In this document: positions 1 to 64,000 of the stretch, piece by piece
Layout of the letters: the number at the start of each line of letters is the position of its first letter
Position numbering within the stretch: the stretch's first letter is position 1
Assembly: GCF_002761295.1 (NCBI RefSeq)
Contig: NZ_CP017881.1
Coordinates: forward strand, 347,213 to 411,212
Source: Methanohalophilus portucalensis
GTDB lineage: Archaea > Halobacteriota > Methanosarcinia > Methanosarcinales > Methanosarcinaceae
DNA length: 64,000 nt
Direction: 5' to 3'
Position numbers and translations under genes: made by a program
The notes under the pieces: generated by a model
The model's input: the letters and a program-made list of their open reading frames with translations, nothing else
Database searches by the model: none
Told to the model about the DNA's origin: nothing

Positions 1-49
1 ATCTCCTCCCTTCAGGGCCTTTGTGGAAGCAATGTTTAAGAGAAAATAA

Positions 50-1366
50 TTAACTCATATCTGCGGGTTCTGCTTTCATGTATTCCCTGAGGACGGTTGT
101 CGCATAACTACCCTTGGGCAGGCAGAACTCCAGTATAACTTTTTTCTTCCCTTCATTTAATTCGTCATCTGCAATTGTGTAAGCCGGTTTGACATTCAAT
201 AAAATTTCCCTGCGCCTACCTTTTGAGGTGATACGAGGAATCTCGGGAATATGGAAATCTTTCTGTTCAACACCTGTCTCCTGGAGTATTTCTTTTTCTA
301 TATTGCCCGGGGAGCTGTCCGTAAATTCGGTAGATGTGCCGACCAGCGGGGCCGTAACAAAAGCTCTGCCCCTGCGAATCAGATTATTGATTCCTTTTAC
401 TTTGGAGGATGTTACAGTTTCAAGCCGGGAGGTATCTGGCAATCCCTGTTTATTCTTGAAGCACACAATATCACCTTCCACAGCTTCATTGAGGGGCAGT
501 TCTTCCCGGATTCGCCTGCAGATAATCCGATTGTAGATATATGACTGGTAGGCATGGACAAACATGTTCCGCATATTGGAACTCAATTCTCCGAATGCTC
601 CGGCAAAGTCATCCGGATTATTAACAAGATAGTGCATCATTGCCCTTTCATAGCGCAACTGAACCGGATATTCTTTCAGGCTTTCGATATAGTTGCGTTC
701 CTTATAGAAACGGTCGCGTACAAGCCTTGTTTTCTCGTGCTCATCTGGAAAACTCAAACCAATATAATCGATTGCAGCTTTCTCTATATCTCCCCTGACT
801 ATCGATTCTCCCACAAGGTGGGTGATGGGACGACGGGAGCCAAATCTCTGAATACCGAAAAAGTTGGGTACTCCATCAAGCTTATTTATTGTGGAAGTGA
901 TATTCAGGAGTCTGTTATCAAGTTCCTCCTCTGGCAGGCCAACATCCCGGATAATGATTTTGAATTTATTTCCCACAAGATCTCCCAAACCCACATCTTT
1001 GTTGGAGCGGCCCAGAACTTTCAGATCCACATCCCTGAGTTTTATCCTTTCAACGTCTTCTGCTTCAAGGTCGTATATACTTATACGCTGGGTGGTAAGT
1101 GCCCTTTTATCCTTGGTACCAGCAAAACCAAACCTCTTTGAACTTATTCCCAGAATTCGGGACATGTCTCTTATCAGGTGGTGGGTTTCCCAGTTGTTTT
1201 TCGTAAGTTCGAGGATCAGGTATTTTCCTTCCTCTCCTTCATCCCTACCCGTGACTTCCTCAACAACAAAATCTTCACTAGTTTGTTTTAACTTTCCACC
1301 GATACCTTCTGTTTCTGTTACATAAAGGTCGATACCGGTTTGTTTTTCTATATCAGGCACTTGCAT
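50..1366 (-). CDS. truD: tRNA pseudouridine synthase TruD/Pus7 family
   Basis: 438-aa ORF with GTKDKRA (GxKD) catalytic motif typical of TruD; size matches archaeal TruD. Confidence 0.8.
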   Translation of the reverse strand: MQVPDIEKQTGIDLYVTETEGIGGKLKQTSEDFVVEEVTGRDEGEEGKYLILELTKNNWETHHLIRDMSRILGISSKRFGFAGTKDKRALTTQRISIYDLEAEDVERIKLRDVDLKVLGRSNKDVGLGDLVGNKFKIIIRDVGLPEEELDNRLLNITSTINKLDGVPNFFGIQRFGSRRPITHLVGESIVRGDIEKAAIDYIGLSFPDEHEKTRLVRDRFYKERNYIESLKEYPVQLRYERAMMHYLVNNPDDFAGAFGELSSNMRNMFVHAYQSYIYNRIICRRIREELPLNEAVEGDIVCFKNKQGLPDTSRLETVTSSKVKGINNLIRRGRAFVTAPLVGTSTEFTDSSPGNIEKEILQETGVEQKDFHIPEIPRITSKGRRREILLNVKPAYTIADDELNEGKKKVILEFCLPKGSYATTVLREYMKAEPADMS

Positions 1367-1375
1367 GGATAATCC

Positions 1376-2518
1376 TCATCTTGCGGCAATATCTATTACT
1401 GTTACATTTGTCTGCCTGGTGTATGTCCAGCCATTTTCTGTGGGAGCGGTTTCCACCGGCAGGCTCCCTGCATACATGCCTGCCGAGGGATCAAGAAGTA
1501 ACCAGCAACCGTATTTGTCGGTTGCATAATATACGGGTACGCATCCATAGTATTGCTCTATGGCCTCCGAGACGCGATCGATGTCTTCCTCCATTCCGAT
1601 GTAAACTGCCGCATAGGCATGTGTTTCGGTCAGGTATATCCGGGATGTGCCCCCGATTGCTTCTACCAGGGAAGCCATTGTGATGGCGTAATCATCACAG
1701 TCTCCTGCCCCTATTTCCAGGGTCTCATCCGGCCCGACCCAGAAATCCGATCCACGTGGGTCGCTGATATAGTCCACATCCTCCAACAAATTATCATACA
1801 GGGCACATACCTGATAAATATTGTATTTGCCGGGGTACTCTTTTGCTGCTTTTGCAGCTTTGCTTCTGACCAGTGGGTCGGATGAATTGACAAGGGAGTT
1901 TATCTTATCGAAAAGATAGGCCGGGTTGTAGGTGTATTGTGGATTTACTTCTGTAGCAGCAGCCCGGGTTTTGATTTCAATTGCGTCAAAATACTGTATT
2001 CCGTAATCGTGCCATTTCCCGGATTCGGAAGTTGCCATTATCTTTACAAAAGGCTCTAGTTTTATTGTCGATTTGTCGGGTACATCAAAACAGGCATACC
2101 CCAACTCTTTTTGTTCTTCCGGGGGTATCAGGTATCCAGTTTCAAAATCGTATATCCCGTTTCCACTTACCGGCCGGATGCCGTATCCATATACGTAAAT
2201 TTCATTATTTCCCGTATTTGTTATGGTCATTGTGAGCATACCGGTATTTTTCCGGAAAGGTTCTCCATAACTGTAAGCACTTGATATGCTGTATCCGGGG
2301 GACAGTATATTACTTTGGCTGGGTTTATAATCATATTCTGGATCAATAATCTGTACTTGTGGGTATGTCAGGGTTTGTGTATCGAGTTCATAGGCAGTTT
2401 CCATACTCCTGTCATCGGAGATGGAAAATCTTTCCTGCAGGATTTCCGGGTTTTGAGCGCCGATATATATCAGTATGCCAATCAGAGCTACCAGTAACAT
2501 GAACCCTTTTTTCCCCAT
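1376..2518 (-). CDS. membrane-anchored transglutaminase-like cysteine protease domain protein
   Basis: N-terminal TM/signal segment; GAGDCDDYAITMASLVEAIGG motif (transglutaminase-like Cys core). Confidence 0.55.
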   Translation of the reverse strand: MGKKGFMLLVALIGILIYIGAQNPEILQERFSISDDRSMETAYELDTQTLTYPQVQIIDPEYDYKPSQSNILSPGYSISSAYSYGEPFRKNTGMLTMTITNTGNNEIYVYGYGIRPVSGNGIYDFETGYLIPPEEQKELGYACFDVPDKSTIKLEPFVKIMATSESGKWHDYGIQYFDAIEIKTRAAATEVNPQYTYNPAYLFDKINSLVNSSDPLVRSKAAKAAKEYPGKYNIYQVCALYDNLLEDVDYISDPRGSDFWVGPDETLEIGAGDCDDYAITMASLVEAIGGTSRIYLTETHAYAAVYIGMEEDIDRVSEAIEQYYGCVPVYYATDKYGCWLLLDPSAGMYAGSLPVETAPTENGWTYTRQTNVTVIDIAAR

Positions 2519-2529
2519 TGTACCATCCT

Positions 2530-2877
2530 TTAAAGCAATTTCAGGGAACCGGTAATACGTTCTATGTCTTCATTTGTTGCGGGTCCGATACCAAGAGCAG
2601 TGACAGTGCCTGGCTTAATCTCGGTCAGACCGGCATCCTGTATCAGGGCGGTGGGAAGGTTCTGTGCCCGGGCGATTTCCCTTAACTCATAAAGGTCCCT
2701 TTCGGCAGGCACTTTAAGTACTACTTTTTTCTGTCCTTCGGCTTTCCATTTTGAATATATTCTGGAATCTGCCTTCTCGGATGCTGATACTGCAGCATGG
2801 GCCACCTGTACTGCAAGTTTGCCCTTTGATAATTTCAGGTCCTGTCGGATCACAATACATTGTTTGCAGGTAAACAT
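2530..2877 (-). CDS. pth2: peptidyl-tRNA hydrolase, archaeal type (Pth2)
   Basis: 115-aa ORF with conserved Pth2 sequence (KLSKGKLAVQVAHAAV ... ALIQDAGLTEI..GTVTALGIGP). Confidence 0.85.
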   Translation of the reverse strand: MFTCKQCIVIRQDLKLSKGKLAVQVAHAAVSASEKADSRIYSKWKAEGQKKVVLKVPAERDLYELREIARAQNLPTALIQDAGLTEIKPGTVTALGIGPATNEDIERITGSLKLL

Positions 2878-2903
2878 TTTAACGTCCTCTTTAGGAAATC
2901 AGG

Positions 2904-3809
2904 TCAGAGTCTTTCCATAAGGTGGTCTATTATCTTCTCTGCCGGATTTATCCCCCATGTTCTATAAATACCTGCCCCGGAAGGAGTTGCATTGACTTCC
3001 AGCACCATATTACCGCCTTTTCCTTCGATCAGGTCAACTCCTGCATATTCGGCCCCCATTTTTTCACATGCACGGACACAAAGTTCTTCCTGTTCTTTTC
3101 CCAGCATACATTTCTCAGTATTTCCACCCTGGCTGAGATTGTTTAACCATCCCTCTTCTGCTTTCCTGTAGATGGCCCCGATTACTTCATCACCAACAAC
3201 AAAGGCACGTATATCCCTGCCTGGATTTGCTATATATTTCTGGATGTATAACATTTTCCTTTCATTCATCATCCTGCTTACAAATTCCCTTGCCGGTGTA
3301 TCATCCAAATTTCCATCAGGATTGATTAGCTGTGCGTTCTTGATCCTGGATATCCCCATGCCTTTGTATCCGAATACTGGCTTGATGATGGCGTCTTCGA
3401 ATGATTCCAGGGCATTCATTGCACTTTCTATATCCTGGACACCTTTTGTGGGCGGTACCGGTATATTTGCTTCTGCCAGAAGGTATGTAGCATGGTATTT
3501 GTTTGCAGCATTCTGGATTGATGCCGGTGAGTTGATAACAGGTATCCCAAAGTTTTCCAACTGGCGTAAAATATCAAATCTGAAAATGACTCCCTCTCCA
3601 TTTCCTCCGCCGGCATCCCTCACAATGATGGCATCAAGGTCCTGCAGGTTTATGTCCCCTGCGTGGTAGGTTATGTTTGTCCCGATAGCCACTTCTGCAT
3701 CTGCAAGGTTTATCGGGATAGGATTAATGCGGTTGTGAGATGCGGTTTCGATTAGGGATTTTGTTGTCCAGTCTTCAGGATCAGTTATGAGTATTCCTAT
3801 GTTTTTCAT
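2904..3809 (-). CDS. ATP-grasp RimK-family ligase (H4MPT:alpha-L-glutamate ligase / CofF-like)
   Basis: 301-aa ATP-grasp fold; RimK-like motifs; family assignment from established methanogen RimK paralogs. Confidence 0.65.
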   Translation of the reverse strand: MKNIGILITDPEDWTTKSLIETASHNRINPIPINLADAEVAIGTNITYHAGDINLQDLDAIIVRDAGGGNGEGVIFRFDILRQLENFGIPVINSPASIQNAANKYHATYLLAEANIPVPPTKGVQDIESAMNALESFEDAIIKPVFGYKGMGISRIKNAQLINPDGNLDDTPAREFVSRMMNERKMLYIQKYIANPGRDIRAFVVGDEVIGAIYRKAEEGWLNNLSQGGNTEKCMLGKEQEELCVRACEKMGAEYAGVDLIEGKGGNMVLEVNATPSGAGIYRTWGINPAEKIIDHLMERL

Positions 3810-3892
3810 CTGGATTTAATGTAATCCTGATCGGATAATTATGTTTTTGTCCAGTAAGTGGAAAAAGTTAGTAAAAAGGGACATGTCTTGAA

Positions 3893-5377
3893 TCAGACAT
3901 GCTCTATATCAGTATTTCCTGAAATTTCCGTATTTGTGGTGCACAGGTCCTCTGTGCTTAATTTATGGACATCATCGTTGCCTGTCAGCCGGGCAAAATC
4001 CTTCATTTCCTCCGTTGAAACCCTCAGGAAATTCTCCAGTTTTTTGGCGGAATATTCGATCTTCAATCTCTTTCGAAGTTCCGGATTCTGGGTGGTAACC
4101 CCCACCGGACACTGTCCTGTATCACACAAACGGTATTGCTGGCATGCACATGCCATCAGGGCTGCAGTGCCTATTGCTATGGCATCGGCTCCCATTGCAA
4201 GGGCCTTTGCAAAATCAGAGGAAACCCTCAGGCCACCTGTGATTACCAGTGAGATATCCTTTTTGTTCCTGTCATCCAGAAATTTCCTGGCCCTGTACAG
4301 AGCGAACAGCGTAGGCATTGAGGTTGCCTCTTTTACAAACTTCTTTGCAGCCGCAGTTGCTCCGGGTCTTCCGTCGATTGTAATAAAATCAGGTTCTGCA
4401 TGGATTGCAACCTCAAGATCTGCTTCGATATTGCCTGCTGCGATCTTTATGCCAATTGGTTTTCCCCCGGATTTTTCCCTGAGCCAGGAAACCTTGTTCT
4501 TGAGATCATCTTTGTTCTTTATATCCTCATACCGGGACGGGGATATGACATCCGCTCCTTCGGGAAATCCCCTTGCCTTTGCAATTTCAGGAGTTACTTT
4601 CTCGGCTGGTAATTGTCCTCCCATGCCGGGTTTTACTGACTGGCCGATCTTTATCTCGATGGCATCCACTTTTTGAAGGTTCTCATCAGTGACACTGTAC
4701 CTGTTGGGTACGTATTCGAATATGTATTTGTGTGCCTTATCAAAAGATTCCTGCAGGATTCCGCCTTCTCCCGAGCACATGGCGGTTCCCACAGCAGCAC
4801 TTCCGGTTGCCAGGGATATCTTAACCTCCCGGGAGAGTGCTCCGTATGACATATGGGTAATGTAAAGAGGTGTATCTATCATAAGAGGTTGTTTTGCGTT
4901 TGGACCGATTGTTGTACCCGTGTTCACTGTCTCGTCATGGTTTAAAGGAAACTTTGCAAGTTGGGCTCCTTTTATAAGTACATCCTCCCAGGAAACCACA
5001 TCCATCTTCGTCCTCATGGGCTCGATTATGGATTCGCCTGTGACGGATATCTGGTGAATATCCGACATGTGGCTTTCCAGTTCATCGGATTGCCTTTTCC
5101 ACTCTCCCAGGTATCCACCCAGCTCCTTGTCCAGGGTGGTTATTGACACCTTGCTTTTTGTACCACAGTAGGGACAGGTTACAACTTCATCTACATGAGT
5201 CTCAGCCTTCTCCTCTTTTACAGGTTTTAAGTGGGTCTTATTCGCTTTACAGATAGGACATTCCCAGTCATCAGGAAAATCCTCCGGTTTCGTATCCGGC
5301 CTGATATCCGTAAGTGAATTTCCTCTCTTGTCGTCATACTCAAAAACATTACAGACCTCACATCGGTATTTGGACAT
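3893..5377 (-). CDS. glutamate-synthase-related FMN-binding protein with N-terminal rubredoxin-like zinc ribbon
   Basis: N-terminal CxxC...CxxC pairs; central GltB domain-2-like region (GGxxxS, ITGGLR, Cys cluster CACQQYRLCDTGQCPVG). Confidence 0.7.
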   Translation of the reverse strand: MSKYRCEVCNVFEYDDKRGNSLTDIRPDTKPEDFPDDWECPICKANKTHLKPVKEEKAETHVDEVVTCPYCGTKSKVSITTLDKELGGYLGEWKRQSDELESHMSDIHQISVTGESIIEPMRTKMDVVSWEDVLIKGAQLAKFPLNHDETVNTGTTIGPNAKQPLMIDTPLYITHMSYGALSREVKISLATGSAAVGTAMCSGEGGILQESFDKAHKYIFEYVPNRYSVTDENLQKVDAIEIKIGQSVKPGMGGQLPAEKVTPEIAKARGFPEGADVISPSRYEDIKNKDDLKNKVSWLREKSGGKPIGIKIAAGNIEADLEVAIHAEPDFITIDGRPGATAAAKKFVKEATSMPTLFALYRARKFLDDRNKKDISLVITGGLRVSSDFAKALAMGADAIAIGTAALMACACQQYRLCDTGQCPVGVTTQNPELRKRLKIEYSAKKLENFLRVSTEEMKDFARLTGNDDVHKLSTEDLCTTNTEISGNTDIEHV

Positions 5378-5525
5378 TGTATCACAGTTTGGTATCTTGC
5401 TTTTGTTTTCCAGAAGGAATTGGAGGGGATGTGCAGATGCAATGTGGACATATATAAATTAAAATATATTTTTTCTGAAGTACTGCACGTAAATTGTATG
5501 CTCAAAAAAAGATATTATGGAAGGA

Positions 5526-5783
5526 TTACTTCCCAAGCTGTTCCTTCTCGGATCCCCTGGTACAGTAATAGCCGTTAGTAAGTCCCAGCTCTTCGGTTAC
5601 CGGACATCCTCCACAGATACAGCCACTCTCTTCCTCAATACAGTCACTTTTGCCTATTGTTGATAAGCAATATCCTCCTTTTTCCCCGCATTCGACCCAT
5701 GAGGGACAGCTAGGGCATATGCACATGGACATTACCATTTCTTTCTTTTGTTCCATTTCCTCAGGACTCATTTCTTCTGCCAT
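5526..5783 (-). CDS. Cys-rich small protein (DUF2769-like)
   Basis: 85-aa ORF with multiple CxxC/CPxCP motifs typical of methanogen DUF2769 proteins. Confidence 0.45.
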   Translation of the reverse strand: MAEEMSPEEMEQKKEMVMSMCICPSCPSWVECGEKGGYCLSTIGKSDCIEEESGCICGGCPVTEELGLTNGYYCTRGSEKEQLGK

Positions 5784-5933
5784 TCATTTCACTCCCTGTT
5801 ATATTTTATATTCATAGAATGTATGATCCATATCTTTTATGTATCTAACTGTTGCTTCTGAAAATGTATGCAGGATGGGCCAGCATAAACCGTTTTCATC
5901 GGCAGGTTATGTTCATCCGATAAATATCTGTGA

Positions 5934-6674
5934 TTAACGTCTGATCTCTTTGTCACCTATACTTTCCCCCACTATGCCATTCAGGTCCATCCAACAGGCG
6001 GTTAGGTCGGCCGGCCTTTCCACAGCATCCACTATTACGCTGTCAGCAGTTGCTATTACACCCCTGGGTCCGACTTGTTTGAGGTCGAAATCCACATTTT
6101 TTGATGTCCTGGCGTCTGCATTGAAAGGATACTTTGCTGCTCTCTTACGGATGAATTGTGCAAGTTTGCCGCTGTTGCTCATCTGAGTGTCAAGAAGGAT
6201 TGTTGCAGAATCTACTCCCAGTACCGAGAGTGTGGTCAGCATCTCATCGACAGCCTGATAGGTTGTAGCTGTATTGGTGTGGTTTTTGAAAATTCCCCGG
6301 GTGTCACGCAGGAATCCATCATCTGCAAACCATACTGTCTCATTCTGAAGCACGCTTTCCATGGTTATCAGTACATTGTAGCCGTCTATGAAGATATCAC
6401 ACCCCTTTAGCCGGGAGCATGCGAGCTTTTTATTGCTGCGCTTGACTGCAGTTTCCGGGTCAAATACAAGCCTTGTGAGGATGTGCCTCTCTCCTTCTGC
6501 CAGATGGTAATGGTTGCTGACAAACCTGATTACACCTTTTCTCCTGTATCCCCTACAGAGAAGGTACCTTATGTCGGCTGCAGGTTCCCTTAGTTTATTT
6601 TTGAGTTTTTCAACTGCTGTGCTACCTGCGGCAGATTCCATACCTGAAAATCTCTTCCGATAAGTTTTATACAT
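5934..6674 (-). CDS. NYN/PIN-like domain protein (DUF434-like)
   Basis: IDGYNVL motif typical of NYN nucleases; start trimmed to internal Met at 6674 so that it does not overlap the divergent gene at 6704. Confidence 0.4.
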   Translation of the reverse strand: MYKTYRKRFSGMESAAGSTAVEKLKNKLREPAADIRYLLCRGYRRKGVIRFVSNHYHLAEGERHILTRLVFDPETAVKRSNKKLACSRLKGCDIFIDGYNVLITMESVLQNETVWFADDGFLRDTRGIFKNHTNTATTYQAVDEMLTTLSVLGVDSATILLDTQMSNSGKLAQFIRKRAAKYPFNADARTSKNVDFDLKQVGPRGVIATADSVIVDAVERPADLTACWMDLNGIVGESIGDKEIRR

Positions 6675-6703
6675 GTCGGCAACCACCCTTTTATGGTGAT
6701 TTT

Positions 6704-7684
6704 TTGGAAATACTCTGGCTTGATCAGGATGATGTGAAATTCCTGCTGGATATGCCTTCAGCCCTTGAGGCAGTGGAAATGGCTTTTGCCCAGCATGGAA
6801 GGAATAAGGTACAGATGCCACCTAAATCCTATCTTTATTTTACTGAACATAACGGGGATTTACGCACCATGCCCGCTTTTCTGGAGGAAGAGGATGTTGC
6901 AGGTGTCAAGGTCGTAAATGTTCATCCTGAAAACCGTAAAGTAGGCCTGCCTACTGTGATGGCAACGGTTATACTCAATTCCACATCCACCGGTGCACCC
7001 CTGGCTATTATGGATGGTACATATCTTACGGATATACGCACCGGCGCAGCAGGAGGTGTTGCAGCCCGCTATCTTGCGCGTGCAAACAGCAGTGTCGTGG
7101 GGATGGTGGGAGCCGGTAACCAGGCCAGGACACAATTAGAGGCATTATCGAATGTTTTCGATCTTGAACAGGTATATGTGTTTGATCTGGACACGTCAAG
7201 GGCGGAAAAATTCAAAGAAGGGATGGAATCAGTTGCATGCTGTGACATAACAGTAGTTGACAGTATCCAGAAAGCCTGTGATGTGGACATTCTGGTAACT
7301 ACCACTCCTTCAAGAAAGCCGATCATCAAAGCACAATGGCTGCCTGAGGGGCTCCACATCAATGCTATCGGGGCTGACGCCAGGGGAAAAGAAGAGCTGG
7401 ACCCTTCTATCCTCCAGCAAGCAAGGGTTGTGGTCGATGATATCGCACAGGCTACCCATTCCGGGGAAGTGAATGTTCCCCTTTCTGAGGGATACATCCG
7501 ACAGGAAGATGTCTTTGCCCAGCTGGGTCAGATAGTTGCCGGTCTGCATGTGGGCCGTGAATCGGATGCGCAGATCACGGTTTTTGATTCAACGGGGTTG
7601 GCAATACAGGATATTGTGACCGCCAATCTGGTTTATAAAAAAGCAAAAAATAAAGGTATGGGCTCGAAGGCAAAATTGTTCTGA
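6704..7684 (+). CDS. ornithine cyclodeaminase/mu-crystallin family protein (archaeal alanine dehydrogenase-like)
   Basis: 326-aa ORF; Rossmann GxGxQA motif (GMVGAGNQARTQ); OCD family architecture. Confidence 0.7.
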   Translation: MEILWLDQDDVKFLLDMPSALEAVEMAFAQHGRNKVQMPPKSYLYFTEHNGDLRTMPAFLEEEDVAGVKVVNVHPENRKVGLPTVMATVILNSTSTGAPLAIMDGTYLTDIRTGAAGGVAARYLARANSSVVGMVGAGNQARTQLEALSNVFDLEQVYVFDLDTSRAEKFKEGMESVACCDITVVDSIQKACDVDILVTTTPSRKPIIKAQWLPEGLHINAIGADARGKEELDPSILQQARVVVDDIAQATHSGEVNVPLSEGYIRQEDVFAQLGQIVAGLHVGRESDAQITVFDSTGLAIQDIVTANLVYKKAKNKGMGSKAKLF

Positions 7685-7712
7685 TTATGTCTGGTAAGGA
7701 CAAGGTAGACCC

Positions 7713-8213
7713 TCAACTTTTGCCCCTTATGGTCTTAAATCCGCCGACCCTTTCCTCACAGATCTGCCTGTGGCCTTCTTCCTCTTTAGAGATATGTTCC
7801 ATCTCCTTGAGGAAATTCTTCTGGTCATTTTCATCAGGAAACAGTTCCTCAATTATATAGGGCTCGATCTTAGTGATATTCTTGTAAACATCTCGTGAAA
7901 GGATTTCATATTTCATTATGGCTTTGAACATTTCGGGGCTGTCCATACTCTCAAAATCAAATACTTTTTGAGGAAGCCCTCTTGGTATTTTATCTGGAAG
8001 TGGGATGTCGGCTTTTTCCATCCAGTTTTTGAGTTTCAGGCCGTGTTTGTCTGAATCATTTGCAAGTCTTTCAAGGGCATCCACATCTTCTCCCATGAGT
8101 TCGATGCGTGATTCCCATACGACAAGTTGTTCCATTTCTGTTTCTATCCAGTACATTTTCTGTAACTGGGATTTCAGTGTTTCTTTATCTTTAATACCGG
8201 CCATAATTTTCAC
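7713..8213 (-). CDS. hypothetical protein
   Basis: 166-aa ORF, helical/acidic, no recognisable motif. Confidence 0.35.
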   Translation of the reverse strand: MKIMAGIKDKETLKSQLQKMYWIETEMEQLVVWESRIELMGEDVDALERLANDSDKHGLKLKNWMEKADIPLPDKIPRGLPQKVFDFESMDSPEMFKAIMKYEILSRDVYKNITKIEPYIIEELFPDENDQKNFLKEMEHISKEEEGHRQICEERVGGFKTIRGKS

Positions 8214-8311
8214 CTTTTTATTAATATATTGTAGATATTATATTTGCCAGTTTCGACGGGATATCTATAAATAATACTCGGGGAGTACTGGAGGAGTACC
8301 GGTGTATATTA

Positions 8312-8992
8312 ATGAAAGCGGTTTGTTTGATCAGCAGTGGATTGGATTCTGTTGCATCCCTTGCGATAGCGTCTGCAAAATACGATGTACAGATTGGCCT
8401 GACCTTTGATTATGGGCAGCTTGCTGCGGATGCAGAGATTGAATGCTCCCGGCATATATGTGCTCATTATGGCATTCTACACCGTGTAATTTCATTGGAC
8501 TGGATGAAAGATATTACTACAACATCCCTGGTAAACCGGCAAGGAAATGTACCGGATATGGCCGAGGCAGACCTCGGGAATGGGGAAGTGACTTCTGAAT
8601 CAGCAGCAAACGTCTGGGTTCCTAACAGGAACGGATTAATGGCAAACGTTGCTGCCGCTTTTGCCGAAGCCATGGATTGTGGCTATATTATTGCCGGTTT
8701 CAATGCCGAGGAAGCCGCCACTTTCCCCGATAATTCCCCGGAATTTGTGGATTGTATTAACAGGGCCTTTTCTTACTCCACTCTCAATGGAGTACGGCTG
8801 ATATCTCCTGTGCTTGAAATGGATAAGGTGGCCATTGTAAAGGAAGCAGTGCGAGTACATGCTCCGTTAGCTTTAAGCTGGAGCTGCTATCAGGGCGAAG
8901 AAAAACCCTGTGGAGTTTGTGAAAGCTGTGTCAGGCGGGCACGGGCTTTCCGGGAAGCAGGCATCAAGGATCCGGCAGTGGAGGATATATAA
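8312..8992 (+). CDS. queC: 7-cyano-7-deazaguanine synthase QueC
   Basis: SGGLDS PP-loop motif at N-terminus; C-terminal CGVCESC zinc site. Confidence 0.85.
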   Translation: MKAVCLISSGLDSVASLAIASAKYDVQIGLTFDYGQLAADAEIECSRHICAHYGILHRVISLDWMKDITTTSLVNRQGNVPDMAEADLGNGEVTSESAANVWVPNRNGLMANVAAAFAEAMDCGYIIAGFNAEEAATFPDNSPEFVDCINRAFSYSTLNGVRLISPVLEMDKVAIVKEAVRVHAPLALSWSCYQGEEKPCGVCESCVRRARAFREAGIKDPAVEDI

Positions 8993-9555
8993 TGGGAATT
9001 AAAGTGCATATAATGGATGAGACTTATGATTATGACGGCAGCCAGATATCCTCTCTCTGGGCCTACCAGATGTTCGGGATCCAGGCCGATTCCGTGGTGG
9101 CATTCCGGGGACAATGTGATGTGCAAATAGCACACATGATTGACCTTGAGGACAAAAGGGAAAACGAATCCATTGTATCTGCTGACATGCTTCATTTCAT
9201 CATTGAGCATTTCGATTCCACCGACCTGAAATTGATCTACAGCAGGCAGCGGCTTTTCACAACTATTGTTGCTGAAACTCTTTTTTCTATGGGAATCATG
9301 ACTAACAGGGAAGGGGATGATCTTTTTGTCAATGGGAAAAAACTGACGGTATCAATTGCAAGCACCTCTGCGGTCTCACAGAAGATACATTTTGGCATCA
9401 ACGTATCCCATGATTTTTATGGCAACCTTAAAGAATGTGGTATTGCTGCAGAAAAAACCCGGCAATTGCTGGAAGCTATCACAGGCAGATACATTAAAGA
9501 GATGGAGGATATCGAAGGAGATCTTCGCAAATCCAGGCCTCTGGATGTGGTTTAA
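8992..9555 (+). CDS. conserved archaeal protein embedded in preQ0 operon (possibly DUF366/COG2029-like)
   Basis: 187-aa ORF translationally coupled between queC and queE (ATGs at the stop codons). Confidence 0.45.
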   Translation: MGIKVHIMDETYDYDGSQISSLWAYQMFGIQADSVVAFRGQCDVQIAHMIDLEDKRENESIVSADMLHFIIEHFDSTDLKLIYSRQRLFTTIVAETLFSMGIMTNREGDDLFVNGKKLTVSIASTSAVSQKIHFGINVSHDFYGNLKECGIAAEKTRQLLEAITGRYIKEMEDIEGDLRKSRPLDVV

Positions 9556-10275
9556 GTGGAAAGGAAACCGGTGTCCGAGATATTCTGTGCGGTACAGGGA
9601 GAGGGTCCTTATGTAGGAGCGCGGCAAGCCTTTGTCAGATTTGTTGGGTGTAATCTGAATTGCTCCTACTGTGATACTCCTCTCGATGAGCCGGATTACT
9701 GTCTTTTTGAAAAAGTGCCTGGAAGCGGTGAATTTGAGAAACTCTCACCCCTGCTTTGCGCTTCAGACATTGAGGAGAGGACCAGAGCATTTGATAATCT
9801 GCATTCGGTATCCCTGACAGGCGGGGAACCTCTTTTGTATGCAGAATTCATCAGGGGTCTGGATCTGCCTGCCCCAGTTTATCTTGAAACTAACATGACC
9901 CTGCCGGAAAAAGCAGCAATTGTGAAGGACTCGGTGGATTATGTGGCTGGAGATGTGAAATTACCTGGAGAATTTGAAGGGAGTAATTTTGTTGAACACA
10001 TCGAACGCACATACCAGTGTTTCCGCACACTTCGCAGCAATCAACACAGGGATTGTTTCTGTAAAATCGTAGTAACTTCTTCAACTAATATGGCTGATGT
10101 TATGGATGTTGTAGAGCAGATATCCGATTACATAAGCTGTGTGATACTGCAGCCGGTCACACAGCACACAAGGGCTACTGATATACAGACAATACTTTCC
10201 CTGCAGGAAAATTTACTCGAAATTAAAAACACTCTAATTATCCCGCAGACTCACAAAATGTGGGGGTGTCTATAA
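9556..10275 (+). CDS. queE: 7-carboxy-7-deazaguanine synthase QueE (radical SAM)
   Basis: CNLNCSYCDT radical SAM motif; QueE N-terminal pattern EIFCAVQGEG. Confidence 0.85.
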   Translation: MERKPVSEIFCAVQGEGPYVGARQAFVRFVGCNLNCSYCDTPLDEPDYCLFEKVPGSGEFEKLSPLLCASDIEERTRAFDNLHSVSLTGGEPLLYAEFIRGLDLPAPVYLETNMTLPEKAAIVKDSVDYVAGDVKLPGEFEGSNFVEHIERTYQCFRTLRSNQHRDCFCKIVVTSSTNMADVMDVVEQISDYISCVILQPVTQHTRATDIQTILSLQENLLEIKNTLIIPQTHKMWGCL

Positions 10276-10625
10276 TGACAAAAATGAAACTTGGAGTAGA
10301 GGAATATATTGATAGTGCCCACTATCTGCCCGGGCATGAAAGTTGTGGTATAGTTCATGGTCATACCTATAAGGTGGAAGTTGTCCTTGAAGGAGAAAAA
10401 AAGCCATCCGGGATGGTCATTGATTTCTATGACGTAAAACAGACTGTCCGTTCGACTTTGAAAGAGTATGATCATTGTATGCTCAATGATATCCTGGAGT
10501 ATCCAAGTTCGGAAAATCTCTGTGAGCATATCTATAACCGCCTATCCCAGCAGCTGGATTTCCCTCTCTCTGTGAAGATCTGGGAAGGACACGGCAAGTG
10601 GTGCCAGTTAAGTGAGATTGACTGA
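10275..10625 (+). CDS. queD: 6-carboxy-5,6,7,8-tetrahydropterin synthase QueD
   Basis: CGIVHGHTY zinc/catalytic motif; start set to the ATG overlapping the queE stop (TAATG). Confidence 0.85.
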   Translation: MTKMKLGVEEYIDSAHYLPGHESCGIVHGHTYKVEVVLEGEKKPSGMVIDFYDVKQTVRSTLKEYDHCMLNDILEYPSSENLCEHIYNRLSQQLDFPLSVKIWEGHGKWCQLSEID

Positions 10626-10698
10626 GAAGAATTCCAAAACCTATATCTAGATGTGACTCAATAGCAGCATAAGATTTGTCTAGAGTGGAGGAAATATT

Positions 10699-11664
10699 TT
10701 GGCCACAGAGAGCGGAAAGGAACCTGAAGAATGTCTGCCGGAAGAATACAGTGACTCAATAAAGAGACTTATTGCCCAGCATCCATGCTATAACAAGGAT
10801 GCACAACATAAATTTGGAAGGATTCATCTGTCGGTGGCTCCTAAATGCAATATTAAATGTAAATACTGTGACCGTAAATATGATTGCGTAAATGAAAGTC
10901 GGCCCGGAGTCACAAGTGAAGTTTTAAATCCACAACAGGCCCTTGAAAAAACACAAAAGGTATTGGAAGAATATCCTTTCATAAAAGTCGTGGGTATCGC
11001 CGGTCCGGGTGATCCTCTTGCAAATGAGGAAACCTTTGAGACTTTCAAACTTATAAAACAACATTTCCCGGATGTCACTCTCTGCCTGAGTACCAATGGT
11101 CTGGCTCTGCCTGCCAGGATACAGGATGTACTGGATTCCGGTGTTTCCACATTAACTGTTACTTTGAATGCCATTGACCCTGAAATAGGGGCAAAAATTG
11201 TGGATCATGTAAACTATAATGGTAAAACCTACCGGGGTGTCGAAGGAGCCAGCATTCTTCTTGAAAACCAGCTTGAAGGTATCCGCAAGGCTGTGGAAGC
11301 AGGACTGGTTGTTAAGATCAACACGGTGCTTGTTCCGGGTATCAATGAGGATCATATTATCGAGATTGCACAGAAACTCAATGATATGGGTGTGTATATC
11401 ATGAATGTTATGCCTCTTATCTGTCAGGCTGATTTTGCTGACTGGACTGCTCCTACTCCACAGGAACGCAAAGCTGTACAGGATTCCTGTGAACCATATG
11501 TTCAACAAATGCGCCACTGTCGCCAGTGTCGGTCCGATGCTTATGGTCTTCTGGGTAAAGATCTTTCTCAAATGAGCGAGGAACGTCGTAATGTGGTTAA
11601 AGTCGATGCTCTTAAAAAGGCCGAATCCGCCAAAAAGAAAACTTCTGATGACGCGTCTGAATAA
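10699..11664 (+). CDS. NifB-like radical SAM protein
   Basis: CNIKCKYCDR motif; NifB-like core length and conserved GPGDPL segment. Confidence 0.65.
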   Translation: MATESGKEPEECLPEEYSDSIKRLIAQHPCYNKDAQHKFGRIHLSVAPKCNIKCKYCDRKYDCVNESRPGVTSEVLNPQQALEKTQKVLEEYPFIKVVGIAGPGDPLANEETFETFKLIKQHFPDVTLCLSTNGLALPARIQDVLDSGVSTLTVTLNAIDPEIGAKIVDHVNYNGKTYRGVEGASILLENQLEGIRKAVEAGLVVKINTVLVPGINEDHIIEIAQKLNDMGVYIMNVMPLICQADFADWTAPTPQERKAVQDSCEPYVQQMRHCRQCRSDAYGLLGKDLSQMSEERRNVVKVDALKKAESAKKKTSDDASE

Positions 11665-12658
11665 ATGCGGAGTTTTTCAATTGGATGTACATACCCTTGC
11701 CCAAAAACTGCACGACTTTGAGGGTGTATCCCGCAAGGCACCTATTGCAGACATTGCACGTATGTTTGATGACGTGAGGGAAAGTTATGGGGGTACTGTC
11801 GTTGATATGGGTGATGACGCTGCAATAATTGATATTGGTGGTGATGAAGTCATCCTGTTTGCGGCTGATGGGATATGGGGCAGGATCACAGAAGCAAGTC
11901 CGTGGTGGACGGGTTATACTTCTGTTGTTGTAAATATTAACGATATATCTGCTATGGGGGCACGGCCGCTTGCCATGGTTAATGTAATGTCTTCTTCTCA
12001 CAAGGATGTATGTGACGGTATGCTGCAGGGTATGAAAGACGGGGTGAGAAAATTTGGTGTGCCTATGGTTGGCGGCCATCTGCATCCTGACACACCCTAC
12101 AATTCACTTTCAGTGTCCATTATAGGAATCGCAAAGAAGGATTGTGTAATCCGCAGTGACACCGCCTGTGTGGGTGATACAGTTATTGTTGGCTATGATA
12201 TGGAAGGTCGTGTGGGGAAAAATTCCCCTTATAGCTGGGATACGACTTCTTTCAAGGATTCTGAAACCGTTCGCTCCCGGTTCATGATAATGCAAAAGAT
12301 CGGCGAAAAGCATCTTGTCACCGCCGGCAAGGATATCAGTAATCCGGGAACCATAGGTACTCTTGGAATGCTTTGTGAAACCAGTATGGTGGGTGCAGAG
12401 GTAGATCTGGGACAAATACCCAAACCTGCAGATGTTGCCCTGGACCAGTGGCTGATGATTTATCCGGCAACCGGTTACATTGTGACTGCAAAACCGGAAA
12501 ATGTCGATGAATGCCTGAATGCATTCGAAGAAGTGGGTATCACTGCTGCAGTAATCGGGAAAATTGATGATAGTTGTCGTGTGAAAGTAACCGATGGCGA
12601 GAACTCAGCAGATGTTTTTGATTTCAGTAAAGATTTAATAACGGGGATCAAAGAATAA
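11648..12658 (+). CDS. methanogen marker protein 2 (AIR synthase-related, PurM-like)
   Basis: PurM-like DDAA/GGH motifs; start moved to in-frame Met overlapping the upstream stop by 17 nt. Confidence 0.6.
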   Translation: MTRLNKCGVFQLDVHTLAQKLHDFEGVSRKAPIADIARMFDDVRESYGGTVVDMGDDAAIIDIGGDEVILFAADGIWGRITEASPWWTGYTSVVVNINDISAMGARPLAMVNVMSSSHKDVCDGMLQGMKDGVRKFGVPMVGGHLHPDTPYNSLSVSIIGIAKKDCVIRSDTACVGDTVIVGYDMEGRVGKNSPYSWDTTSFKDSETVRSRFMIMQKIGEKHLVTAGKDISNPGTIGTLGMLCETSMVGAEVDLGQIPKPADVALDQWLMIYPATGYIVTAKPENVDECLNAFEEVGITAAVIGKIDDSCRVKVTDGENSADVFDFSKDLITGIKE

Positions 12659-12660
12659 TT

Positions 12661-12957
12661 TCATTCGGATCCCACGTAGGCTTTTAATTCATCATAAAGA
12701 TATTGTTCTGCTGCCTGGACGGCTTCAAGTTCTCCCCTGAGTACTATAACTTCCCTTTCATCACATTCAACAATGTTTACACCGATCTTTCTCTCAAGGG
12801 GTTCTAGATCGAATTCTTCAACAAGGTCATAGACCAGGTATGAAGGAGTGCCCGGAGGGATAACTAGGTCATACAGCCCTTCGATTTCAGCTCCCATCTC
12901 ATCTTCCATTTTTTCCTTGCTCAGTTTTAGGTCTTCGAGGGTCAGTTTTTTTACCAT
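12661..12957 (-). CDS. small acidic hypothetical protein
   Basis: 98-aa ORF. Confidence 0.3.
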   Translation of the reverse strand: MVKKLTLEDLKLSKEKMEDEMGAEIEGLYDLVIPPGTPSYLVYDLVEEFDLEPLERKIGVNIVECDEREVIVLRGELEAVQAAEQYLYDELKAYVGSE

Positions 12958-13047
12958 AAGTTCACCCGTAACGTATATCTTGAGGCTAAATTGGTTTTTC
13001 TGGTATTATAATTTGTCCATGGTTACAGTTGTAATTCGTTTTTACGC

Positions 13048-13078
13048 TTTGACCGAAAAATCGATTTGTCCGATAAAT
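13048..13078. promoter_or_regulatory. two direct copies of the TTGWCCGAWAA motif upstream of the 13297 gene
   Basis: tttgaccgaaaaa and tttgtccgataaa, 18 nt apart. Confidence 0.3.
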
Positions 13079-13296
13079 AGTGATTTTGACTGGAAATTCA
13101 TATTTTTGAACGAATAATGTGTTTAGACTTTTCATAGCCATTCCACTGTACATCTATATTCTTGGATTATAATCTTCCAAAAAATAGATTTTCTTAATTA
13201 TAATTATATATTATCATACAAACAGAAAGTAAAAAATAATTGTCACATGAAATTCTTTTTATAGTATTGTGATAGTGTTCAAATGGGGCATTTAAT

Positions 13297-13863
13297 TTGA
13301 AAGGTATTGGAATATTTGGTGTTATCTTATTGCTTATTGTAGCTTTAGTAACTGCAGGATGTATATCTGGAAATTATTCTACGAAATCAAACGAAACATC
13401 AGTTCCAAATGAGAATTATCGTTCTGAATATCAAACAGGTGAGTTAAATTTTACAGTAGTACCAGAAAAAACTAAAGTAGAAGAGGGAGAGAAATTTAAA
13501 ATTTACTTGACATTAACAAATGTTGGAAATAATACAATCAATGTATGGAGAATGAGAGAGCAGACTAGTTATGACATCAATTTTTGGAAGTATGTTGATA
13601 TTCCTTCCCTGTCCATTAAAGGTTATGACCGTGTTGATTATATCTGTCCAGTTATCATGAGATTGCCATTAAGAAACGAAGATCTTATTGAACTTAGTCC
13701 CAATGAATCCATAAATGATACAAGGAATTCAGAATGCTGGTCTTTGAAGAAAGGGGAATATACACTAAACGTCGTCTATCATACTTTTACGGGCGAAGAA
13801 ATTACAAAACCTTATTGGATAGGGGAAATACAATCTAATAACGTGACAATCGTTGTGGAATAA
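13297..13863 (+). CDS. secreted/lipoprotein-like hypothetical protein
   Basis: TTG start; signal peptide with AGC lipobox-like site. Confidence 0.45.
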   Translation: MKGIGIFGVILLLIVALVTAGCISGNYSTKSNETSVPNENYRSEYQTGELNFTVVPEKTKVEEGEKFKIYLTLTNVGNNTINVWRMREQTSYDINFWKYVDIPSLSIKGYDRVDYICPVIMRLPLRNEDLIELSPNESINDTRNSECWSLKKGEYTLNVVYHTFTGEEITKPYWIGEIQSNNVTIVVE

Positions 13864-13920
13864 AAAGTTTTGATTTTGAATAGGATTTACAAAACACCTC
13901 TGTTGCCATCCATTTTGAGA

Positions 13921-13993
13921 CTTGTCCGAATAATACTGTTTTTGTCCGAAGAATCATGCCATTGACCGAAAAGTACTCATTTTTCGGACAAAG
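13921..13993. promoter_or_regulatory. cluster of four TTGWCCGAA motif copies (three direct, one inverted) upstream of the radical SAM gene
   Basis: cttgtccgaa, tttgtccgaa, attgaccgaa, and inverted ttttcggacaaag. Confidence 0.3.
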
Positions 13994-14052
13994 CGTCGTT
14001 TTTAGAAAGTTTGATATACTTTTACATTTATTGTTATGAGTGGGAATATATA

Positions 14053-14751
14053 ATGCGACTTATTAATATGGGGTTAAAGGGAGAACAGGTACGTCTGGAC
14101 TTTTTTGGATGTAACCTGAAATGTCCCTATTGTATTCATATCAGGCAACCCTTTGAGGAATACAGTATAGATGAAGTTGCTGAATTTGTCAGCAATTCAG
14201 CTGTAAAGAAGGTTTTTATCGGAGGGGCCGAACCTACTCTCCAGAAGGATTTAACCCCTTTGATTGAGCTGTTGCATTCAATGGGTATGGAGATTATTCT
14301 AAAGTCGGATGGCATGAAACCTGAAGTACTGGAGAAGTCTCTGCCCTTTGTAAAAGGTTTTGTTCTGGAATTGAAGGCACCACTTGAAGACACGGCTGCA
14401 ATTGAGGAACTTACAGGCATTTCCTCTAAAAGGGTAGAACAATATGTAGCAAACCTCAAAACATCGATAGATATTGCTAAAACCAGGTGGTTGCGACTCT
14501 GGGTTCGTGTAATTCCCGGTTATGTTACTGAAGAATCCGTGAAGCGAATGTTGCCTGTAATGGAAGGAGCTTCTGAGGTACTTCTTTATCAATTCTTAAG
14601 CAATCCCGACTTTGATCTTCCTTTTGCAGGATACACCTCTCCTGTGCCTGCCTGGGAGGATATGGAAAGCCTTGCAGGTATTGTTGTAGAAAAGGTACCC
14701 CGTGTAATAATTGTGGGAGAAAAAGGGCGTAAGATAATTGGTAAGGAGTAA
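14053..14751 (+). CDS. radical SAM protein (activase / QueE-like small radical SAM family)
   Basis: CNLKCPYC motif near N-terminus; start at MRLINMG. Confidence 0.6.
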   Translation: MRLINMGLKGEQVRLDFFGCNLKCPYCIHIRQPFEEYSIDEVAEFVSNSAVKKVFIGGAEPTLQKDLTPLIELLHSMGMEIILKSDGMKPEVLEKSLPFVKGFVLELKAPLEDTAAIEELTGISSKRVEQYVANLKTSIDIAKTRWLRLWVRVIPGYVTEESVKRMLPVMEGASEVLLYQFLSNPDFDLPFAGYTSPVPAWEDMESLAGIVVEKVPRVIIVGEKGRKIIGKE

Positions 14752-15004
14752 TTTGTACAATCAGGTAATGAGCAAGGTATCGTAAAAAAAAGCAGATTGG
14801 TGGTATGGTGGTGGTACGATATGAAAGCTGCTTTTCAGCCTTGCTCATTACAAACCGGACTATGATATGAAGGTATTTAAATATTTTTCTTATATATGAA
14901 TGATTATATTTTGTTTATTTGTTTTTTATGTGGTTTTAATTCAGATAATTTTCTTAGACCAAAACATTTATCCATGTCTGCCGGTATGTAATTAATCGAT
15001 TGAC

Positions 15005-15316
15005 ATGCAGGAATACAAATTAAAACGTGGTCATTCCCCCGATATTGGACGTATCTATGAAGCGCTTGAGGAATGTTTCCCTTCCGATATATCCAGAGAA
15101 GGAGATAAATTAGTTACTTCATACGGTGTTATGAAGGAACTTTCTGTGTGGTTGAACGGTAAAAAACTTGCAGTTGACACGAATTCTGAAGCCGAAGGTG
15201 TCTCTGATGAGGTTATTCTTGATACCAACAAGAGATTCCGTGATTTTCTCTATAAGGCAACTGGTTACACTGCCAAGGAACGAGTTAAGAACGCCAAGAA
15301 GGCAGTTTCCAAATAA
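15005..15316 (+). CDS. conserved hypothetical protein
   Basis: 103-aa ORF. Confidence 0.35.
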   Translation: MQEYKLKRGHSPDIGRIYEALEECFPSDISREGDKLVTSYGVMKELSVWLNGKKLAVDTNSEAEGVSDEVILDTNKRFRDFLYKATGYTAKERVKNAKKAVSK

Positions 15317-15327
15317 TAGGATCATAC

Positions 15328-15846
15328 GTGTTTGTCAATCGCGACTTTCTCAAGGATCTCAAGGCTTTTGAGATCCCCACATGCCTGCGTATCTGTGCAG
15401 GTACCGATGGTTCTGTCACCTTCCTGCTGGAGATCATGACACGCCACGAAGTTGAGGTAATTACCGAGGATCAGCATCTTGTAAAAGCCGATGAGGAGGT
15501 GGCCGGGCTTTTGGATGTGGATGTTGGCGAAGAAGTGAATCATCGCACCGTGCGATTGGTGGCAGATGGTGTCCCTTATGTTCATGCGGTTTCCCTCTCT
15601 CCTATAGGCCGTATGCCAGAAGAGGTTCGCAGGGATATGATGCGTGCCGATATACCAATTGGTAAGATCCTGCGTAATTACGGTATGGAAACACGCAGGG
15701 ACTTTGAAACCATACAGATGGAGGCCGATGGTCCACTTTTTGGCAGTCGTGAATATCTCTCAAGGACCTATCGTATTGTGCACCACAATGACACGCTCAT
15801 GTGGATCAAAGAACGCTTCCCTGCAGATGGTCGCTGGTTGCTCTGA
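15328..15846 (+). CDS. chorismate-lyase/UTRA-fold family protein (DUF98-like)
   Basis: 172-aa ORF; weak resemblance to methanogen chorismate lyase-like proteins. Confidence 0.4.
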   Translation: MFVNRDFLKDLKAFEIPTCLRICAGTDGSVTFLLEIMTRHEVEVITEDQHLVKADEEVAGLLDVDVGEEVNHRTVRLVADGVPYVHAVSLSPIGRMPEEVRRDMMRADIPIGKILRNYGMETRRDFETIQMEADGPLFGSREYLSRTYRIVHHNDTLMWIKERFPADGRWLL

Positions 15847-15916
15847 ACTAAATCCAGAAAACCGAAAACTTATTATGGTATCACTCCTATTGAGGGGTCG
15901 CAGTCAAGAAAAGCGT

Positions 15917-15988
15917 GCCTCGGTGGCTTAGGGGTGTAGTGCGTCCTTGGTAAGGACGAGGTCGCGGGTTCGAATCCCGCCCGAGGCT
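15917..15988 (+). tRNA. tRNA-Thr (anticodon GGU)
   Basis: 72 nt; 7-bp acceptor GCCTCGG/CCGAGGC; anticodon stem CGTCC/GGACG with loop TTGGTAA; T-arm GCGGG-TTCGAAT-CCCGC; no encoded CCA. Confidence 0.85.
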
Positions 15989-16034
15989 TTAAACTTGCAG
16001 TACAAAGCCCTCCTGCCTTGAATGGTCAAGGAAG

Positions 16035-17183
16035 GTGGGAAGAATGTCTGTACTCTATGATACGGAAAGAAGGCTCAAGTCTTCAGAGAGACGTATTGAA
16101 AATTCGAAATTTTCTGAACGAGATAAAAACCTCCTTTTTTCTTACGAAGCTGATCTTTTTGTAGACGGGCTTGGTGAATGTCGAGTTCTTAAATATCTGG
16201 ATCAATTGTATCGATTACGGCTCTGGCTAGATACTGATTTTGAGTTGGCCAAAGAGAACGATCTAAAGATACTTGTCGGCTACATACAGAGAAGGGACGT
16301 ATCTGCCTCTACAAAGAGGGATTATAAGATATGTCTTCGAAAGTTTTACCGCTGGCTGTACAATGATGATTCTGCACTAAATTGGATCAAGATCAAAAAC
16401 AAGGTCAATGAATCGAAAATTCCTGAAGAATTGCTGACAGAGGAAGAAATTCTCAGACTCATCGAAGTGGCTGATCATCCTAGGGACAAGGCAATCATCG
16501 CTACTCTCTATGATACTGGTGGAAGGATAGGCGAAATCAGCACACTTCAGATAAAACACATCAATTTTGACGAATATGGGGCACAGCTTGTTCTGAATGG
16601 AAAAACGGGTATGCGAAGAGTAAGGGTTGTATTTTGTGTACCATACCTATCATCCTGGCTTGATATTCATCCAGATCGAGAAAATCCTGATTCTTATGTG
16701 TGGATTGGTGTAGGGTCTATGGGAAAAGGAAAACCCTTACGGTATGCTGCTTTCCGTGCGTTGCTAGGACGATTGAAAAAAAAGCAGGGATTAAAAAGCG
16801 AATCTATAATCACCTTTTCAGGCACAGCCGATGTACTGAACTAGCGCAGCATCTTAGCGAGTTTCATCTGGAAGTCATATGGGTTTGGTGTCTGGTTCCG
16901 ATATGTCCAGTGTTTATGTCCATCTTATCTGGAAGGAGGAAATGCGTTATTATCTGTGGTATTCTATCTATCTAGAAGAAAAAAAGTATCTACAGGATGT
17001 ATTTCTGATACATTACAAATTAGTCGATATACGTTACGCAAAATATTGATTGAATTGAAAGAGAGGCAATGGATAAAAGAAACACGACCAATAAATAAGA
17101 GAAAAAATCAGTCTTTCTGCCAACTTCTAGTTTCAAATGATGTTATCGATGAGTACTATGATAATCAAAGGCAAGAGAAATAG
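16035..17183 (+). pseudogene. tyrosine recombinase/phage integrase, disrupted by at least two frameshifts
   Basis: N-terminal SAM-like domain in frame 1; AGIKKRIYNHLFRHSRCTELAQ (HxxR box) in a second frame; putative catalytic Tyr segment in a third; first shift at A8 run 16776-16783 (A9 restores frame). Confidence 0.7.
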
Positions 17184-17727
17184 GAAATCATATAGGAACT
17201 GCTAACTTTTAAGTTTCATGTACAAAAAAATAAAGGATGTAGGGAAAGAATTATCAGTTAAATTCTTCCCCTTTATTTCACATGGAAATTAATTGTTTGA
17301 TGAATTGCCTGGCAGTGGTTCCCCAGCAAGTTGCAGGATTGTTCGAGCTACAGCTCTTTCCCAGGGATTCGAATTGCCATCTCCACTGGCATCCATGTCA
17401 ATAATTTCCTTGTACTGTTCGTATATTTGTTGCGCTTTTGCCTTTGTTTCAGGCTTGATTGGAGTTTGCATAATATTACCTATTTATTTTTTATAGGTCA
17501 TACTCAACAAACCTCCACGATATTCATAATACCTCTATATCCATTAATGAGAATATTATATGTATTATTTATAATTAAACCAATATATTAATTGTCTAAT
17601 ACAGTAATGAGAGACTAAATGACCCTTTCTTTTTACTTGGAATTATATAATGAGAATAGACTTTGTATACGAAAGAAAGGAGGTATGATGATGTTACATA
17701 CCCCTCAAAGAGACATCTATAGATTAC

Positions 17728-20700
17728 TCAAGTCCTTTTAACCTGGATAATGAACAGTGTCACAATCAACATGAAGATACTTAAGAGACTGCTGAATCCC
17801 GGTGTTTGATCGGACTCCATTTCTGGAGTTTGCTCAACATTTTCTTCTTCCACACCTTCATCAATTGTCTCTTCCGATGTAGGGGTGGTTTCTGCAAGTG
17901 ATTCTTCATCCTCAGACACTGCAGATATTGCAAATGGTGAGAATCCGGGAGTTTCAGCCTCGAAGTAGATGAAGCCGTCATCCTCATCGGTCTGGGTGGT
18001 GGAAAGTTTGTTCCATATCCCATCGCTGTAATGGAACAGTGCAACTTCTGACGCATCAAATCCATTGTTCGCCAGCCATTCTTTATCCACCCTGAAGCCT
18101 ATGACAGAGTCTTCCACTTTGTCATCTCCAAAGGCAGCATTACCAACCCAGATATTCAGGTTCTGGTAAACTTCACCCGGAGCATCCTCATCCACAAGAG
18201 CGGAAGTATCTTTCAACACTTCTATCAATGTGCTGATCTGACCTGCATTGGTAACGCCTGTGAACTGGATATAGGAAATATTGCATTTTTCCTCACCGAA
18301 TTCATATCTGGCAGTTTCACCAGGAGCAATCTTACATGTCTGTGCAGCCTTTGTCAGAATGTTCTCAAAGGCTTCACCGGTGTTGCCACCGCCTCCGCCA
18401 CCACCGCTGCTGGAGGAACCTCCACTGCTACCAGGTTTGGTTTCTGTGCCCTCACCAGGAGCAATGGAGAATATTGTGGTGAATGTGGCATTATTTCCTG
18501 CAGCATCAGCAACTATAACTTCAGCCGTGTAGTCACCTGTATCCAAACCGGTGGCATTGTAAGCAGCATAGTTTCCGGTAATTTCCAGATCATCACTAGC
18601 ACTTATCTCATTACCATTGAACTTGAAAATAATCGAACTGACATTTATGTCACTTGCTGCATCACTGTAATTGAATCTGATGTTAACAGATGTCGTATCT
18701 TCATCAAATTTTGTTCCATCTTCTGGGGTCACATCATCAAGTATCGGAGGTGTCTTATCATCCGCCATGGCACCATAGGTGGAGAAATGGTTAACAGTTG
18801 CAACCCAGTATTCAACATCATCAATTGTTTCTACTGAAGTACTGAAAGGTTCCCACTCATCGCTTGTTTCATTATAATAACGAATGGTAACATCCTCTAC
18901 AGCCACCCCTTCTGGCAATAGACTCATATTGACAGGTATCCTGATTGTGGCATTGGTAAGGTTGGTTTGCAATTCTTTTCCAAAATTCACATCAATGAAA
19001 TGTAAACCTACAGAACCATTTGTTACATTGGCAAGAGGCTTATCACTTTCAGTCACCGTTATGTTAGATTTTGTGTCATTGTTGGTCCTGAAATCAATGG
19101 TCGTTCCAGATTGCTTGCTGGTGAAATTGGCAGTATTATTTACCGTTTCAATCCTTTCGATATGCATTGTTGAATTGCCAACTCCTACATTGCCTGCAAC
19201 ATCAATACCAGTTACATTAATGTTGAAATCTGAACCTCCAAGATTAAAGAAACCTGACCATTTACTTGCGATTTTACTCAATTCAACTTCATCAGCATTT
19301 ACATCGACTACTGGAGTATCATCAAGACATTCTGAAGCTGATATATTGACTATGCCATGTGTTTCGTTATATACAGAAGATACAGGATATAAGGACGGAG
19401 CTTTGCGATCCAGCAGCACAGTCTTTGAAGCAGTGATAAAATTTGTGTTCAATGCTGCATCTGTAACGGTTGCAGTGACCGTATATTTGCCATCATTCGG
19501 GATTGTCGTGAGATCAAATTCCGCAGTCCATTCACCATTGACAAAAGATGCCTCCACAACTCTGTGGAAACTTGTGAATTCAGAATCAAGGGTAAATGAA
19601 AGGGCAGATACATTGCCAGGAGTGCCGTCTGCTGTAGCATTTACTTGAAGAATTGAATTTGCATGAACGATTTCTCCTACAGTATTTGAACCGGTGATTT
19701 CTGTAATACTGACCGTGGGTTCAGTATTATCCACGACTACACTGACATTTGCCGAAGCAGTATTATCTGAAGTGTCACTGCTATTCACAAACAGCCAGTA
19801 AGTACCACTTGGTACTTCAGCACCATTACTGAAAGTTGCATTCCAGACATATTCCCAGGTTGCACCGTTTGCAACATCATCTGTGACAGTCAGATTGGTA
19901 ACATTCTGACCCTCGGAATCCTGAATTACAAATTCAGTAATTGCAGGATGATTATCAGTGCTGTTTAGGCGTATGGTTACAGGATTATGGATACTGACAT
20001 TTTCTATAGGCGTAGCACTTATATTGACTTCAGGTGCCTGATCATCTACTATTTCCAGAGTTTCTGAAACAGGATTGGACCATGCTCCATCATCATCCTG
20101 TACACTGAATGAAATGGTATGTGTGCCCGGTGAAAGATCAGAGATACTGAAACTGGAGGAAGCATGCAAATGACCATCGATACTGGAAGTCCAGTTGTAT
20201 CCAACAATATTACCATCAGAATCAGTGCCTGAACCAGTGAAACTAACAAGGTTACCTTCGGTGGCAGGATTCGGAGTAATAGAATCGATTTTTGAAGTTG
20301 GCATAACATTGGGTTTTTCGTTAATTTTCAATGTTGTTGAATCCGATTCAGACCATGCACCGTCATCATCCTTTGCACTAAAGCTGATAGTGTGAATTCC
20401 GCTTGAAAGGTCTGAAGTCGTAAAACTGGGTGATGTACCTATTATTACTTCATCTTCTAAATTGGATGTCCAGGAATATTCAGTAATTGTACCATCCGAA
20501 TCTTCTCCCAATCCTTGGAAAACAATAGTGTCACCTTCATTTGCAGGATTTGGACTTATAGAAGTAATGACAGATGTTGGCAACTTATTGGGTTCAGAGG
20601 GAGTATTAATGCTTAATATAACTAAACCATTATCTCCATCATTTACATAGGCATGATTACCAGCAACCGTAATTCCATCTGCATAACCTGCATTGTTATA

Positions 20701-22491
20701 GTTATCCAATAGTACTGGATTTATAGAATCGCTTATATCTAAAATTGAAAGTTCTTCATATCCAGAAGATACATAAGCATAATCTCCTTCGATTGCTATA
20801 TCAGTTGTAGGAGTGATATCGAATGAATAATAGGTTTTCACAATTTCAGGGTCTGAAGGTTTACTTATGTCCATTATAGCTAACCCTTCATATCCATCAG
20901 CGATGTATGCATAATTTCCGTTAACAGCAATACCTTCTGCAGCACCACCATTTGTTTTACAGTTTCCTGCAATCGAAGGTGAAGCAGGATTACTGACATC
21001 CACCGCCACAAAACCATCATCACCATTGCTTATAAAGGCATAGTTATCTGAAATTGTAATTTGTGGATCATAACCTATCGGACCTATCTCAAGACTTTCT
21101 TGTAATTCAGGTGAATAGGAACTTGTGATATCTATAATGGAAAGTAGCAAAATACCAGAACCATCATTTTCCATTAAATAGGCATAATTGTCTCCAACAG
21201 CAACATATCTTGCATAACCATTGGTTTCACAATTACCTATTTGTTGTGGGGACATAGGATTACTTATGTCTAAAATCACAAAGCCATTATTAGCATCAAC
21301 TAAATAGGCACAATTGCCTACAATCGTGAGGTCTAAGAATTGGTTATTTTCATCATAAATTGATAATATTTCAGGTGATGTGTTATCTGTTAGGTTTACG
21401 ATTGCAAGACCATTCTCCTCATCAGCTATATAGGCATAATTTCCAGAAATTTCTACATCTTGCACAGATAGACTCGCTTCATAAAGACCTCTGAATTCAG
21501 GGGATTCGGGGTTACTGACATCTATAATTGAAAGACCTTTATTATGATCAGCAATGTAGACATGATTGTCAAATATGTCTATATTCACCGCCCTGTCGGC
21601 ATCGTAAATCCCAGCAAGCACGGGTGAAGAGGGATTATTGATATCCAAAATAACAAGCCCATTATGATCATCAGCTATATAGGCATAATTTCCAGAAACT
21701 TCAATATCTTCTGCATTATTATTATTGAAGGCATAATTGGTATGCTCGCCTGCATAAGACGGAGATTCGGGATTACTTACATCCAAAACTAAAAGTCCAT
21801 TGTCATCATCAGCTACGTAGGCATAATTTCCAGAAATGTCAACACTTAATGAGTTTCCCGGGGTAGTGTAAATCCCCTTAAACAATGGTTCTTTCGGATC
21901 ATTTATATCCAGAATCACAAGATCACTATAATTTGTTGCATATGCATAGTTACCATCAACTGTAACATCAAATAAATAACCAGAATCTGTATAACTTCCT
22001 GCAGCGAAAGGATTTGTTGGGTCACTTATGTCTATAATTATCATGCCATCATCATCAAAAGAACAATGGGCTTCATTGCATACATAAGCATAATTTCCAT
22101 CAACTGAAATATCAGTTGCAAAATTTCGCCATCCAAGATAAACACTTCCTGTGCTCGAAGGTGAAAAGGGATCACTGATGTCCATAATAACGAGTCCACT
22201 TTCACCATTAGCTATATAGGCATAATTACCTGAAATGGTGACATCGTTTACCAGAGATGAAGTCGTAAACCTGCTTATTTCATGAGGGTTGGCTGTATCA
22301 CTTATATCAAGAATTACAAAATCCTGGCCCTGTCCAGCATAGGCATGATCTCCAGAAACTTCAACAGTATCCCATGTACCCCCTAGATGGGACTCAAAAT
22401 CCAATTCTATTTCATTAGCGGTACCAGTAAATGAACTTACCATTAAGAACAACAATAGAGCCAAAATTGCGACATATATATTTTTATTCAT
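17728..22491 (-). CDS. giant cell-surface protein with LVIVD beta-propeller repeats, PKD domains and PGF-CTERM archaeosortase anchor
   Basis: signal peptide (start at MNKNIY); >10 GLVILDIS/GLAIVN LVIVD-type repeats; PKD-like YxWTS motifs; Gly/Ser linker; C-terminal PGF plus hydrophobic plus KR. Confidence 0.75.
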   Translation of the reverse strand: MNKNIYVAILALLLFLMVSSFTGTANEIELDFESHLGGTWDTVEVSGDHAYAGQGQDFVILDISDTANPHEISRFTTSSLVNDVTISGNYAYIANGESGLVIMDISDPFSPSSTGSVYLGWRNFATDISVDGNYAYVCNEAHCSFDDDGMIIIDISDPTNPFAAGSYTDSGYLFDVTVDGNYAYATNYSDLVILDINDPKEPLFKGIYTTPGNSLSVDISGNYAYVADDDNGLLVLDVSNPESPSYAGEHTNYAFNNNNAEDIEVSGNYAYIADDHNGLVILDINNPSSPVLAGIYDADRAVNIDIFDNHVYIADHNKGLSIIDVSNPESPEFRGLYEASLSVQDVEISGNYAYIADEENGLAIVNLTDNTSPEILSIYDENNQFLDLTIVGNCAYLVDANNGFVILDISNPMSPQQIGNCETNGYARYVAVGDNYAYLMENDGSGILLLSIIDITSSYSPELQESLEIGPIGYDPQITISDNYAFISNGDDGFVAVDVSNPASPSIAGNCKTNGGAAEGIAVNGNYAYIADGYEGLAIMDISKPSDPEIVKTYYSFDITPTTDIAIEGDYAYVSSGYEELSILDISDSINPVLLDNYNNAGYADGITVAGNHAYVNDGDNGLVILSINTPSEPNKLPTSVITSISPNPANEGDTIVFQGLGEDSDGTITEYSWTSNLEDEVIIGTSPSFTTSDLSSGIHTISFSAKDDDGAWSESDSTTLKINEKPNVMPTSKIDSITPNPATEGNLVSFTGSGTDSDGNIVGYNWTSSIDGHLHASSSFSISDLSPGTHTISFSVQDDDGAWSNPVSETLEIVDDQAPEVNISATPIENVSIHNPVTIRLNSTDNHPAITEFVIQDSEGQNVTNLTVTDDVANGATWEYVWNATFSNGAEVPSGTYWLFVNSSDTSDNTASANVSVVVDNTEPTVSITEITGSNTVGEIVHANSILQVNATADGTPGNVSALSFTLDSEFTSFHRVVEASFVNGEWTAEFDLTTIPNDGKYTVTATVTDAALNTNFITASKTVLLDRKAPSLYPVSSVYNETHGIVNISASECLDDTPVVDVNADEVELSKIASKWSGFFNLGGSDFNINVTGIDVAGNVGVGNSTMHIERIETVNNTANFTSKQSGTTIDFRTNNDTKSNITVTESDKPLANVTNGSVGLHFIDVNFGKELQTNLTNATIRIPVNMSLLPEGVAVEDVTIRYYNETSDEWEPFSTSVETIDDVEYWVATVNHFSTYGAMADDKTPPILDDVTPEDGTKFDEDTTSVNIRFNYSDAASDINVSSIIFKFNGNEISASDDLEITGNYAAYNATGLDTGDYTAEVIVADAAGNNATFTTIFSIAPGEGTETKPGSSGGSSSSGGGGGGGNTGEAFENILTKAAQTCKIAPGETARYEFGEEKCNISYIQFTGVTNAGQISTLIEVLKDTSALVDEDAPGEVYQNLNIWVGNAAFGDDKVEDSVIGFRVDKEWLANNGFDASEVALFHYSDGIWNKLSTTQTDEDDGFIYFEAETPGFSPFAISAVSEDEESLAETTPTSEETIDEGVEEENVEQTPEMESDQTPGFSSLLSIFMLIVTLFIIQVKRT

Positions 22492-22966
22492 CTTCTTTCC
22501 TACTTTATATTTGCTCAGTTTGTATAATTTCACTTCAAATTTATTTTTTGGAAGCAGACTTTATAGAGTTTAACTATTAATAAAAGTTACTCTTTAAAAA
22601 ATAATTATGATAACTCTATAGTAGCCCTTTCAACTAGTAAAATATTGTTTTAACAAGGAAAAGTTCCCACTGTGTGATTTGGGCTAAATCAAGCACAAAG
22701 AGGATGAATGTTTTTCAGGTTGGGAAAGTGGAACTCACATTAAATTTGTGATTTAATGGCATGTCAAACAATTATCTAAATTTTGTCTATACAGCTATAT
22801 CTATAGCTGGCAAATTACGTCTTCCAATCTACAGTGAAAATTATACCAAACGAAAATATACTCAATACCAGTTAATTACATTGTTATCTCAAAGAGTATT
22901 ATACGAATAAGGACTATAGATATGTTGCTGAATTTATTGATTTAATGCATTGAATTCAATTCAAGA

Positions 22967-23347
22967 TTGGTAAAAAAACACATATCTCACTTAACAACAT
23001 TACATAACTTTACCCTCCGAATTCCTTCGTTCTATTTCAATAGCTTACTACACCAAACTCTGGAATTCTTCTATTTAAATGGTGAAAAGATACCATTGAT
23101 TGCTATTGATTCAAGTGGATTTACAGGAGGGAAATGTAGTTACTATTGTTCTGTAAGAACAGAAAAAAGACTCTCGTATTTGAAAGTAAATATAGACATT
23201 GATGTTGAGAGGTTAATTAAAACTGGTTTTAGGACCCCAGGTAAATCTGTGCATGGTGTAAAAAATGCAGATACATTGCTTAGCCAGTACCACAAAAGAA
23301 GAAAAGCGGATTGTTATTTGAGAAAAAAGTATATGGTTCATAGATGA
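22967..23347 (+). pseudogene. IS4/IS5-family transposase fragment (start of DDE domain only)
   Basis: IAIDSSGF motif resembling the first Asp region of DDE_Tnp_1; only 126 aa, no downstream DDE residues. Confidence 0.35.
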
Positions 23348-23576
23348 TAAATGATTTAATTAAAAAACCGTTGAAAGTGGCAACCTTCACACATATAAGA
23401 GGTGATAAATAAAGACTATAAAAACATCTCGAAAAATTAAGGACGAATTAATTAAATACGTCTGCAATTACAGAAATCTGGCAGAGGCAAATTTTTCTGT
23501 ATTGAAAAGAAAAAAAGAACTTCTGAAAATACTATAAAGGAGATAGCATAAGTTTTTCTACTTCTTGTATTTACAG

Positions 23577-23972
23577 TTAAAGAATTAACCATGGCATAAG
23601 GCCTAATAATATAAGTAATACAATATAGAAAAAAATGTCCCTGCCACTCGAATACTTATGGGGGATTTCATTCTTTTTCATCTTCAAAGCTGTTGTATAA
23701 GCGTCGAATATATTGTATACCCAAATAATCATGGGGATGATAAAAGGAAATCCATAAAAGGAAGATACCGACATTAAAAAAGCTATACTGTAAGCTTTTA
23801 AATATTCACCATTGTAAACTTGCCCGGAACCGGCTATAACAATAGACCATATTAATGCATATATTGGTGTTTTCTTTTTAGTTCGACCTGTTTCATTTAC
23901 TTTAACACCACAACCAGTACAATATTCTTTATCTTCTAATTTTGTGCCACATACAGAACAATAATTTTGCAT
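23577..23972 (-). CDS. zinc-ribbon membrane protein
   Basis: N-terminal CxxC...CxxC followed by 3 predicted TM segments. Confidence 0.4.
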   Translation of the reverse strand: MQNYCSVCGTKLEDKEYCTGCGVKVNETGRTKKKTPIYALIWSIVIAGSGQVYNGEYLKAYSIAFLMSVSSFYGFPFIIPMIIWVYNIFDAYTTALKMKKNEIPHKYSSGRDIFFYIVLLILLGLMPWLIL

Positions 23973-24327
23973 AATATTTCACATTTAATGTAGTAAGTTA
24001 TTATTATAAATATTCTTTTCTATTAAGTAATATAAATATCAGCATAATACGAAATAATTTTATAATTAAGCTTTAATTTTAATAAAATGGAAGATGTATA
24101 TATTTGCTATCAATTTTAACAATAATTATATTTTGTTTCATAGGCTTTCTATCTGTTAATTTTATGCAATTAGATATATTTTATATAAGGTTTACAAGCA
24201 AAAATTGTATACTATTAAACATAGCAATATTTGAAATATAATTACTAGTTATCACTGAAAAATAATTTCATCACTTTTAAGTATTATTATTTGCTATTAA
24301 ACTCAAAATTAAATTATAGTATACATA

Positions 24328-25701
24328 TTGATAGCAGGTGATTGTATTAGTATTAAAAAAATAATCATAGTAAATGTTCTATTGCTAGCTCTCTTAATTG
24401 GTACTGCCTCTGCTTCTAACACCGGTCCAATTGAAGAAAAATGGAACATTACATTTGATGGACAAGATGATGATCATATAGCTTCTATTATAAAATCAAA
24501 CTCTGAAGGATACATTGTATCTGGAAATATGGGATTGGATCCCATTAGTTCTGACCAAGATGGATTTTTATATGAAATCGACTCAGAGGGGGAAATATTA
24601 TGGAGAGAAAAATTTGGAGGAAACCAACGGGATTCACTTTCAGCGGTTTTTCAGGCTGATAAGCAAAATTATATAGCCGTTGGAAATACTATTTCTTTTG
24701 GATCACCGTCTACCCGGTCTACATGGATAATAAAAGTAGATAATGATGGAAATGAAATTTGGAATAAAACCATTTTACAGGATGTTTCGACCATAATTAG
24801 TTCCGGGCAAAAAACTTCAGATGGAGGTTTTGTCCTTGCAGGAATGCGTGCTCCTCTAAGAACTGCTGGTGGGAATCTAGTAGGATTGCTAATCAAAACA
24901 GACTCTGAAGGAAATGTAGAATGGTCAAAGGATTTTGGAACAGGGCAAGTCCGTACCTATGATTGTTTTTATTCAGTAAGGCAAACTCCTGAAGGAAACT
25001 ACATTTTGTCTGGAACTACCCAATCTTTTAGTTCAGGGAATGTAGAGGATGGATGGTTAGTAAAAGTCGATTCAAATGGCAATGAATTATGGAATAAATC
25101 ATTTGGTGGAAAAGAGGTCGATTTCCTGGATTCAGTTATTGTCTCTCCAGATGGTGACTACATTGCTTTGGGTAGAAGCAAACAATATGGTGAATCACTC
25201 TTCAATGCGTGGGCAGTGAGGACCGATAAGAATGGGAATCTCCTTTGGGAAAAACGATATTTTGACCATTCAGATTCTTATTTTTCTTCTATTGAAAAGT
25301 CTCCAGATGAAAACTACCTGGTTACAGGTTCAGTTGGAAAAGTTCCAAATGGCTCAGTACAAGCTTCCTTTTCAGCAAAAAGTTATGAAGCTGTCCTGAT
25401 GAAGATAGATGGCGATGGAAATTCATTGTGGTCAGAGAATTTTGATGGATATCAAACTTCCTCATTTAGTTCTATTGCAGTGGATGATGATTCCTATGTT
25501 GTAGCAGGAAGTGCAAAATTGAATGATTCGGGCAATTCTGATGGCTTAATAGTTACATTCAATGAACCTGCAATGGTTAAACAATCTGCTTCAGGGGAGG
25601 ATACTTCAGAAAGTCAACCAAATCAGGAAAAAAGCCCCCTTTCGGTGACATTAGCTGCCATTTGTCTTGCAGTTGCATTCATTTTTGCAAAGAGACCATG
25701 A
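24328..25701 (+). CDS. secreted beta-propeller repeat protein with C-terminal TM anchor
   Basis: signal peptide; about 8 repeats with G[NE]x[LI]W[SN][KE] signature every ~48 aa; C-terminal hydrophobic segment plus KRP. Confidence 0.5.
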   Translation: MIAGDCISIKKIIIVNVLLLALLIGTASASNTGPIEEKWNITFDGQDDDHIASIIKSNSEGYIVSGNMGLDPISSDQDGFLYEIDSEGEILWREKFGGNQRDSLSAVFQADKQNYIAVGNTISFGSPSTRSTWIIKVDNDGNEIWNKTILQDVSTIISSGQKTSDGGFVLAGMRAPLRTAGGNLVGLLIKTDSEGNVEWSKDFGTGQVRTYDCFYSVRQTPEGNYILSGTTQSFSSGNVEDGWLVKVDSNGNELWNKSFGGKEVDFLDSVIVSPDGDYIALGRSKQYGESLFNAWAVRTDKNGNLLWEKRYFDHSDSYFSSIEKSPDENYLVTGSVGKVPNGSVQASFSAKSYEAVLMKIDGDGNSLWSENFDGYQTSSFSSIAVDDDSYVVAGSAKLNDSGNSDGLIVTFNEPAMVKQSASGEDTSESQPNQEKSPLSVTLAAICLAVAFIFAKRP

Positions 25702-25789
25702 TTAAAATGTTTAGCAGGGTATTTGCCCTGCTTCTATTTTTTCAATAATTGCTGTATCAAAACTAAAAATCATCTCTTGTGATCTTACA

Positions 25790-26284
25790 TCACGTAATTA
25801 GAATATAGAGTATTATAAAACCAATAAAAACTGCAATCCATTTGGAAAAGTTGTTTCCATCAACATTCACATCTCCAACATTGATTACATTTGATCTCTG
25901 AATAAAGCTATCATTAACTTCATGATTCCCTGTATTCGATTTGTTGGTGTTTCTTGATTCTTCTTTCAAATTTCCAGAAACCCTATTAACCGGATCATTG
26001 TCTGTTTTTGACTTAGATTCACTGGAAGTAACTTTTCCAGCACTTTTAATATAAGCTTTGAAATTCAAGTGAGGGTCATATGAGCCTCTATGCCATTTGG
26101 AACATTTGGTGCAGTAGTAATAGTTTGCATTTGATGCATTTGTTTCCTTTTCATCAAAGTAACTGATATGTCTTCTGGAAAGTGAATCGGGATCTGCGGT
26201 TAATCTGTGCCAAGTATCGCATTCAGAACAATAATAGTAATCCCCTTTCTGACCAACTTGTTTTGTTTGATTCATGTATATCAC
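25790..26284 (-). CDS. Cys-motif repeat protein with C-terminal TM segment
   Basis: duplicated YYYCxxCxxWHR motif; stop of the upstream gene overlaps the start (ATGA). Confidence 0.4.
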   Translation of the reverse strand: MIYMNQTKQVGQKGDYYYCSECDTWHRLTADPDSLSRRHISYFDEKETNASNANYYYCTKCSKWHRGSYDPHLNFKAYIKSAGKVTSSESKSKTDNDPVNRVSGNLKEESRNTNKSNTGNHEVNDSFIQRSNVINVGDVNVDGNNFSKWIAVFIGFIILYILIT

Positions 26285-28045
26285 ACAAACATTTCAAATA
26301 AACTTATATGAGTATTTTTAGTGACTCTTCTTTCCTTTTCAACTTGCCTAGTTTTTGGTACTTCTCTATACTTAGTAACAGGCACTTCCCTAGTTTTTTC
26401 AACAGTATCGTATGCTGTTTCAGTTGTTGAATATTCCATGGTTGCTTCTATACTAACTTTCATAGTTTGCGAAAGATCAACTTTCCGAAAATGGAACACA
26501 TAGTAATCGGATTTGTCAGGAACAAAACTAAAATAAGAACTATCAACATTTTTCTTCAGTACATATACCTTCATAGAAGAGTCAAATTCGTATCCATTAT
26601 TAACGAATGAATTATACGTTTGTAAGTCCATGACATCAAAATTACAATTGTTACCTGAAAGTTCACTTATATGTCCTGATATTTTTACTCCTTTTTTACC
26701 ATCAAGATCAATATATCTCTTCCACGATTGACCACCGTAATCCATACTTACTTCGTCAGTATTCGGTGATACTATTGTTTTCTCTCTAGTAACATCCTCT
26801 GTAACCGGTACCTCTTCATAATATGTTTCAGTTTCCGTGGTTTCATAAGGTTCATCAACATAATATGTTTCTGTAGTTATGTATGGTTCATAAGTGGTAT
26901 AACTGTGTGGAATTACAGGCAAAAAGGAACCAAGTATTAAAAAGAGAACTATAATAGATGCATATACATATTTGTTTGATCTTTTTTCAGGTTTTGGATA
27001 TGTATTACTTTCAATATTCTTTTGTGATAGTTGCTCTACTGCATTCTTTTGAGTTTCCGTGAGCTTGGATTCCTTCTCCTTTTTTGAATCAATCGAATCA
27101 ATCGCTTTCAATTCATCAGAATTTGAATCGTTATCTGTAACTTTGTCATCCTGTTTCGTTGAATCGAAATTGGTACGCTGTACAAGACTATCTCTGACAT
27201 CTATATCCAACCCATCTGCAACATTAAAATTAGATCTTTGAACAACTGAATCTGTAATATTAATTACATTTTCTTTTTTAATAACTCCAATTTCCTGAGC
27301 AGATTGTGTAGTAGAAGCAAGATGTTGGAGATCTGATATGATTTCATTCAAAAATCCATTTAGTCCATGTTCTTCATCTGAAACTGCTTTGAACATTACT
27401 TGGGTAAGTCCATCTTTTTCTCTGACAAAAGCAGTTAAAAGATAATCAATTTGTTCCCCAACAGATTCAGCTGCAAAATAGACAATGATGCCATCTCTTA
27501 TGGCATATTCATCCACTTTATAAAGGCTGTTTTTACATGTTTGAGTTATATATGAGATGATTTTTTCCGGACTGAGCCCTTTGAAATTAATGCCCTTGTT
27601 TAAAGATTGCCCGATGCTTGCCCTTTCCAGAAAATCATTACGTTTCATTGGCTTTTCTTTCAAAAATGGGCAAACACAATCAATTTCTTTGGGCTTAATC
27701 TTCTCGGCATGTGATTCCCATTTTGAGTCTTTGTAAAGTACCGTAGCACCTATTTTTTCCTTATGGATGCAATTGGATGGTTTCAAGATGAATTTTGCAG
27801 TACGCTCTACACCGGGGGGGGATATTTCCCAGTTTACTAATTTTTTCCCCATCTAAGTTGAAAAGTGATTCTGAGTAATCCAATACAGCTTCTACATCGG
27901 AAACAGTTGAATCAGTGGAATTAGTAACTCTAATTCCAAATTTAATCCTATTATCGGGTAGTATCTGATAGCCACGTTTTATGTTCAGGTTTCCCATCCA
28001 TTGTCCCCATTCATTATGATAAAATTTGTAAATTAATAAATACAT
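26281..28045 (-). pseudogene. single-pass TM protein of the island paralog family (copy C), frameshifted at a C8/G8 run
   Basis: ORFs 27761-28045 and 26281-27852 are homologous to consecutive parts of the 32776 and 35843 proteins; frames join if the G8 run 27814-27821 is G7. Confidence 0.55.
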
Positions 28046-28102
28046 AGCAAATATATTAATTTATTTGTAATAAACATAATTGTTGAAACTTATAAAAAGC
28101 AA

Positions 28103-29278
28103 TCACATATTCTTTGATTTTACATATTTAGGTGATTCAAGACCAACATCAACGATAATTCCTTGATTGAGCATTTTTTTTACCAATTCATTTGCTCCTT
28201 GATGATTGAGGCCAAATTTCATCTCAATATCATTTAATGTGAAATATTCCGCTTCTTCAATGAACTCATTCATTGATTGATTGAGAGTTTGTCTTTCGGT
28301 ATCATGTGAATGCCAGAACTTCAAATGGTTTGCAGATTCTGATGTATCATTAAATATCAAAGTATCATTTTTCAATTCATAGAGGAATAGAGACATCCTT
28401 TGGTGGATGAAATTTCTTGCAAATACTTTGACACCATCATTCCATTCGTTTGCAATAAGACAGAGGTTTTTGTGTTGTTTTTTACCAACAGCATTGGCCT
28501 GAGACTGTACATGTTCAACAAAATCCTGCATTTGTTGTATGGGATAGCAGTACGTTTCAATTGTCAGGATTTTTCTGAACAGATTATCTTTAATTACACC
28601 ACTTACACTTCTTTTAGTGACATCAATCTTCCAGTTTTTATCTGCAATATAGTCCCCATTAGGTGATATTTCAGGCTGGAATTTTGAATATTTTTCTTCA
28701 AGCAAGTTTATGTAATTGTAAAGTTTGGACAGATATTCAGTATCATCTAATTCATCTTTTTCAATCGATATGCCATGAGTTATTCCACAAGATTTTTTAG
28801 CAGAATCTAATTCATCTGCATGGCTATCCAGCGAATTCAACTGTTGTTTTCTTTTTGTGTCTTCATATTCCGAATTAAGTTCATCTGTAAGCATTATTCG
28901 GTTTCTGAAGCTTGTTGCCAGAGAATCTATTTTTCTTTCAAGTGTGAGTGTATCTACAGTTTCAGCTGTATCCAGAGAAGTCTGCAGAAATTCAAGTAAG
29001 CCAGTTGAACTTTTCATGAAACACTCTTCTGCTTCATAAAAGTCGTCCAGGTTGCCTTGTCTGCGATTAAAAGAACTTATGTTTTTATCCTGAAAATCAG
29101 CTATCAAATCGCTTGTTTTATTCCTTACCTGGCGAAGTTCTGCAGTTGTGATGGAATCCTGCTTTCGATATGCTTTGTGAATTAAGTGTTCAATATACTC
29201 ATGCGATTTGTGCAAATTGTCAATCACTAATTTGTGATTTTGCTGCTGCAGCTCTGCCGGAGGTGTCAAATCTGCCAT
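28103..29278 (-). CDS. hypothetical protein, operonic with the Vps4-like ATPase
   Basis: 391-aa ORF, coiled-coil rich, 44 nt downstream of the Vps4-like gene. Confidence 0.45.
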   Translation of the reverse strand: MADLTPPAELQQQNHKLVIDNLHKSHEYIEHLIHKAYRKQDSITTAELRQVRNKTSDLIADFQDKNISSFNRRQGNLDDFYEAEECFMKSSTGLLEFLQTSLDTAETVDTLTLERKIDSLATSFRNRIMLTDELNSEYEDTKRKQQLNSLDSHADELDSAKKSCGITHGISIEKDELDDTEYLSKLYNYINLLEEKYSKFQPEISPNGDYIADKNWKIDVTKRSVSGVIKDNLFRKILTIETYCYPIQQMQDFVEHVQSQANAVGKKQHKNLCLIANEWNDGVKVFARNFIHQRMSLFLYELKNDTLIFNDTSESANHLKFWHSHDTERQTLNQSMNEFIEEAEYFTLNDIEMKFGLNHQGANELVKKMLNQGIIVDVGLESPKYVKSKNM

Positions 29279-29321
29279 ATCGGTAAATCCCCACTTTTCA
29301 TTATTTATTCAAAATTAAGTT

Positions 29322-30488
29322 TCATACAGATTGATTTCTATAACTCATAATATCACTGAAAGTACCGGCTTCCCCATTTTTATCAATCTGCTTTTGTGCC
29401 TCAATATACCAGTTGTGTATCGAAGGCTTGCGTTTATTGAATATTTCCATGAAATCTCCGGTTTCAATTTTACGTGTTCCTTTACCCTGCAATGCTTCGC
29501 TCAGAGGAATGTCTGCTGTTTCTTTGCAAATTGCCGTTATATCTGCACCTGAATATGCATCCGTCATTTGCGCTAAGTAATGTAAATCGATATCTTCTGC
29601 AACAGGTCGGTTCTTCAAATTGAGATCCAGGATAGCCTTACGTGCCTGATGATCAGGTTCAGGTATGAATAACAATTTACTGAAACGGCCGGGTCTTCGA
29701 AGAGCAGGATCGATAGCCCATGGTTCATTGGTCGCTGCCAGGACAAGCAGGTTTTCCTGTGTTGCATCGATACCATCCATCAGAGTAAGCAACTCATTGA
29801 CAAGCCTTTTTGCATGTTCTTCGGCTTGACTACGTCTACCAGCTATAGAATCGATTTCATCAAAAAATATGATTGCTTTTTCCGATTCTCTTGCGGTAGC
29901 AAATATTTGTTTAATATTTTTCTCCGATGAACCTACCCATTTGCTCACAATACTGCTTGTTTTGACTGTAAAAAAATCCGCATCACACTCTTTTGCTGCG
30001 GCTTTTGCCATCATCGTCTTGCCACACCCAGGAGGACCATAAAGTAGGATTCCCTCGCCTGCTTTTTGACCATACATCTGGTACAGTTCTTTGTGAGTGA
30101 AAGGATAAATGATGGCTTTTCTTATGTCTTCCTTGACATCTTCCAAACCACCGATATCTTCAAATCCAATATTTGAAGGTTCCTTCATGAGCAGGTCTGA
30201 TTTGGCCAAACCAGACTCTTCAATATTTCCTTCACCTGTATCGGCACTACCCGCAGTATTTGCACTAACAGTCCTGAAGGATTGGGCTTTTGCAAGCAGG
30301 TGCTCTGCAAGGTCACGCTGTGTATTTCTCTCTGTTTTATCAGCAGCAACTTTGGATGCTTCGTTATATAGCCCGGCTGCTTTAAGATAGAGTTCTCTGG
30401 CCCTTTTATGATTGTCTGCATTTTCTAGTTTTTTTGCAGCTCTTGCATACCCTCGAGCCTGTGCAGCAAATGAGTTTGAAGATGTCAG
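29322..30488 (-). CDS. Vps4/CdvC-like AAA+ ATPase with N-terminal MIT domain
   Basis: Walker A GPPGCGKT; meiotic-clade motif SIVSKWVGSSEKNIKQIF; in-frame upstream helical MIT-like segment; no ATG/GTG/TTG between the stop at 30489-30491 and the TTG at 30209, so the start is uncertain. Confidence 0.65.
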   Translation of the reverse strand: MTSSNSFAAQARGYARAAKKLENADNHKRARELYLKAAGLYNEASKVAADKTERNTQRDLAEHLLAKAQSFRTVSANTAGSADTGEGNIEESGLAKSDLLMKEPSNIGFEDIGGLEDVKEDIRKAIIYPFTHKELYQMYGQKAGEGILLYGPPGCGKTMMAKAAAKECDADFFTVKTSSIVSKWVGSSEKNIKQIFATARESEKAIIFFDEIDSIAGRRSQAEEHAKRLVNELLTLMDGIDATQENLLVLAATNEPWAIDPALRRPGRFSKLLFIPEPDHQARKAILDLNLKNRPVAEDIDLHYLAQMTDAYSGADITAICKETADIPLSEALQGKGTRKIETGDFMEIFNKRKPSIHNWYIEAQKQIDKNGEAGTFSDIMSYRNQSV

Positions 30489-30518
30489 TTACCACCCCTC
30501 CAATCAATTATTACTGAT

Positions 30519-31082
30519 TCATTCTTTCATTTCAGATTCAAGTTTCTTGGAGAAACTGTCTTCTTCCGTATCTTCACTGCTGAGTTCTGCCAGAAGTTCT
30601 GACCGAAGGGAATCCTGTGTCTCAGAAAGTTCAGTACCGCCGGCCATTGCTGCATCCATTGAGGAGGTCATCATATTTGTGGCTGTATTGACTTTATCCA
30701 TAGATGTACGGATATTTGTAACCGCAGTTTCCAATTTTGTGTTATCAAACCCAAGCTGTTTCTGCCATTGGCCAAGGTTTTGCCCAATTTCAACGACTTC
30801 ATTGAGACCTGATTCCATTTCTATTACATCAGACATTGATTGGGCCATTTCCACCATGCTGCTTATGGTACTAACCTGCCCTTCGATCATAGAGAACCTG
30901 CGTGAAGCAACTCTATATTCCCGGTCGTTTCCATTTGCAAGGGCTTTTTTAGCTTCATTACGAGCCTGGTCTCTCTTTCTGATCAATTCTTTTTCCCGTG
31001 TTGTCAATCTCTGTTCAGACATTGATAACTTTGTTTTCAAATCATCTGATGACACTTTCTTGAATGGATTTTTGATTTCCAT
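30519..31082 (-). CDS. ESCRT-III/Snf7-like (CdvB-like) coiled-coil protein
   Basis: 187-aa all-helical protein, basic N-half, acidic C-terminus (EEDSFSKKLESEMKE); immediately upstream of the MIT-AAA ATPase. Confidence 0.5.
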   Translation of the reverse strand: MEIKNPFKKVSSDDLKTKLSMSEQRLTTREKELIRKRDQARNEAKKALANGNDREYRVASRRFSMIEGQVSTISSMVEMAQSMSDVIEMESGLNEVVEIGQNLGQWQKQLGFDNTKLETAVTNIRTSMDKVNTATNMMTSSMDAAMAGGTELSETQDSLRSELLAELSSEDTEEDSFSKKLESEMKE

Positions 31083-31285
31083 TATAATTTCTCCTCCATA
31101 TTGTTCTGTTTAGCAAATCTTATACACAGTTTCAGAGCTTCTGATGTATTGATCGCTATCCCCAACTCAACCAAATTTTCCAAATATTTCTTGCTGTCTT
31201 CTGAGACTCTCGCACTTACTGGATATGACTTTCGCATTAGATATTCACCGATACTAAAGTTCGAAACATTCACCATTGTATACAA
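31082..31285 (-). CDS. ribbon-helix-helix (CopG-like) putative regulator
   Basis: 67-aa ORF; PVSARVSED beta-strand plus two helices pattern. Confidence 0.35.
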   Translation of the reverse strand: MYTMVNVSNFSIGEYLMRKSYPVSARVSEDSKKYLENLVELGIAINTSEALKLCIRFAKQNNMEEKL

Positions 31286-31358
31286 TGGAAAACGTTATAT
31301 ATAAGACTTATTCAATATACTGCTAAAGTACTGGATACAATTTAGGGGTTAATTTAAA

Positions 31359-32642
31359 ATGTCATTCAAGTGGAAAGCAACATCAGATGAGATTGCAAGG
31401 GTTATTTCAAAGAAAAACATTGGTGGTATATTTAGTAAATCAATAACAATTTCTCCCAATCAAAAGGCGGCAATAATTAAAAATGGTGTTGTGGAAGAAA
31501 GCGTTAGTAGTGGCAAATTACGAGTTGGAGGGTTACTTAAAGGAGAAATCAACAAAGATGTTGATATTGCATTGATGGACATATCTCCCAAAGATCTGCA
31601 GTGGGCTAGTAGTGAGATGTGGACTTCTGATAATCAGAAAATTAGCTGTAAAGGCCTTTTGAGATTCAAAATACACGATGAACAGAAATTCTTCCAGATG
31701 CTTTTTGCCTATACAACACCCGGAAATAATGGGGAGAGAAAGTTATCTGTACAGGATATATACAATCGTCTTGAAAGTGAAACTATCACACGTGTTCTTC
31801 AGCCCGAAATCAGGAACATTGGCATAGAAAACATTTACGGAAATCGGGAGATGCAGCTTCGTTTGGAAAATGAACTGGAGATGCAGCTAAAATCTACCTT
31901 CGCAATGTGGGGCCTTGAACTTATACGTTATTCAGTGGAATGGGACCTTGGAACCTATGAACAGGTGATGCAGGCCTCAAATGAGTTGCATACAAATGAG
32001 GAACTCAAAGAACTTGAAACATTATCTAAGGAAGGAGATATTGAACGCCAATCACGTGAACAGATTGCACAAACAAGGGCAAATTTTGCTCCAGAATCTG
32101 TAATAAGGGATCATGAAAGGAATGAAGGTATAAAACAGGTAAAACATTCGGCTGCTATATCCCAGATAGAGAGTGAATCAGATGCTTTGGAAGCAAAACA
32201 GGCAATTGATACATTCAGAGCCTGGAAAGAAACTAAAAAAGATTTGAAAAGAGCAGATCTTGAAATCGAAGAGGACATGGAAGACCGCAGGCATTACCGT
32301 GATAAAGATTATCTGAACAATATAATGGATAAAGGTGGTGCGGATACTGCCAAGATAATCGCTCAGGGCAGAGAGTTTGGTTCTATGTCAGCTGAACAGA
32401 TTGAAGCCCTTGCAAAAATACAGGAAGCTGAGGCTAATAAAAACGATGATCGAATCAAGTTCATGATGGATGTTGAGGACCGGGAACGTGCAGATGCCTA
32501 CAGGCATAAGGAACTTGATGCAGCAATGATGGGTGCTGCCCAGAATAATGTTTCACCGGGTGCTCGTAAATGTCCAAACTGCGGAAGTGTAATTGCTGCA
32601 GAGGCCAATTTCTGTGGTCAATGTGGGTCTAAGATGAAATGA
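31359..32642 (+). CDS. SPFH/band-7 domain protein with C-terminal zinc ribbon
   Basis: SPFH-like core (LQPEIRNIGIE...ELEMQL..GLELIRYSVEWD); long coiled coil; C-terminal CPNCG...CGQCG. Confidence 0.55.
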   Translation: MSFKWKATSDEIARVISKKNIGGIFSKSITISPNQKAAIIKNGVVEESVSSGKLRVGGLLKGEINKDVDIALMDISPKDLQWASSEMWTSDNQKISCKGLLRFKIHDEQKFFQMLFAYTTPGNNGERKLSVQDIYNRLESETITRVLQPEIRNIGIENIYGNREMQLRLENELEMQLKSTFAMWGLELIRYSVEWDLGTYEQVMQASNELHTNEELKELETLSKEGDIERQSREQIAQTRANFAPESVIRDHERNEGIKQVKHSAAISQIESESDALEAKQAIDTFRAWKETKKDLKRADLEIEEDMEDRRHYRDKDYLNNIMDKGGADTAKIIAQGREFGSMSAEQIEALAKIQEAEANKNDDRIKFMMDVEDRERADAYRHKELDAAMMGAAQNNVSPGARKCPNCGSVIAAEANFCGQCGSKMK

Positions 32643-32775
32643 ATTTTTATATTATGTCTTTTTTTCAGGAGTAAAATAAAAATATAGAAGACACATCTAT
32701 GTATAAATTATATGGTAACAAAATATATTGTCTCCAGTTGGGTTTTATATGAAATGGGATGAATTTATTCAACAT

Positions 32776-35343
32776 ATGAGTAGAGTAATGTTTATCTTAC
32801 TCTTTTTTTTCGTATTGACAGGCTTTTTCAGTTCAACTGCATCTGCTGAAAGCGTTACATTTTCAGACATGGGTATATCTTCTCAGTTTACTTCAGGAGA
32901 TGAGGGTACCACACCAACCGGGACATTTCATATAGATTCAGTAAATCAGCAGGCCGAAATCACTGTAGATACTTATCGTCCTTCTTATGCTTCAATAGTA
33001 ACAATTTATGTAAATGACGCACCAGTGAAATCTGCATCTGTTAGTGATGAAGAAACAGTTTCGGTTACATTATCATCTGATAATTTGAAAACTGGTGAAA
33101 ATACCATATTTATTAAAGCAGTTGCAGATTTCGGAAATTTTGACAGTGGAAATGATATGGTTATCTACGGAACTTCAAAAATAACCATATCTGAGGATAA
33201 TACAAATGCATATGAATCTACTGAAAGCGTTAGTTTTTCAGATATGGGTATATCTTCCCAATTTACTTCAGGAGACGAAGGTACTACACCAACAGGTACA
33301 TTTCATATTGATTCAGTAAATCAGCAGGCCGAAATCACTGTAGACACTTATCGTCCTTCTTATGCTTCAATAGTAACAATTTATGTAAATGACGCACCAG
33401 TGAAATCTGCATCTGTTAGTGATGAAGAAACAGTTTCGGTTACATTATCATCTGATAATTTGAAAACTGGTGAAAATACCATATTTATTAAAGCAGTTGC
33501 AGATTTCGGAAATTTTGACAGTGGAAATAATATGGTTATCTACGGAACTTCAAAAATAACCATATCTGAAGAAGTTATTCAAGAAAACGTCGATTCCACT
33601 TCTCAATCGGATACAGAGGATTCAGGTGTAGATTCTACCTACACAAATTCTAACTCAAATAAGGATATAACAAATGTTGAATCCTCAAGTTCTGATACAG
33701 AAGAAGGGACTGTCGATGATACATCTCAAACTACAAATTCTGAAGAAGAAAGTAAAGATTCGACTACTGGTAGTTCTGAAGTCGAAGATGATACCACTGT
33801 TCATAAATCAGAAAATTCAAATACATATGAAGAAAGTAATTCAAACTATATTTATGAAACAGAAAATAAAAATAATGAAAATGAATCAAATGATGGTTTC
33901 CCTATTTCTGGGATATTATTCTTAATGTTAATAATCGGTGGGGTTCTTGTTGCTAAAAAGAACAATAATTCTTCTCAAAAAAATAATGATCAAAGTCCCC
34001 CAATGAAAGATTCTTTTAATTCCGTAAGTAAATCAGATTCATTTTATGCAGGACAACAAGCTACAGCTGCAACAAAAGAAAAAGGAATTATTATAAAATC
34101 GGCGTATAATTACGAAGGCGCAAAAATCATTTATAAACTAAGTATCAAAAATTCTACAACGGATGCAATTAGTGATATAAAAATTTCTCTTTTTGTACCA
34201 GATGTATTTCTTATAAATGAGACACACAAATTAATTTCTTTACTAGAACCAAACGATAAAAAAAGTGCCACATTTGAAATAAGACCGACTGGTGAATGTG
34301 GAGATTGCAACATTTCGGGTAATATCAATTATTACGACCATAGTCAGAAAAAACGTCAATATATGGATATCGAAACAAAATCTCTCAGTATTGTATGCCC
34401 TATGTTGAGAAATAAGGATATAACTAAAACAGAATGGAGAACTGTGATTAATTACTTGGTAAGTACAGAAGAAACAACAAAAGAAATCGATATACCGGCT
34501 GAGACACTCTTAGACATGGTATCGCGGATTGTTGAAGATATGAATATGTTCATGCTTGAACCAGAAATAAGTTCCACTCCAAATATGTTCAATGGTGTTG
34601 CAAGATTCTATGCTGAAGGAGTGAAAGACCTGAAATATGCTGCACAGATAGAGGTCGTGGGTGGTTCTAAGAAATCCAAACTCATCTTGAAAGCCTGGGC
34701 TGAAAAAGAGGAAGCATTAACAGGTTTCTATCATGGTATTTTAGATGAACTTGAAAAGCGTACTCAAATAAAAGGAAGTATCAACGAAAACATCATTCAG
34801 AACTATTACCATTATGGAGATAAAGTTGATACAAAAATAAATGATTCACTTATACAAAGATCATTTAATAAAGATGTTCATGGTTCAATATCAGATGATA
34901 AAGATGAATATCAAACGGCTTCACCAATTGAAGATTATAAGATAAAATCTGAGTCATATGATGAATTCAATTACGATGGAGTTTACACATACCTTGTAAA
35001 TATTGCCCAAAAAGCCTGTGATCATAGGTCTAAAATCCTTAATAATCTGGACGTTCCCTCTTATCGAAAATCTCTCTACGAAAAAGGTATTATTGTTACC
35101 TATGGAGATGTTCTGAAACAATTTGGGAAAATTCCTAACAATCCTTCACATCAACAACAATTGTATCCAATACTTGATGAAATCAATAAAAACAATAAAC
35201 CGATATTGCTGTCAGCACTTGTAGTAAACAAAGAGGAATACCTTCCTAGTGAACAATTTTTCAAAAAATGGACAAACAATTCGTGGGAATCGGAATTAGA
35301 AAAAATCTGGGATTCTTACTGCGATGAAAATGGTGGCTTTTAA
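32776..35343 (+). CDS. single-pass TM protein of the island paralog family (copy B) with tandem-repeat extracellular N-domain
   Basis: signal peptide; two 125-aa tandem repeats; S/T/D/E-rich linker; TM helix; cytoplasmic module shared with copies A and C (EIRPTGECGDC...IVCP; NDSLIQRS). Confidence 0.6.
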   Translation: MSRVMFILLFFFVLTGFFSSTASAESVTFSDMGISSQFTSGDEGTTPTGTFHIDSVNQQAEITVDTYRPSYASIVTIYVNDAPVKSASVSDEETVSVTLSSDNLKTGENTIFIKAVADFGNFDSGNDMVIYGTSKITISEDNTNAYESTESVSFSDMGISSQFTSGDEGTTPTGTFHIDSVNQQAEITVDTYRPSYASIVTIYVNDAPVKSASVSDEETVSVTLSSDNLKTGENTIFIKAVADFGNFDSGNNMVIYGTSKITISEEVIQENVDSTSQSDTEDSGVDSTYTNSNSNKDITNVESSSSDTEEGTVDDTSQTTNSEEESKDSTTGSSEVEDDTTVHKSENSNTYEESNSNYIYETENKNNENESNDGFPISGILFLMLIIGGVLVAKKNNNSSQKNNDQSPPMKDSFNSVSKSDSFYAGQQATAATKEKGIIIKSAYNYEGAKIIYKLSIKNSTTDAISDIKISLFVPDVFLINETHKLISLLEPNDKKSATFEIRPTGECGDCNISGNINYYDHSQKKRQYMDIETKSLSIVCPMLRNKDITKTEWRTVINYLVSTEETTKEIDIPAETLLDMVSRIVEDMNMFMLEPEISSTPNMFNGVARFYAEGVKDLKYAAQIEVVGGSKKSKLILKAWAEKEEALTGFYHGILDELEKRTQIKGSINENIIQNYYHYGDKVDTKINDSLIQRSFNKDVHGSISDDKDEYQTASPIEDYKIKSESYDEFNYDGVYTYLVNIAQKACDHRSKILNNLDVPSYRKSLYEKGIIVTYGDVLKQFGKIPNNPSHQQQLYPILDEINKNNKPILLSALVVNKEEYLPSEQFFKKWTNNSWESELEKIWDSYCDENGGF
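32848..33597 (+). repeat. 375-bp direct tandem repeat, 2 copies, in frame within the 32776 gene
   Basis: copies start at 32848 and 33223; last ~270 bp nearly identical, first ~100 bp carry ~12 substitutions. Confidence 0.8.
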
Positions 35344-35842
35344 TACACTTTAGATGAAAGTTATAGTTTGATGCGGATATGATGGGAGCTGCACAATTCC
35401 GTAGTAGCCCTGTTTCAAGAATTGTCTCGGTTGCGGCACCAAAGTACCCATTGGAGCACATTTTTGTGGCCATTGCGGGACCAAACTTGACTGAGAATCT
35501 AAAACTGAAGATACGTAAATAGATGATGGGAAATTAAGGAAAATGTTCAATAAATTAGCCGAAAATAATTGCTTTAAAAAAGCAGCAGTTAATCGTAATT
35601 CTCCCTGCTTCATTATCCATTTTTTATTTTTCAATGAAAATATACTATATTAGGTGTAAATTTATTCGTAAAAATTAGACCATATGAAAATTAATTATTT
35701 TTCACTACAGACCAAAAGAAAGCCCATAAATACAATGATTATATTATTTGTTTAAACTGGAATTTATTTTAAATCTGGTCTAAATAACGGCTTAAAAATA
35801 AGATTGCAATATCATCCATTCCATTGTCTAGGAGATATAAGT

Positions 35843-38152
35843 ATGACAAAAGAACAGCAGCCGATTGCAGTGGATGAAGCTTATATAATTCGAGATAATC
35901 AGTTTTGGTATAATGACTGCTCATTTGCTGATTTTGTGAGAGATAAAGCAGCCATTGTTGTAAATATAAGTGGTCTTGGGATACGCACTCTTGAGCATGC
36001 TGAACGAGGAATCGATGGACGTTTAACATCCTCATATAAAATCCCACCTGTTGATCAGAGATGGTGGAAAGCACATCGTGGTGAAGCTGTTCGACTGGAG
36101 TTACTAAGTATTGAAAATGAAGGGGTGAAACCATCCACATTTCCTCTTCATGTTGCCAGAGAAACTGAATTTTACCAAGGTTACATCCGTTTCAAGATGT
36201 CCGTGACCAATAAGAGCTCCAGCCTTATTGCAGACGTAGTTCTTGATTTTACTTTTGATGAAAAACTCTTGAATATTGCCGATTATGGTGAATATCCTGT
36301 GAAGAACGGGAAAATCATATTGGGAAATATCTATGGAGGCAAATCTAAGTCAATTGCCATTCTTTTCGACCCATTGACCTGTACCAAAGCTGCAGATATT
36401 AACTGTCATATTATTTATGCAGACCATGAAGGCAGAATGTCTTCAACCTTCATGAAGCCTAAAGAAATCAGTGTGATCTGCCCCATCATGAAGACTGAAT
36501 CCGATATTAATATCGGAAGACTCAAGGAGTTCATTGCGAATCTTCCAACAAAGGACAGTCGTGTTTACGAAATTAAGAGTGGATTCAACATCGACAAATT
36601 AACTTCTCTTGCTCGGGAAGTCGTGGAAAAGTATGATGTTCGCCATGTTCGTAATCTCCACACACGTGATGGAAAAATCTGTGAGATCTGGTATTATGGA
36701 AACACAAAAGTTACAAAAGATGCAATCGTCATCAAAATCTCTGTTTCCACGGAATATTCTACGATGGAACTGTTTGCTGCCACTAGAAATGCAGAAACAC
36801 TCACTGGTCTACTTGCTGAAATTGGTCGTGATCTGAAAAATGCAGTTGAATCAAAAACAAGTGGTAAAGGCGGGATTATTAATGTCACCATAAAGGATTC
36901 GATTGTTCAACGCAGTAATTTGCTGGATATGTGCGACATTGATGGCACATGTGACGTTAACATTGTCATCGAGGATTCCGTAGTCGAACGCACTAGCATT
37001 GCCACAGTGAATGAAGAAGTAAAGCATCTTCACAGGGAAAAAGAAGAACTTGAGTGGCAAAGAAGAGAGGTTGAGAAGAGAAAAGTTCAGGAAACTGCTC
37101 GTCTGAAAATACCCGAAGAAAAGGAGATCACGATAAAGGATGCAAAAAGAAAGCGCACGCATTCTGCTTATTCATCTCAAAAAGTAAAATCTTCATCCCA
37201 TTCAACACAACTACAAAGCCTGTCTCCCCAAAAAAAGTCAGGCAAAAAAGTGTTGATATCTTTATTGTTCATACTTTTGCTCGGTGGCCTCTGGATGGGG
37301 CTAGGTGGCAGTGAAAATTCAACTACAATAAATTCACAAAATATGGATGATTTGGATGTGGTTTCTTTTACGAACACAGTAGAATCTGATGAAGATTCGA
37401 CTTCTTCCAGTTTGGAAAATGCGGGTAATGAGCATAATACGATTTCATATGATGTTGCGGATTTTAAAACCTACACCAACTCCATAGGCATGGAATTCGT
37501 GCTCATTCCTGCAGGTGAATTTATGATGGGTTCTCCTGAAGATGAAGAGGGACGAGAAAATAATGAAGGCCCAATTCATAAAGTGACCATCGAGAAAGCT
37601 TACTATCTTGGTAAATACGAAATAACTCGAGAACAATGGTTTGAAGTTATGGGTGATACTTCTTCGAATATTAGTAAACCCAATTACCCAATAGTAGATA
37701 TTTCATGGTATGAGGTTCAAAATTTCATTAAAAAATTAAATGAAAAAGAAGAAACAAACAGGTACCGTCTCCCTACAGAGGCAGAATGGGAGTATGCATG
37801 TAGGGCTAATACAAAAACTAAGTACTATTTTGGAGATGATGAAAATAAACTTTCAGGGTATACTGAATTATTGGGAGGAAGATATCAAGTTGGAAGAAAA
37901 AAACCTAATCCATGGGGGTTGTACGATATGCATGGCAATGTTTGGGAGTGGGTACAAGATGATTATCATAAAAATTATGTAAATGCTCCAAATAGTACTA
38001 TTGCTTGGAAAAGTAAAAATAGTAATTTCAAAGTGATACGTGGTGGTGCTAGTGGCCTATTGCCCAACCATTATAGGTCTGCAGTACGTACTGGTGAGAA
38101 AAGCGGCTCAAATTATTGCAATTTAGGATTTCGACTTGTTATGGAGTCGTGA
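35843..38152 (+). CDS. single-pass TM protein of the island paralog family (copy A) with C-terminal extracellular FGE-sulfatase (SUMF1-like) domain
   Basis: GGAG RBS 8 nt upstream of ATG 35843; shared module (CPIMK; IKDSIVQRSNL; IEDSVVERTSI); TM at LISLLFILLLGGLWMGL; FGE motifs RLPTEAEWEYA, HGNVWEW, RGGAS. Confidence 0.65.
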   Translation: MTKEQQPIAVDEAYIIRDNQFWYNDCSFADFVRDKAAIVVNISGLGIRTLEHAERGIDGRLTSSYKIPPVDQRWWKAHRGEAVRLELLSIENEGVKPSTFPLHVARETEFYQGYIRFKMSVTNKSSSLIADVVLDFTFDEKLLNIADYGEYPVKNGKIILGNIYGGKSKSIAILFDPLTCTKAADINCHIIYADHEGRMSSTFMKPKEISVICPIMKTESDINIGRLKEFIANLPTKDSRVYEIKSGFNIDKLTSLAREVVEKYDVRHVRNLHTRDGKICEIWYYGNTKVTKDAIVIKISVSTEYSTMELFAATRNAETLTGLLAEIGRDLKNAVESKTSGKGGIINVTIKDSIVQRSNLLDMCDIDGTCDVNIVIEDSVVERTSIATVNEEVKHLHREKEELEWQRREVEKRKVQETARLKIPEEKEITIKDAKRKRTHSAYSSQKVKSSSHSTQLQSLSPQKKSGKKVLISLLFILLLGGLWMGLGGSENSTTINSQNMDDLDVVSFTNTVESDEDSTSSSLENAGNEHNTISYDVADFKTYTNSIGMEFVLIPAGEFMMGSPEDEEGRENNEGPIHKVTIEKAYYLGKYEITREQWFEVMGDTSSNISKPNYPIVDISWYEVQNFIKKLNEKEETNRYRLPTEAEWEYACRANTKTKYYFGDDENKLSGYTELLGGRYQVGRKKPNPWGLYDMHGNVWEWVQDDYHKNYVNAPNSTIAWKSKNSNFKVIRGGASGLLPNHYRSAVRTGEKSGSNYCNLGFRLVMES

Positions 38153-38642
38153 TTGATATTTATAGTTTTAATTACAGTGGCAACATCAATCATTTTCTGA
38201 AAATAAAAAAATGGTAGATTTATTCAACCAGAGTTAGTTTTAATTATTTCTGGAATCTTGTGAATAAAGTTCTTGATTATATCATCCTATCCTTTGACAC
38301 AAAATTTACTAACAAGTGATTAATTTATAAATAATGGTCAAATGCACCGACGATTAAGCACTTTTATTTGCTTCTTCATTCTGTGAGTCAAAAATTCAGG
38401 GGAGTGTGTAGACAAGATAATTTTCAATAACATCCCTTATCTGCTACTCTAGTATAAATTTACCATAATGAGTGAACAAGAAGGTCATTATTCAAAGCTA
38501 TAATTTCATTTCGTTCATTAAGGATATTTGCATATTCATCTTTGTGGAATTCATCACCATCTTTTTCAAAGAGCATCCCTTCAATTAAGTAGACTTTTTC
38601 GTGTAAAAAACCAAAAATGTTTATAACCCACATCTATATATT

Positions 38643-38891
38643 ATGAAAATGCGCGTTTGTCAAAATTGTGAAAAACACGTGGGTTCAAACGGATTTTGTA
38701 CCGACTGTATGTCATATGATTATGTTAAAAGTGTGTGTAGACCAAAACCAAAGAAGATTTTTAAACCAAAAAATAAACCCAAAAAACCCAAAGAATCAGC
38801 AGAAGCACATTTTAAAAGAACTGAACGTTTAATAGAGGAAGCAGAAATCCTTTTAAGAAAATCTGAGGCACAAAGAAAATCATCAAAATAA
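38643..38891 (+). CDS. small zinc-ribbon protein with Lys/Pro-rich tail
   Basis: CQNC...CTDC followed by KPKKIFKPKNKPKKPK. Confidence 0.3.
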   Translation: MKMRVCQNCEKHVGSNGFCTDCMSYDYVKSVCRPKPKKIFKPKNKPKKPKESAEAHFKRTERLIEEAEILLRKSEAQRKSSK

Positions 38892-39493
38892 CAGAAGACA
38901 ATCTTTGTAACCTTTCTGTTATACATCAATTCCAAAATGGAACGAAATGGTTTACATTTAATCATTTCAATTTCGAATATTATTGTCATCTGCAAACATC
39001 AAAATTTCATATTCCAATTTCATTTTGAAGTAATATAGATATTTTATTGGTATTGATACGCTCTATAGATGATATTTTCTGTTCAAATAAGGAAAATCAA
39101 TTTTGGCTCTAATATTAATAAAAAAGTATAATCCAAAATATTTATCATGTTTGATAAATAGACATCAGCTGATATTATTCAAAAAAGTGATCGACATGGA
39201 AATTGATTTTGGAAATCGAAAACATATTCTTTGCAAATATACATATCTTGAAAACCATCCAGATACAGTATTTGATGAATTGATTTATGCAGATAATTAT
39301 CATTTTCTCCTATGATAAGAAACAACTTTTAACATTTGCACAAATTTAAAAATTGATACATATGAACTCAGTGTCTCTAATCCATCTAACAATAAAAAAT
39401 AGCAGCAGTTGATGAGCTAAAACAATCACTATTACACCAGGTATTAATGGAAAACAAATGGACATGTTGAAAGTATAATCAAGGAGAAAACAA

Positions 39494-41338
39494 ATGAGTA
39501 AAGACGACCACAAGATAGACGCAGATGATCGGAACATTTTCGATGTGCTCAATGAACGCAAATACACAGTCGATTACTTTCAAAGAGAATACAGCTGGGA
39601 ACAAAAGCACATGGAGCAACTCATTACTGACCTGACTTCCACCTTTCTCGATGTTTACACAGAAGGAGATCCCAGAACAGCAGTCGAACATTATAACAAC
39701 TATTATTTAGGTCCTTTTGTGGTCAGCAGCAAGAATAGTATGAAAAGTATAATCGACGGACAGCAACGATTAACCTCCTTAACACTGTTTCTTATATACC
39801 TCAACCATATACAGAAGGAGCTCGGCATGAGTGAATCAATTGAGTCCCTGGTATTCTCTGAAAAATATGGACAGAAATCTTTTAATATTCAGGTACCTGA
39901 ACGCCAGGCTTGCCTTGAAAAGCTCTTTATTAAAGGCTGGTATGAAATTCAACCCGAAGATGATGAATCGACCATCAACATGGTAGAACGTTATTCTAAT
40001 ATTGAGCAAGCTTTCCCTGAGGAGATAAAAGGTACAGCTTTCCCCTACTTCCTTGACTGGCTGAAATACAACGTGATACTTGTAGAAATCACAGCTTACT
40101 CTGATGACAATGCCTACACTATTTTCGAGTCAATGAACGACAGGGGATTGAACCTAACATCTACTGAAATGCTCAAAAGTTACATCCTTTCACGCTTTAG
40201 TGATCAAACAGATCGGGCGAAAGCCAATCGTTTTTGGAAAGAATCAATACAGAAACTTCACAAACATAACAAAGATGAAGATCATCAATTCTTTCAGTCT
40301 TGGCTTAGGAGCCAATATGCCGATACAATACGTCAGGGTAAAATGGGATCTTCAAATGAAGATTTTGAGAAGATTGGGACTCGTTTCCACAGTTGGGTTC
40401 GTGATAATCTTTCAAAAATGAAACTCAACCCAGAATCGCCGGATGATTTCCGAGAATTTGTACATATAGAGATGAAATATTACCTGAAAGCATATTTGAA
40501 TATTCTAGATGCACAAAAAGAAGAGAAAAAAGGATGGGAGCACGTTTTTTATATTAAACACTGGGGAATCGCTCCCTCTCTTGCTTTTCCACTGATGCTT
40601 GCTCCACTGAAATCAACCGATTCTCCAGACATTACACGTCAAAAAATAAATGAAGTAGCTCGTTACATTGAAACTTTCACTGTTAAACGTTCCGTCAATT
40701 TCCGGAAATTTGGTGCTAGCTCAATCCGCTACACAATGTATACTCTGGTGAAAGAACTTAGAGGAAAAGAACTTGACTCTCTGAGATTATGTTTGCAGAA
40801 TAAACTCAGTGAAATGGATGAATCATGGGATGGAATCGCTCATTTCAGGATGCATGGACAGAATCGTAGATTTATTAAGTTCCTATTATCTCGGATTACT
40901 GGATTTATTGAGCAGCAATCAGGCTATTCTACAAATTTCTCGACATATTACATCAATAATGGATCAAAGCCCTATGAGGTAGAGCATATTTGGGCAGATA
41001 AATTTGTGGAACACCGAGATGAGTTTGAGCAACAACATGAATTCGAAAGATACCGTAATCATATAGGAGATCTAGTACTGTTGCCACAAGGTACGAACCA
41101 ATCTTACGGAGATAAGCCTTACTCTGAAAAACTCGAACACTACTTAAAGGAAAATTTGCTGGTCAAATCTTTGCACCCCAAAGCATATGAAAACAATCCC
41201 AATTTTGTTAGTGCTACTCATAAATTGGAAATTAATTTCAAGCCACACAAATCATTCACCAAGAAGGATATTGATGAAAGACAAGCATTGATTCAGAATA
41301 TTTGTGAGGTGATATGGGGAGATGGAGAGAGATCCTGA
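39494..41338 (+). CDS. DUF262/DUF1524 (GmrSD-like) predicted DNA-modification-dependent nuclease
   Basis: N-terminal ParB-like DGQQR motif; C-terminal His-Me finger-like region (EVEHIW ... HIGDLVLL...N). Confidence 0.7.
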   Translation: MSKDDHKIDADDRNIFDVLNERKYTVDYFQREYSWEQKHMEQLITDLTSTFLDVYTEGDPRTAVEHYNNYYLGPFVVSSKNSMKSIIDGQQRLTSLTLFLIYLNHIQKELGMSESIESLVFSEKYGQKSFNIQVPERQACLEKLFIKGWYEIQPEDDESTINMVERYSNIEQAFPEEIKGTAFPYFLDWLKYNVILVEITAYSDDNAYTIFESMNDRGLNLTSTEMLKSYILSRFSDQTDRAKANRFWKESIQKLHKHNKDEDHQFFQSWLRSQYADTIRQGKMGSSNEDFEKIGTRFHSWVRDNLSKMKLNPESPDDFREFVHIEMKYYLKAYLNILDAQKEEKKGWEHVFYIKHWGIAPSLAFPLMLAPLKSTDSPDITRQKINEVARYIETFTVKRSVNFRKFGASSIRYTMYTLVKELRGKELDSLRLCLQNKLSEMDESWDGIAHFRMHGQNRRFIKFLLSRITGFIEQQSGYSTNFSTYYINNGSKPYEVEHIWADKFVEHRDEFEQQHEFERYRNHIGDLVLLPQGTNQSYGDKPYSEKLEHYLKENLLVKSLHPKAYENNPNFVSATHKLEINFKPHKSFTKKDIDERQALIQNICEVIWGDGERS

Positions 41339-41631
41339 TGATATGAATGAAACTGGAACCAGAACCTAATATATGGTCCTGCACTGAAAGGAGTAGATAG
41401 GGTTTGTCAAGGCAAGTCGCATGCTTTCTGTATTACAATATCAATTAGGTATAATATTGAAATTGGTAACCATCATGGTGAACCTGTAATTGCAGATTGC
41501 ATGATGGTATTTTGTAACACTAAAATATGGAATTTTAATTGCTGCAGGGATCGATTTTGGTGGAACAAGGAAGACCAAAAACCCCTATCGAATCATATAT
41601 TTGAGACAATAATTTTATATTTCGGGATATA

Positions 41632-42441
41632 ATGAATTCAAAAATAGACACACTAAGCAATCTACTTCCAAAAGTTGCTGATATATTCATTTCTGAAAAT
41701 CCAGTAATCTATGTAGGTACCGATTCTGTTATGGTAATCGGTGACATTCATGGTGACTTAAAAGCCCTTGATCTCATTCTAAAAATGCAAAAGAAAATCA
41801 ATTGTGAAAGAATGATTTTTCTCGGGGATTATATTGATCGTGGACCTAATTCTGTTGAAGTTTTGAATAAGCTGTTTAGATTAAAAATTGCAGACCCAGA
41901 TAAAATAATTCTACTTAGGGGCAACCATGAAACTGCAGAAATGAACTATTGTGGTGGATTTTATGATGAACTCGGAAGAGATGATTCATTGTTTGTCCTG
42001 GCAAATCATGTATTTGAAGAGATGCCAATAGCTGCAATAATCTTTAATCGAATATTTTGTGTGCATGGAGGAATTCCGGGGTCTCAAAAAATACATAGCA
42101 TAGAAAAGTATCATTCATTTGAATATATCTGGAATGATCCATCTGAATTAAATGGGATGCATTCGTCTGCAAGAGGCGATGATATCAAGGAATATGGGCC
42201 TGATATCACTTCGGATTTTCTGCAAATCAATGGGTTGGAATTGATTATAAGAGGCCATAGCGCTCTAAAAGAGGGATACAAATGGTATTTCAATGAAAAA
42301 TTGCTATCGCTTTTTTCAACCCCAAATTATCGTAGTCTATTCAATGTTGCGGCATTTGCAGTAATTAAAGATGAGAACACGAAGATAGTTGTATTCGGAA
42401 CTTCAGACGGAAATGATTACTCTTTATTAGATTCAGTTTAA
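41632..42441 (+). CDS. PPP-family Ser/Thr protein phosphatase (metallophosphoesterase)
   Basis: GDIHGD, GDYIDRG, GNHE motifs. Confidence 0.75.
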   Translation: MNSKIDTLSNLLPKVADIFISENPVIYVGTDSVMVIGDIHGDLKALDLILKMQKKINCERMIFLGDYIDRGPNSVEVLNKLFRLKIADPDKIILLRGNHETAEMNYCGGFYDELGRDDSLFVLANHVFEEMPIAAIIFNRIFCVHGGIPGSQKIHSIEKYHSFEYIWNDPSELNGMHSSARGDDIKEYGPDITSDFLQINGLELIIRGHSALKEGYKWYFNEKLLSLFSTPNYRSLFNVAAFAVIKDENTKIVVFGTSDGNDYSLLDSV

Positions 42442-43042
42442 CTTTGCTCTGATAGAAAAATGCCTTTCTGTTGTAAATCGGCCAATTGATACTACAAATA
42501 AATAGAAATCAACGTATATGATTGATTATGCCTTTCAAGAATGAATAAATTTTTCTTCAAAATGCAGTTTGTCGAATCAGAAAAAGTGATTACTCGCTTT
42601 TCCTCTTCTAAGAACCGTAAGTTAAAGTTTCACTTATCTGAATATTATCTATTGTCATATCACACATATTTAGATCAAGTAATTTTAATTAGATTTTCCA
42701 CATTTCCAACCTCTCCTAACATGAGAATTCAAACTAAAAGGTTTACCAGATTTAACATCCTGCTTCATAGAATGCAAGGTGCCTTAAGAAAAACCATTTT
42801 CTTCCATTCAGAACAAGGCATATCAAGAACATTCTGGCTATAACCCTCTGAAATAGCCCTTTTAACCTCGCAGCAGAATTAATAAAATACTGTGACATGC
42901 ACTTCTCAAAATTCGTGTATATGAATACATTACGTGCAAGACGAAAACCTTTATATTTAAAGACCGCTAATTTACTTATACTAATGAATATTGCTTTGAC
43001 CATCAAAGCAGGTTCGGCTTTTGACTTGTACTGTGCGGGGCA

Positions 43043-43069
43043 ATCTCGCCCGAGGCTTTCTATTTCCAG
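43043..43069 (+). repeat. degenerate copy of tRNA-Thr 3' end (putative attR)
   Basis: aatctcgcccgaggcttt matches tRNA 3' end aatcccgcccgaggcttt at 17/18; preceded by gcgggg. Confidence 0.5.
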
Positions 43070-43223
43070 GCCAATATCTATTTTGATATATTATCCAATG
43101 AGATTTTTAGGGATGTATCAAATTCATAATATACTTTTACATAATAATCTTTTTTTGAGCATGCTTAATTATATATCTATTGTCGCCCAAACTTTTAGAC
43201 GTACATAATTTGTGGGAGGTGAA

Positions 43224-43400
43224 TGGAAATGGTAAAATGTGGAGTTTGTGGTGGTGATGCACCAAGACAACCAAATGTCACAGAAGATGGGAAATGTGAC
43301 CTTTGTGGAAAGAAGTTTGTTCTTGAAGAAGAAAAGAAGCAGAAGGACTGAATGGGATATAAGTTCTTGGACTTATATTTTTAAGAATAAACCCACATGA
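43224..43400 (+). CDS. small zinc-ribbon protein (59 aa)
   Basis: GGGAGG SD 4 nt upstream of ATG; CGVC...CDLC. Confidence 0.3.
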
Positions 43401-43877
43401 ATCAGGGAAAGCAAGAATGCCAAAAAGGATAGAGGGTTAGGTTTATTTACCTGATTCATTGCTCATTTACTTAGATCTCACTTAATCAAATTCTTTTTCA
43501 TCCAGATAAGCAAGTTGAATATGTATGACTTTTTGGTTCCACTCCTATAAAGAACCAGATTGATGCATTTGGTGACTATGATGTTATATGTTGTTAGATC
43601 AAAGTGCTGTGCAGGGATAGTTGCATACTTTAATCTATCTCTTACTTTATTGTATATCGATTCGTGTTTATTTCTTATAAATAAGTCTTGGAATAGGGCT
43701 CTGTAGAAACCCTTTCCTCTCACTTCCACTAATACAATACGATTTTTTTCAAATTAAATCACTTCTTAAAAATACAATGAAGCCCCTCCCTCTACTGAAA
43801 ATTTCAAATAGCAAAACTTATACAACTTACCATCAATCATTTGCTGGAAAAATAAAATATGAAAGGGGTACTAAAAA

Positions 43878-46800
43878 TTGGGAGATATTAAACTCAATCC
43901 TTCACAATCACAGGCAGTTGATTATACAGATGGACCACTTCTCATACTCGCAGGTCCTGGTTCTGGCAAAACCCTGACCATTACGGAAAAAGTCGTAAAC
44001 CTTGTGGATGAAGGATTTTCTCCTGAACGCATACTTGCCCTGACATTCTCTGAAAAGGCCGCAGGAGAGATGGAGGAGAGAATTGAAAACCGCATTGGAG
44101 AATCCAGCGCAATTACAGTATCCACCTTTCATTCCTACTGCAATGATTTGCTCAAGGAGTTCTCCCTCTATGTTGGCATTAATCAGGGTACCAGACTGAT
44201 TTCACAGGAACATTCCCATGTCTGGGGAATAAACAATATCGACTCCTTTGGTTTTGAGAACATTGCGATTCCCAACAGACCCTATGATCTCATCACAAGC
44301 CTGCTGGAGGGTGTGTCTCAGTTACATGACCATCTGGTAGGTCCGCAGGAATTGCAGGATTTTGTCACGCGAAAGCTGGATGAAACCGTTGATGAAGAAG
44401 AAAGGGATGAACTGCTCAAACTTGCCGACATTGCCAGGTTCTATTCACATTACCAGCAGTACAAAAGGGACCATAATTTCATGGATTACGATGACATGAT
44501 CACAATGACATGTCGCCTGCTGGAAAACAATGAAGTTGTTCGAAATCAGATTCGAAACAGATATGATTACGTCCTGGTAGATGAATTTCAGGATACAAAT
44601 TATGCCCAGCTTTATCTTATCAATCTAATTGCTGATGGCACAAATCTTACCTGTGTTGCTGATGATGACCAGTGCATCTACAGATTCAGGGGTGCCTATC
44701 TTTCCAATATCAAACAACTGCAGGATTACTATGCATCCCTTGAGAAAATACCCCTGGATCGCAATTACAGGTCCAGCTCACAGATAGTACAATTATCCCA
44801 GCAATTGATTGCAACAAACCCGGAAAGGGAAGATAAGACTCTGCATTCCCACAATGGCGATGGGGAGAAAATAAAGGTAGTAAAATCCCCGGATGATTCC
44901 AGTGAGGCTCAATGGGTTGCAGATGAGATTCAGCGGCTGATTGAAGAAGAGGATATTACTCCTGAAGAGATCTTTGTACTTACCAGGAAACGTGCTGATG
45001 GGAAAAAGTACAGTGATGCATTGAAAGGCAAAATGATCCCTGTGGAATATGTGGGCAATCTGCAGCTTAAAAATTACCCTATTGTACAGGAAGCCCTGGC
45101 CTACATGCATATTGTCGCTGATCCTTTCAACAATGGAATTGCTTTTGCTAAAGTGTTTGCAAGGGAAGGAGTAAGTGAACATGACCTCCAGAAGATCAAT
45201 ACTGTTGCAAAAAAACTCAGCCGGGAAACGGAACTGGAAGGGGACGGAATCTATTCTGTGCTGCAACACCATCTGGATGATGTCCCTATAATCCAAAAGG
45301 CACTTGTCAAATCCATCCTTGCCAGGCTCAATGAACTTATCGATTACAGGAAGAATCACCTGCCCTCTGATACTGTGAAGTATCTGTTATCCGAGAAAAC
45401 CGACCTATACAGGGCCCAGTTGCTTGCAGATACCCTAGCTTCCAGAAGGAATATTCATATCCTCAATTCCCTGACCAGTATGGTACAAGATCTGGAACTT
45501 GTGGACGGGGGTTCTGAATTTGCCAGGGCTGTTGAATATCTGGAACTTGTTTTCAATCTGGATATCGGGGATGAGGAAACCAGTGAGGAAAATACTGTTA
45601 AAGTCATGACCATCCATCAATCAAAGGGTAAGGAAGCAAAGGTTGTCTTTGTCTGTGATATGGCTGACCGCCATCTTCCCCTGAGATTCACCAAAAAGCA
45701 ATTCCGTGTTCCCCGGGAACTTGAGAAAGGTGTGCAGAGGGATGTGGAGGATAAAATCCTGCATCTGGAGGAAGAGCGCAGGCTGGCCTATGTAGCCATG
45801 ACCCGGTCCAGGGAAAAACTGTATCTCACATTTCCTGAAAAATATGCAGGCAACAAACGAGGTATTAAGCCCAGTGAGTTTGTCACCCAGTTAGATTATG
45901 AATCCAATCCCCTGATTGAATACATTGAAACTGACAAGTTGCAGGACACAGAGACTGTTACCACAGAATCGCCATTGAAAGGAAAACAGGACGAATATCT
46001 CAGGCTTTTGAACATGTATGCCGGCCAGGGCCAGATGAAGCAGGCACTGGAAGCACTGGTTGTGCTGGCTCAGTTAAAAGAGATAGAGAATAAGGGCAAC
46101 CTGGCTGTATTTGATATTGAGGAGTTTTTGAAGATCACACCCAAAGAGATGGGAGAATTGGAGGCACTGGTGAATGAAGATTTACCACCTCTTGTAGATT
46201 CTGATATGCGTTTCTCAGCGTCCAAGATCAGGCAATACATGGAGTGTCCCCTGAAATTCAAGTATAGCAATGTACTGAATATACCGATTCCTCAAAAGAC
46301 ATTCTTCCAGACAGGAACCGATGTGCATTCTGTATTTGAACAGCTTTGCAGGCACAAGATGCAGGGCGAGTCCATTGATATGGAACTTGCCAATCGTATC
46401 CTGGATAAAACCTGGGATGGCTCTGTTTTCGATTCAGAGACCCACGAGCAGCAGGAACTTGAAAGAGTCAGGCAGATGCTGGAATACTGGTTTGAGTTTG
46501 AGGAAAGTAATGTCAATGAAACGATTGCTGTGGAGGAAAAGTTCAATCTCAAACTGGATGGAGCACAGTTTGGAGGAGTAATTGACCGAATCGACCAAAC
46601 CCCTGCGGGCGATTATATTGTTATTGATTACAAGACCAGCAAAAGTCCATTGAGCAAGAACAAGATGCCAGAAGATGTACAACTTGCCCTGTACTGCCAG
46701 GCTGTCAGAGAGAGGTATGGTAAATATCCGGTCAAAGCGGGACTGATGTATGTCAATCCGAAGGTTCGGGATCTCAGGTTAATGGATGTAGACGAAGCAC

Positions 46801-46934
46801 AGATCAATTCTGTACTTGATGGTGTCAGGGGGATAGTAGCAGATATTAAGGCCGAGGATTTTGAGGTCAAGGAAGAGCCGAATTGTTATTTCTGTGATTA
46901 TAAAGGGATTTGTGAGTGGTACAACCATCAATGA
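43878..46934 (+). CDS. UvrD/PcrA-type SF1 helicase fused to C-terminal PD-(D/E)XK (RecB/Cas4-like) nuclease
   Basis: TTG start; Walker A AGPGSGKT; helicase motifs (DEFQDT, TIHQSKGKEA); C-terminal VIDYKTSK and CYFCDYKGIC Fe-S cysteines. Confidence 0.8.
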   Translation: MGDIKLNPSQSQAVDYTDGPLLILAGPGSGKTLTITEKVVNLVDEGFSPERILALTFSEKAAGEMEERIENRIGESSAITVSTFHSYCNDLLKEFSLYVGINQGTRLISQEHSHVWGINNIDSFGFENIAIPNRPYDLITSLLEGVSQLHDHLVGPQELQDFVTRKLDETVDEEERDELLKLADIARFYSHYQQYKRDHNFMDYDDMITMTCRLLENNEVVRNQIRNRYDYVLVDEFQDTNYAQLYLINLIADGTNLTCVADDDQCIYRFRGAYLSNIKQLQDYYASLEKIPLDRNYRSSSQIVQLSQQLIATNPEREDKTLHSHNGDGEKIKVVKSPDDSSEAQWVADEIQRLIEEEDITPEEIFVLTRKRADGKKYSDALKGKMIPVEYVGNLQLKNYPIVQEALAYMHIVADPFNNGIAFAKVFAREGVSEHDLQKINTVAKKLSRETELEGDGIYSVLQHHLDDVPIIQKALVKSILARLNELIDYRKNHLPSDTVKYLLSEKTDLYRAQLLADTLASRRNIHILNSLTSMVQDLELVDGGSEFARAVEYLELVFNLDIGDEETSEENTVKVMTIHQSKGKEAKVVFVCDMADRHLPLRFTKKQFRVPRELEKGVQRDVEDKILHLEEERRLAYVAMTRSREKLYLTFPEKYAGNKRGIKPSEFVTQLDYESNPLIEYIETDKLQDTETVTTESPLKGKQDEYLRLLNMYAGQGQMKQALEALVVLAQLKEIENKGNLAVFDIEEFLKITPKEMGELEALVNEDLPPLVDSDMRFSASKIRQYMECPLKFKYSNVLNIPIPQKTFFQTGTDVHSVFEQLCRHKMQGESIDMELANRILDKTWDGSVFDSETHEQQELERVRQMLEYWFEFEESNVNETIAVEEKFNLKLDGAQFGGVIDRIDQTPAGDYIVIDYKTSKSPLSKNKMPEDVQLALYCQAVRERYGKYPVKAGLMYVNPKVRDLRLMDVDEAQINSVLDGVRGIVADIKAEDFEVKEEPNCYFCDYKGICEWYNHQ
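46739..46934 (+). repeat. direct repeat copy 1 (3' end of helicase-nuclease gene), partner at 50638-50833
   Basis: ~195 bp at ~90% identity to 50638-50833. Confidence 0.8.
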
Positions 46935-47199
46935 AGAAAAATCCATGTATCTAAATAATATATATTAAGTGTGTATTGGTTTTAAAATATGCCTCAAAAT
47001 ACTTCTATAACCCTTTTAGTTCTCTAGAAAACCGGTCCTTTATTTTTTAATGAAGTGTAACCAATAAAAGTAACGAGGCACTCTGTATTTTTTCTAGCCA
47101 AAATCACACAGGCAACTTCTTCTTATTAAAATAATAAATATTAGTGGAAATAAGAGGAAAGTTTTCTACAGAGCCCAATTATGTCTGATTTATATATTT

Positions 47200-48276
47200 T
47201 CAACTCGAACTGATAGCTTTAAAATTTTCAATTTTATCCAATTCTGGATAAAAAGAAGTTATTAATAAATGGAGATGTTCTTGAATGTTGGAAAACTCCG
47301 TATTCAGGTCAAGTGTTTTTACACTTATTCTGTTGCCACCCAGCATATAATCATTGTCTGGAGTTATTTCTTCATCTGTTTTGGCATAAAGCAGTACACC
47401 ACTAACATTTCCTGAATCTTCTTTGTCTCTGTTCTTTACGTAGGTATATATCTGATACATATTTGAGGAATGCTGAGAGCGAGTATTGTAGAGTGTATGC
47501 ACCTGCATCATATTAGAATAATATTTGGTATCAATTATCAAAGTTCTTCCAGCATATTCTATCGTGACATCTGATCTCATGGTAGGTAAAAATTCAATTA
47601 TCCCATCATCAGTGTCCCAACCAATATTGGAAGCTTTGACAGATAATTCTGGATAATGCTTACGATAATACTCGAGAACAAACTTCTCGAATAATCGGTG
47701 CATGTACTGATCATCTGTATATTGGTACAAGTCTTGATTTCCATCCTTTTCGCTTAAAAGCATCCCCTTGATCACAAGATAGCAAATATTGATCAACATT
47801 TTGTAAGTAGAATTATTTCGATGATATTTTATCCCGGTCCACTGAATTCTATAGGGATTAAGATCATCAACATTATGGAAGTGTAGTAAAACCTTCTTTA
47901 AAGTGTACTTTCGAGATTTTCCAACGTCAGAAGAGCGTAATAGGAGATGAGTGGTGGTTTTGAGTATCTGGTTCAGGTAGGTATTTTCTGTGAACTCATC
48001 AAACTCACATACTAGTTTTTTATTAATTAAAGTCTGTCTCTTTATAGATTCAGGAATGCTCATCTTTCCTACTGGCCTTGTTAGCTCATCTGATCTGCAA
48101 ACATATTCACGTCCCAAACCACGTCTTATTTGGTTAAATATACCTTTGCCGAGTATCACAGCAAGCAAATCATGAGGATGTTCGAATTCCTCAGCTGTTA
48201 TGGTTGAATAACTACCTTGATTAAGAACCTGGAAAGCATAAGAAAGCATATGATAGATGTTCTTAACCCTTATCAT
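47200..48276 (-). CDS. mcrC: McrC-like PD-(D/E)XK nuclease subunit
   Basis: 358-aa; DVTIEY...IIDTKYY motif; overlaps the McrB-like gene by 4 nt. Confidence 0.65.
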   Translation of the reverse strand: MIRVKNIYHMLSYAFQVLNQGSYSTITAEEFEHPHDLLAVILGKGIFNQIRRGLGREYVCRSDELTRPVGKMSIPESIKRQTLINKKLVCEFDEFTENTYLNQILKTTTHLLLRSSDVGKSRKYTLKKVLLHFHNVDDLNPYRIQWTGIKYHRNNSTYKMLINICYLVIKGMLLSEKDGNQDLYQYTDDQYMHRLFEKFVLEYYRKHYPELSVKASNIGWDTDDGIIEFLPTMRSDVTIEYAGRTLIIDTKYYSNMMQVHTLYNTRSQHSSNMYQIYTYVKNRDKEDSGNVSGVLLYAKTDEEITPDNDYMLGGNRISVKTLDLNTEFSNIQEHLHLLITSFYPELDKIENFKAISSS

Positions 48277-50387
48277 TTAATGCTCCCATAAAGTGTTTTC
48301 TTCCATTGCTCTATTTTGTCTTTCTCGTCAAACCAGTATTCTTCAAGCAATGGAACTATTTCATATTCAATAATTGAAGATAATATATCGTTGCTTACAT
48401 TACCTTCTAGGCAAAAGAAACTGTGTCCAACTTTGAAACCTTCTCCAAGAGATTCATCCTGGGCTATGAATTCATTTAAAAGCTTGACCTGTTCTATCAG
48501 CTTACTAAACCGGGAATTGTTTGAACTGGTAACCATCGTTTGAAATCCTTCAGAATCAAATGCCGGCTCAATATTGAAAAAAGCAAATCTTCTTCTAAGT
48601 GCATAATCTATCATAGCTAAACTACGGTCAGCAGTGTTCATGAGGCCAATAATATGAACATTTGGGGGGACTGAAAAAAGTTCATCAGAATAAATAATAC
48701 GTAACTTCTCACCACGTTTATCATTCTCGATCAACATCATTAGTTCACCAAATATCTTGCTGAGGTTACCTCGATTGATCTCATCGATGATAAAAAAGTA
48801 GTCATTTTCATCATCTTCTTGAGCTTGCTTACAAAATTCATAAAATGGCCCATGGTTTAACTCGAAACCATTTTCTGTGGGCCTATATCCCATGATAAAA
48901 TCTTCATAGCTATAACTTTGATGAAACTGAACCATCATAACTCGGTTTGGATCCCAAGTTCCCATGATAGAACATGCCAGTCTTTTGGACACAAATGTCT
49001 TCCCAACACCAGGGGCACCCTGAAGTATTATATTCTTCTTTGATTTCACCAGAGCTACAAGAGTATGATAACGTTCAGAATCCATGAAAACATCTTCGAG
49101 AAAATCATCCTCAGTATATTCTGGATAAGTAAGCTCTACTTCATTTTGTAATTCTTCTTCAGCATCATCAAAAAACAGAGCTTTTAATTTTTTGCAATAT
49201 GCTGTATAAGGGGTGATATCAGTAAGCATTTTAGTTACGGCTTTTCCCGGATGAGGCCATTCTCCCTTATGTGTCCAATTAACTTTACGTATATTTTTAT
49301 ATTCATCACGACTGTTATCAAAAATATATTCGGACTGGACCACACCTCTTCCAATTACTTTGGATTGGCCTTGTTTTGCATAAATTATATCCCCTGGCTT
49401 CATTTCATTTGTAAATTGCCAGGTGGCATGTGCTGCATTCCTATAAGAAAATTCTTCACCATAAAATTCCTTCATTTTATTTTTCATGGATGTTTTTGAA
49501 GAATATTGTCTCAAATCACCAATTTCGCCCCTTCTAATTCCCATAATTCCATTTTGATAGAACTCGTTCCATTTTTTAGCTTGCCTACCAGGAGAATATA
49601 GCCAATATCTCACTTCCGTTTGTGGAGTAGGATCTATCGTGCTACTTCCTTCCCTGGGATCTTTTTTTATCCAGGCGTTATAAGAGAGTTCAGGGAAACT
49701 TTTGACCACCGAATCTTCCTTTTCAAAGAGATACTTGCATTTATCGATAATCTCCAAATATTCTTCTGAATTGGGCAGTTTCAGGTCGGATATACCAGCT
49801 ATTTGTTTACCAAATATATTTTTAGTATCAATCAAGTAATCTCTATTAGTTTTATCAAGGTTAAGATACGAATAAGGGCGAATCCAGTAAAGACCCATGG
49901 TAATATTCCATCTAATGCCAGATTGTTTTCTCACTATATCAAAAAAGTTCTTGAAATTAACACGGTTGGTTTCTGAAGGTTCATCTGCAAAATTGATAGC
50001 TGTCTCGAATAATTGCCATAAATTATCAATTGATTCCTCTATATTTTCAGATTTAAGTGAATAAAACAATGTTCGCATGTTATTCAGGATTGGTACTCCT
50101 TTAAGATCAGATGGAGCATCAGTTTCCACTCCTATTTTTAACCCAATACTTTTCATTAGAGCAATTCGGTTCTCATCAGTCAAACCCCGATTAAAACAAC
50201 CAAAAACAGTGAATGGTCCAATATCGTTTAATGGTCCATCTTTTTGTATAAAATGGTTATGAAGATTTAATTTATCGTATTCATCTTTAAGTATTTGGAT
50301 TAGAGCTTGTCTGTTATTTTGATATAATAAGAGCTTATCTGCAAATTCACTGTAAAATTGTACCCAGGTAAAACTATAATTTTCCAT
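48273..50387 (-). CDS. mcrB: McrB-like AAA+ GTPase with N-terminal reader-type domains
   Basis: LQGAPGVGKTF Walker A; FIIDEINRGNLSKIFGEL McrB signature; long N-terminal extension. Confidence 0.75.
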   Translation of the reverse strand: MENYSFTWVQFYSEFADKLLLYQNNRQALIQILKDEYDKLNLHNHFIQKDGPLNDIGPFTVFGCFNRGLTDENRIALMKSIGLKIGVETDAPSDLKGVPILNNMRTLFYSLKSENIEESIDNLWQLFETAINFADEPSETNRVNFKNFFDIVRKQSGIRWNITMGLYWIRPYSYLNLDKTNRDYLIDTKNIFGKQIAGISDLKLPNSEEYLEIIDKCKYLFEKEDSVVKSFPELSYNAWIKKDPREGSSTIDPTPQTEVRYWLYSPGRQAKKWNEFYQNGIMGIRRGEIGDLRQYSSKTSMKNKMKEFYGEEFSYRNAAHATWQFTNEMKPGDIIYAKQGQSKVIGRGVVQSEYIFDNSRDEYKNIRKVNWTHKGEWPHPGKAVTKMLTDITPYTAYCKKLKALFFDDAEEELQNEVELTYPEYTEDDFLEDVFMDSERYHTLVALVKSKKNIILQGAPGVGKTFVSKRLACSIMGTWDPNRVMMVQFHQSYSYEDFIMGYRPTENGFELNHGPFYEFCKQAQEDDENDYFFIIDEINRGNLSKIFGELMMLIENDKRGEKLRIIYSDELFSVPPNVHIIGLMNTADRSLAMIDYALRRRFAFFNIEPAFDSEGFQTMVTSSNNSRFSKLIEQVKLLNEFIAQDESLGEGFKVGHSFFCLEGNVSNDILSSIIEYEIVPLLEEYWFDEKDKIEQWKKTLYGSIK

Positions 50388-50584
50388 AATATTGCACCTA
50401 TTTTGTAATTATTTTGATAGCAAAAGTATTTATTTCTTAAACTGGCTTCAAAACCAAAAATATTATTGCTTCCATTTATAGTTTGAGGGTTGGGTGGAAT
50501 TTTTAAAACCTACTAATAAATAGTGGAAATATATTAAACAGATTTTTATTATTATGTGCTTTTTAGTCATGTTGATGATTTAGA

Positions 50585-50833
50585 TTGCTCCAAATAGAGT
50601 GTGCCCAATGGGAGACACTGAAATATAATATTGAAATGGGGCTGATGTATGTCAACCCGAAGGTTCGGGATCTCAGGTTAATGGATGTAGATGAATCCCA
50701 GATCAATTCTGTACTTGATGGTGTCAGGCAGATTGTGGCAGACATTAAGGCCGAGGATTTTGAGATCAAGGAAGAGCCGAACTGTTATTTCTGTGATTAT
50801 AAGGGAGTTTGTGAGTGGTACAATGAAAGTTGA
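50585..50833 (+). pseudogene. orphan duplicate of the last ~65 codons of the helicase-nuclease gene (direct repeat copy 2)
   Basis: GLMYVNPKVRDLRLMDVDESQINSVLDGVRQIVADIKAEDFEIKEEPNCYFCDYKGVCEWY closely matches the C-terminus of the 43878 protein. Confidence 0.6.
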
Positions 50834-50884
50834 AAGGAGGAAATCCCTCCTAACAGAAGCATTTGTTATCTAAAAAAGTGAGAA

Positions 50885-51304
50885 TCAATATTTCTTATGA
50901 TGGGGGTCTTTTTGAAATCCCAGAGCTTTTGAGGCTGCATAGTCAGCCTTTTCATTCTGTTCTCGAGGAATCCATTCCAGTTCTATTGAATTGAACTGTC
51001 TGACTAGTTTTTTAGCAGTCTGGCAGGGACCTTTAAGGTTATCACTTTTTACAGACCATTTTCCATTGACTTGATTTACTACAAGTTTGCTATCTCCCTG
51101 TACATTGATGTCAGTCCAACCAAGTGCTTGTGCCTTTTTTAATCCTTGAATTAGGGCATTGTACTCTGCTTCATTATTGGTGCCAGTCCCTTCAAGCATT
51201 TCGGATATTTCATGTAGGACCTGTCCATTGTCAAGAAGAACTGCTCCGATTCCTCTTTTACCGGGGTTTGGTATTGCAGCTCCATCAAATTGAATTAGTT
51301 TCAT
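50885..51304 (-). CDS. rnhA: RNase HI-like ribonuclease H
   Basis: FDGAAIPNPG N-terminal motif; conserved NNEAEY and QGDSKLVV carboxylate positions. Confidence 0.7.
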   Translation of the reverse strand: MKLIQFDGAAIPNPGKRGIGAVLLDNGQVLHEISEMLEGTGTNNEAEYNALIQGLKKAQALGWTDINVQGDSKLVVNQVNGKWSVKSDNLKGPCQTAKKLVRQFNSIELEWIPREQNEKADYAASKALGFQKDPHHKKY

Positions 51305-51514
51305 TTATTCATAGATTTTAAATATCATATAAAGAAGTTTTGCTATTTATTGTTTGTAGACTGATTTCATGAATCATTACATATGAAATTATGTTTTTTT
51401 AATCCGAAGTTGACTGTTAAAGGAGGGATATAAGGATAATAGGAAAAAATAAACTAATTTTAGCTTTTTTGTTTACTGGAATGTACCTACAATAAGAAAT
51501 ATTCTTTAAATACT

Positions 51515-52483
51515 TTATTTTAAATCTAACCAATCAAATAGTTCTCTATATTGTTGATCAGTATAAACTCTGAAACTTAGCCCATCCCTCCAGGTGTTTA
51601 TTTCGATGAGGTCAGTAAATTTGCTTTTTAAATGTTCTTGAGCACCTTCATAATCTCCTTTTATATAGGCAGTGATATATTTGTGTCTGAAATTAACACT
51701 AATCCAAGTAAATCCATCATAATTGCTTCTAATATTTGAAAATCTTCTTCTTTTTGGTTCACCGGGACTATATTTTTTACATATAGCTATAGCTTCCTCT
51801 GCAAATGAGTATTCAAATTTAGGAAGTAAATCTTTCCATTCTATTTCACTTGTAACCTTATTTTTTATGGTTTGACTTCCACGAATTTCGTAAGCATCTT
51901 TGAGCTCTTTTAATGGATATACCTGTTTTAAAGCAACAAATTTTTGATGATCTAATCTAAAAATAGATATTGAAAATGCAGTTATATCCACAGAATAGTT
52001 ATTACTCAACCAATCAGCAGTTATTATGACTTCAGGATCATAATATTCAGCAATTAATACAATCTTTATATTTGGATTTATTTCCATGTCCTTCAATAAA
52101 TCAATTAATTCTGTAGAATCAGAATTACATTCTGATTGTATATTAGCAATAACTTTTTCTGAATTCCATGTGTTCACCATTGCTGCATATGAAAGGGATT
52201 GTAATAATTGTAGTTTATTTTTGCTTCTTTTTAATTCAATCACTATTAATGAAGATTCGTTTGGTTCATAAGCAAGTAAATCGATTGAGTCATTTGTAGC
52301 TTCATGCGGCTTAATTTCTTCACCAATCAAAAATGAATCAGGCAACTCAATTTCATTTTTAAATAAATCCCAGGAAGATAGTATAGTTTTTTGAAGATCA
52401 TATCTTTCAAGGATATTTTCTTCTTTTAAACTGGTTTCCTCCATCATTTCAAGACAATGATTTTCCATATTCAATCGTAACAT
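51515..52483 (-). CDS. predicted PD-(D/E)XK-like nuclease domain protein
   Basis: IDLLAYEPNESSLIVIELKRSK resembles D...E.K restriction-endonuclease-fold core; remainder unknown. Confidence 0.4.
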   Translation of the reverse strand: MLRLNMENHCLEMMEETSLKEENILERYDLQKTILSSWDLFKNEIELPDSFLIGEEIKPHEATNDSIDLLAYEPNESSLIVIELKRSKNKLQLLQSLSYAAMVNTWNSEKVIANIQSECNSDSTELIDLLKDMEINPNIKIVLIAEYYDPEVIITADWLSNNYSVDITAFSISIFRLDHQKFVALKQVYPLKELKDAYEIRGSQTIKNKVTSEIEWKDLLPKFEYSFAEEAIAICKKYSPGEPKRRRFSNIRSNYDGFTWISVNFRHKYITAYIKGDYEGAQEHLKSKFTDLIEINTWRDGLSFRVYTDQQYRELFDWLDLK

Positions 52484-52843
52484 ATCTTTACCCCACCAAT
52501 TGGCAATCGGTTTGATTTATTCAATGTTAATTGATATACTCAGAAGGTTTCGGTCGTAGACTAATAAGAGTTATGTAAAATCGAATAATTATGTTTGATT
52601 TCATATAAGGATGAAATGAACATTATATGGTGATCACATAAAGAACAATGCTTTCTGAACAGATCAATCGGCTCATCATAAAAAGAGAGCTGGAATTTGC
52701 ACAACACTTCAGGCGGTACACTTCCCAGTCTGTATAACCAAAATCACATTGGCGGTACTCTTCTTATAAAAATAATAATGTATTAGTGGAAGTTAGAGGA
52801 AAGGGTTTCTACAGAGCTGGAAAATTAGCTAAATGCTAACTTC

Positions 52844-53242
52844 ATGCAAAATACCACAAAAAATATAGTTGATAATGGTTGCATATTATTGATTGCTATG
52901 TCTGATGAAGATCTGAAGAAAAGAAAAGAGGAATGGCTTAGTAAAGTCAGAAAAGAAGGTAAACTCAACCGCAACCCAACTGAAGATCACAGCACCGGGC
53001 TAAAAACTCTTCAGAATAGCATTCGCAGAAGGATATTATCTCTTCTACTGGAATCACCCCTGAGTCTCGAAGATTTGCAAAATGAAATGGAGCTGAACAA
53101 AATGGAGGCCAAGTTCCATATAGGAATGTTGGAAAATGCCCTTTACGTTGAGAAAGAGGAGAAAAACGGAATTATCGTGTATTATGGTTCTCCACGGGCA
53201 GAAGCATATATGGAAAATGTAAAAAGTGGAGGACATAAATGA
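52844..53242 (+). CDS. ArsR-like winged-helix transcriptional regulator
   Basis: IRRRILSLLLESPLSLEDL HTH segment. Confidence 0.45.
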   Translation: MQNTTKNIVDNGCILLIAMSDEDLKKRKEEWLSKVRKEGKLNRNPTEDHSTGLKTLQNSIRRRILSLLLESPLSLEDLQNEMELNKMEAKFHIGMLENALYVEKEEKNGIIVYYGSPRAEAYMENVKSGGHK

Positions 53243-53505
53243 CTATTTCTATGGATGACAAAGAGTCGAATTGGGAAAAGGACTTCTCGAACTTAAAAGA
53301 CACCATCATGCAGGATGGTGCTATCGATAATAAAACTAAAAAACTGCTGGCTCTTGCAAGTGCTGTGGCTGTGGGATGTGATGAATGTGTATCCCACCAC
53401 AAAAAATTTGCTAGCGATGCAGGTTTAAAAGATTCCGAAATTGAAGAAGCAATTCTAGTAGCATCACTGATTCGTCTGGGATCAGGACTGCGACATGTTG
53501 ACTAA
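53239..53505 (+). CDS. carboxymuconolactone decarboxylase/AhpD-family protein
   Basis: CDECVSHH (CxxCxxxH) AhpD-core motif; overlaps upstream stop (ATGA). Confidence 0.65.
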   Translation: MTISMDDKESNWEKDFSNLKDTIMQDGAIDNKTKKLLALASAVAVGCDECVSHHKKFASDAGLKDSEIEEAILVASLIRLGSGLRHVD

Positions 53506-54422
53506 AAAGGAAAAGTAAACTAAGATTATTTTTTTACAGGAAAAAATACGAAGGAGAGAAGGAATTATAGCTCTTCCAATGTATTTATCGAAAATTTTGG
53601 TTAGGCATTAAATGGAAGGTTTATGTGAGAGAAAAAACCAGATTTTGTTGGCCCGACTGTCACTCGAAAATACTGATAAAATTTACCAAGGGTCCCTACT
53701 AACGATTATCTGCTGCAAAAAGCATCTCAAATTTGCAATTTATGACGGAATTTGCTTGTCATAATTCTACATGATACAATCTTCAACAACCATTCTCGAC
53801 TCTGCGTTTTCCCCTTTACAGGCATATCCATGCCTTCCATACTCTACTATCATCTACGATGCGTAGCATCGTATGTACGTTTGCAACAAGCAACTGTAAA
53901 AAGATGGAGAAATAATTGCAGGACAAAAATTGATTATGGGTAATATGGTCTGCAAGTACTTTGAGGAATAAGGACATCATTATTCTTAAATCATATAACA
54001 TCAAGTATATTCATCAGATGTATCTAACGATGTAATGTAGCATTAATTTACGTTAAAGTTGCTGATTCTGCCATTAGAAATTCAGAAATCTGCAAAGAAT
54101 TATAATTCAAAAATTGGCCGGGTGCTGAACCATTCCAATAAAAATCAGGAATAACAGGCCTGGATAAAGAGGCACCTACAGTCGATTATAGACCATATTT
54201 GAAAAGCAGCACATGGAATAGACCGCTTCTTCGCATGGTTGAAGTTGGATCTGAAAATAGTATGTAGGTATTAATGGCTGTGGCCTTTCAGGGGAATCTA
54301 GATATTCCACTTGTGCTATGCTGGGATAGGTTATCCGCAGTTTTGAAATAAGCCCGATCTTAAGTATTTGTTAAAGCAATGTCAATGTTTATATTTAAAT
54401 TAAATATTAATCAGGATATGTC

Positions 54423-55823
54423 ATGCAAAAGAGTAAATTGATTTCTGTTCTTGTAATTGTCTTTCTGTCCCTTTCCTTTCTGGGTTGCACAGAAGAAGTA
54501 AACTCAAACGGGGAAATTCCGGAGGAGCAAACATCGGCAGATAATGTTTCAACTCCGGATTCACCGGAAACTGATGTAAAAGTGTACAATGCAACCCTGA
54601 AGAAAACTGCGATACTGGATATTGATAATGGTTATTCCCTGAAGGTACTGGAGATAAACCGAAAAGACGGCTATTCGACCTTATCTCTGAGGAAAGACGG
54701 CTATGAATATGGTACTAAAAGGATATTTGTCGGCCGCAGTTATGATGTATGGGACCCTGAAGAGCAGTTCATAGTTTATTCAATCAAACTGGAAAGTATA
54801 TACGATAACAGTTTTGTCATCGACTTATCATACACTTTGAAACCGGAAATATATCTGTATGTGGATTTTCCTGACCTGGATAGTGAAAGGAAACCAACGG
54901 TCAGAATCGAAAAAGACTCAATCACCAGGAACTATGTATGGGAGTACGACGACAGGCAATTCCAGCTCCAGGCCAGATATGACAAAGAAGCTTATGAATT
55001 ATATTCACAGAGAACCCGTTATCGCCATTGGGTGCATTTTGTAAATGACCCTTATGATGATGCATTCATATCACAGATTACATTACAAATGGAAAATCTG
55101 GCAGAAGAAGCAGATTACGGCCGGGAGGAAATTCCTTACATAACCATGCTTTTTGTCCAGTCTCTTCCTTATGTCAGTGACAGTGTTTCTGCCGGTTATG
55201 ATGAATATCCCAGATTCCCATTTGAAACAATGTACCACGGAGGCGGGGATTGTGAAGATTCCTCTATCCTGCTTGCGGCACTTTTGTATGACATGGGATA
55301 TGGCGTGTCTCTGATTGAATTACCCGGTCACATGGCTGTGGGGGTAAAGGGCAGCGATGACCTTCCCGGAAGTTATTATGATTATTCGGGAGTGAAATAT
55401 TTCTACCTTGAAACAACAAATTCAGGCTGGGAATTGGGCAGGATTCCCACTGTATACAGGAATTCCGATGCCCGGATAATTCCCATTACTGCCGGCTATC
55501 CAGAAATTGCAGTTGACTTTGCAGGCAGTGGAAGACATGATTCCCGTTTTTCCTACATTGACCTTGACATCGAGGTAGAGAATGTTGGTTCTGCAAAAGC
55601 CGAAGATGTCATTATTTACACAGGTCTTGAAGCCACGCAGGAGGGCATGGTCTGGGATCAAATTGCAAGCGACCAGATCCCGGAGATTGATGTGGAAGAA
55701 GCAGTTTCTTATGAGATTTCAAACCTGAAGGTCCCTGTAGGTGAGACTTATCGGATCGGAATCCGGGTTGTGGGGTCAAATACTGGTGTGGAGTATGTCT
55801 ATAGTGATTGGCATGTTTCCTGA
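54423..55823 (+). CDS. transglutaminase-like lipoprotein
   Basis: signal peptide with lipobox-like LGC; GGGDCEDSSILLAALL Cys core; paralog of the 1376 gene. Confidence 0.55.
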   Translation: MQKSKLISVLVIVFLSLSFLGCTEEVNSNGEIPEEQTSADNVSTPDSPETDVKVYNATLKKTAILDIDNGYSLKVLEINRKDGYSTLSLRKDGYEYGTKRIFVGRSYDVWDPEEQFIVYSIKLESIYDNSFVIDLSYTLKPEIYLYVDFPDLDSERKPTVRIEKDSITRNYVWEYDDRQFQLQARYDKEAYELYSQRTRYRHWVHFVNDPYDDAFISQITLQMENLAEEADYGREEIPYITMLFVQSLPYVSDSVSAGYDEYPRFPFETMYHGGGDCEDSSILLAALLYDMGYGVSLIELPGHMAVGVKGSDDLPGSYYDYSGVKYFYLETTNSGWELGRIPTVYRNSDARIIPITAGYPEIAVDFAGSGRHDSRFSYIDLDIEVENVGSAKAEDVIIYTGLEATQEGMVWDQIASDQIPEIDVEEAVSYEISNLKVPVGETYRIGIRVVGSNTGVEYVYSDWHVS

Positions 55824-55902
55824 AACAGGGATGTGCCTGCTGTAGTACTAAAAAAGATATTCTAATGAAAGCATTGAAATTTTGAAAATTAGTAAAATAT
55901 TG

Positions 55903-55980
55903 TGGTGGGCCTAACCGGATTCGAACCGGTGATCGCTCGGTTATGAGCCGAGCGCTCTAACCAGACTAAGCTATAGGCCC
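55903..55980 (-). tRNA. tRNA-Met (anticodon CAU), elongator type, CCA encoded
   Basis: 78 nt; acceptor GGGCCTA/TAGGCCC; anticodon loop CUCAUAA; T-loop TTCGAAT; G1-C72 argues against initiator; could also be tRNA-Ile2. Confidence 0.8.
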
Positions 55981-56000
55981 ATAAAAAATGATGAAAGGAG

Positions 56001-56073
56001 CGCCGCCAACAGGGCTCGAACCTGTGACATCCTGGTTAACAGCCAGACACTCTACCAACTGAGTTATGGCGGC
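56001..56073 (-). tRNA. tRNA-Asn (anticodon GUU)
   Basis: 73 nt; acceptor GCCGCCA/TGGCGGC; D-stem ACTC/GAGT; anticodon loop CTGTTAA; T-loop TTCGAGC. Confidence 0.85.
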
Positions 56074-56169
56074 ACTTTGTATGCGACTTGTCGCGAGCGC
56101 TTCTAATGCATTAATCTGATTTAAACTTTTTGCATGACGCCGCCAAAAAAGGGGTTACATCAGAGGATT

Positions 56170-57198
56170 TTATAGGTAACCCCCGTATTTACCAGAGATT
56201 GGAATGGATGCGCCACAGTATTCACACCTGTTGTCCTCTGTCAGATGGCTTTCTTCCACATCAAAAACACCCCTGCCTATAATCATATTACCGCAACAAG
56301 GGCAGAACGTATGCTCATATTTAGAGGACATAACATTGCCCAGATATACATATTCCAGTCCTTCCTCAGTTGCTATTTCATGGGCCAGGTCGAGAGTCTC
56401 AATAGGTGTTGGAGGGACATTCTGGAGTTTATAGTTTGGATGAAAACGTGTGAAATGAACCGGTGTTTCTTTACCCAGGTTTTCCACTATCCATCGGGAA
56501 ACATCTCTCAATTCATCACTTGAATCATTGAATGTGGGAATTACCAGATATACCACTTCCACATGCATTCCCAGTTCACGGGCCAGTTTGGCTGAATCGA
56601 GAACGGGTTGCAAATGGGCTGAAGTGAGTTCGTGATAGAACTTTTCTGTAAACGCCTTGATATCCACCCTGAAAGCATCCAGATAAGGGGCTATATGCTT
56701 CAATGCCTCCGGTGTGATATAGCCGTTTGTCACATAAACCGTAGCCAGGCCTGCCTCTTTAGCAAGCTTTGCACTGTCATAGGTATATTCATACCATATA
56801 GTCGGCTCATTATAGGTCCAGGCAATACTCTTGCAACCTGCTGCAACAGCTCGATCGATTGCCTGCTCAGGGGTAATTTCCACCGATTGTGCTTCGTCCA
56901 GGCTAACCTGCGATATTGTCCAGTTCTGGCAATATTTACAGCGGAAATTACAGCCAATGGTTCCAAGTGAATAGGAGTAAGTGCCCGGATAGAAATGGAA
57001 TAAAGGCTTCTTTTCGATCGGATCAACGGCCTCACTTGAAACCGTATTATAGATCAGGCTATACAGTTTCCCTTCCTTATTCTGTCGCACCCTGCAAATA
57101 CCGGTTTTACCTTCTGCTATACGACATCTGTGATTACATAAATTGCAACGTACCTTTTTATCCTCAAGTTGCTCATAGAACATAGCTTCTTTTAACAA
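56170..57198 (-). CDS. AmmeMemoRadiSam-system radical SAM enzyme
   Basis: N-terminal CNLCNHRC plus radical SAM CNFRCKYCQNW; C-terminal CPCCG...CEYCG. Confidence 0.7.
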   Translation of the reverse strand: MLKEAMFYEQLEDKKVRCNLCNHRCRIAEGKTGICRVRQNKEGKLYSLIYNTVSSEAVDPIEKKPLFHFYPGTYSYSLGTIGCNFRCKYCQNWTISQVSLDEAQSVEITPEQAIDRAVAAGCKSIAWTYNEPTIWYEYTYDSAKLAKEAGLATVYVTNGYITPEALKHIAPYLDAFRVDIKAFTEKFYHELTSAHLQPVLDSAKLARELGMHVEVVYLVIPTFNDSSDELRDVSRWIVENLGKETPVHFTRFHPNYKLQNVPPTPIETLDLAHEIATEEGLEYVYLGNVMSSKYEHTFCPCCGNMIIGRGVFDVEESHLTEDNRCEYCGASIPISGKYGGYL

Positions 57199-57255
57199 AC
57201 TTATACCCCCGTTTAAGTGGGTACTTTGAATGATAAAAAACTATCTGCCAATAGA

Positions 57256-58128
57256 TTAGAATGTTCCAACTCTTGCATCCACTGTTGCCTTGTTAAGATA
57301 TAAAGCGATATTGACACCTGGTGGATTCAAATCGAAGGTTACATAATCATCTCCTTCATCAATATTGTAATCAACGGAATAAACAAGATCTTCACTTTTA
57401 GCAGAGTCATTGAGATATTTTGCCCATGCTGAAGGATAACTGGTATTCATAGAAATTGTAAGGTTGGTAAGGGACTTATTTTCAAACTCTTTTGCCCAAT
57501 CATTACTTGTAAGTTTAACTTCTTCGATACCGTTGCTGGTAATAAGTACTCTATCCCCGGCAATTTCCATTAAAGTTAAATCAACTAATAGGGTTCCAGA
57601 TTGGTTTTTGATTGAAATGGATGGATCCAGTTTCATAAGGGACCTTTCCCTTTGCGAAACTATCACAGCACCATTTTCATAGGCAAAGGTTTGGTCAACA
57701 TAATAACCATTATTTGAAGAATAGCCAATGGTACCAAGATCATATGATTTTATGAAAGAGCCTGTAGAATTTGTTCCTGTAATATCTACCTTGTAAATAC
57801 CATCATTCACCGACAGCATTCCACTTGATTTGGTGGGACCCACTATGGGAATATCTCCTCCACCCATTTTTATGGGTATGCTCAAAGACACAGTGCTTTT
57901 TTCATCAAGGGAACTGGCAAGGGAAAGCATATCGGCCCGGGCTTTTAACTGGGACATGTCATCATAGACATCATCCATATGGGCTTTTTCGGCATCTGCT
58001 TTCCATTCAGGTATGTAATGAGCGTTAAAGACAGCCAGCACTGTCACAAAAAGGCCAAGTAAAAGGACAAATGAAACTACTGTTGATACTGCAGATTCGG
58101 ATTTGAAAAACTGTTTCACTGAATTCAT
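57256..58128 (-). CDS. pilin-like protein with class III (type IV pilin-like) signal peptide
   Basis: KSESAVSTVVSFVLLLGLFVTVLAVF N-terminal hydrophobic segment; adjacent to FlaJ/FlaI-like genes. Confidence 0.4.
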   Translation of the reverse strand: MNSVKQFFKSESAVSTVVSFVLLLGLFVTVLAVFNAHYIPEWKADAEKAHMDDVYDDMSQLKARADMLSLASSLDEKSTVSLSIPIKMGGGDIPIVGPTKSSGMLSVNDGIYKVDITGTNSTGSFIKSYDLGTIGYSSNNGYYVDQTFAYENGAVIVSQRERSLMKLDPSISIKNQSGTLLVDLTLMEIAGDRVLITSNGIEEVKLTSNDWAKEFENKSLTNLTISMNTSYPSAWAKYLNDSAKSEDLVYSVDYNIDEGDDYVTFDLNPPGVNIALYLNKATVDARVGTF

Positions 58129-58164
58129 ATAGTTCCATTACTCCTGCTTACATGTTTATCCTGT

Positions 58165-60093
58165 TTAGATGAATTGTGTAAATGTGATATAAGATATCAA
58201 TACCAGGAACAGTGAATGTTTCACACCCGCTAAAACACTGCCTGATCCCATCTTCCCTGCAACCAGCCCGGAACACACGCCCTGTATAAGGGATGCATGG
58301 AAGAAAAGCAATATATAGGCTTCCATGTCGAATTGAATATTCAGGGGCATACCTGCTGCTGCATCTCCTGCAGAAGAGGGTACTGCCGGAAGGAAGTAGG
58401 CAGCAAGCACATAAACAATGAAAAGAAACACCAGAAATGCGATATAGACTATGAATACATATACTGTCATTTCAGCTGAGCGTTCTTTTTTAAGCTGATT
58501 CTGCATCTCGGCTTCTGATGCAGCGATGTTGAGTACACTGATAACATCGCTTGTTGATTCGCTGGCCCGTATGATAAAAGTAATAATTCGGCTGTTAAAT
58601 TCGGTCCTGACCCTGTATTCAAACTTTTTTAGAACTTCCTCAAGATTGCCACCCCAGGAAATATGGGAAGCCATTCGTTTAATTTCCGTATTCAAGACTC
58701 CGATTTTTGAACGTGAAACCAGGGATATTGCGCTGGAGAGGCGAATTCCTGCTTCATTGATACTTGCAAGTTTTTTCAAGAATTCGGGCATTTCACTTTC
58801 AACTTTTGAAACCCATCTTCTCTTTGCTTCATAAAATACAATAAAAGGAACACTTATGATAAAGAATGCAAACACAATGTAATCATCGATTGCAGCAGCT
58901 GCCTCTACATTGATGTAACTTAAACTGATGCTTGAAAAATCGAGTGATGACAATATGGCCAGGTTTTCCCGGATACCATATAATATGTAAATCAGGCCTG
59001 CAGGAATACTCAATATTAATGAATAATGAGGTTTACTGGTCAACCACTTAAAAGGATTGCTTACTTTATCAATAATGTTATATATCCTGTAGTTCCAGGA
59101 AATTTTTTTCAGCATCTTTTCATCGATAGTTGAATATTCATTAACTCTGACACCATCAAATTCATTGAGAATCTGCTGTGAAGTTTGAATGTTTCTTCCT
59201 TCCAGGTTATCCGATATTGTGGATAAGAAAACTATGAATAAAACGGTGCCTATAGGAATGAGGATATAAACTAAAGTGTACAGTACGTCTAATGAATTCG
59301 ATCCCATAAAGCCCAATACGATAAGTATCGTTATGAGAAAAACAGGACCCACTACGAATACTGTAATATAAACTTCCGCAAGTATTGCAAGTGTTTCAAG
59401 GAAGGTCTTTTGTTCCCTGCTTGCAAGAAAACGATATTGTTCACTTTTATTTTTGAGATATGAAGTAACATCTCCGCCACTGGAAATAATTGAGAGCATG
59501 CCATCCAGGAAATTCTTATATTTTTCAGAGGGTGAATTGTCATTTGCATTTTTCAGTGCTGTGAGCATGTCATAGCCAAAGTATTCCATGTCCCTGACTA
59601 TGTATCCGAATTCATCTGCAGCGACCCCATAAATATGCCTCTGCTGGCTTAAAGATTTAAATATATCAAAAAGGCTCATCCCCCCGCCTTTGCTCAATGC
59701 GTAAAGGTATGCTACAGCGTGGGTTAATGATTGGTCGAGGTAGGCCTTTCGAGTGCTTGCCCAGAGGAGCGGGAGTTTCATCTGGATATTAAACAGAATC
59801 GTGGAAAATAACAGGGCCATAATCAAGGATGATAGAAGTGCAATTATGCGCATATCATCGATGATGGATATATCAAAAATCCTGAAAAGACGCGATGCAA
59901 TAAAATAAAATATAAAACCTGTGATAAAAAAAGAAAATAGTGAATAGAAATATCCTGTTGATATATACTGATCTGCAGGAATAGCAAAACGTGCACTTTT
60001 CAGGGAATGATATAATTTCGAATACTCATCTTTTTTTTGGAACGCATGTTTGCCGAATAACCTGTATGCAATATCCTGAAAAGGCATCATCAA
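58165..60093 (-). CDS. FlaJ/TadC-like polytopic membrane platform protein (T2SS-F domain)
   Basis: 642-aa, ~9 TM helices, two cytoplasmic helical domains; positioned between the FlaI-like ATPase and the pilin-like gene. Confidence 0.6.
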   Translation of the reverse strand: MMMPFQDIAYRLFGKHAFQKKDEYSKLYHSLKSARFAIPADQYISTGYFYSLFSFFITGFIFYFIASRLFRIFDISIIDDMRIIALLSSLIMALLFSTILFNIQMKLPLLWASTRKAYLDQSLTHAVAYLYALSKGGGMSLFDIFKSLSQQRHIYGVAADEFGYIVRDMEYFGYDMLTALKNANDNSPSEKYKNFLDGMLSIISSGGDVTSYLKNKSEQYRFLASREQKTFLETLAILAEVYITVFVVGPVFLITILIVLGFMGSNSLDVLYTLVYILIPIGTVLFIVFLSTISDNLEGRNIQTSQQILNEFDGVRVNEYSTIDEKMLKKISWNYRIYNIIDKVSNPFKWLTSKPHYSLILSIPAGLIYILYGIRENLAILSSLDFSSISLSYINVEAAAAIDDYIVFAFFIISVPFIVFYEAKRRWVSKVESEMPEFLKKLASINEAGIRLSSAISLVSRSKIGVLNTEIKRMASHISWGGNLEEVLKKFEYRVRTEFNSRIITFIIRASESTSDVISVLNIAASEAEMQNQLKKERSAEMTVYVFIVYIAFLVFLFIVYVLAAYFLPAVPSSAGDAAAGMPLNIQFDMEAYILLFFHASLIQGVCSGLVAGKMGSGSVLAGVKHSLFLVLISYITFTQFI

Positions 60094-60096
60094 AAA

Positions 60097-61743
60097 TCAC
60101 CTTTCCTGCTGCAGCAGGTCTACAAGAGCATCATTTTCAATTGCATCCAGCACGATTTCAGGAGATGTTGCATAGGTTTTCACCAGTAGTGAAATGCTTA
60201 TGTAATCTCTGATTTCATGGTCCAGAAGGTATTCCAGGATCATATGGCGATTCTGCGTTTCTTCCCGCAATTTTTGAGGAGACCAACCCTTTTTCTGTAC
60301 AATGAGTTTTAATACATTGGATTGGCCATTGTGGTAAAATTCATCCTTGGTGGAATCCCACTGGTATAACTCATTGATTCTTATATCCCCGCTCTTGGGA
60401 TCAATGCCTGTAAATTCGACCAGGTTATCCAGTCTGCGTACTCTTTTATCATCCAGGTATACCTGTCTTTGTATACAGAGGATGTCAAGGGACTGGAGCA
60501 TTACATGCGGTACATTGATAGGTTCATTTTCAAGTCTGTTAACCACCGTCTGCACATCACCCGCATGCATCGTGGAATAGGTTGTATGGCCGGTTGAAAG
60601 GGCCTGGAAAAGTGTAAGGGCCTCCTTGCCTCTGACTTCCCCTACAATCAGGTTTTCTGGTCTCTGGCGCAGAGCAGATTTGAGAAGGTCATACATTGAA
60701 ACCTCTCCAGCTCCGCTTCTGCTTATTGAATCCCTCGTGACACCTGCGATCCAGTTGTCATGGTACATCATGATTTCCCTGGTATCCTCGATGGACACTA
60801 TTTTGGAAAGCGGCGGTATGAACAATGAGATTGCGTTAAGCATTGTGGTCTTACCCGAAGCCGTTCCTCCTGCAAAAATGGCACTGAAACCGTTTTCAAT
60901 CGCCAGCCAGAAGTATACCATCATTTCCAGATTACAGGTTCCGAAATTGATAAGATCTACAGGAGTAATCGGGTCTCCCCTGAACTTACGTACATTAAAA
61001 GAACTGCCTCTGGTAGTAATTTCCTTGCCCAGGGTAGCCTGCAGTCTCGATCCGTCGTTAAGAGTAGCATCAACAAGCGGCTCACTTACTGAGATGTGTT
61101 TTCCTGATCGCTGGCAGAGAGTGATCACAAAAGAGTTAAGTTTGTCTTCAGTATATGAAATATTTGTTTCAATATTTAGATATTTTCGATGATAAAGATA
61201 TATGGGTATATCTACCCCATCACATGAAATATCTTCAATATCAGAATCCATCATAAGAGGATTGATTTTCCCAAATCCCAGAAAATTTCGCCTCAGGTAG
61301 TAAAGGATCCTGTATTTAGAAGAAACATCCAGTGGAATATGGTAACGTTTGAAAAGAGAAAGGGCTTTTGAAACAAGGATAATATCCCTGTCAGAATCGG
61401 CACAAGTTGTTTCATCGATTGTGAGAACGTCTTTCAGATCGCTATAGGTGCGCTCCAGAATATCTTTCTCATACACAGAAAGTGAAGGTTCCACAACCAC
61501 ATAACGGTATATACCCAGTCTTTTGAGAATGCTTACGAACACATAGGGTTCATCAACCCAATAGCGTTCAATTTCTTCATATCCTTCTGGAATCTCAAAA
61601 TCTACCAGATCACCATGGATGTCAGGCTCATAAGCAGGTAGTGTTTCAGGGTCTCCTTTCCAAAACTGTAATTTATGAAGAAAAGACCTGTTATATAGGC
61701 ATGCCTGATTATAATCTTCTATCCTATGCGCCAAATCTTTCAT
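60097..61743 (-). CDS. FlaI/ArlI-family type IV pilus/archaellum assembly ATPase
   Basis: Walker A GGTASGKTT; secretion-ATPase Asp and His boxes (SIEDTREI, GEVRGKEA, TGHTTYSTMHA). Confidence 0.8.
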   Translation of the reverse strand: MKDLAHRIEDYNQACLYNRSFLHKLQFWKGDPETLPAYEPDIHGDLVDFEIPEGYEEIERYWVDEPYVFVSILKRLGIYRYVVVEPSLSVYEKDILERTYSDLKDVLTIDETTCADSDRDIILVSKALSLFKRYHIPLDVSSKYRILYYLRRNFLGFGKINPLMMDSDIEDISCDGVDIPIYLYHRKYLNIETNISYTEDKLNSFVITLCQRSGKHISVSEPLVDATLNDGSRLQATLGKEITTRGSSFNVRKFRGDPITPVDLINFGTCNLEMMVYFWLAIENGFSAIFAGGTASGKTTMLNAISLFIPPLSKIVSIEDTREIMMYHDNWIAGVTRDSISRSGAGEVSMYDLLKSALRQRPENLIVGEVRGKEALTLFQALSTGHTTYSTMHAGDVQTVVNRLENEPINVPHVMLQSLDILCIQRQVYLDDKRVRRLDNLVEFTGIDPKSGDIRINELYQWDSTKDEFYHNGQSNVLKLIVQKKGWSPQKLREETQNRHMILEYLLDHEIRDYISISLLVKTYATSPEIVLDAIENDALVDLLQQER

Positions 61744-61826
61744 ACCATTCTCCTTGAAAGAATTAATTATAACTCAGGTTACTATAGGGAGAATAATATA
61801 TATATAAATTTTCACAAAAATAGTGG

Positions 61827-62792
61827 TCAGTATTCTCTACTGACCATATAATCGGCAATTTCAACCAATGTATCTTTAGCCGGAGAATCTTCCAGCAAGT
61901 TAAGTTTGTTCTTACCATCCTCAAGATAGTTATCAGCCATTTCCCTGACATATGCAAGGGTTCCTGATTCTTCCAGTTTTGCAACTGCACTGTCGATTTC
62001 ATCCTGGGTAGCATCTGCTTTGCCAAAGCATTCCAGTTCAACGCCATTATTCAGGGCATGAAGTGCAATAAGGGTCTTCTTCCCTTCTCTCAGGTCACTG
62101 CCTCTAGATTTGCCCAGAATTTCCTCCGGAGTAACCAGGTCGATCACATCATCATGTATCTGGAAACTGATACCTGTAAGGCGACCGAATTCATACATTG
62201 CATCAGCAACTTCATCGGATGCCCCTCCAAGGATGGCACCTACCTTGGCAGCAGCACCATAAAGCACAGATGTCTTGTTTTCTATCATTTCCAGATATTC
62301 ATCCACGTCCACAATATCCCTTTTTTCGAAATCAACATCCAGCCACTGTCCTTCACAGATTTCAGTACAGGTACGGGACAATAGGGCCACACATTTGAGT
62401 AATTTTTGTGGATCAGCATCCATTTTTGAAATGATCTCAAAGGCACGGGAATAAAGGGTATCCCCTGCCAGAATTGCTCCTGCAGTGCCCCATTTTACAT
62501 GAAGTGCCGGCATTCCGCGGCGAATATCATCCCGATCCATAATGTCATCGTGTATAAGTGTGAAATTATGGATCAGTTCAAGGGCAACGGCAGCAGGAAG
62601 CACGGAATCAGAATCCCCGCCCACTGCTTCAGCGGAAAGCATGAGGACTGCCGGACGAAGTCTTTTTCCTCCGGCATCCGGAAGGTACCGTGTTGCACGG
62701 TACAATTCCTCCGGGTGGTCGATGGGCAAAAATTCCTGTATAGATTCATCGACCAGGGTACTGCGTTTTTTTAATTCATCAATTAAATCCAT
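61827..62792 (-). CDS. idsA: geranylgeranyl diphosphate synthase (polyprenyl synthetase)
   Basis: FARM DDIMD and SARM DDVID motifs; start set at MDLIDELKK. Confidence 0.8.
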   Translation of the reverse strand: MDLIDELKKRSTLVDESIQEFLPIDHPEELYRATRYLPDAGGKRLRPAVLMLSAEAVGGDSDSVLPAAVALELIHNFTLIHDDIMDRDDIRRGMPALHVKWGTAGAILAGDTLYSRAFEIISKMDADPQKLLKCVALLSRTCTEICEGQWLDVDFEKRDIVDVDEYLEMIENKTSVLYGAAAKVGAILGGASDEVADAMYEFGRLTGISFQIHDDVIDLVTPEEILGKSRGSDLREGKKTLIALHALNNGVELECFGKADATQDEIDSAVAKLEESGTLAYVREMADNYLEDGKNKLNLLEDSPAKDTLVEIADYMVSREY

Positions 62793-62820
62793 ATTATCCC
62801 AACCAATTATGATTGAAGAT

Positions 62821-63990
62821 TTAATCTTCAATATATAATTCTTCTCCGTTTCTCAATAGATGAAGTGTGTGGCCCAGTTCATAGCCTGCATCTTCAGCCA
62901 TTTCAATATAGGCGCTGTGCATATCGATGTTGCCGTGTGCAGGAATTACATTTTCAGGATTGACGAGTCTTATTAATTCCCAGTGGTCTTCACGGTATGC
63001 ATGTCCGGAAACATGGACATTATCATACAGACGCGCTCCTTTCATTTTGAGTTTTGTCTCAAGAGCATACCTGTTTGCCTGTGTCATCGGAGTAGGGATT
63101 GTGTTTGCTGAGAAAATGACCTTATCTCCCGATTCTATCTTATAGGCAGTATCACCATTGGCAACCCTGGAAAGAATTGCACCCGGTTCGCCCTGGTGGC
63201 CTGTAACGATTGGGAGGTATTTGTCCTTTCCTTTATCCATTATCTTCTTGAATGCTTTGTCAATATCTTTCCGGTTACCGTATATTTCTGTTTTCTTAGG
63301 AAGTTCGATGTATCCCAGCTCACGGGCGGTGTTCACGTACCTGTCCATAGAGCGTCCAAGCAGGATGGGGGTTCTCTTCATTTCTGTTGCAAACTGCATT
63401 ATGGAATTCAGACGGGCAATATGGGATGCGAAAGTGGTTATTATCATGCCCACATCGGATTCTTCAGTTCCAAGCAATACATCACGAACCATATCATGGG
63501 CTATTCTTTCGGAAGGGGTTTTACCTGCCCTTGTTGCATTTGTACTTTCGGCAATCATGGCCACAACACCTTCCTTGCCAAGTTCCCTTAATCTGTCAAA
63601 TGCCGGAGGTTCTCCAAGGGTGGGTGTCCGATCGAGTTTAAAGTCGCATGCATACAAAATGGCACCCCTTGGGGTATGGACTGCAACGAATACCGCATCT
63701 ATGATACTGTGCTGGGTCCTTATCATTTCGATTGAGACATCATCACTAACCTGATATGTGCCGCCGGCCTTTACGGATATTATCCTGTTCTTCACACCAA
63801 ATTTGCGTTCAGAATCGATCTGGTGCTGTATCAGGGCAGAGGTGTACGGCGTCCCGATTATTGGGGCTGCATATCTGTGTGCCAGTTTTGAAATAGCACC
63901 TATGTGATCAAGGTGGCCGTGTGTGCAAACAATTGCACATACATTCCCGTCAATCTCTTTCATTATTGTGTCGTCAGGGATAGCACCCAT
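62821..63990 (-). CDS. rnj: ribonuclease J (metallo-beta-lactamase/beta-CASP), 5'-partial at the window edge
   Basis: HxHxDH motif (CTHGHLDHIG) and beta-CASP motifs; ORF runs off the window end. Confidence 0.75.
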   Translation of the reverse strand: MGAIPDDTIMKEIDGNVCAIVCTHGHLDHIGAISKLAHRYAAPIIGTPYTSALIQHQIDSERKFGVKNRIISVKAGGTYQVSDDVSIEMIRTQHSIIDAVFVAVHTPRGAILYACDFKLDRTPTLGEPPAFDRLRELGKEGVVAMIAESTNATRAGKTPSERIAHDMVRDVLLGTEESDVGMIITTFASHIARLNSIMQFATEMKRTPILLGRSMDRYVNTARELGYIELPKKTEIYGNRKDIDKAFKKIMDKGKDKYLPIVTGHQGEPGAILSRVANGDTAYKIESGDKVIFSANTIPTPMTQANRYALETKLKMKGARLYDNVHVSGHAYREDHWELIRLVNPENVIPAHGNIDMHSAYIEMAEDAGYELGHTLHLLRNGEELYIED

Positions 63991-64000
63991 CTCAATTAGC

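Follow-up and report, generated by a model that had tools for sequence, protein, structure and literature searches.

A probable remnant of an integrative element at a tRNA-Thr gene of Methanohalophilus portucalensis, carrying a Meth_adaptin-type ESCRT system

What is the DNA that follows the tRNA-Thr gene of M. portucalensis, and did it arrive in one piece? In the 64,000-nucleotide stretch analysed here (the window), an earlier note had taken about 27 kb beside this gene to be a genomic island integrated site-specifically at the tRNA. We find that the segment from about 15990/16015 to 43059/43733 is very probably an immobilised remnant of an integrative element at tRNA-Thr, with mosaic cargo, lying at a hotspot (Table 1).

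Table 1. Features of the tRNA-Thr locus, in window coordinates
Feature	Position	Strand	Basis and remarks
tRNA-Thr(GGT), intact	15917-15988	+	ARAGORN; Rfam tRNA 62.2 bits
attL core region	15963-16014	+	3′ half of T-arm, acceptor 3′ strand, 24 nt past tRNA
P′ arm	16003-16040	+	Hairpin/inverted repeat CCTCCTGCCTTGA..TCAAGGAAGGTGG
Tyrosine integrase pseudogene (int)	16044-16932	+	Pfam Phage_integrase and SAM-like domains
Small winged-helix ORF, 75 aa	16956-17183	+	Weak: Pfam HTH_DeoR E = 0.002, below cutoff
Secreted surface protein, 1601 aa	17728-22533	-	13 LVIVD repeats (Pfam 1e-134), PKD, Big_3_3, C-terminal anchor
Zn-ribbon membrane protein, 131 aa	23577-23972	-	Sequence reading; DUF5683 weak
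Secreted beta-propeller protein, 457 aa, C-terminal membrane anchor	24328-25701	+	NCBIfam SBBP-repeat propeller 5.6e-14
164-aa protein, two Zn-knuckle modules, DSFIQRS motif, C-terminal TM	25790-26284	-	Pfam RYYR-CCHC weak; motif scan
523-aa membrane protein	26281-27852	-	Cytoplasmic adaptin-appendage-like domain, N-terminally shortened; TM; ectodomain
391-aa coiled-coil protein, C-terminal winged helix	28103-29278	-	29% identity to Methanolobus Mb_422, full length
Vps4-like ATPase, MIT-like N-domain and one AAA	29322-30488	-	Pfam AAA 1.4e-44
ESCRT-III (Snf7-family), 187 aa	30519-31082	-	Wider family profile; Foldseek top matches ESCRT-III
Ribbon-helix-helix protein, 51 aa	31085-31237	-	71% identity to Methanolobus 51-aa gene, which matches PF27540; RHH_1 weak
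SPFH/Band-7 protein, coiled coil, C-terminal Zn ribbon	31359-32642	+	Pfam Band_7, Zn_ribbon; 55% to Methanolobus ortholog
871-aa membrane protein	32728-35343	+	Signal peptide, duplicated ectodomain, TM, cytoplasmic appendage-like domain, DSLIQRS
782-aa membrane protein	35804-38152	+	Cytoplasmic adaptin-appendage-like domain (IG sandwich and platform), coiled coil, TM, extracellular FGE-sulfatase
GmrSD-type (DUF262/DUF1524) type IV restriction-like defence gene	39494-41338	+	Pfam GmrSD_N, GmrSD_C
PPP-family (calcineurin-like) Ser/Thr phosphatase	41632-42441	+	Pfam Metallophos 2e-29; PHROG NinI-like phosphatase
P arm (right end)	42901-43034	+	~94% identity to related island with different cargo
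attR, degenerate direct copy of tRNA-Thr 3′ part	43035-43083	+	17/18 core 43042-43059
Flank from attR to helicase promoter region	43060-43733	+	674 bp, 33% GC, 42-aa Zn-ribbon ORF 43223-43351

The integration target is the tRNA-Thr(GGT) gene, regenerated at the left junction (attL); all 72 of its 72 nucleotides are invariant in four relatives, and Rfam returned three tRNAs and no other match. The 18-mer at the tRNA 3′ end, AATCCCGCCCGAGGCTTT (15973–15990), recurs once, in direct orientation and identical at 17 of 18 positions, as AATCTCGCCCGAGGCTTT. The earlier note was right about the single mismatch but placed the copy at 43052–43069, 10 nt to the right of its actual position (43042–43059). 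In dinucleotide-preserving shuffles of the window, 0.01 matches to the 18-mer are expected at two or fewer mismatches, and two matches were reached in none of 100 shuffles. An exact 13-mer, CGCCCGAGGCTTT, is common to attL (15978–15990) and attR (43047–43059). The repeat extends to 15963–16005 against 43035–43075, with 32 of 42 positions identical and two indels, and takes in the 5′ T-stem GCGGG and about 15 nt beyond the tRNA end. The right-hand copy is thus a partial and, as had been proposed, degenerate attR: outside the 13-nt core its identity is about 64% or less, against about 95% in the surrounding interspecies DNA. The identical degenerate tRNA fragment is present in contigs of a related population (L099–L107).

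Both ends have recognisable arms. The P′ arm hairpin (DNA fold z = −3.5) is conserved upstream of a 62%-identical integrase gene (L112) that lies directly after a tRNA-Thr(CGT) and has type I restriction-modification cargo. An inverted copy of the P′ motif occurs in the P arm at 42996–43021, a match equalled by 11 of 4942 random windows (p about 0.002, moderate evidence only). These imperfect inverted repeats are putative integrase binding sites, as judged from sequence.

The gene next to the tRNA encodes a tyrosine integrase, as its domains indicate, and its start (GTG 16035 or ATG 16044) agrees with the proposed distance of 46 nt from the tRNA end. That it is decayed is borne out by three frameshifts and a missing C-terminus. 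In three-frame translation, frame +3 is open over 16053–16796, HLFRHSR lies in frame +2 (to 16888) and the catalytic Tyr (VYVHL) in frame +1 (16876–16926); alignment with an intact ortholog (L109) places the shifts at about 16780 (−1), 16869 (−1) and 16927 (+1). The match to the intact gene stops at 16932, and the last approximately 100 codons, the C-terminal Zn-ribbon part, are gone (tblastn with the L012 integrase; L109 alignment). Because of the frameshifts and this loss, the island would not be excised by its own enzyme.

The ortholog, from a close relative, is 388 aa long and 96% identical, aligns to positions 3–169 of 172 of the Pfam Phage_integrase profile and lies in the integrated state directly after the same tRNA-Thr(GGT). 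It is continuous over 388 aa while integrated, so integration does not split the gene. More distant integrases point to similar surroundings: a 52%-identical relative in Methanosarcina has an inverted tRNA-Thr 3′ fragment about 100 nt upstream of the gene, and the 52% and 45% relatives have a tRNA-Thr fragment or an intron-containing tRNA upstream, in each case as seen by eye and with ARAGORN negative.

Archaeal tyrosine integrases of the SSV ('suicidal') type also use the 3′ part of a tRNA gene as target (PMC7253208, PMC8371274), but there attP lies inside the gene, which is split on integration. We rejected such a split integrase here, since the gene begins beyond the att core, the ortholog is continuous and a tblastn search of the right end for a C-terminal integrase fragment found none. 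A displaced integrase C-terminus was likewise considered for the small Zn-ribbon ORF to the right of attR and rejected: the ORF is outside the repeat, and it is kept beside the helicase gene in a lineage with an intact integrase.

To see the site in related genomes, we compared the contigs of the four relatives returned by a genome-contig scan, a set without M. mahii, M. halophilus or M. levihalophilus. M. profundi is collinear with the window up to 16014 and again from 43734, with only 0.3 kb between the two blocks; a segment of about 27.7 kb is therefore absent. Its gene order is tRNA-Thr, the 0.3-kb spacer and then the helicase gene (window 43878). The alignment with an insertion-free relative suggested in the earlier note thus bears out the insertion, with the caveat that 24 nt resembling the P′ arm are kept: homology with the island-free sites of M. 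profundi and strain RSK reaches 16010–16014, so that 21–24 nt after the tRNA are identical to the P′ arm and are followed by unrelated spacer. No pristine attB was found among the relatives compared.

On the right, the boundary given by this comparison (43733) lies 674 bp past the repeat (43059). The intervening flank is conserved in the related population and has no counterpart in M. profundi, whose spacer is unrelated to it; it may be host flank or the remnant of an older element. When metagenomes were scanned with the N-terminal part of the helicase, all matches were relatives of at most 73% identity that had no tRNA nearby, and they did not clarify the right boundary.

Composition changes at the same boundaries. 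GC is 35.9% in the island against 44.8% in the core, and GC3 is 0.20–0.39 against 0.43–0.48; the mapping of GC and codon usage, also suggested earlier, places the shift at the limits given by M. profundi, with uniformly low GC over 16015–43059. The island is present in all contigs that have the identical flanking protein. The claim that every unusual gene in the window belongs to it stands in part, as low-GC, variable, defence-type DNA also occurs outside it, at 46928–50641 and 51361–55518.

The relatives bear on whether this content came as a unit. The related population shares the integrase, the P′ arm, the P arm and attR, as well as window 42901–47017 at 94.5% identity, with different cargo to the left: between the shared ends lie Hachiman and TIR-TPR genes. 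Homology to the relative with the intact integrase stops inside the gene at 16932 and resumes at 42901, so the present cargo may have arrived by an event other than the integrase's own. In M. euhalobius an integrase remnant is shared only to 16561 and is followed by CRISPR-Cas, and strain RSK has CRISPR-Cas at the same tRNA-Thr site. Shared ends with different cargo mark the site as a recurrently used hotspot, and the intact ortholog at the same tRNA, the swapped cargo and the CRISPR-Cas loci together argue against one clean 27-kb insertion. The island of about 27 kb is therefore real and absent from M. profundi, but does not hold as a single clean event.

A single recent insertion of an intact 27-kb element, with its whole content arriving together, would account for the one integrase, the one pair of att-like repeats, the low GC throughout and the identity of the island in several assemblies of the lineage. 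It is nevertheless disfavoured and unlikely, given the frameshifted and truncated integrase, the entirely different cargo that breaks homology between 16932 and 42901, the shortened remnant in M. euhalobius and an attR that, though old and diverged, is identical in both cargo variants. Scepticism about the repeat itself, as a chance match or an unrelated tRNA pseudogene fragment marking no element end, could point to its 17 of 18 identities, its weak extension and its offset from the boundary seen against M. profundi. The match is, however, hardly expected by chance in the window, is in direct orientation less than 0.7 kb from an independently mapped right boundary, is kept, along with the 141 bp on its left, in a second variant of the island and adjoins an arm that mirrors the P′ arm, all of which make coincidence exceedingly improbable.

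It is also very unlikely that the region was already present in the ancestor of the genus and was deleted in M. profundi and RSK, the apparently empty site being secondary and the repeat an unrelated relic. The P′-like nucleotides left after the tRNA in both genomes would fit the scar of a former element, but GC and GC3 lie 9–20 points under the core, the same site holds three different cargo sets in close relatives, an ESCRT-III homolog is otherwise reported in the genus only from M. levihalophilus, and the spacer of M. profundi consists of unrelated sequence, not of window DNA joined at a deletion. That the island is an integrated archaeal provirus, finally, is suggested by a 42%-identical integrase on an IMG/VR viral contig, where large neighbouring proteins are presumed structural from size alone. 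We hold this to be extremely improbable, as a PHROG scan of 10 island proteins found neither capsid, portal and terminase nor any further virion or packaging hallmark, Pfam found none either, and the cargo (an ESCRT system, surface proteins, a restriction gene) is of cellular type.

The repeat, the integrase, the M. profundi site, the GC shift and the ortholog thus support site-specific integration at the tRNA gene, and the remnant of an integrative element with mosaic cargo is the reading that we prefer. Under it, a 'classical' (non-suicidal) tyrosine integrase of about 390 aa would have recombined attP with the 3′ end of the tRNA-Thr gene, regenerating the tRNA at the left, setting int 46 nt downstream and leaving a partial copy of the tRNA 3′ end at the right. 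In the M. portucalensis lineage the integrase would then have decayed through three frameshifts and loss of the C-terminus. What lies between the conserved ends would be a mosaic exchanged among related elements, comprising surface proteins, the Meth_adaptin-type ESCRT system and defence genes here, and Hachiman with TIR-TPR or CRISPR-Cas in relatives. The locus would in this way serve as a tRNA-linked hotspot supplying accessory and defence genes.

The island carries an apparently complete ESCRT system of the Meth_adaptin type, which has been proposed to resemble the ESCRT machinery ancestral to archaea. The type was described by Makarova et al. 2024 (PMC10936438), whose Table S1 includes the ESCRT-III (arCOG00454) and Vps4 (arCOG01307) of M. 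portucalensis FDF-1T. For ESCRT-III, neither the single sequence nor a narrow family profile reached significance in Pfam or PDB searches; the wider profile matches ESCRT-III structures (Loki, Heimdall, yeast and CHMP; 7e-8 to 2e-4), and 8 of 36 family members match Pfam Snf7. The Vps4-like gene, which adjoins it, aligns in a single frame with Methanolobus (tblastn, 67% over 385 aa). Its frame is open for 388 codons from a CTG where Methanolobus has TTG, and translation from the nearest canonical start codon inside it, TTG at 30209, would give 295 aa without the MIT domain. The MIT match is weak (E = 0.034, profile positions 3–62 of 66), and by plain similarity the AAA domain is nearer Cdc48-D2/PAN than the CdvC model. 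The 391-aa protein, in which residues 323–378 weakly match MarR_2/DDRGK, is the counterpart of the 'CC + wHTH' component in Meth_adaptin loci and has the position of WP_013898572 in M. zhilinae. The ribbon-helix-helix protein encoded upstream of ESCRT-III is a likely operon regulator.

The two proteins with an adaptin appendage region (IG sandwich and TBP/platform) that are expected of a Meth_adaptin system are present in the locus, as is an SPFH-coiled coil-Zn ribbon protein. An AF2 model of the 782-aa protein (pLDDT 81) has AP2 alpha/beta2 and COPI gamma appendages as its top 14 Foldseek matches (6e-10 to 6.5e-7); a search of the appendage-family profile against PDB returned low-complexity noise only. 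This protein also matches Pfam FGE-sulfatase (7e-46), its 523-aa paralog aligns with it at 6e-13 (BLASTP), and the 871-aa protein has a 375-bp tandem repeat in its gene at 32841–33569 and 53% identity to Methanolobus Mb_523. A conserved peptide, D-S-[IVF]-[IV]-Q-R-S-N, follows every appendage-like domain; the 782-aa protein has two DS[IV]V[QE]R[ST] motifs and the 523-aa protein two DS[VL]VQR[ST] motifs.

The Meth_adaptin locus of M. zhilinae (Methanosalsum; PMC10936438) has the same components in the same order and orientation: appendage (−), CC-wHTH (−), Vps4 (−), ESCRT-III (−), SPFH-CC-ZnR (+) and appendage-TM (+). Unlike that locus, the island has no ProX gene, no ORF in 23.5–38.2 kb matching ProX/SBP; ProX is probably an accessory component. 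The M. portucalensis locus also has three appendage paralogs, with FGE-sulfatase, duplicated-repeat and unassigned ectodomains in contrast to GOLD in M. zhilinae, has CTG in place of the Vps4-like start codon and lies inside a tRNA-Thr island.

In the remaining cargo, PADLOC classes the GmrSD-type gene as HEC-06/Orf5/SspE-like. The 457-aa protein has further propeller matches, all weak. A reading of the ORFs at 22761–23347 as a decayed transposase was dropped, Pfam giving no match.

Archaeal elements with classical (type II, pNOB8/SNJ2-like) integrases (PMC8371274) share with the island a tyrosine recombinase gene by the att site, a tRNA 3′ end as target, a regenerated tRNA and a partial copy at the far end, and the archaeal att region can extend beyond the tRNA, as it does here. 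Their integrase is intact when integrated, as in the close relative, whereas that of the island is a pseudogene and its attR degenerate. The apparent integrase subfamily, about 390 aa with a C-terminal Zn ribbon, from Methanosarcinales and with predicted tRNA-Thr specificity, was not found among the characterised classical examples. The Islander tRNA islands of bacteria and archaea (PMC4383910) and defence hotspots are similar in having an integrase by tDNA, a displaced tRNA fragment that marks the other end and an atypical composition; they carry accessory and defence genes, and relatives have other cargo at the same site. This island differs from Islander islands in its archaeal methanogen host, its ESCRT cargo and its conserved ends with swapped cargo.

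An island of this kind, with its integrase, tRNA target and decay, is itself ordinary. The new point is that the Meth_adaptin ESCRT system, already described, rides on a mobile island; the main text of PMC10936438 does not use the words 'horizontal', 'mobile' or 'island'. We raise tentatively, as a rather doubtful possibility, that Meth_adaptin in Methanosarcinaceae is a horizontally mobile module on tRNA-targeting integrase islands, with a defence-linked role and motif-based docking. The low-GC island absent from a sister species may indicate such mobility, as may the M. zhilinae locus, which has a XerC/D-family integrase five genes upstream (Table S2 of PMC10936438). Lying among antiviral genes, the ESCRT system may serve envelope or vesicle functions linked to defence against viruses or stress, as opposed to housekeeping sorting, and the conserved peptide after the appendage-like domains could be a docking motif coupling membrane receptors to the MIT-AAA/ESCRT-III machine.

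The locus defines a tRNA-Thr-specific integrase subfamily in Methanosarcinales, as read from these sequences, with att arms that can be recognised and, in a close relative, an intact ortholog that is a possible genetic tool for methanogens. It also reveals a cargo-swapping hotspot in Methanohalophilus, holding ESCRT, Hachiman and TIR, or type III CRISPR-Cas by lineage, which accounts for part of the accessory genome of the genus. An apparently complete Meth_adaptin ESCRT system as island cargo bears, in turn, on scenarios of its vertical inheritance from an archaeal ancestor.

Downstream of the tRNA-Thr gene, the 18-mer at its 3′ end (AATCCCGCCCGAGGCTTT, 15973–15990) has a single further copy, in direct orientation and with one mismatch (AATCTCGCCCGAGGCTTT, 43042–43059). 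The earlier note had described this recurrence, single mismatch included, and placed it at 43052–43069, 10 nt too far to the right. Chance expectation for such a recurrence is 0.01 matches in shuffled sequence, and two matches were seen in 0 of 100 shuffles. With two small gaps the repeat extends to 15963–16005 and 43035–43075 (32/42 identical), spanning the 5′ T-stem to around 15 nt beyond the tRNA end; the two att copies share 13 nt of exact identity, CGCCCGAGGCTTT.

The same note had proposed looking for a relative without the insertion and for a shift in GC and codon usage at the boundaries, and both were found. A genome scan queried with the gene just upstream of tRNA-Thr returned four relatives. 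Collinearity between M. profundi and the window extends to 16010–16014; M. profundi then has 0.3 kb of unrelated spacer and resumes at 43734, upstream of the UvrD/PD-(D/E)XK helicase gene (43878), without the ~27.7-kb segment in between. GC content is 44.8% in the core, 35.9% in the island and 43.6% in the helicase, and GC3 is 0.20–0.39 in the island vs 0.43–0.48, drops that agree with the island limits. The island is also present on contig RJJH01000015.1 (GCA_003722115.1) and in other assemblies, and its ESCRT-III protein matches an entry from Methanohalophilus portucalensis at 100% identity.

An ORF encoding tyrosine-recombinase and SAM-like domains starts 46 nt downstream of tRNA-Thr, where a decayed integrase had been proposed. 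The decay is borne out by translation in three frames and by a tblastn search that used a full-length relative of 402 aa found on an IMG/VR contig: residues 3–252, the HLFRHSR box and the catalytic tyrosine (VYVHL) lie in three different frames, and the last ~100 residues, Zn ribbon included, are missing. A homolog search identified an intact ortholog, P0116 (388 aa, 96% identical), on contig L109 in the same neighbourhood as in the window (MJ0093, radical SAM, DUF5611, Rv2949c-like, tRNA-Thr(GGT), integrase). The window and L109 are 94.5% identical through 16932, where homology ends inside the integrase gene, and relative to L109 the window integrase carries shifts of −1 at ~16780, −1 at ~16869 and +1 at ~16927. 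The ortholog keeps its full length in the integrated form, so the island integrase is of the classical type and not SSV-type, in the framework that separates classical from SSV-type ‘suicidal’ archaeal integrases (PMC8371274).

Two paralogous integrase genes stand in tandem after tRNA-Thr both in L109 (3821–4186) and in L112 (1775–2950), a contig with a 62%-identical integrase, which suggests tandem accretion of elements at the tRNA-Thr site. In Methanolobus zinderi (L114 2810–2925), an apparent intron-containing tRNA(CAT), recognized by eye and given no call by ARAGORN in bacterial mode, lies upstream of a 45%-identical integrase.

The first 24 nt after tRNA-Thr (AAACTTGCAGTACAAAGCCCTCCT) are common to the window, M. 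profundi and RSK; since this stretch and the following hairpin, up to the integrase start, are also kept before the L112 integrase, which lies after tRNA-Thr(CGT) in another organism, it is part of the P′ arm (the left element end, after the attL core) or of an extended common core. The P′ arm hairpin has a more stable fold than shuffled sequence (z = −3.5). The P arm, at the right end before attR, repeats the P′ arm imperfectly and in inverted orientation (42996–43021 vs 16003–16029, plus TTGTACTG/CAGTACAA), a match equalled in score in only 11 of 4942 random windows. A lookup of a 42-aa Zn-ribbon ORF led to a related population (contigs L099–L108) from the JGI sample series that also yielded L109 (3300035535 and related samples). 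These contigs are 94.5% identical to window 42901–47017, the degenerate tRNA fragment being identical, and to the left of 42901 carry a TIR-TPR protein, HamA and a DEAD helicase (Hachiman) and a PD-(D/E)XK protein instead of the genes found in the window. Because the 141 bp left of the right-hand repeat are kept in this population despite its different cargo, they represent a conserved element arm. From these comparisons we infer an attP in which inverted putative integrase-binding sites stand on both sides of the 13-nt core.

The earlier note read the locus as a ~27-kb island at tRNA-Thr. The site, the integrase and the empty-site relative support that reading, and one clean 27-kb insertion is nonetheless less likely in view of several features of the ends. 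The right boundary by comparison (43733) lies 674 bp past the repeat; this flank has 33% GC, adjoins the helicase in the related population as well and has no counterpart in M. profundi, just as the M. profundi spacer has none in the window. The attR copy, rightly called degenerate, diverges outside the 13-mer far more than adjacent interspecies DNA does, and no pristine attB was seen because P′-like sequence is already present at the site in M. profundi and RSK. Homology to the relative with the intact integrase stops inside the integrase gene and restarts at 42901. Taken together, these sequence features indicate an old attachment event whose ends were conserved while the interior was replaced later, which could have occurred by recombination between related elements or by tandem integrations.

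The site shows hotspot behaviour across Methanohalophilus, a modestly new point. The integrase remnant is shared by M. euhalobius (to window 16561) and a MAG (to 16501). In M. euhalobius (L003 10708–20479), the truncated integrase downstream of tRNA-Thr is followed by a CRISPR array with a 37-nt repeat (GTTACCATTCCCTTTTATCACGGGTGCTTATGTCAAC), cas2, cas1, csm6 and RAMP genes. RSK has M. profundi-type spacer for 160 bp, and its next ~1.5 kb (L002 11691–13247) is repeat-like and matches the CRISPR-array region of M. euhalobius at 65–74%. A ~1.3-kb segment lies in opposite orientation in the M. euhalobius and RSK loci.

Positions in the window of the tRNA gene, integrase parts, ESCRT module and neighbouring segments
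Feature	Position	Strand	Remark
tRNA-Thr(GGT)	15917–15988	+	Intact; ARAGORN and Rfam
Integrase residues 3–252	16053–16796		Frame +3
Integrase HLFRHSR box	to 16888		Frame +2
Integrase catalytic tyrosine	16876–16926		Frame +1
ESCRT module	25790–38152		~12.4 kb
AAA ATPase (Vps4-like)	29322–30488		MIT-like N-domain
ESCRT-III	30519–31082		
Tandem duplication in 871-aa protein	32841–33569		375 bp, 1.9 copies, 96% identical
DS peptide copies	25892–25912, 27172–27192, 27232–27252, 34843–34863, 36896–36916, 36974–36994		
Zn-ribbon ORF	43223–43351		42 aa
Low-GC segment	13045–13999		955 bp, 31.5% GC
Secreted protein in that segment	13297–13863		188 aa
Second insertion	46741–50833		
McrB/McrC cassette	47200–50387		3.7 kb, 34% GC
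Repeats of helicase 3′ end	46741–46927, 50642–50826		~185 bp, direct, ~92% identical
Further low-GC DNA	51361–55518		Differs from M. profundi
PDC-S11 candidate defence protein	51515–52483		GC3 0.19

From left to right, the island carries a weak wHTH ORF, a 1601-aa LVIVD/PKD surface protein, a Zn-ribbon membrane protein, a secreted beta-propeller protein, the ESCRT module, a GmrSD-type restriction gene and a PPP phosphatase; no virion genes were found among its proteins. Besides ESCRT-III and the Vps4-like ATPase, the module comprises a coiled-coil/winged-helix protein, a small RHH protein, an SPFH-coiled-coil-Zn-ribbon protein and three membrane proteins with a common ~250-aa cytoplasmic domain. 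The ESCRT-III assignment was reached only with a wide family profile, which matched Loki Vps20/32/60 (7e-8), Heimdall ESCRT-IIIB (4e-7), yeast Snf7 (3e-6) and, more weakly, CHMP1B (3e-5) and CdvB (2e-4). Pfam Snf7 is matched by 8 of the 36 members of the family, and the best Foldseek matches agree with ESCRT-III, each individually not significant. The Vps4-like gene has 388 open codons and throughout its length shares 67% identity with Methanolobus; a CTG at 30486–30488 (− strand) aligns to the Methanolobus TTG start, and gene callers start at TTG 30209, without the MIT-like domain, so that the CTG marks either non-canonical initiation or a gene beginning to decay.

The model of the common cytoplasmic domain (pLDDT 81) has as its best 14 Foldseek matches exclusively AP2 alpha/beta2 and COPI gamma appendage domains (E = 6e-10 to 6.5e-7), covering both subdomains. 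The ectodomains of the three paralogs are an FGE-sulfatase domain, a duplicated repeat and one other domain. An internal tandem duplication in the 871-aa appendage-domain protein doubles its extracellular domain. A peptide, D-S-[IVF]-[IV]-[QE]-R-[ST], usually then N, is conserved after every appendage-like domain; its six copies in the window are confined to four module proteins, and further copies are found in the modules of Methanolobus and Methanoperedens. This DS peptide could be a docking motif, and no mention of it was found in the consulted parts of Makarova et al. 2024 (PMC10936438).

That work describes the ‘Meth_adaptin’ ESCRT system (Vps4, ESCRT-III, two adaptin-appendage proteins and an SPFH-CC-ZnR protein) and enters ESCRT-III and Vps4 of M. 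portucalensis FDF-1T in its Table S1. In the Methanosalsum zhilinae locus of Table S2, the genes are ordered and oriented as they are in the window, whereas the window module has no ProX gene and three appendage paralogs rather than two. Because the M. zhilinae table entries place a XerC/D-family integrase five genes upstream, beside rsmE (NC_015676.1 1366006–1367136), that reference locus may also be island-borne; the words ‘horizontal’, ‘mobile’ and ‘island’ do not occur in the main text of PMC10936438. In Methanolobus bombayensis the same module core adjoins genes for ribosomal proteins; a search of the 20-kb locus found no tRNA, and none of the genes called there is an integrase. In Methanoperedens part of the module was seen, with ESCRT-III, a Zn-ribbon protein, two Band_7 proteins, a 513-aa protein that has no annotation and two sites of the DS motif. 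Carriage on an island is thus not a constant feature of the module. Among the named homologs of ESCRT-III, Methanohalophilus is represented only by M. portucalensis and M. levihalophilus, which fits island-mediated acquisition. The module would serve to remodel membranes or sort proteins, the role put forward by Makarova et al. The most unusual cargo of the island is thus an already catalogued system, and its island context is modestly new.

The entire interval from tRNA-Thr to tRNA-Met/Asn is variable. A McrB/McrC cassette, missing from M. profundi and with no accompanying integrase, sits in the helicase 3′ end between direct repeats, the left copy terminating in codons that derive from the element, the right one running into native downstream DNA. 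At the same place L107 (13764–18916) has McrBC in reverse orientation and an Mrr-type nuclease, its helicase being called as two ORFs (699 and 339 aa). Because this related population holds a different cassette there, the helicase 3′ end is itself a hotspot for restriction cassettes. Further right, the low-GC DNA also encodes an ArsR-type HTH protein, a CMD-family protein and a 466-aa secreted protein. Left of the tRNA, the 955-bp segment is present in every contig of the M. portucalensis lineage and missing, with the same breakpoints (13044/14000), from M. profundi, RSK, M. euhalobius, a MAG and L109.

Site-specific integration at tRNA-Thr, as first read, is supported by the target tRNA, the repeat, the integrase family, the unoccupied relative, the intact ortholog at the same site, the conserved ends with variable cargo and the compositional shift, with amendments to coordinates, boundary and cargo history. 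The integrase would have driven recombination within CGCCCGAGGCTTT, with the arm repeats serving as its putative binding sites; cargo may then have been swapped by recombination among related elements, and the island would now be immobile owing to the integrase frameshifts. The feature is an archaeal tRNA-linked integrase island of a kind already known, and what is modestly new is the tRNA-Thr integrase subfamily and its att architecture.

Follow-up and report, generated by a model that had tools for sequence, protein, structure and literature searches.

The locus at positions 25,790 to 38,152 of the window (the whole 64,000-nt stretch of DNA analyzed here) is very likely the Methanohalophilus portucalensis copy of "Meth_adaptin," an archaeal ESCRT membrane-remodeling system catalogued in 2024 (Makarova et al., 2024, mBio 15:e00335-24, PMC10936438), and a mechanism and an acquisition history are proposed for it below. 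What is new is that this copy lies in a variable island beside a tRNA gene, and not at the usual chromosomal site. The nine open reading frames (ORFs) of a previous, sequence-only reading of this DNA are all present where it placed them, and 8 of the 9 genes are intact:

25790-26284, minus strand: Cys-repeat protein, 164 aa
26281-27852, minus strand: membrane protein, 523-aa ORF (26281..27997 with the upstream frame)
28103-29278, minus strand: coiled-coil/winged-helix protein, 391 aa
29322-30209, minus strand: AAA ATPase, mechanical ORF of 295 aa, with the frame open up to 30488
30519-31082, minus strand: Snf7-like protein, 187 aa
31082-31237, minus strand: RHH-like protein, 51 aa from ATG
31273-31305, minus strand: predicted conserved promoter/operator (TATA-like element plus palindrome)
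31359-32642, plus strand: SPFH and zinc ribbon protein, 427 aa
32728-35343, plus strand: appendage membrane protein, 871 aa
35804-38152, plus strand: appendage membrane protein, 782 aa

The earlier proposal that each gene is translationally coupled to its neighbor holds at two junctions, where neighboring genes share 1 nt (RHH-like and Snf7-like) or 4 nt (523-aa and 164-aa); at the others the genes are separated by 30, 43, and about 105 nt, and there it fails.

The published tables include an ESCRT-III (WP_072360869), a Vps4, and two arCOG15284 adaptin proteins of M. portucalensis, and in the Vps4 tree the protein of strain FDF-1T (WP_085503682.1) has M. zhilinae, Methanococcoides, and Methanolobus as its neighbors (Makarova et al., 2024, PMC10936438). 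The 295-aa AAA ORF of the window is identical to WP_085503682.1, and a M. portucalensis protein matches the Snf7-like one with 100% identity. The gene order also agrees with that of the reference locus, Methanosalsum zhilinae WP_013898571 to WP_013898578 (Makarova et al., 2024, PMC10936438). Both loci carry, on one strand, an appendage protein, a coiled-coil/wHTH protein, Vps4, and ESCRT-III, and, on the divergent strand, an SPFH/coiled-coil/zinc-ribbon protein followed by a protein of the appendage-TM-GOLD type. On the other hand, "Meth_adaptin" has a ProX gene, whereas this copy has no separate ProX gene, and in the nearest relatives a receptor has an OpuAC domain fused to it. The window copy has three appendage proteins and a small zinc-knuckle membrane protein, it sits in a tRNA-Thr variable region, and its ATPase differs from the published Vps4 entry, which is the 295-aa form without MIT (Makarova et al., 2024, PMC10936438). 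Term searches of the main text of that paper gave no mention of the RHH-like gene, the promoter palindrome, or island carriage, none of which is in the M. zhilinae locus table; the same main text, as searched, gave neither a CUG start of the ATPase nor a poly-C frameshift in a receptor gene, and its passages that mention "motif" do not include DSxIQRS (PMC10936438).

This architecture is common to 39 loci in GTDB species genomes, and its usual site, seen in Methanolobus, Methanococcoides, Methanomethylovorans, and M. levihalophilus, is next to rps6e, aIF5B, and ndk. Because the architecture is the published "Meth_adaptin" type, which lists M. portucalensis proteins, the view of this machinery as alien to methanogens is outdated; euryarchaeal ESCRT systems had already been described in 2010 and 2024. 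The sequence-only reading, which considered ESCRT not typical of methanogenic Euryarchaeota, was right about the components and the island setting, but not about this point or about a role in conflict. The neighborhood is routine at a conserved ribosomal-protein-gene site in related methanogens, a distribution which that reading had itself named as refuting it.

The intergenic region between the divergent genes contains a TATA-like element, CTTATATATAA, at 31295-31305, which is followed by GTTTTCCATTGTATAC, and a perfect 16-bp palindrome, CCATTGTATACAATGG, at 31273-31288, 35 nt upstream of the RHH start. The sequence GTTTTCYATTGTATAC occurs exactly once per locus in 42/42 loci, those of Methanoperedenaceae included, and is always upstream of the RHH gene. 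The 51-aa RHH-like protein matches Pfam RHH_1 (E = 0.054) and the AbmR C-terminal region of NCBIfam (E = 4.6e-5), making it AbmR/Mb1296 C-terminal-like, and its orthologs bear PF27540 (Mb1296_C). In related loci, the gene directly upstream of Snf7 encodes a protein with 63-80% identity to it. The RHH-like protein is presumed to be the operon regulator, and would probably repress the operon at the palindrome.

The 187-aa Snf7-like protein, called ESCRT-III in the sequence-only reading, is an ESCRT-III superfamily member, though a divergent one, as judged from the Snf7 profile matches of its relatives and from AF2/Foldseek structure. On the window protein, the Pfam Snf7 match (span 5-157 of 171, E = 0.01) scores 15.9 bits, which is below the family cutoff of 27.3; Snf7 is matched by 16 of 19 family members (best 3.1e-5), and by two remote relatives at up to 9e-7. 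The AF2 model has four long helices, and the protein carries an acidic C-terminal helix. Its best Foldseek matches are ESCRT-IIIB, CdvB, CHMP, and Vipp1, none at E ≤ 0.001, with Asgard ESCRT-IIIB and Sulfolobus CdvB at the top. The family profile found no match by sequence among solved ESCRT-III chains, and neither the protein nor its family members matched PspA_IM30 at E ≤ 0.1.

The adjoining gene encodes a Vps4-like MIT-AAA ATPase of about 388 aa (29322..30488, minus strand) that probably starts at CTG 30486-30488. This codon is directly preceded by a TAA stop and lies 8 nt after a Shine-Dalgarno-like GGAGG; most orthologs have TTG there, and three Methanococcoides species and related Methanohalophilus populations have CTG. 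The frame upstream of the 295-aa ORF encodes a MIT-like three-helix region and contains no ATG, GTG, or TTG. Because of the likely CUG start, the MIT domain is hidden from annotation, and the public record gives 295 aa, missing the domain. The MIT domain proposed earlier is borne out by 18/18 orthologous N-termini (best 1.6e-6) and by the profile, which also matches the calpain-7 MIT domain (E = 0.008). The ATPase matches AAA (E = 1.4e-44) and AAA_lid_3 (E = 4.4e-11), and the CdvC model covers its whole length with 238 bits. Taken by itself, the AAA core scores 265 bits with CDC48, 234 with PAN, and 214 with CdvC; the sequence thus gives no proof of the "meiotic clade" label applied to it before.

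The 391-aa protein has a coiled coil and a C-terminal winged helix, with a weak MarR_2 match at residues 339-375, and members of its family give weak matches to wHTH models, among them EAP30/Vps36 (6e-4). Orthologs (29-47% identity) are found in most related loci, and the gene's syntenic counterpart in M. zhilinae, WP_013898572, bears the description "coiled-coil and C-terminal wHTH" (Makarova et al., 2024, PMC10936438). It is possibly an ESCRT-II-like bridging component. The 427-aa SPFH protein, the counterpart of arCOG15283 (Makarova et al., 2024, PMC10936438), combines Band_7 (E = 4.5e-7), a coiled coil, and a C-terminal zinc ribbon (Zn_ribbon_3, E = 7.6e-7); hydropathy gave no TM helix. 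In every related locus, an ortholog (49-66% identity) is encoded divergently to the operon. The SPFH protein and the receptor-like family noted earlier recur in related loci, as integral partners of the system.

The three membrane proteins have in common a cytoplasmic module with the adaptin/COPI appendage fold. In the protein encoded by 26281..27997 (minus strand), this module is followed by one TM helix (residues 296-314) and a GOLD-like ectodomain. A C8 run (27814-27821), identical in three assemblies, shifts the frame of the 523-aa gene; the true N-terminus is in a 94-aa ORF (27761-28045), and the ortholog in the related population L061 is intact, at 568 aa. The frameshifted receptor aligns over its full length with a protein, P0127 (E = 7e-34), that has Pfam PF01105 (EMP24/GOLD). 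The 871-aa protein contains a signal/TM segment, an ectodomain duplicated in tandem, a TM helix (391-409), the appendage module, a DSxIQRS motif, and a C-terminal domain. Proteins of related loci share 42-70% identity with its module, and an OpuAC/ProX-like ectodomain replaces the duplicated one in the nearest relatives. The parts of the 782-aa protein are an N-terminal domain, a module built of an Ig sandwich and a platform, DSxIQRS in two copies, a coiled coil, a TM helix (483-501), and, on the extracellular side, an FGE-sulfatase-like domain (FGE-sulfatase, E = 7e-46). The tail-anchored 164-aa protein matches Pfam RYYR-CCHC (E = 2e-5) in two stretches (zinc knuckles), and has a DSxIQRS motif at residue 125 and a C-terminal TM helix (146-164). 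DSxIQRS is confined to the appendage and small membrane proteins, and Methanoperedens loci have comparable small ORFs that bear it.

In the proposed mechanism, the single-pass appendage proteins would act as cargo or ligand adaptors with interchangeable ectodomains (FGE-sulfatase-like, GOLD-like, and, in relatives, OpuAC). The appendage modules, the DSxIQRS motif, and the winged-helix protein as an ESCRT-II-like bridge may recruit ESCRT-III filaments to membrane patches organized by the SPFH scaffold. The MIT domain of the ATPase would bind the acidic C-terminal helix of ESCRT-III, and the ATPase would disassemble the polymer, driving constriction away from the cytoplasm and hence vesicle budding or membrane-protein sorting. 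By analogy with eukaryotic and crenarchaeal ESCRT, we infer that the output may be vesicles, sorting, or repair.

Like the crenarchaeal Cdv (CdvA/CdvB/CdvC) and Asgard/eukaryotic ESCRT-III/Vps4 systems, the window locus has an ESCRT-III-fold gene next to a MIT-AAA ATPase gene, and an acidic C-terminal helix on ESCRT-III. Unlike Cdv, it has neither CdvA nor a wH fused to ESCRT-III, and its AAA core is nearer to Cdc48-D2 and PAN by HMM score. A role in cell division is unlikely, because these methanogens divide with FtsZ.

A tentative alternative, which we consider possible but rather unlikely, is that the module serves in membrane stress or repair, in the manner of PspA plus SPFH: receptor ectodomains would sense the osmotic or envelope state, ESCRT-III would seal or stabilize the membrane where it is damaged at SPFH patches, and the ATPase would recycle ESCRT-III. 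PspA/Vipp1 is a homolog of ESCRT-III, and the bacterial SPFH protein YdjI is reported in the literature to localize PspA; in both settings, genetic linkage joins an ESCRT-III superfamily protein to an SPFH protein. The host is a halophile, one receptor in the nearest relatives has a betaine-binding OpuAC/ProX ectodomain, and a ProX gene belongs to the published locus (Makarova et al., 2024, PMC10936438). However, the window protein is of the Snf7 type and not PspA_IM30, the Psp partners PspB, PspC, and PspF are all missing, and adaptin-appendage and GOLD-type domains, here on adaptin-like adaptors, handle cargo in eukaryotes. A further point against this reading is the dedicated MIT-AAA ATPase, which is what ESCRT-III/Vps4 scission systems typically have.

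The island setting of the M. portucalensis copy is defined by three further features:

15917-15988, plus strand: tRNA-Thr (ARAGORN)
16035-16938, plus strand: tyrosine-recombinase pseudogene (Phage_integrase, E = 4.8e-11)
43042-43059, plus strand: 18-nt copy of the tRNA-Thr 3′ end with 1 mismatch (0.01 chance matches expected)

The tRNA-Thr and the pseudogene (15917..16938) are the left edge of a variable region; synteny with other Methanohalophilus genomes stops at 16561 or 16932, and the region has a GC of 0.36, compared with 0.44 in the left flank. This tRNA-Thr site is a hotspot that in other Methanohalophilus genomes carries CRISPR-Cas, or integrases and a methylase. For this genome, the idea of a tRNA-linked island therefore stands, as a low-GC region of varying cargo downstream of tRNA-Thr and a decayed integrase. 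Like other tRNA-linked archaeal integrative islands, the region has a tRNA followed by a tyrosine recombinase, low GC, and variable cargo. In contrast to them, its integrase is a pseudogene (compared with a 388-aa relative, it is frameshifted twice and truncated at the 3′ end), it is a mosaic of several insertions, and its only tRNA-like direct repeat, the copy at 43042..43059, lies within a secondary 5.6-kb cassette missing from a related population. That copy is a candidate remnant attachment site, and its role as a right boundary is uncertain. The locus was probably acquired horizontally as a 12-kb module within this region; the integrase is now decayed, and one receptor gene is inactivated by the homopolymer frameshift.

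These lesions, together with the lack of an ATG, GTG, or TTG start in the MIT-bearing ATPase, could also indicate a decaying, non-functional remnant of an acquired island. This is improbable, as the CTG start position is found beyond this strain, the MIT-coding stretch differs from related populations mainly at third codon positions (0/4/12 substitutions by position, with 11 synonymous and 5 non-synonymous codon changes), most genes are undamaged, and the palindrome of the promoter is perfect.

Least probable, at only a slight chance, is a conflict system of a defense island, in which membrane remodeling blocks viral entry or budding or kills infected cells: GmrSD genes surround the locus with McrBC further on, ectodomains change fast between close relatives, one receptor gene has a homopolymer tract, and a distant appendage-module homolog (P0138) has a TIR_2 domain, but the GmrSD cassette is a separate insertion missing from a related population, and PADLOC models match only the generic AAA domain (IetA at 153 bits, below the CDC48 and CdvC scores). 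The suggestion of a conflict role thus found no positive support; searches of viral contigs, plasmid records, and phage records gave no relatives, and the comparison suggests no enrichment of related loci beside defense genes. In most genera, the locus has a fixed site beside ribosomal-protein genes and a highly conserved promoter.

All nine open reading frames picked out by the sequence-only reading are present at 25790-38152; the finding is real and its outline was read correctly. The minus strand carries an RHH-like gene followed by genes for an ESCRT-III (Snf7-like) protein of 187 aa, a MIT-AAA ATPase, and proteins of 391, 523, and 164 aa, while the plus strand carries genes for an SPFH protein (427 aa) and for proteins of 871 and 782 aa, which with the 523-aa protein form a set of receptor-like membrane proteins bearing an adaptin appendage module. 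The proposed translational coupling of neighbors holds for the RHH-like and ESCRT-III genes (1-nt overlap) and for the 523-aa and 164-aa genes (4-nt overlap), but spacers of 30 to ~105 nt separate the genes elsewhere. The module is not new, as both the system type and the M. portucalensis copy have been in print since 2024. Euryarchaeal ESCRT-III and Vps4 have been on record since 2010, and ESCRT machinery, which had been called atypical of methanogens, is ordinary for Methanosarcinales. Meth_adaptin, one clade of ESCRT systems, is defined by Vps4, ESCRT-III, two adaptin-appendage proteins (one TM-fused to GOLD), an SPFH protein bearing a coiled coil and a zinc ribbon, and ProX (Makarova et al., 2024; PMC10936438). 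Its authors name M. portucalensis proteins as members; for strain FDF-1T the supplementary tables list the ESCRT-III protein (WP_072360869), the Vps4 protein (WP_085503682, number 31 in the Vps4 tree), and the adaptins WP_072360861 and WP_072360873 (arCOG15284) (PMC10936438). An exact-sequence look-up identifies the window ORF 29322-30209 as WP_085503682.1, so that this very locus had been catalogued before. In the M. zhilinae locus table the genes are ordered as in the window, with a coiled-coil protein ending in a wHTH domain at the place of the 391-aa gene (PMC10936438). The island location and a number of small sequence-level details are useful additions that leave this picture unchanged, and the contribution of the window to knowledge of Meth_adaptin systems is modest. 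Term searches of the 2024 main text, together with its M. zhilinae table, returned no mention of the CTG start, the RHH-like gene and its promoter element, the shared motif, the ectodomain turnover, or the strain-level frameshift described below.

According to a Pfam search, the 187-aa protein matches Snf7 (PF03357) over nearly the full model (positions 5-157 of 171), but at E = 0.01 and 15.9 bits it lies below the cutoff of 27.3 when taken alone. The same model is matched by 16 of 19 family members (best 3.1e-5) and by 2 of 23 remote relatives (best 9e-7). The family is small: searching 1.84 billion representatives with its profile gave 79 members at E ≤ 0.001. Searched by sequence against solved structures, neither the protein nor its family profile gave a significant ESCRT-III match. 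An AlphaFold2 (AF2) model (pLDDT 74) predicts four long helices at residues 12-49, 53-110, 115-146, and 152-186, and Foldseek places Asgard ESCRT-IIIB, CdvB, CHMP2A/3, and CHMP1B in ranks 1-7, with probabilities up to 1.0 and a best E-value of 0.024; Vipp1 and Snf7 are also among the best matches, none better than that value. The protein thus has the predicted architecture of an ESCRT-III subunit (all-helical, ~200 aa, a long α1-α2 hairpin with shorter helices after it, and structural likeness to solved ESCRT-III). As a candidate for the C-terminal MIT-interacting motif through which Vps4 disassembles ESCRT-III polymers, it has an acidic, amphipathic C-terminal helix.

The ATPase gene follows the ESCRT-III gene after a gap of 30 nt and encodes a single classical AAA domain with its lid (Pfam AAA, E = 1.4e-44; AAA_lid_3, E = 4.4e-11). 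Its proposed MIT domain is confirmed: the window region matches positions 3-62 of the 66 in the Pfam model at E = 0.024-0.032, all 18 of the 18 orthologous N-termini match it (best 1.6e-6), and the family profile finds the MIT domain of calpain-7 (8uc6, E = 0.008). The placement of the AAA core in the meiotic clade is not borne out by sequence, as the core alone scores higher with CDC48 (265 bits) and PAN (234 bits) than with CdvC (214 bits), and p97 D2 domains are its best solved relatives. The Vps4-type C-terminal helix (Vps4_C) is not among the best 25 of the 36 Pfam families matched. The published Vps4 tree admits this ATPase by a MIT or neighborhood criterion, with Cdc48 as outgroup (PMC10936438). 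The ATPase thus resembles Vps4 in its architecture and setting, whereas an affinity of its AAA core to Vps4 is not demonstrable. The region encoding its N-terminus has the following features:

29322-30209, minus strand: mechanically called ORF of the ATPase; the frame stays open further upstream and encodes the MIT-like region
30486-30488, minus strand: candidate CTG start codon, directly after an in-frame TAA and 8 nt after GGAGG

There is no ATG, GTG, or TTG in the MIT-coding upstream stretch of this frame. Weak start codons are common to the family, with TTG in most orthologs, and CTG occupies the homologous codon in three Methanococcoides species and in the Methanohalophilus populations, behind a Shine-Dalgarno-like GGAGG or GGGGGT (window site 30486-30501, minus strand; related loci L013, L019, L021, L060, and L061). 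Compared with L060, from a population of ~90% identity, the window differs at 16 nucleotides in the 93 codons that precede the annotated start. By codon position these fall 0/4/12, and of the resulting codon changes in the MIT-coding stretch 11 are synonymous and 5 non-synonymous; coding constraint therefore acts on the MIT region. This substitution pattern and the CTG in other lineages rule out a pseudogenized N-terminus, and the agreement of three assemblies rules out sequencing error as the source of the missing start codon or of the frameshift discussed below. Most likely the MIT region is translated from the CUG. Gene callers and RefSeq (WP_085503682.1, 295 aa) omit the MIT domain; the public models of this ATPase (288-295 aa) lack it and are truncated, probably owing to the CUG start.

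Upstream of ESCRT-III in the related loci is a 51-aa RHH-like gene, whose products are 63-80% identical. It is preceded in the window by the following element:

31273-31305, minus strand: TATA box and, after it, the element GTTTTCYATTGTATAC, both preceding the RHH-like gene

This element occurs once per locus in 42 of 42 loci, is invariant in Methanosarcinaceae and Methanoperedenaceae, and in the window forms a perfect 16-bp palindrome, CCATTGTATACAATGG, which as a putative operator provides an experimental handle on the RHH-like protein.

The 427-aa protein has the predicted Band_7 domain (E = 4.5e-7) and a C-terminal zinc ribbon (E ~ 1e-6), with no close solved relative by sequence; like the Meth_adaptin SPFH protein it combines coiled coil and zinc ribbon, and its gene is transcribed away from the operon, an arrangement also seen in M. 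zhilinae. The 391-aa family gives weak winged-helix matches, EAP30/Vps36 among them, and a search of the PDB with its coiled-coil/winged-helix profile gave no significant match. At least two window proteins contain the adaptin appendage region (Ig-like sandwich plus TBP-like platform) typical of Meth_adaptin systems. In the AF2 model of the 782-aa protein, an Ig sandwich and an α/β platform are modeled confidently at residues ~100-340, where pLDDT averaged by block is mostly 86-98 except in a short low-confidence linker. By hydropathy, each of the three paralogs has a single TM helix, and the module is cytoplasmic whether it precedes or follows this helix. Its homologs carry varied other domains, most often FGE-sulfatase, which also forms the C-terminus of the 782-aa protein (Pfam, E = 7e-46); bPH, zinc ribbon, TPR, HEAT, FKBP, NHL, GOLD, and TIR_2 domains are found as well. 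The GOLD-fused appendage protein of Meth_adaptin has its counterpart in the 523-aa protein, for which Pfam made no direct GOLD call; GOLD is assigned by homology to P0127, an appendage-module homolog with a recorded PF01105 match to which it aligns end to end (E = 7e-34). A separate ProX gene, by contrast, is absent from the window. Two further features of the appendage genes are:

27814-27821, minus strand: C8 run at the frameshift of the 523-aa (GOLD-type appendage) gene, the same in three assemblies
32838-33137 and 33213-33512: ectodomain duplication in the 871-aa protein (375-nt period, 95-96% identity, ~125 aa doubled)

The true start of the 523-aa gene is the ATG at 27997, inside a 94-aa ORF, and a C7 run would restore a protein of ~568 aa. 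Since the related locus L061 encodes this protein intact (568 aa), the frameshift is specific to the compared M. portucalensis assemblies; phase variation of the appendage gene is possible. The duplication in the 871-aa protein is recent; populations of ~90% identity encode an ortholog whose ectodomain is OpuAC/ProX-like instead, and the OpuAC domain is there fused to an appendage protein. The 164-aa protein contains two RYYR-CCHC zinc knuckles (Pfam). It shares with all the appendage proteins a cytoplasmic motif, [IV]xDSx[IV]QRSN[IL][GL], at residue 125 of the 164-aa protein, 201 and 221 of the 523-aa protein, 706 of the 871-aa protein, and 365 and 391 of the 782-aa protein. The motif recurs across the related loci L004-L044, often doubled around a C-x5-C pair, and within ten surveyed 20-kb loci it is confined to appendage and small membrane proteins. 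Together with the natural ectodomain swaps, it offers further experimental handles.

Established ESCRT biology and the 2024 analysis, set beside the parts list, folds, topology, conserved linkage, and promoter documented here, suggest how such a module would work. The single-pass appendage proteins would serve as adaptors for cargo or ligands; appendage and winged-helix proteins could then nucleate ESCRT-III filaments on an SPFH-organized membrane, and the MIT-AAA ATPase would remodel these filaments, leading to budding away from the cytoplasm or to membrane-protein sorting. The main rival is a PspA-like function in membrane stress, which the OpuAC link and the SPFH partner favor. A conflict-related role, which the sequence-only reading had raised, finds no positive support: PADLOC returned IetA and TRIP13 matches for the ATPase only, both to its generic AAA domain, and none for the other eight proteins, and relatives were not found in viral contigs, plasmids, or phages, a result that also leaves carriage by a virus or plasmid unsupported. 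The coding constraint on the MIT region and the intact promoter make it unlikely that the locus is simply decaying. Because ESCRT, adaptin appendage, GOLD, and SPFH are linked in one prokaryotic locus, the system type bears on the origin of eukaryotic trafficking, a point already made for this organism among others (Makarova et al., 2024; PMC10936438).

Among the GTDB species genomes, a scan recovered 39 loci, from Methanolobus, Methanococcoides, Methanomethylovorans, uncultured Methanosarcinaceae/Methanosarcinales, Methanoperedenaceae, and one Thermoplasmata MAG. The scan missed M. portucalensis, M. levihalophilus, and M. zhilinae, all of them carriers, and absence from its list was therefore not taken as evidence. 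In Methanolobus, Methanococcoides, Methanomethylovorans, and M. levihalophilus, a tblastn map places the neighborhood at one conserved site, where it adjoins rps6e, aIF5B, and ndk; many of these loci have a PNPOx gene at the opposite end. Routine occurrence of this kind in related methanogens is an outcome that the sequence-only reading had itself named as refuting it. The MAG loci L022, L027, L029, and L038 do not adjoin rps6e. The closest 391-aa orthologs (39-47% identity vs. 29-36% elsewhere) are in L022, L027, L029, L024, and L036, the last two with flanks too short to be placed relative to rps6e. In two Ca. Methanoperedens genome segments (L008 and L044) the locus is rearranged: it encodes several appendage proteins and a protein of 764 aa that matches MIT faintly, it has a second Band_7 gene, and no Vps4-like gene lies within 10 kb of ESCRT-III; in another related locus, L041, the ATPase lies 5 kb downstream. 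A search with the window Snf7-like protein found a 100% identical protein in M. portucalensis and no match in other named Methanohalophilus species.

For the M. portucalensis genome itself, the proposed island location is borne out by a tRNA-Thr gene with an integrase pseudogene, low GC (0.36 for 15989-43059 vs. 0.44 in the left flank), and variable occupancy of the site. Features in and near this region are:

15917-15988: tRNA-Thr; the recombinase gene starts 46 nt on
16035-16938, plus strand: tyrosine recombinase pseudogene with two frameshifts, ~90 C-terminal codons lost relative to the 388-aa gene of the related segment L056
38184-43857: 5.6-kb cassette with 27-nt direct repeats (38184-38210 and 43831-43857), absent from L060 and L062
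39494-41338: GmrSD-type restriction gene, in this cassette
41632-42441: metallophosphoesterase gene, in this cassette
43042-43059: 18-nt copy of the tRNA-Thr end with 1 mismatch (0.01 expected by chance), inside this cassette
46722-46924 and 50621-50823: 203-nt direct repeat (89% identity) bracketing McrBC genes (47200-50387)
17728-22533, minus strand: 1601-aa surface protein with LVIVD and PKD repeats (units ~126-270 nt, 60-82% DNA identity)

The left flank aligns collinearly with other Methanohalophilus genomes, at 94-96% identity, as far as 16561 or 16932. Beyond it, segments L054 and L055, which have a differently truncated recombinase copy, carry type III-like CRISPR-Cas genes (L054 10717-20519; Cas1, Cas2, and RAMP proteins), and L056 carries two integrases and a D12-class DNA methyltransferase (1238-6453). 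This alternative cargo was found by homolog search, as an exact look-up of the left-flank protein gave island-bearing contigs only. Since varied cargo follows the same flank, the tRNA-Thr site is an integration hotspot, which supports the island claim. The related populations L060-L064 (~90% DNA identity) carry the same module, and in them the 782-aa gene abuts a UvrD-like gene; 38220-43830, between the 27-nt repeats, is therefore a separate cassette. A search for exact repeats of the tRNA-Thr end gave none, and the degenerate 18-mer was not accepted as the island boundary, as it sits in this secondary cassette. Further on, insertion of a McrBC cassette is suggested by the 203-nt repeat that brackets it, one copy of which is the 3' end of a UvrD/PD-(D/E)XK helicase-nuclease gene.

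The whole 12-kb module is able to move into a tRNA-linked variable region. The M. zhilinae reference system lies ~5 kb from a XerC/XerD-family integrase gene, with no rps6e in the neighborhood listed in the supplementary table (PMC10936438), and M. portucalensis may therefore not be the only carrier in which the module is displaced. A bolder proposal, which we regard as rather improbable, is that the module is a self-contained, transferable budding cassette whose ectodomains are swapped between close relatives, that [IV]xDSx[IV]QRSN is a sorting signal read by the machinery, and that the M. portucalensis lineage regained the system by way of the island after Methanohalophilus had lost its resident copy. 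If true, the motif would be a prokaryotic analog of the cargo-sorting motifs read by adaptors. As a minor observation, a gene related to that of the 1601-aa surface protein lies near the ESCRT module in L061 as well.

Follow-up and report, generated by a model that had tools for sequence, protein, structure and literature searches.

The locus in Methanohalophilus portucalensis consists of a helicase-nuclease gene, an mcrC-mcrB gene pair, a second copy of the 3' end of the helicase gene and an RNase HI gene. It lies in a 64-kb window, which is the whole stretch of DNA that was analysed. The helicase gene matches the Pfam families UvrD-helicase (2.9e-72), UvrD_C (1.7e-41) and PDDEXK_1 (8.5e-40). 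The features are listed below by their positions in the window.

43697-43747, minus strand: solo alpha end of an IS5-family element, inverted, tip at 43697; 92% to MITE ends, with the exact TIR GGCTCTGTAGAAA
43878-46934, plus strand: intact gene for a UvrD-type helicase with a PD-(D/E)XK (Cas4-like) nuclease, 1018 aa (Pfam)
46739-46924, plus strand: repeat copy A, the 62 codons that precede the final 3 of the working helicase gene; 91.9% to 50638-50823
46925-47019, plus strand: "A-type" tail, with the last codons (...HQ*), then a promoter region and the first ~9 codons of another mcrC (alignment to locus L003)
47081-47175, plus strand: solo IS5 alpha end, tip at 47175, interior of the IS deleted; 81-82% to MITE-like metagenome ends
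47200-48276, minus strand: mcrC, 358 aa (PF10117 McrBC, 1.6e-31), GC 35%
48273-50387, minus strand: mcrB, 704 aa, with an AAA_5 NTPase, DUF8425/DUF8426 N-terminal domains and the McrB lid (Pfam)
50388-50637, no strand assigned: region upstream of mcrB, with which the imported segment putatively ends on the right; relatives have no homologue
50638-50833, plus strand: repeat copy B, an isolated 3' end fragment of the helicase gene (62 codons and ...ES*), collinear with empty-site genomes
50885-51304, minus strand: RNase HI gene, the ancestral downstream neighbour of the helicase gene (Pfam RVT_3 and RNase_H; NCBIfam RNase HI models)
51375-52630, minus strand: separate 1.26-kb insertion with orf322 (51515-52483), a PDC-S11-like defence candidate (PADLOC PDC-S11, 7e-29)
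52631-52734, minus strand: 3' stub of brxL, the last ~34 codons and the sole remainder of a BREX system; 90-91% to the intact brxL 3' end
52728-52818, plus strand: solo IS5 alpha end, tip at 52818, truncating brxL; 92-96% to metagenome MITE ends

A repeat search returned a direct repeat pair at 46722-46924 and 50621-50823 (203 nt, 89% identity, spacing 3899 nt). Solid homology extends over 46739-46924 and 50638-50823, where 171 of 186 nucleotides are identical without a gap in MAFFT and BLAST alignments. The duplication of the gene end at about 90% identity, as claimed in the initial annotation, is thus real, at 92%. In a BLAST search against the whole 64-kb window, copy A recovered copy B with an E value of 4.5e-74 and no third copy, and tblastn found no helicase pieces in the window beyond the gene and copy B. 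After TGGTACAA, the two copies part over the final 10 nt up to the stop codons, which are allele specific (...YNHQ* in copy A, ...YNES* in copy B). Copy B is annotated as part of an 82-aa ORF that starts at 50585. The segment between the repeats, previously given as 3.7 kb, measures 3703 nt (46935-50637), and mcrC and mcrB are indeed its only genes. Two NCBI assemblies are identical across 20 kb, and three independent read-set assemblies cover the cargo and its junctions with both copies present, which rules out an assembly artefact as the source of this arrangement.

By domain and gene-pair criteria, mcrC and mcrB are predicted to encode an McrBC type IV restriction system. Systems of this type combine McrB (an AAA_5 NTPase with an N-terminal DNA-reading domain) and an adjacent McrC (PF10117) in an overlapping two-gene operon. 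The two genes here overlap by 4 nt, the AAA_5 match of McrB has an E value of 3.3e-24, and McrB_lid is among the precomputed Pfam matches. The N-terminal domains differ from those of E. coli McrB, being DUF8425/DUF8426 instead of its DNA-binding domain. All 100% matches to McrB come from M. portucalensis; the next best is a 75% match in Methanosalsum natronophilum, in a different context, followed by Firmicutes at 57-67%. The cargo is foreign: its GC content is 34%, whereas the helicase gene has 44%, and the best McrB match outside the species (75%) belongs to another genus. Pfam and annotation revealed no integrase or transposase in 46935-50637 and no integrase in the annotated 23-kb neighbourhood, and a second copy of the cassette, including a circular or plasmid copy, was found in none of the collections searched. 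At the right end, helicase homology starts sharply at 50638, after a patchy 14/21 match that consists of AAATAT and 12 scrambled nucleotides. A novel (illegitimate) junction is proposed at 50620-50638.

No cargo separates the helicase gene from the RNase HI gene in M. profundi and strain WG1-DM (loci L010 and L028-L030). These empty sites confirm that an insertion or replacement took place, as had been claimed. Positions 50639-51360 of the window correspond to L010 12862-13583 at 95.7%, and 50621-51374 to L028 12845-13595 at 93.5%, both unbroken across the helicase end, the spacer and RNase HI; the RNase HI protein has 97.8% amino acid identity to its L028 orthologue. Because copy B and its downstream flank are collinear with this empty-site layout, copy B can be identified as the displaced 3' end of the ancestral helicase gene, still in its ancestral context. 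The suggested check of whether 50585-50833 is the ancestral gene end thus gave a positive answer for 50638-50833.

Copies A and B differ at 15 sites, 10 of which are synonymous, and the encoded ends differ at 4 of 62 residues. For nine of these 15 sites, both states are present among the alleles of other species, and copy A differs from each other species' allele at 11-22 sites. The A tail is common to L003, L031 and M. mahii, and the B tail is common to L010 and L028. These comparisons indicate that the copies are diverged alleles from the genus pool and that no in-situ duplication occurred. M. profundi differs from copy A at 12 sites and from copy B at 11, so that the terms resident and imported are assigned by flank collinearity and not by core identity. 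At 46300-46720 the divergence from M. profundi is 2.1%; it rises to 22% at 46721-46738 and is 6.5% within the core (P = 0.0006), with four sites making up the change point near 46721. This jump is as expected if the imported tract begins about 20 nt to the left of the repeat. The helicase gene is a mosaic among species, without a single clean breakpoint. Two private variants, at offsets 1 and 34 of the repeat, are common to both copies (P about 0.001), which shows that they underwent a homology-driven exchange. Divergence between A and B is 10.5% at offsets 1-19, 0% at 20-54 and 9.8% at 55-186; the lower value at offsets 1-54 than at 55-186 is not significant alone (Fisher P = 0.24).

The region also contains remnants of other genes and elements. 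Window positions 43745-47017 align with L003 9869-13140, and the A tail is common to M. mahii as far as 46960. An earlier mcrC stub of the M. euhalobius type lies on the plus strand at 46989-47019, where MPQNTSITL matches MSQNTSITL, the start of the L003 McrC. By this alignment, 46925-47019 is interpreted as the stub of an earlier cargo. The ~90-nt "X" repeats are assigned by their sequence to the ends of an IS5-family insertion sequence or MITE. The 13-bp TIR GGCTCTGTAGAAA of this family occurs at both ends of 381-bp and 595-bp copies, an interior ORF matches NCBIfam transpos_IS5_2 (4.5e-25), and the flanks of eight metagenome IS copies diverge directly past the tip. The window itself holds truncated alpha ends and one decayed copy only. 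The alpha end at 47081-47175 has the exact TIR TTTCTACAGAGCC, its tip lies 24 nt from the mcrC stop codon, and an orthologous alpha end follows the helicase gene in M. mahii, L024 13076-13127. The alpha end with its tip at 52818, 26 nt before an ArsR-like ORF, is 83% identical to 47088-47176, and the one at 43697-43747 marks where the conserved helicase block is bounded on the left, as homology to relatives starts at 43734-43745. The brxL stub is 90-91% identical to the 3' ends in L003, L004 and L028, and tblastn matches it to BrxL residues 648-674 at 81%. The non-coding debris within the 3.7 kb, namely the stub of a different mcrC and the solo IS end, had been overlooked in the initial annotation.

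The helicase gene belongs to the conserved core of Methanosarcinales and anchors a hotspot; its orthologues are 93-97% identical in Methanohalophilus and 60-68% in Methanolobus, Methanococcoides and Methanosarcina. Six other Methanohalophilus genomes have different cargo at the site, or none. The site holds McrBC in the window, McrBC and Mrr in L003, two unknown ORFs in L004, an OLD ATPase and a Type I R-M system in L024, a Type I R-M system in L025, and nothing in L010 and L028; BREX or Wadjet-like genes occur beyond the site or in other genera. Methanohalophilus alone has at least seven different contents, and other genera add more; the proposal of a defence-gene exchange hotspot holds, and the alternative cargo that had been sought in relatives exists. 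A second helicase end is missing, at both the nucleotide and the protein level, from all 15 other loci that carry other cargo. The fragment P0245 was considered as a relic of a duplicated end and rejected as a contig-edge artefact. The further suggestion that the repeats may define the hotspot fails: its defining feature is the conserved helicase gene end, and the repeat occurs just once, in a single strain. The occurrence of mcrBC at this position without a repeat had been named as evidence against the repeat-flanked cassette; M. euhalobius does have an McrBC at the same position without the repeat, but it is a different McrBC, and the objection applies only in part.

The explanation that is given some preference is that the cassette was gained by helicase-anchored recombination and one illegitimate junction, a "C-terminal displacement" like that of homology-facilitated illegitimate recombination (HFIR). 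The ancestor would have had the layout helicase gene, RNase HI and BREX, as kept in M. profundi and strain WG1-DM. The incoming DNA would have come from a related Methanohalophilus chromosome and carried another helicase 3' allele, with the A tail, the older mcrC remains and the IS5 end, followed by the foreign low-GC mcrC-mcrB operon. It would have been incorporated by the host's own recombination machinery, through homologous pairing inside the helicase gene on one side and, upstream of mcrB on the other side, through an illegitimate join into the resident nuclease-domain coding region at 50637/50638. The helicase gene would work on with the imported end (copy A), while the resident last 62 codons (copy B) would have been shifted 3.9 kb downstream as a dead fragment. 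The gene end would thus have been regenerated, as previously claimed, with the incoming DNA supplying the working 3' end. Later, a short gene-conversion tract may have formed between the copies, or the crossover itself may have fallen within their left ~35 nt. Other truncated genes of the island, the mcrC 5' stub and the brxL 3' stub, have the same abrupt type of junction. A search for a donor genome found none, and the identity of the donor, the import direction and the linear or circular form of the incoming molecule are presumptive.

A different topology of host recombination is a genuine but doubtful possibility, in which a circular DNA with ~186 nt of the helicase 3' end, the A tail, the IS stub and mcrCB was integrated by a single homologous crossover in the helicase 3' end (Campbell-type). 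The expectations of this model are exactly two direct repeats whose length equals that of the shared homology, a sharp left edge, and divergence on both sides of a crossover block, and the three divergence values along the repeat follow this pattern, with the private variant at offset 34 inside the identical block, as expected for crossover-linked conversion. However, pure resident sequence is needed to the left of the repeat, where the four differences from M. profundi cluster within 18 nt (P = 0.0006), and the 35-nt identical run at offsets 20-54, the longest between the copies, is expected by chance, since a run of at least 35 nt arises in 54% of random placements of 15 differences over 186 nt (P = 0.54). 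A circular or plasmid copy is absent from the collections searched, and the 3.8-3.9 kb Logan contigs come from the same strain and are explained by contig breaks within the repeat. Rearrangement by the IS5 element is improbable. Under this model, an IS with solo ends at 43697, 47175 and 52818 brought the cassette or made the junctions through composite transposition or adjacent deletion or inversion. Each of the three solo alpha ends lies exactly where conserved sequence gives way to variable sequence, one of them next to the mcrC stop codon, and transposase-made adjacent deletions end at an IS tip. Nevertheless, no IS end or fragment is present at the right junction (50388-50637) or beside copy B, no pair of ends makes one transposon because all three are the same (alpha) end, and a target duplication of 186 nt is not a product of transposition. 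The end at 47175 is also old, with 81% identity to active copies, and is common to M. mahii. The left boundary of the cargo and the BREX loss may be due to an IS5 end, whereas the repeat is not accounted for in this way.

The initial annotation had likened the arrangement to the duplication of tRNA 3' ends by integrative elements. In the account of Williams 2002 cited in PMC10121019, such elements target and regenerate the 3' ends of tRNA, tmRNA and protein genes. A site-specific cassette that targets the helicase 3' end, with an integrase that was lost or acts in trans, would give formally the same outcome, a gene kept intact by an incoming copy of its end and direct repeats around the cargo, and the 35-nt identical stretch could act as an att core. 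The known elements, in contrast, come with an integrase of their own and with att cores that are identical, and many different cargos are inserted at exactly one nucleotide. Here, neither an integrase nor such recurrence is seen, and no att core stands out from chance. The comparison breaks down on the lack of a recombinase in or near the segment, the 8% divergence of repeats whose identical run is no longer than chance, and the absence of duplication at the 15 other loci, including six other cargo types at this site. Furthermore, M. mahii and M. euhalobius carry the A-type end and tail as normal alleles of the chromosome, without duplication, and the supposed element, of which a second copy occurs nowhere in the collections, contains the stub of another mcrC and a truncated IS and is not a compact mobile unit. 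Such a cassette is therefore very unlikely. Least credible is an in-situ origin, by a 186-nt target duplication at the insertion of mcrBC or by a tandem duplication of the gene end, with later divergence. Direct repeats around an insert and the private variants common to both copies would agree with it. Yet A and B differ by 8%, compared with 4-5% for orthologous flanks between species, and the structure is present in one species only. The predominance of synonymous and polymorphic differences (10/15 and 9/15) is unlike a decaying pseudogene, and the copies end in different tails, each common to different species. In-situ duplication is effectively refuted by this pattern of allele sharing.

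The preferred explanation, helicase-anchored recombination with one illegitimate junction, has precedents in bacteria. In HFIR, foreign DNA is captured by one homologous anchor and one illegitimate end without a dedicated recombinase, and resident sequence beside the insert can be deleted or duplicated (PMC3240628; PMC5361080). According to these two articles, HFIR was demonstrated experimentally in transformable bacteria and, by conjugation, in E. coli; the original studies, as cited in PMC5361080, are de Vries & Wackernagel 2002, Prudhomme et al. 2002 and Meier & Wackernagel 2003. The experimental cases are bacterial and no demonstration in archaea was found in the literature, whereas the present case would be read from a natural footprint in a methanogenic archaeon. 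C-terminal displacement is described for T6SS effector loci (Kirchberger et al. 2017, PMC5361080) and, with "orphan" 3' ends downstream, for Rhs, CDI and T6SS effector loci in the account of Jackson et al. 2009 cited there. As in these systems, a constant 5' part gains a new 3' end with linked cargo, the old 3' end persists downstream as a fragment, and successive events leave layers of remnants. The 3' ends of the bacterial systems encode different toxins, and displaced pieces and immunity genes can still matter; here, the ends are near-identical (4/62 residues), the anchor is a housekeeping-type helicase-nuclease gene and the cargo is a restriction system. E. coli hotspot #37 (PMC10121019) and the P. 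aeruginosa cDHS (PMC10250203) are likewise core-gene-flanked sites where varied defence systems occupy a fixed position by a conserved gene without identifiable mobilisation. The present hotspot differs in being archaeal (Methanosarcinales), in lying between the UvrD/PD-(D/E)XK gene and a convergent BREX operon, and in having kept physical remnants of how one swap occurred.

The locus is a clear but ordinary gene-replacement footprint in a busy defence hotspot and no new kind of mobile element. Defence islands turn over rapidly at fixed chromosomal hotspots, often without visible mobility genes, and the route of a swap is usually guessed. Here, one swap left a scar, with the old gene end still beside its old neighbour, and genomes with an empty site or alternative cargo allow comparison. 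It would be a clean case for host recombination in a conserved flanking gene and one illegitimate join installing a restriction system in an archaeon. A broader hypothesis, that the helicase-nuclease 3' end is repeatedly used as a homology anchor for swaps of defence cassettes without mobile-element machinery in Methanohalophilus, and perhaps in other Methanosarcinales, is unlikely; if true, the relic in M. portucalensis would be the first case in which an archaeon has preserved a natural footprint of capture of the HFIR type. In a stronger form, the helicase-nuclease or neighbouring IS5 ends would actively promote exchange at their own locus. For annotation, the 82-aa "PD-(D/E)XK" ORF, the brxL stub and the mcrC stub should be treated as fossils and not as genes. 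The practical value is modest, as this Methanosarcinales hotspot between the UvrD/PD-(D/E)XK gene and BREX can be mined for new defence candidates. The separate insertion with orf322 has a GC content of 28.7% and, with its junctions mapped against L028, replaces 35 nt of the spacer between RNase HI and brxL.

A repeat search of positions 44000-53000 returned one long direct repeat, 46722-46924 and 50621-50823 (203 nt, 89% identity). Alignment against the whole window gave solid, gap-free homology over 186 nt, with 171/186 identical (E = 4.5e-74), and a search of the whole window found no third copy. This confirmed the direct repeat that the initial annotation had described around mcrC and mcrB at the 3' end of the helicase gene. 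The two copies are as follows.

46739-46924: copy A, at the end of the intact UvrD/PD-(D/E)XK gene (43878-46934, 1018 aa)
50638-50823: copy B, an isolated fragment, given in some annotation pipelines as an 82-aa ORF (50585-50833)

Past TGGTACAA, the endings of the copies diverge (...YNHQ* vs ...YNES*). The segment between them measures 3703 nt and holds only two genes.

47200-48276, minus strand: mcrC
48273-50387, minus strand: mcrB

Independent assemblies and read sets show the same arrangement, which excludes an assembly artefact; GCA_003722115.1 (contig RJJH01000015.1) and GCA_900177455.1 show identity over 20 kb.

A helicase-protein scan of species-representative genomes yielded the corresponding loci of M. 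profundi (L010), M. euhalobius (L003), strain RSK (L004) and a MAG (L002), together with other genera. Exact-protein look-ups supplied further loci from M. mahii (L024), strain WG1-DM (L028-L030) and metagenome strains (L025-L027, L031). In M. profundi and at L028 of WG1-DM, an RNase HI gene directly follows the helicase gene. Window 50639-51360 and L010 12862-13583 form one continuous alignment (95.7%), and 50621-51374 aligns with L028 12845-13595 (93.5%). This layout and collinearity show that copy B is the ancestral end of the helicase gene with its ancestral neighbour still attached, a point that the initial annotation had listed for checking, and that L010 and L028 are empty sites. The helicase gene is intact in L028. 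That of M. profundi carries a frameshift near codon 39 (L010 10001-10130), with the frame reopening from 10126, which makes it a pseudogene unless the sequence is in error.

Copies A and B differ at 15 sites, 10 of them synonymous when read as codons, and only 4/62 residues are changed. At 9/15 of these sites, both states are present among the alleles of other species. The sequence 3' of copy A is common to M. euhalobius, L031 and M. mahii, and that of copy B to M. profundi and WG1-DM, while RSK and L002 have a third tail type. Duplication in situ with later decay was ruled out, since A and B are more diverged (8%) than the orthologous flanks are between species (4-5%). A and B are different alleles. 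The copies have two private variants in common, at offsets 1 and 34 of the repeat (P about 0.001); therefore, their left ~35 nt exchanged sequence or share a crossover. A special "att core" was rejected, as chance alone could give the 35-nt run identical in A and B (P = 0.54).

The composition of the cassette is foreign, its GC content being 34% vs 44% in the helicase gene. McrB at 100% identity is confined to M. portucalensis; the next match (75%) is in Methanosalsum natronophilum, where its neighbour is an unrelated DEAD/ResIII helicase, and Firmicutes follow. A search for the donor was unsuccessful, with no McrB above 75% identity outside M. portucalensis. At the left junction the cassette is not pure cargo: window 46935-47017 matches the M. 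euhalobius sequence 3' of the helicase gene, including the promoter and the first nine codons of its plus-strand mcrC (MPQNTSITL in the window vs MSQNTSITL).

46989-47019, plus strand: mcrC stub comprising the promoter and nine initial codons; the helicase stop codon lies on its left and today's minus-strand mcrC on its right

The stub is a remnant of an earlier, different cargo and shows that the present McrBC took the place of another. At the right junction, helicase homology starts abruptly at 50638, preceded by a patchy 14/21 match. Several candidate readings were discarded. Logan contigs of 3.8-3.9 kb, considered as excised circles, match the chromosome at 100% identity and simply end within the repeat. 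P0245, a 70-aa helicase fragment starting from MYVNPK, was considered as a second, independent relic broken at the same point and proved to be an assembly artefact: it occupies the very start of a metagenome contig, and that contig begins where a 32-nt run turns identical between co-occurring strains. A ~37-nt junction motif was neither an orphan CRISPR repeat (the array beside the L028 helicase gene has an unrelated repeat) nor matched by viral contigs, and known RNA families gave only two chance-level matches over 42000-54500.

Each of the other genomes compared carries different content at this site.

M. euhalobius: plus-strand McrC-McrB-Mrr set, with proteins only 23-38% identical to those of the window
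Strain RSK: two unknown ORFs
M. mahii: SNase-like gene, OLD-family ATPase and Type I R-M system
A metagenome strain: Type I R-M system and DEAD helicase

A convergent BREX operon lies farther along in M. euhalobius, RSK and L028, likewise in Methanolobus profundi and probably in Methanococcoides, and Wadjet-like genes are found in Methanolobus ZRKC2. The hotspot for defence-gene exchange is therefore real. The initial annotation had suggested that the repeats may define it, but a second helicase end was found in 0/15 loci at the nucleotide and protein levels; the duplication is a one-off. The helicase-nuclease scores 7e-95 against PADLOC GajB models and might be a BREX- or defence-associated gene instead of a plain repair gene. 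The UvrD/PD-(D/E)XK gene neighbours the convergent BREX operon (brxL, pglZ and others) in L003, L004, L028, L007 and L012 (10001-~23000 in each), a neighbourhood that spans Methanohalophilus, Methanolobus and Methanococcoides with a variable slot in between.

To the right of copy B, the island continues with three features.

51375-52630: clean 1.26-kb insertion of very low GC (28.7%) in the RNase HI-brxL spacer
51515-52483, minus strand: orf322 (322 aa), carried by this insertion and matching only the PADLOC PDC-S11 defence-candidate models (7e-29), with no Pfam or NCBIfam family
52631-52734, minus strand: brxL stub, the last ~34 codons, cut off by an IS5-family end (52728-52818)

At the position of the stub, BREX is intact in M. 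euhalobius, RSK and WG1-DM, and M. profundi keeps a longer brxL remnant. The stub is the last trace of a BREX system, and the island as a whole consists of partial replacements piled on one another. The IS5-family element concerned has a 13-bp TIR, GGCTCTGTAGAAA, and two different subterminal ends. All three copies in the window are the same one of these, the alpha end, with the interior deleted, and each lies where conserved DNA gives way to variable DNA.

43697-43747, minus strand: alpha end, inverted
47081-47175, plus strand: alpha end (~95 nt)
52728-52818, plus strand: alpha end

The ends on either side of the helicase gene were considered as a single transposon; this was rejected, both being alpha ends.

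These observations are best accommodated by a linear, one-sided import of the type called homology-facilitated illegitimate recombination (HFIR), which is judged somewhat more probable than not. A resident chromosome of the M. profundi/WG1-DM type would have taken up DNA from a related chromosome carrying an A-type gene end and mcrCB. One side would have paired through helicase homology and the other would have been joined illegitimately at 50637/50638, displacing the last 62 codons of the resident gene. HFIR was defined in bacteria (PMC3240628; references in PMC5361080) and is assumed here, by analogy, to act in archaea; the structure is known from one strain. The donor, the way the DNA moved and the form in which it entered are inferred. 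The footprint matches that of "C-terminal displacement", in which Rhs and T6SS loci keep orphaned 3' regions (PMC5361080). From 46300 to 46720 the sequence differs from M. profundi at 2.1% of positions, and the next 18 nt contain 4 differences (P = 0.0006). This leans towards a linear fragment with a homologous crossover about 20 nt left of the repeat; the sites are few, and the gene is a mosaic across species. Sliding-window identity did not yield a single recombination breakpoint in this mosaic gene, only the local jump near 46721.

A circular intermediate integrated by a single crossover within the 186 nt predicts the same map as linear import and, like it, uses host recombination; it is considered rather unlikely. 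The analogy with site-specific integration drawn in the initial annotation was not upheld: family searches found no recombinase in the cassette, the event does not recur, the candidate att core is not beyond chance and the cassette carries junk, so that a site-specific integrative cassette is very improbable. IS5 activity probably had a part in forming the left cargo boundary and in losing BREX, but it cannot account for the 186-nt duplication and no IS lies at the right junction, where a 21-nt similarity at 50511-50531 failed as an IS fragment, with no TIR or MITE match.

Hotspots of defence genes that lie beside core genes and have no mobility genes are known (PMC10121019; PMC10250203), and one-sided recombination that displaces the 3' end of a gene is also of a known kind. 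The novelty lies in this particular case: an archaeal hotspot located between a UvrD/PD-(D/E)XK gene and BREX, with the trace of a single swap still visible and genomes of the empty site to set against it. Specialists would regard it as tidy more than surprising. A limited literature search found no earlier description of the locus.

A metagenome scan with the IS5 element core recovered eight contigs that keep the same ~100 nt up to ...CTACAGAGCC, beyond which all flanks differ. Among the eight copies, two are full-length MITE-like elements with 13-bp inverted termini.

L033 7786-8380: full MITE-like copy, 595 bp
L034 148-528: full MITE-like copy, 381 bp

Their interiors encode IS5-family transposase fragments and match a decayed copy at window 22629-23513, and such short derivatives are active in brine metagenomes. 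The alpha end has an outward-facing TATA-like TTATAAAAATAATAA about 40 nt from its tip and could act as a promoter of adjacent genes, for example an ArsR-like ORF 26 nt from the 52818 tip. Beside the leftmost IS5 end, a ~135-nt stretch within 42695-42862 is 74-77% identical, in inverted orientation, to sequence that precedes the helicase gene of RSK and M. mahii by ~300-700 nt, which suggests a small inversion. Upstream of the helicase gene lie a GmrSD-type (type IV) restriction enzyme (39494-41338, plus strand) and a metallophosphoesterase (41632-42441, plus strand). This left flank varies: WG1-DM has a type III CRISPR-Cas system with an 18-repeat array there (L028 8389-9714), and M. mahii has genes for transport or redox functions. 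Elsewhere in the island, a 466-aa ORF (54423-55823, plus strand) with no match in Pfam, PADLOC or NCBIfam follows an ArsR-like regulator and a CMD-domain protein, both absent from M. profundi.
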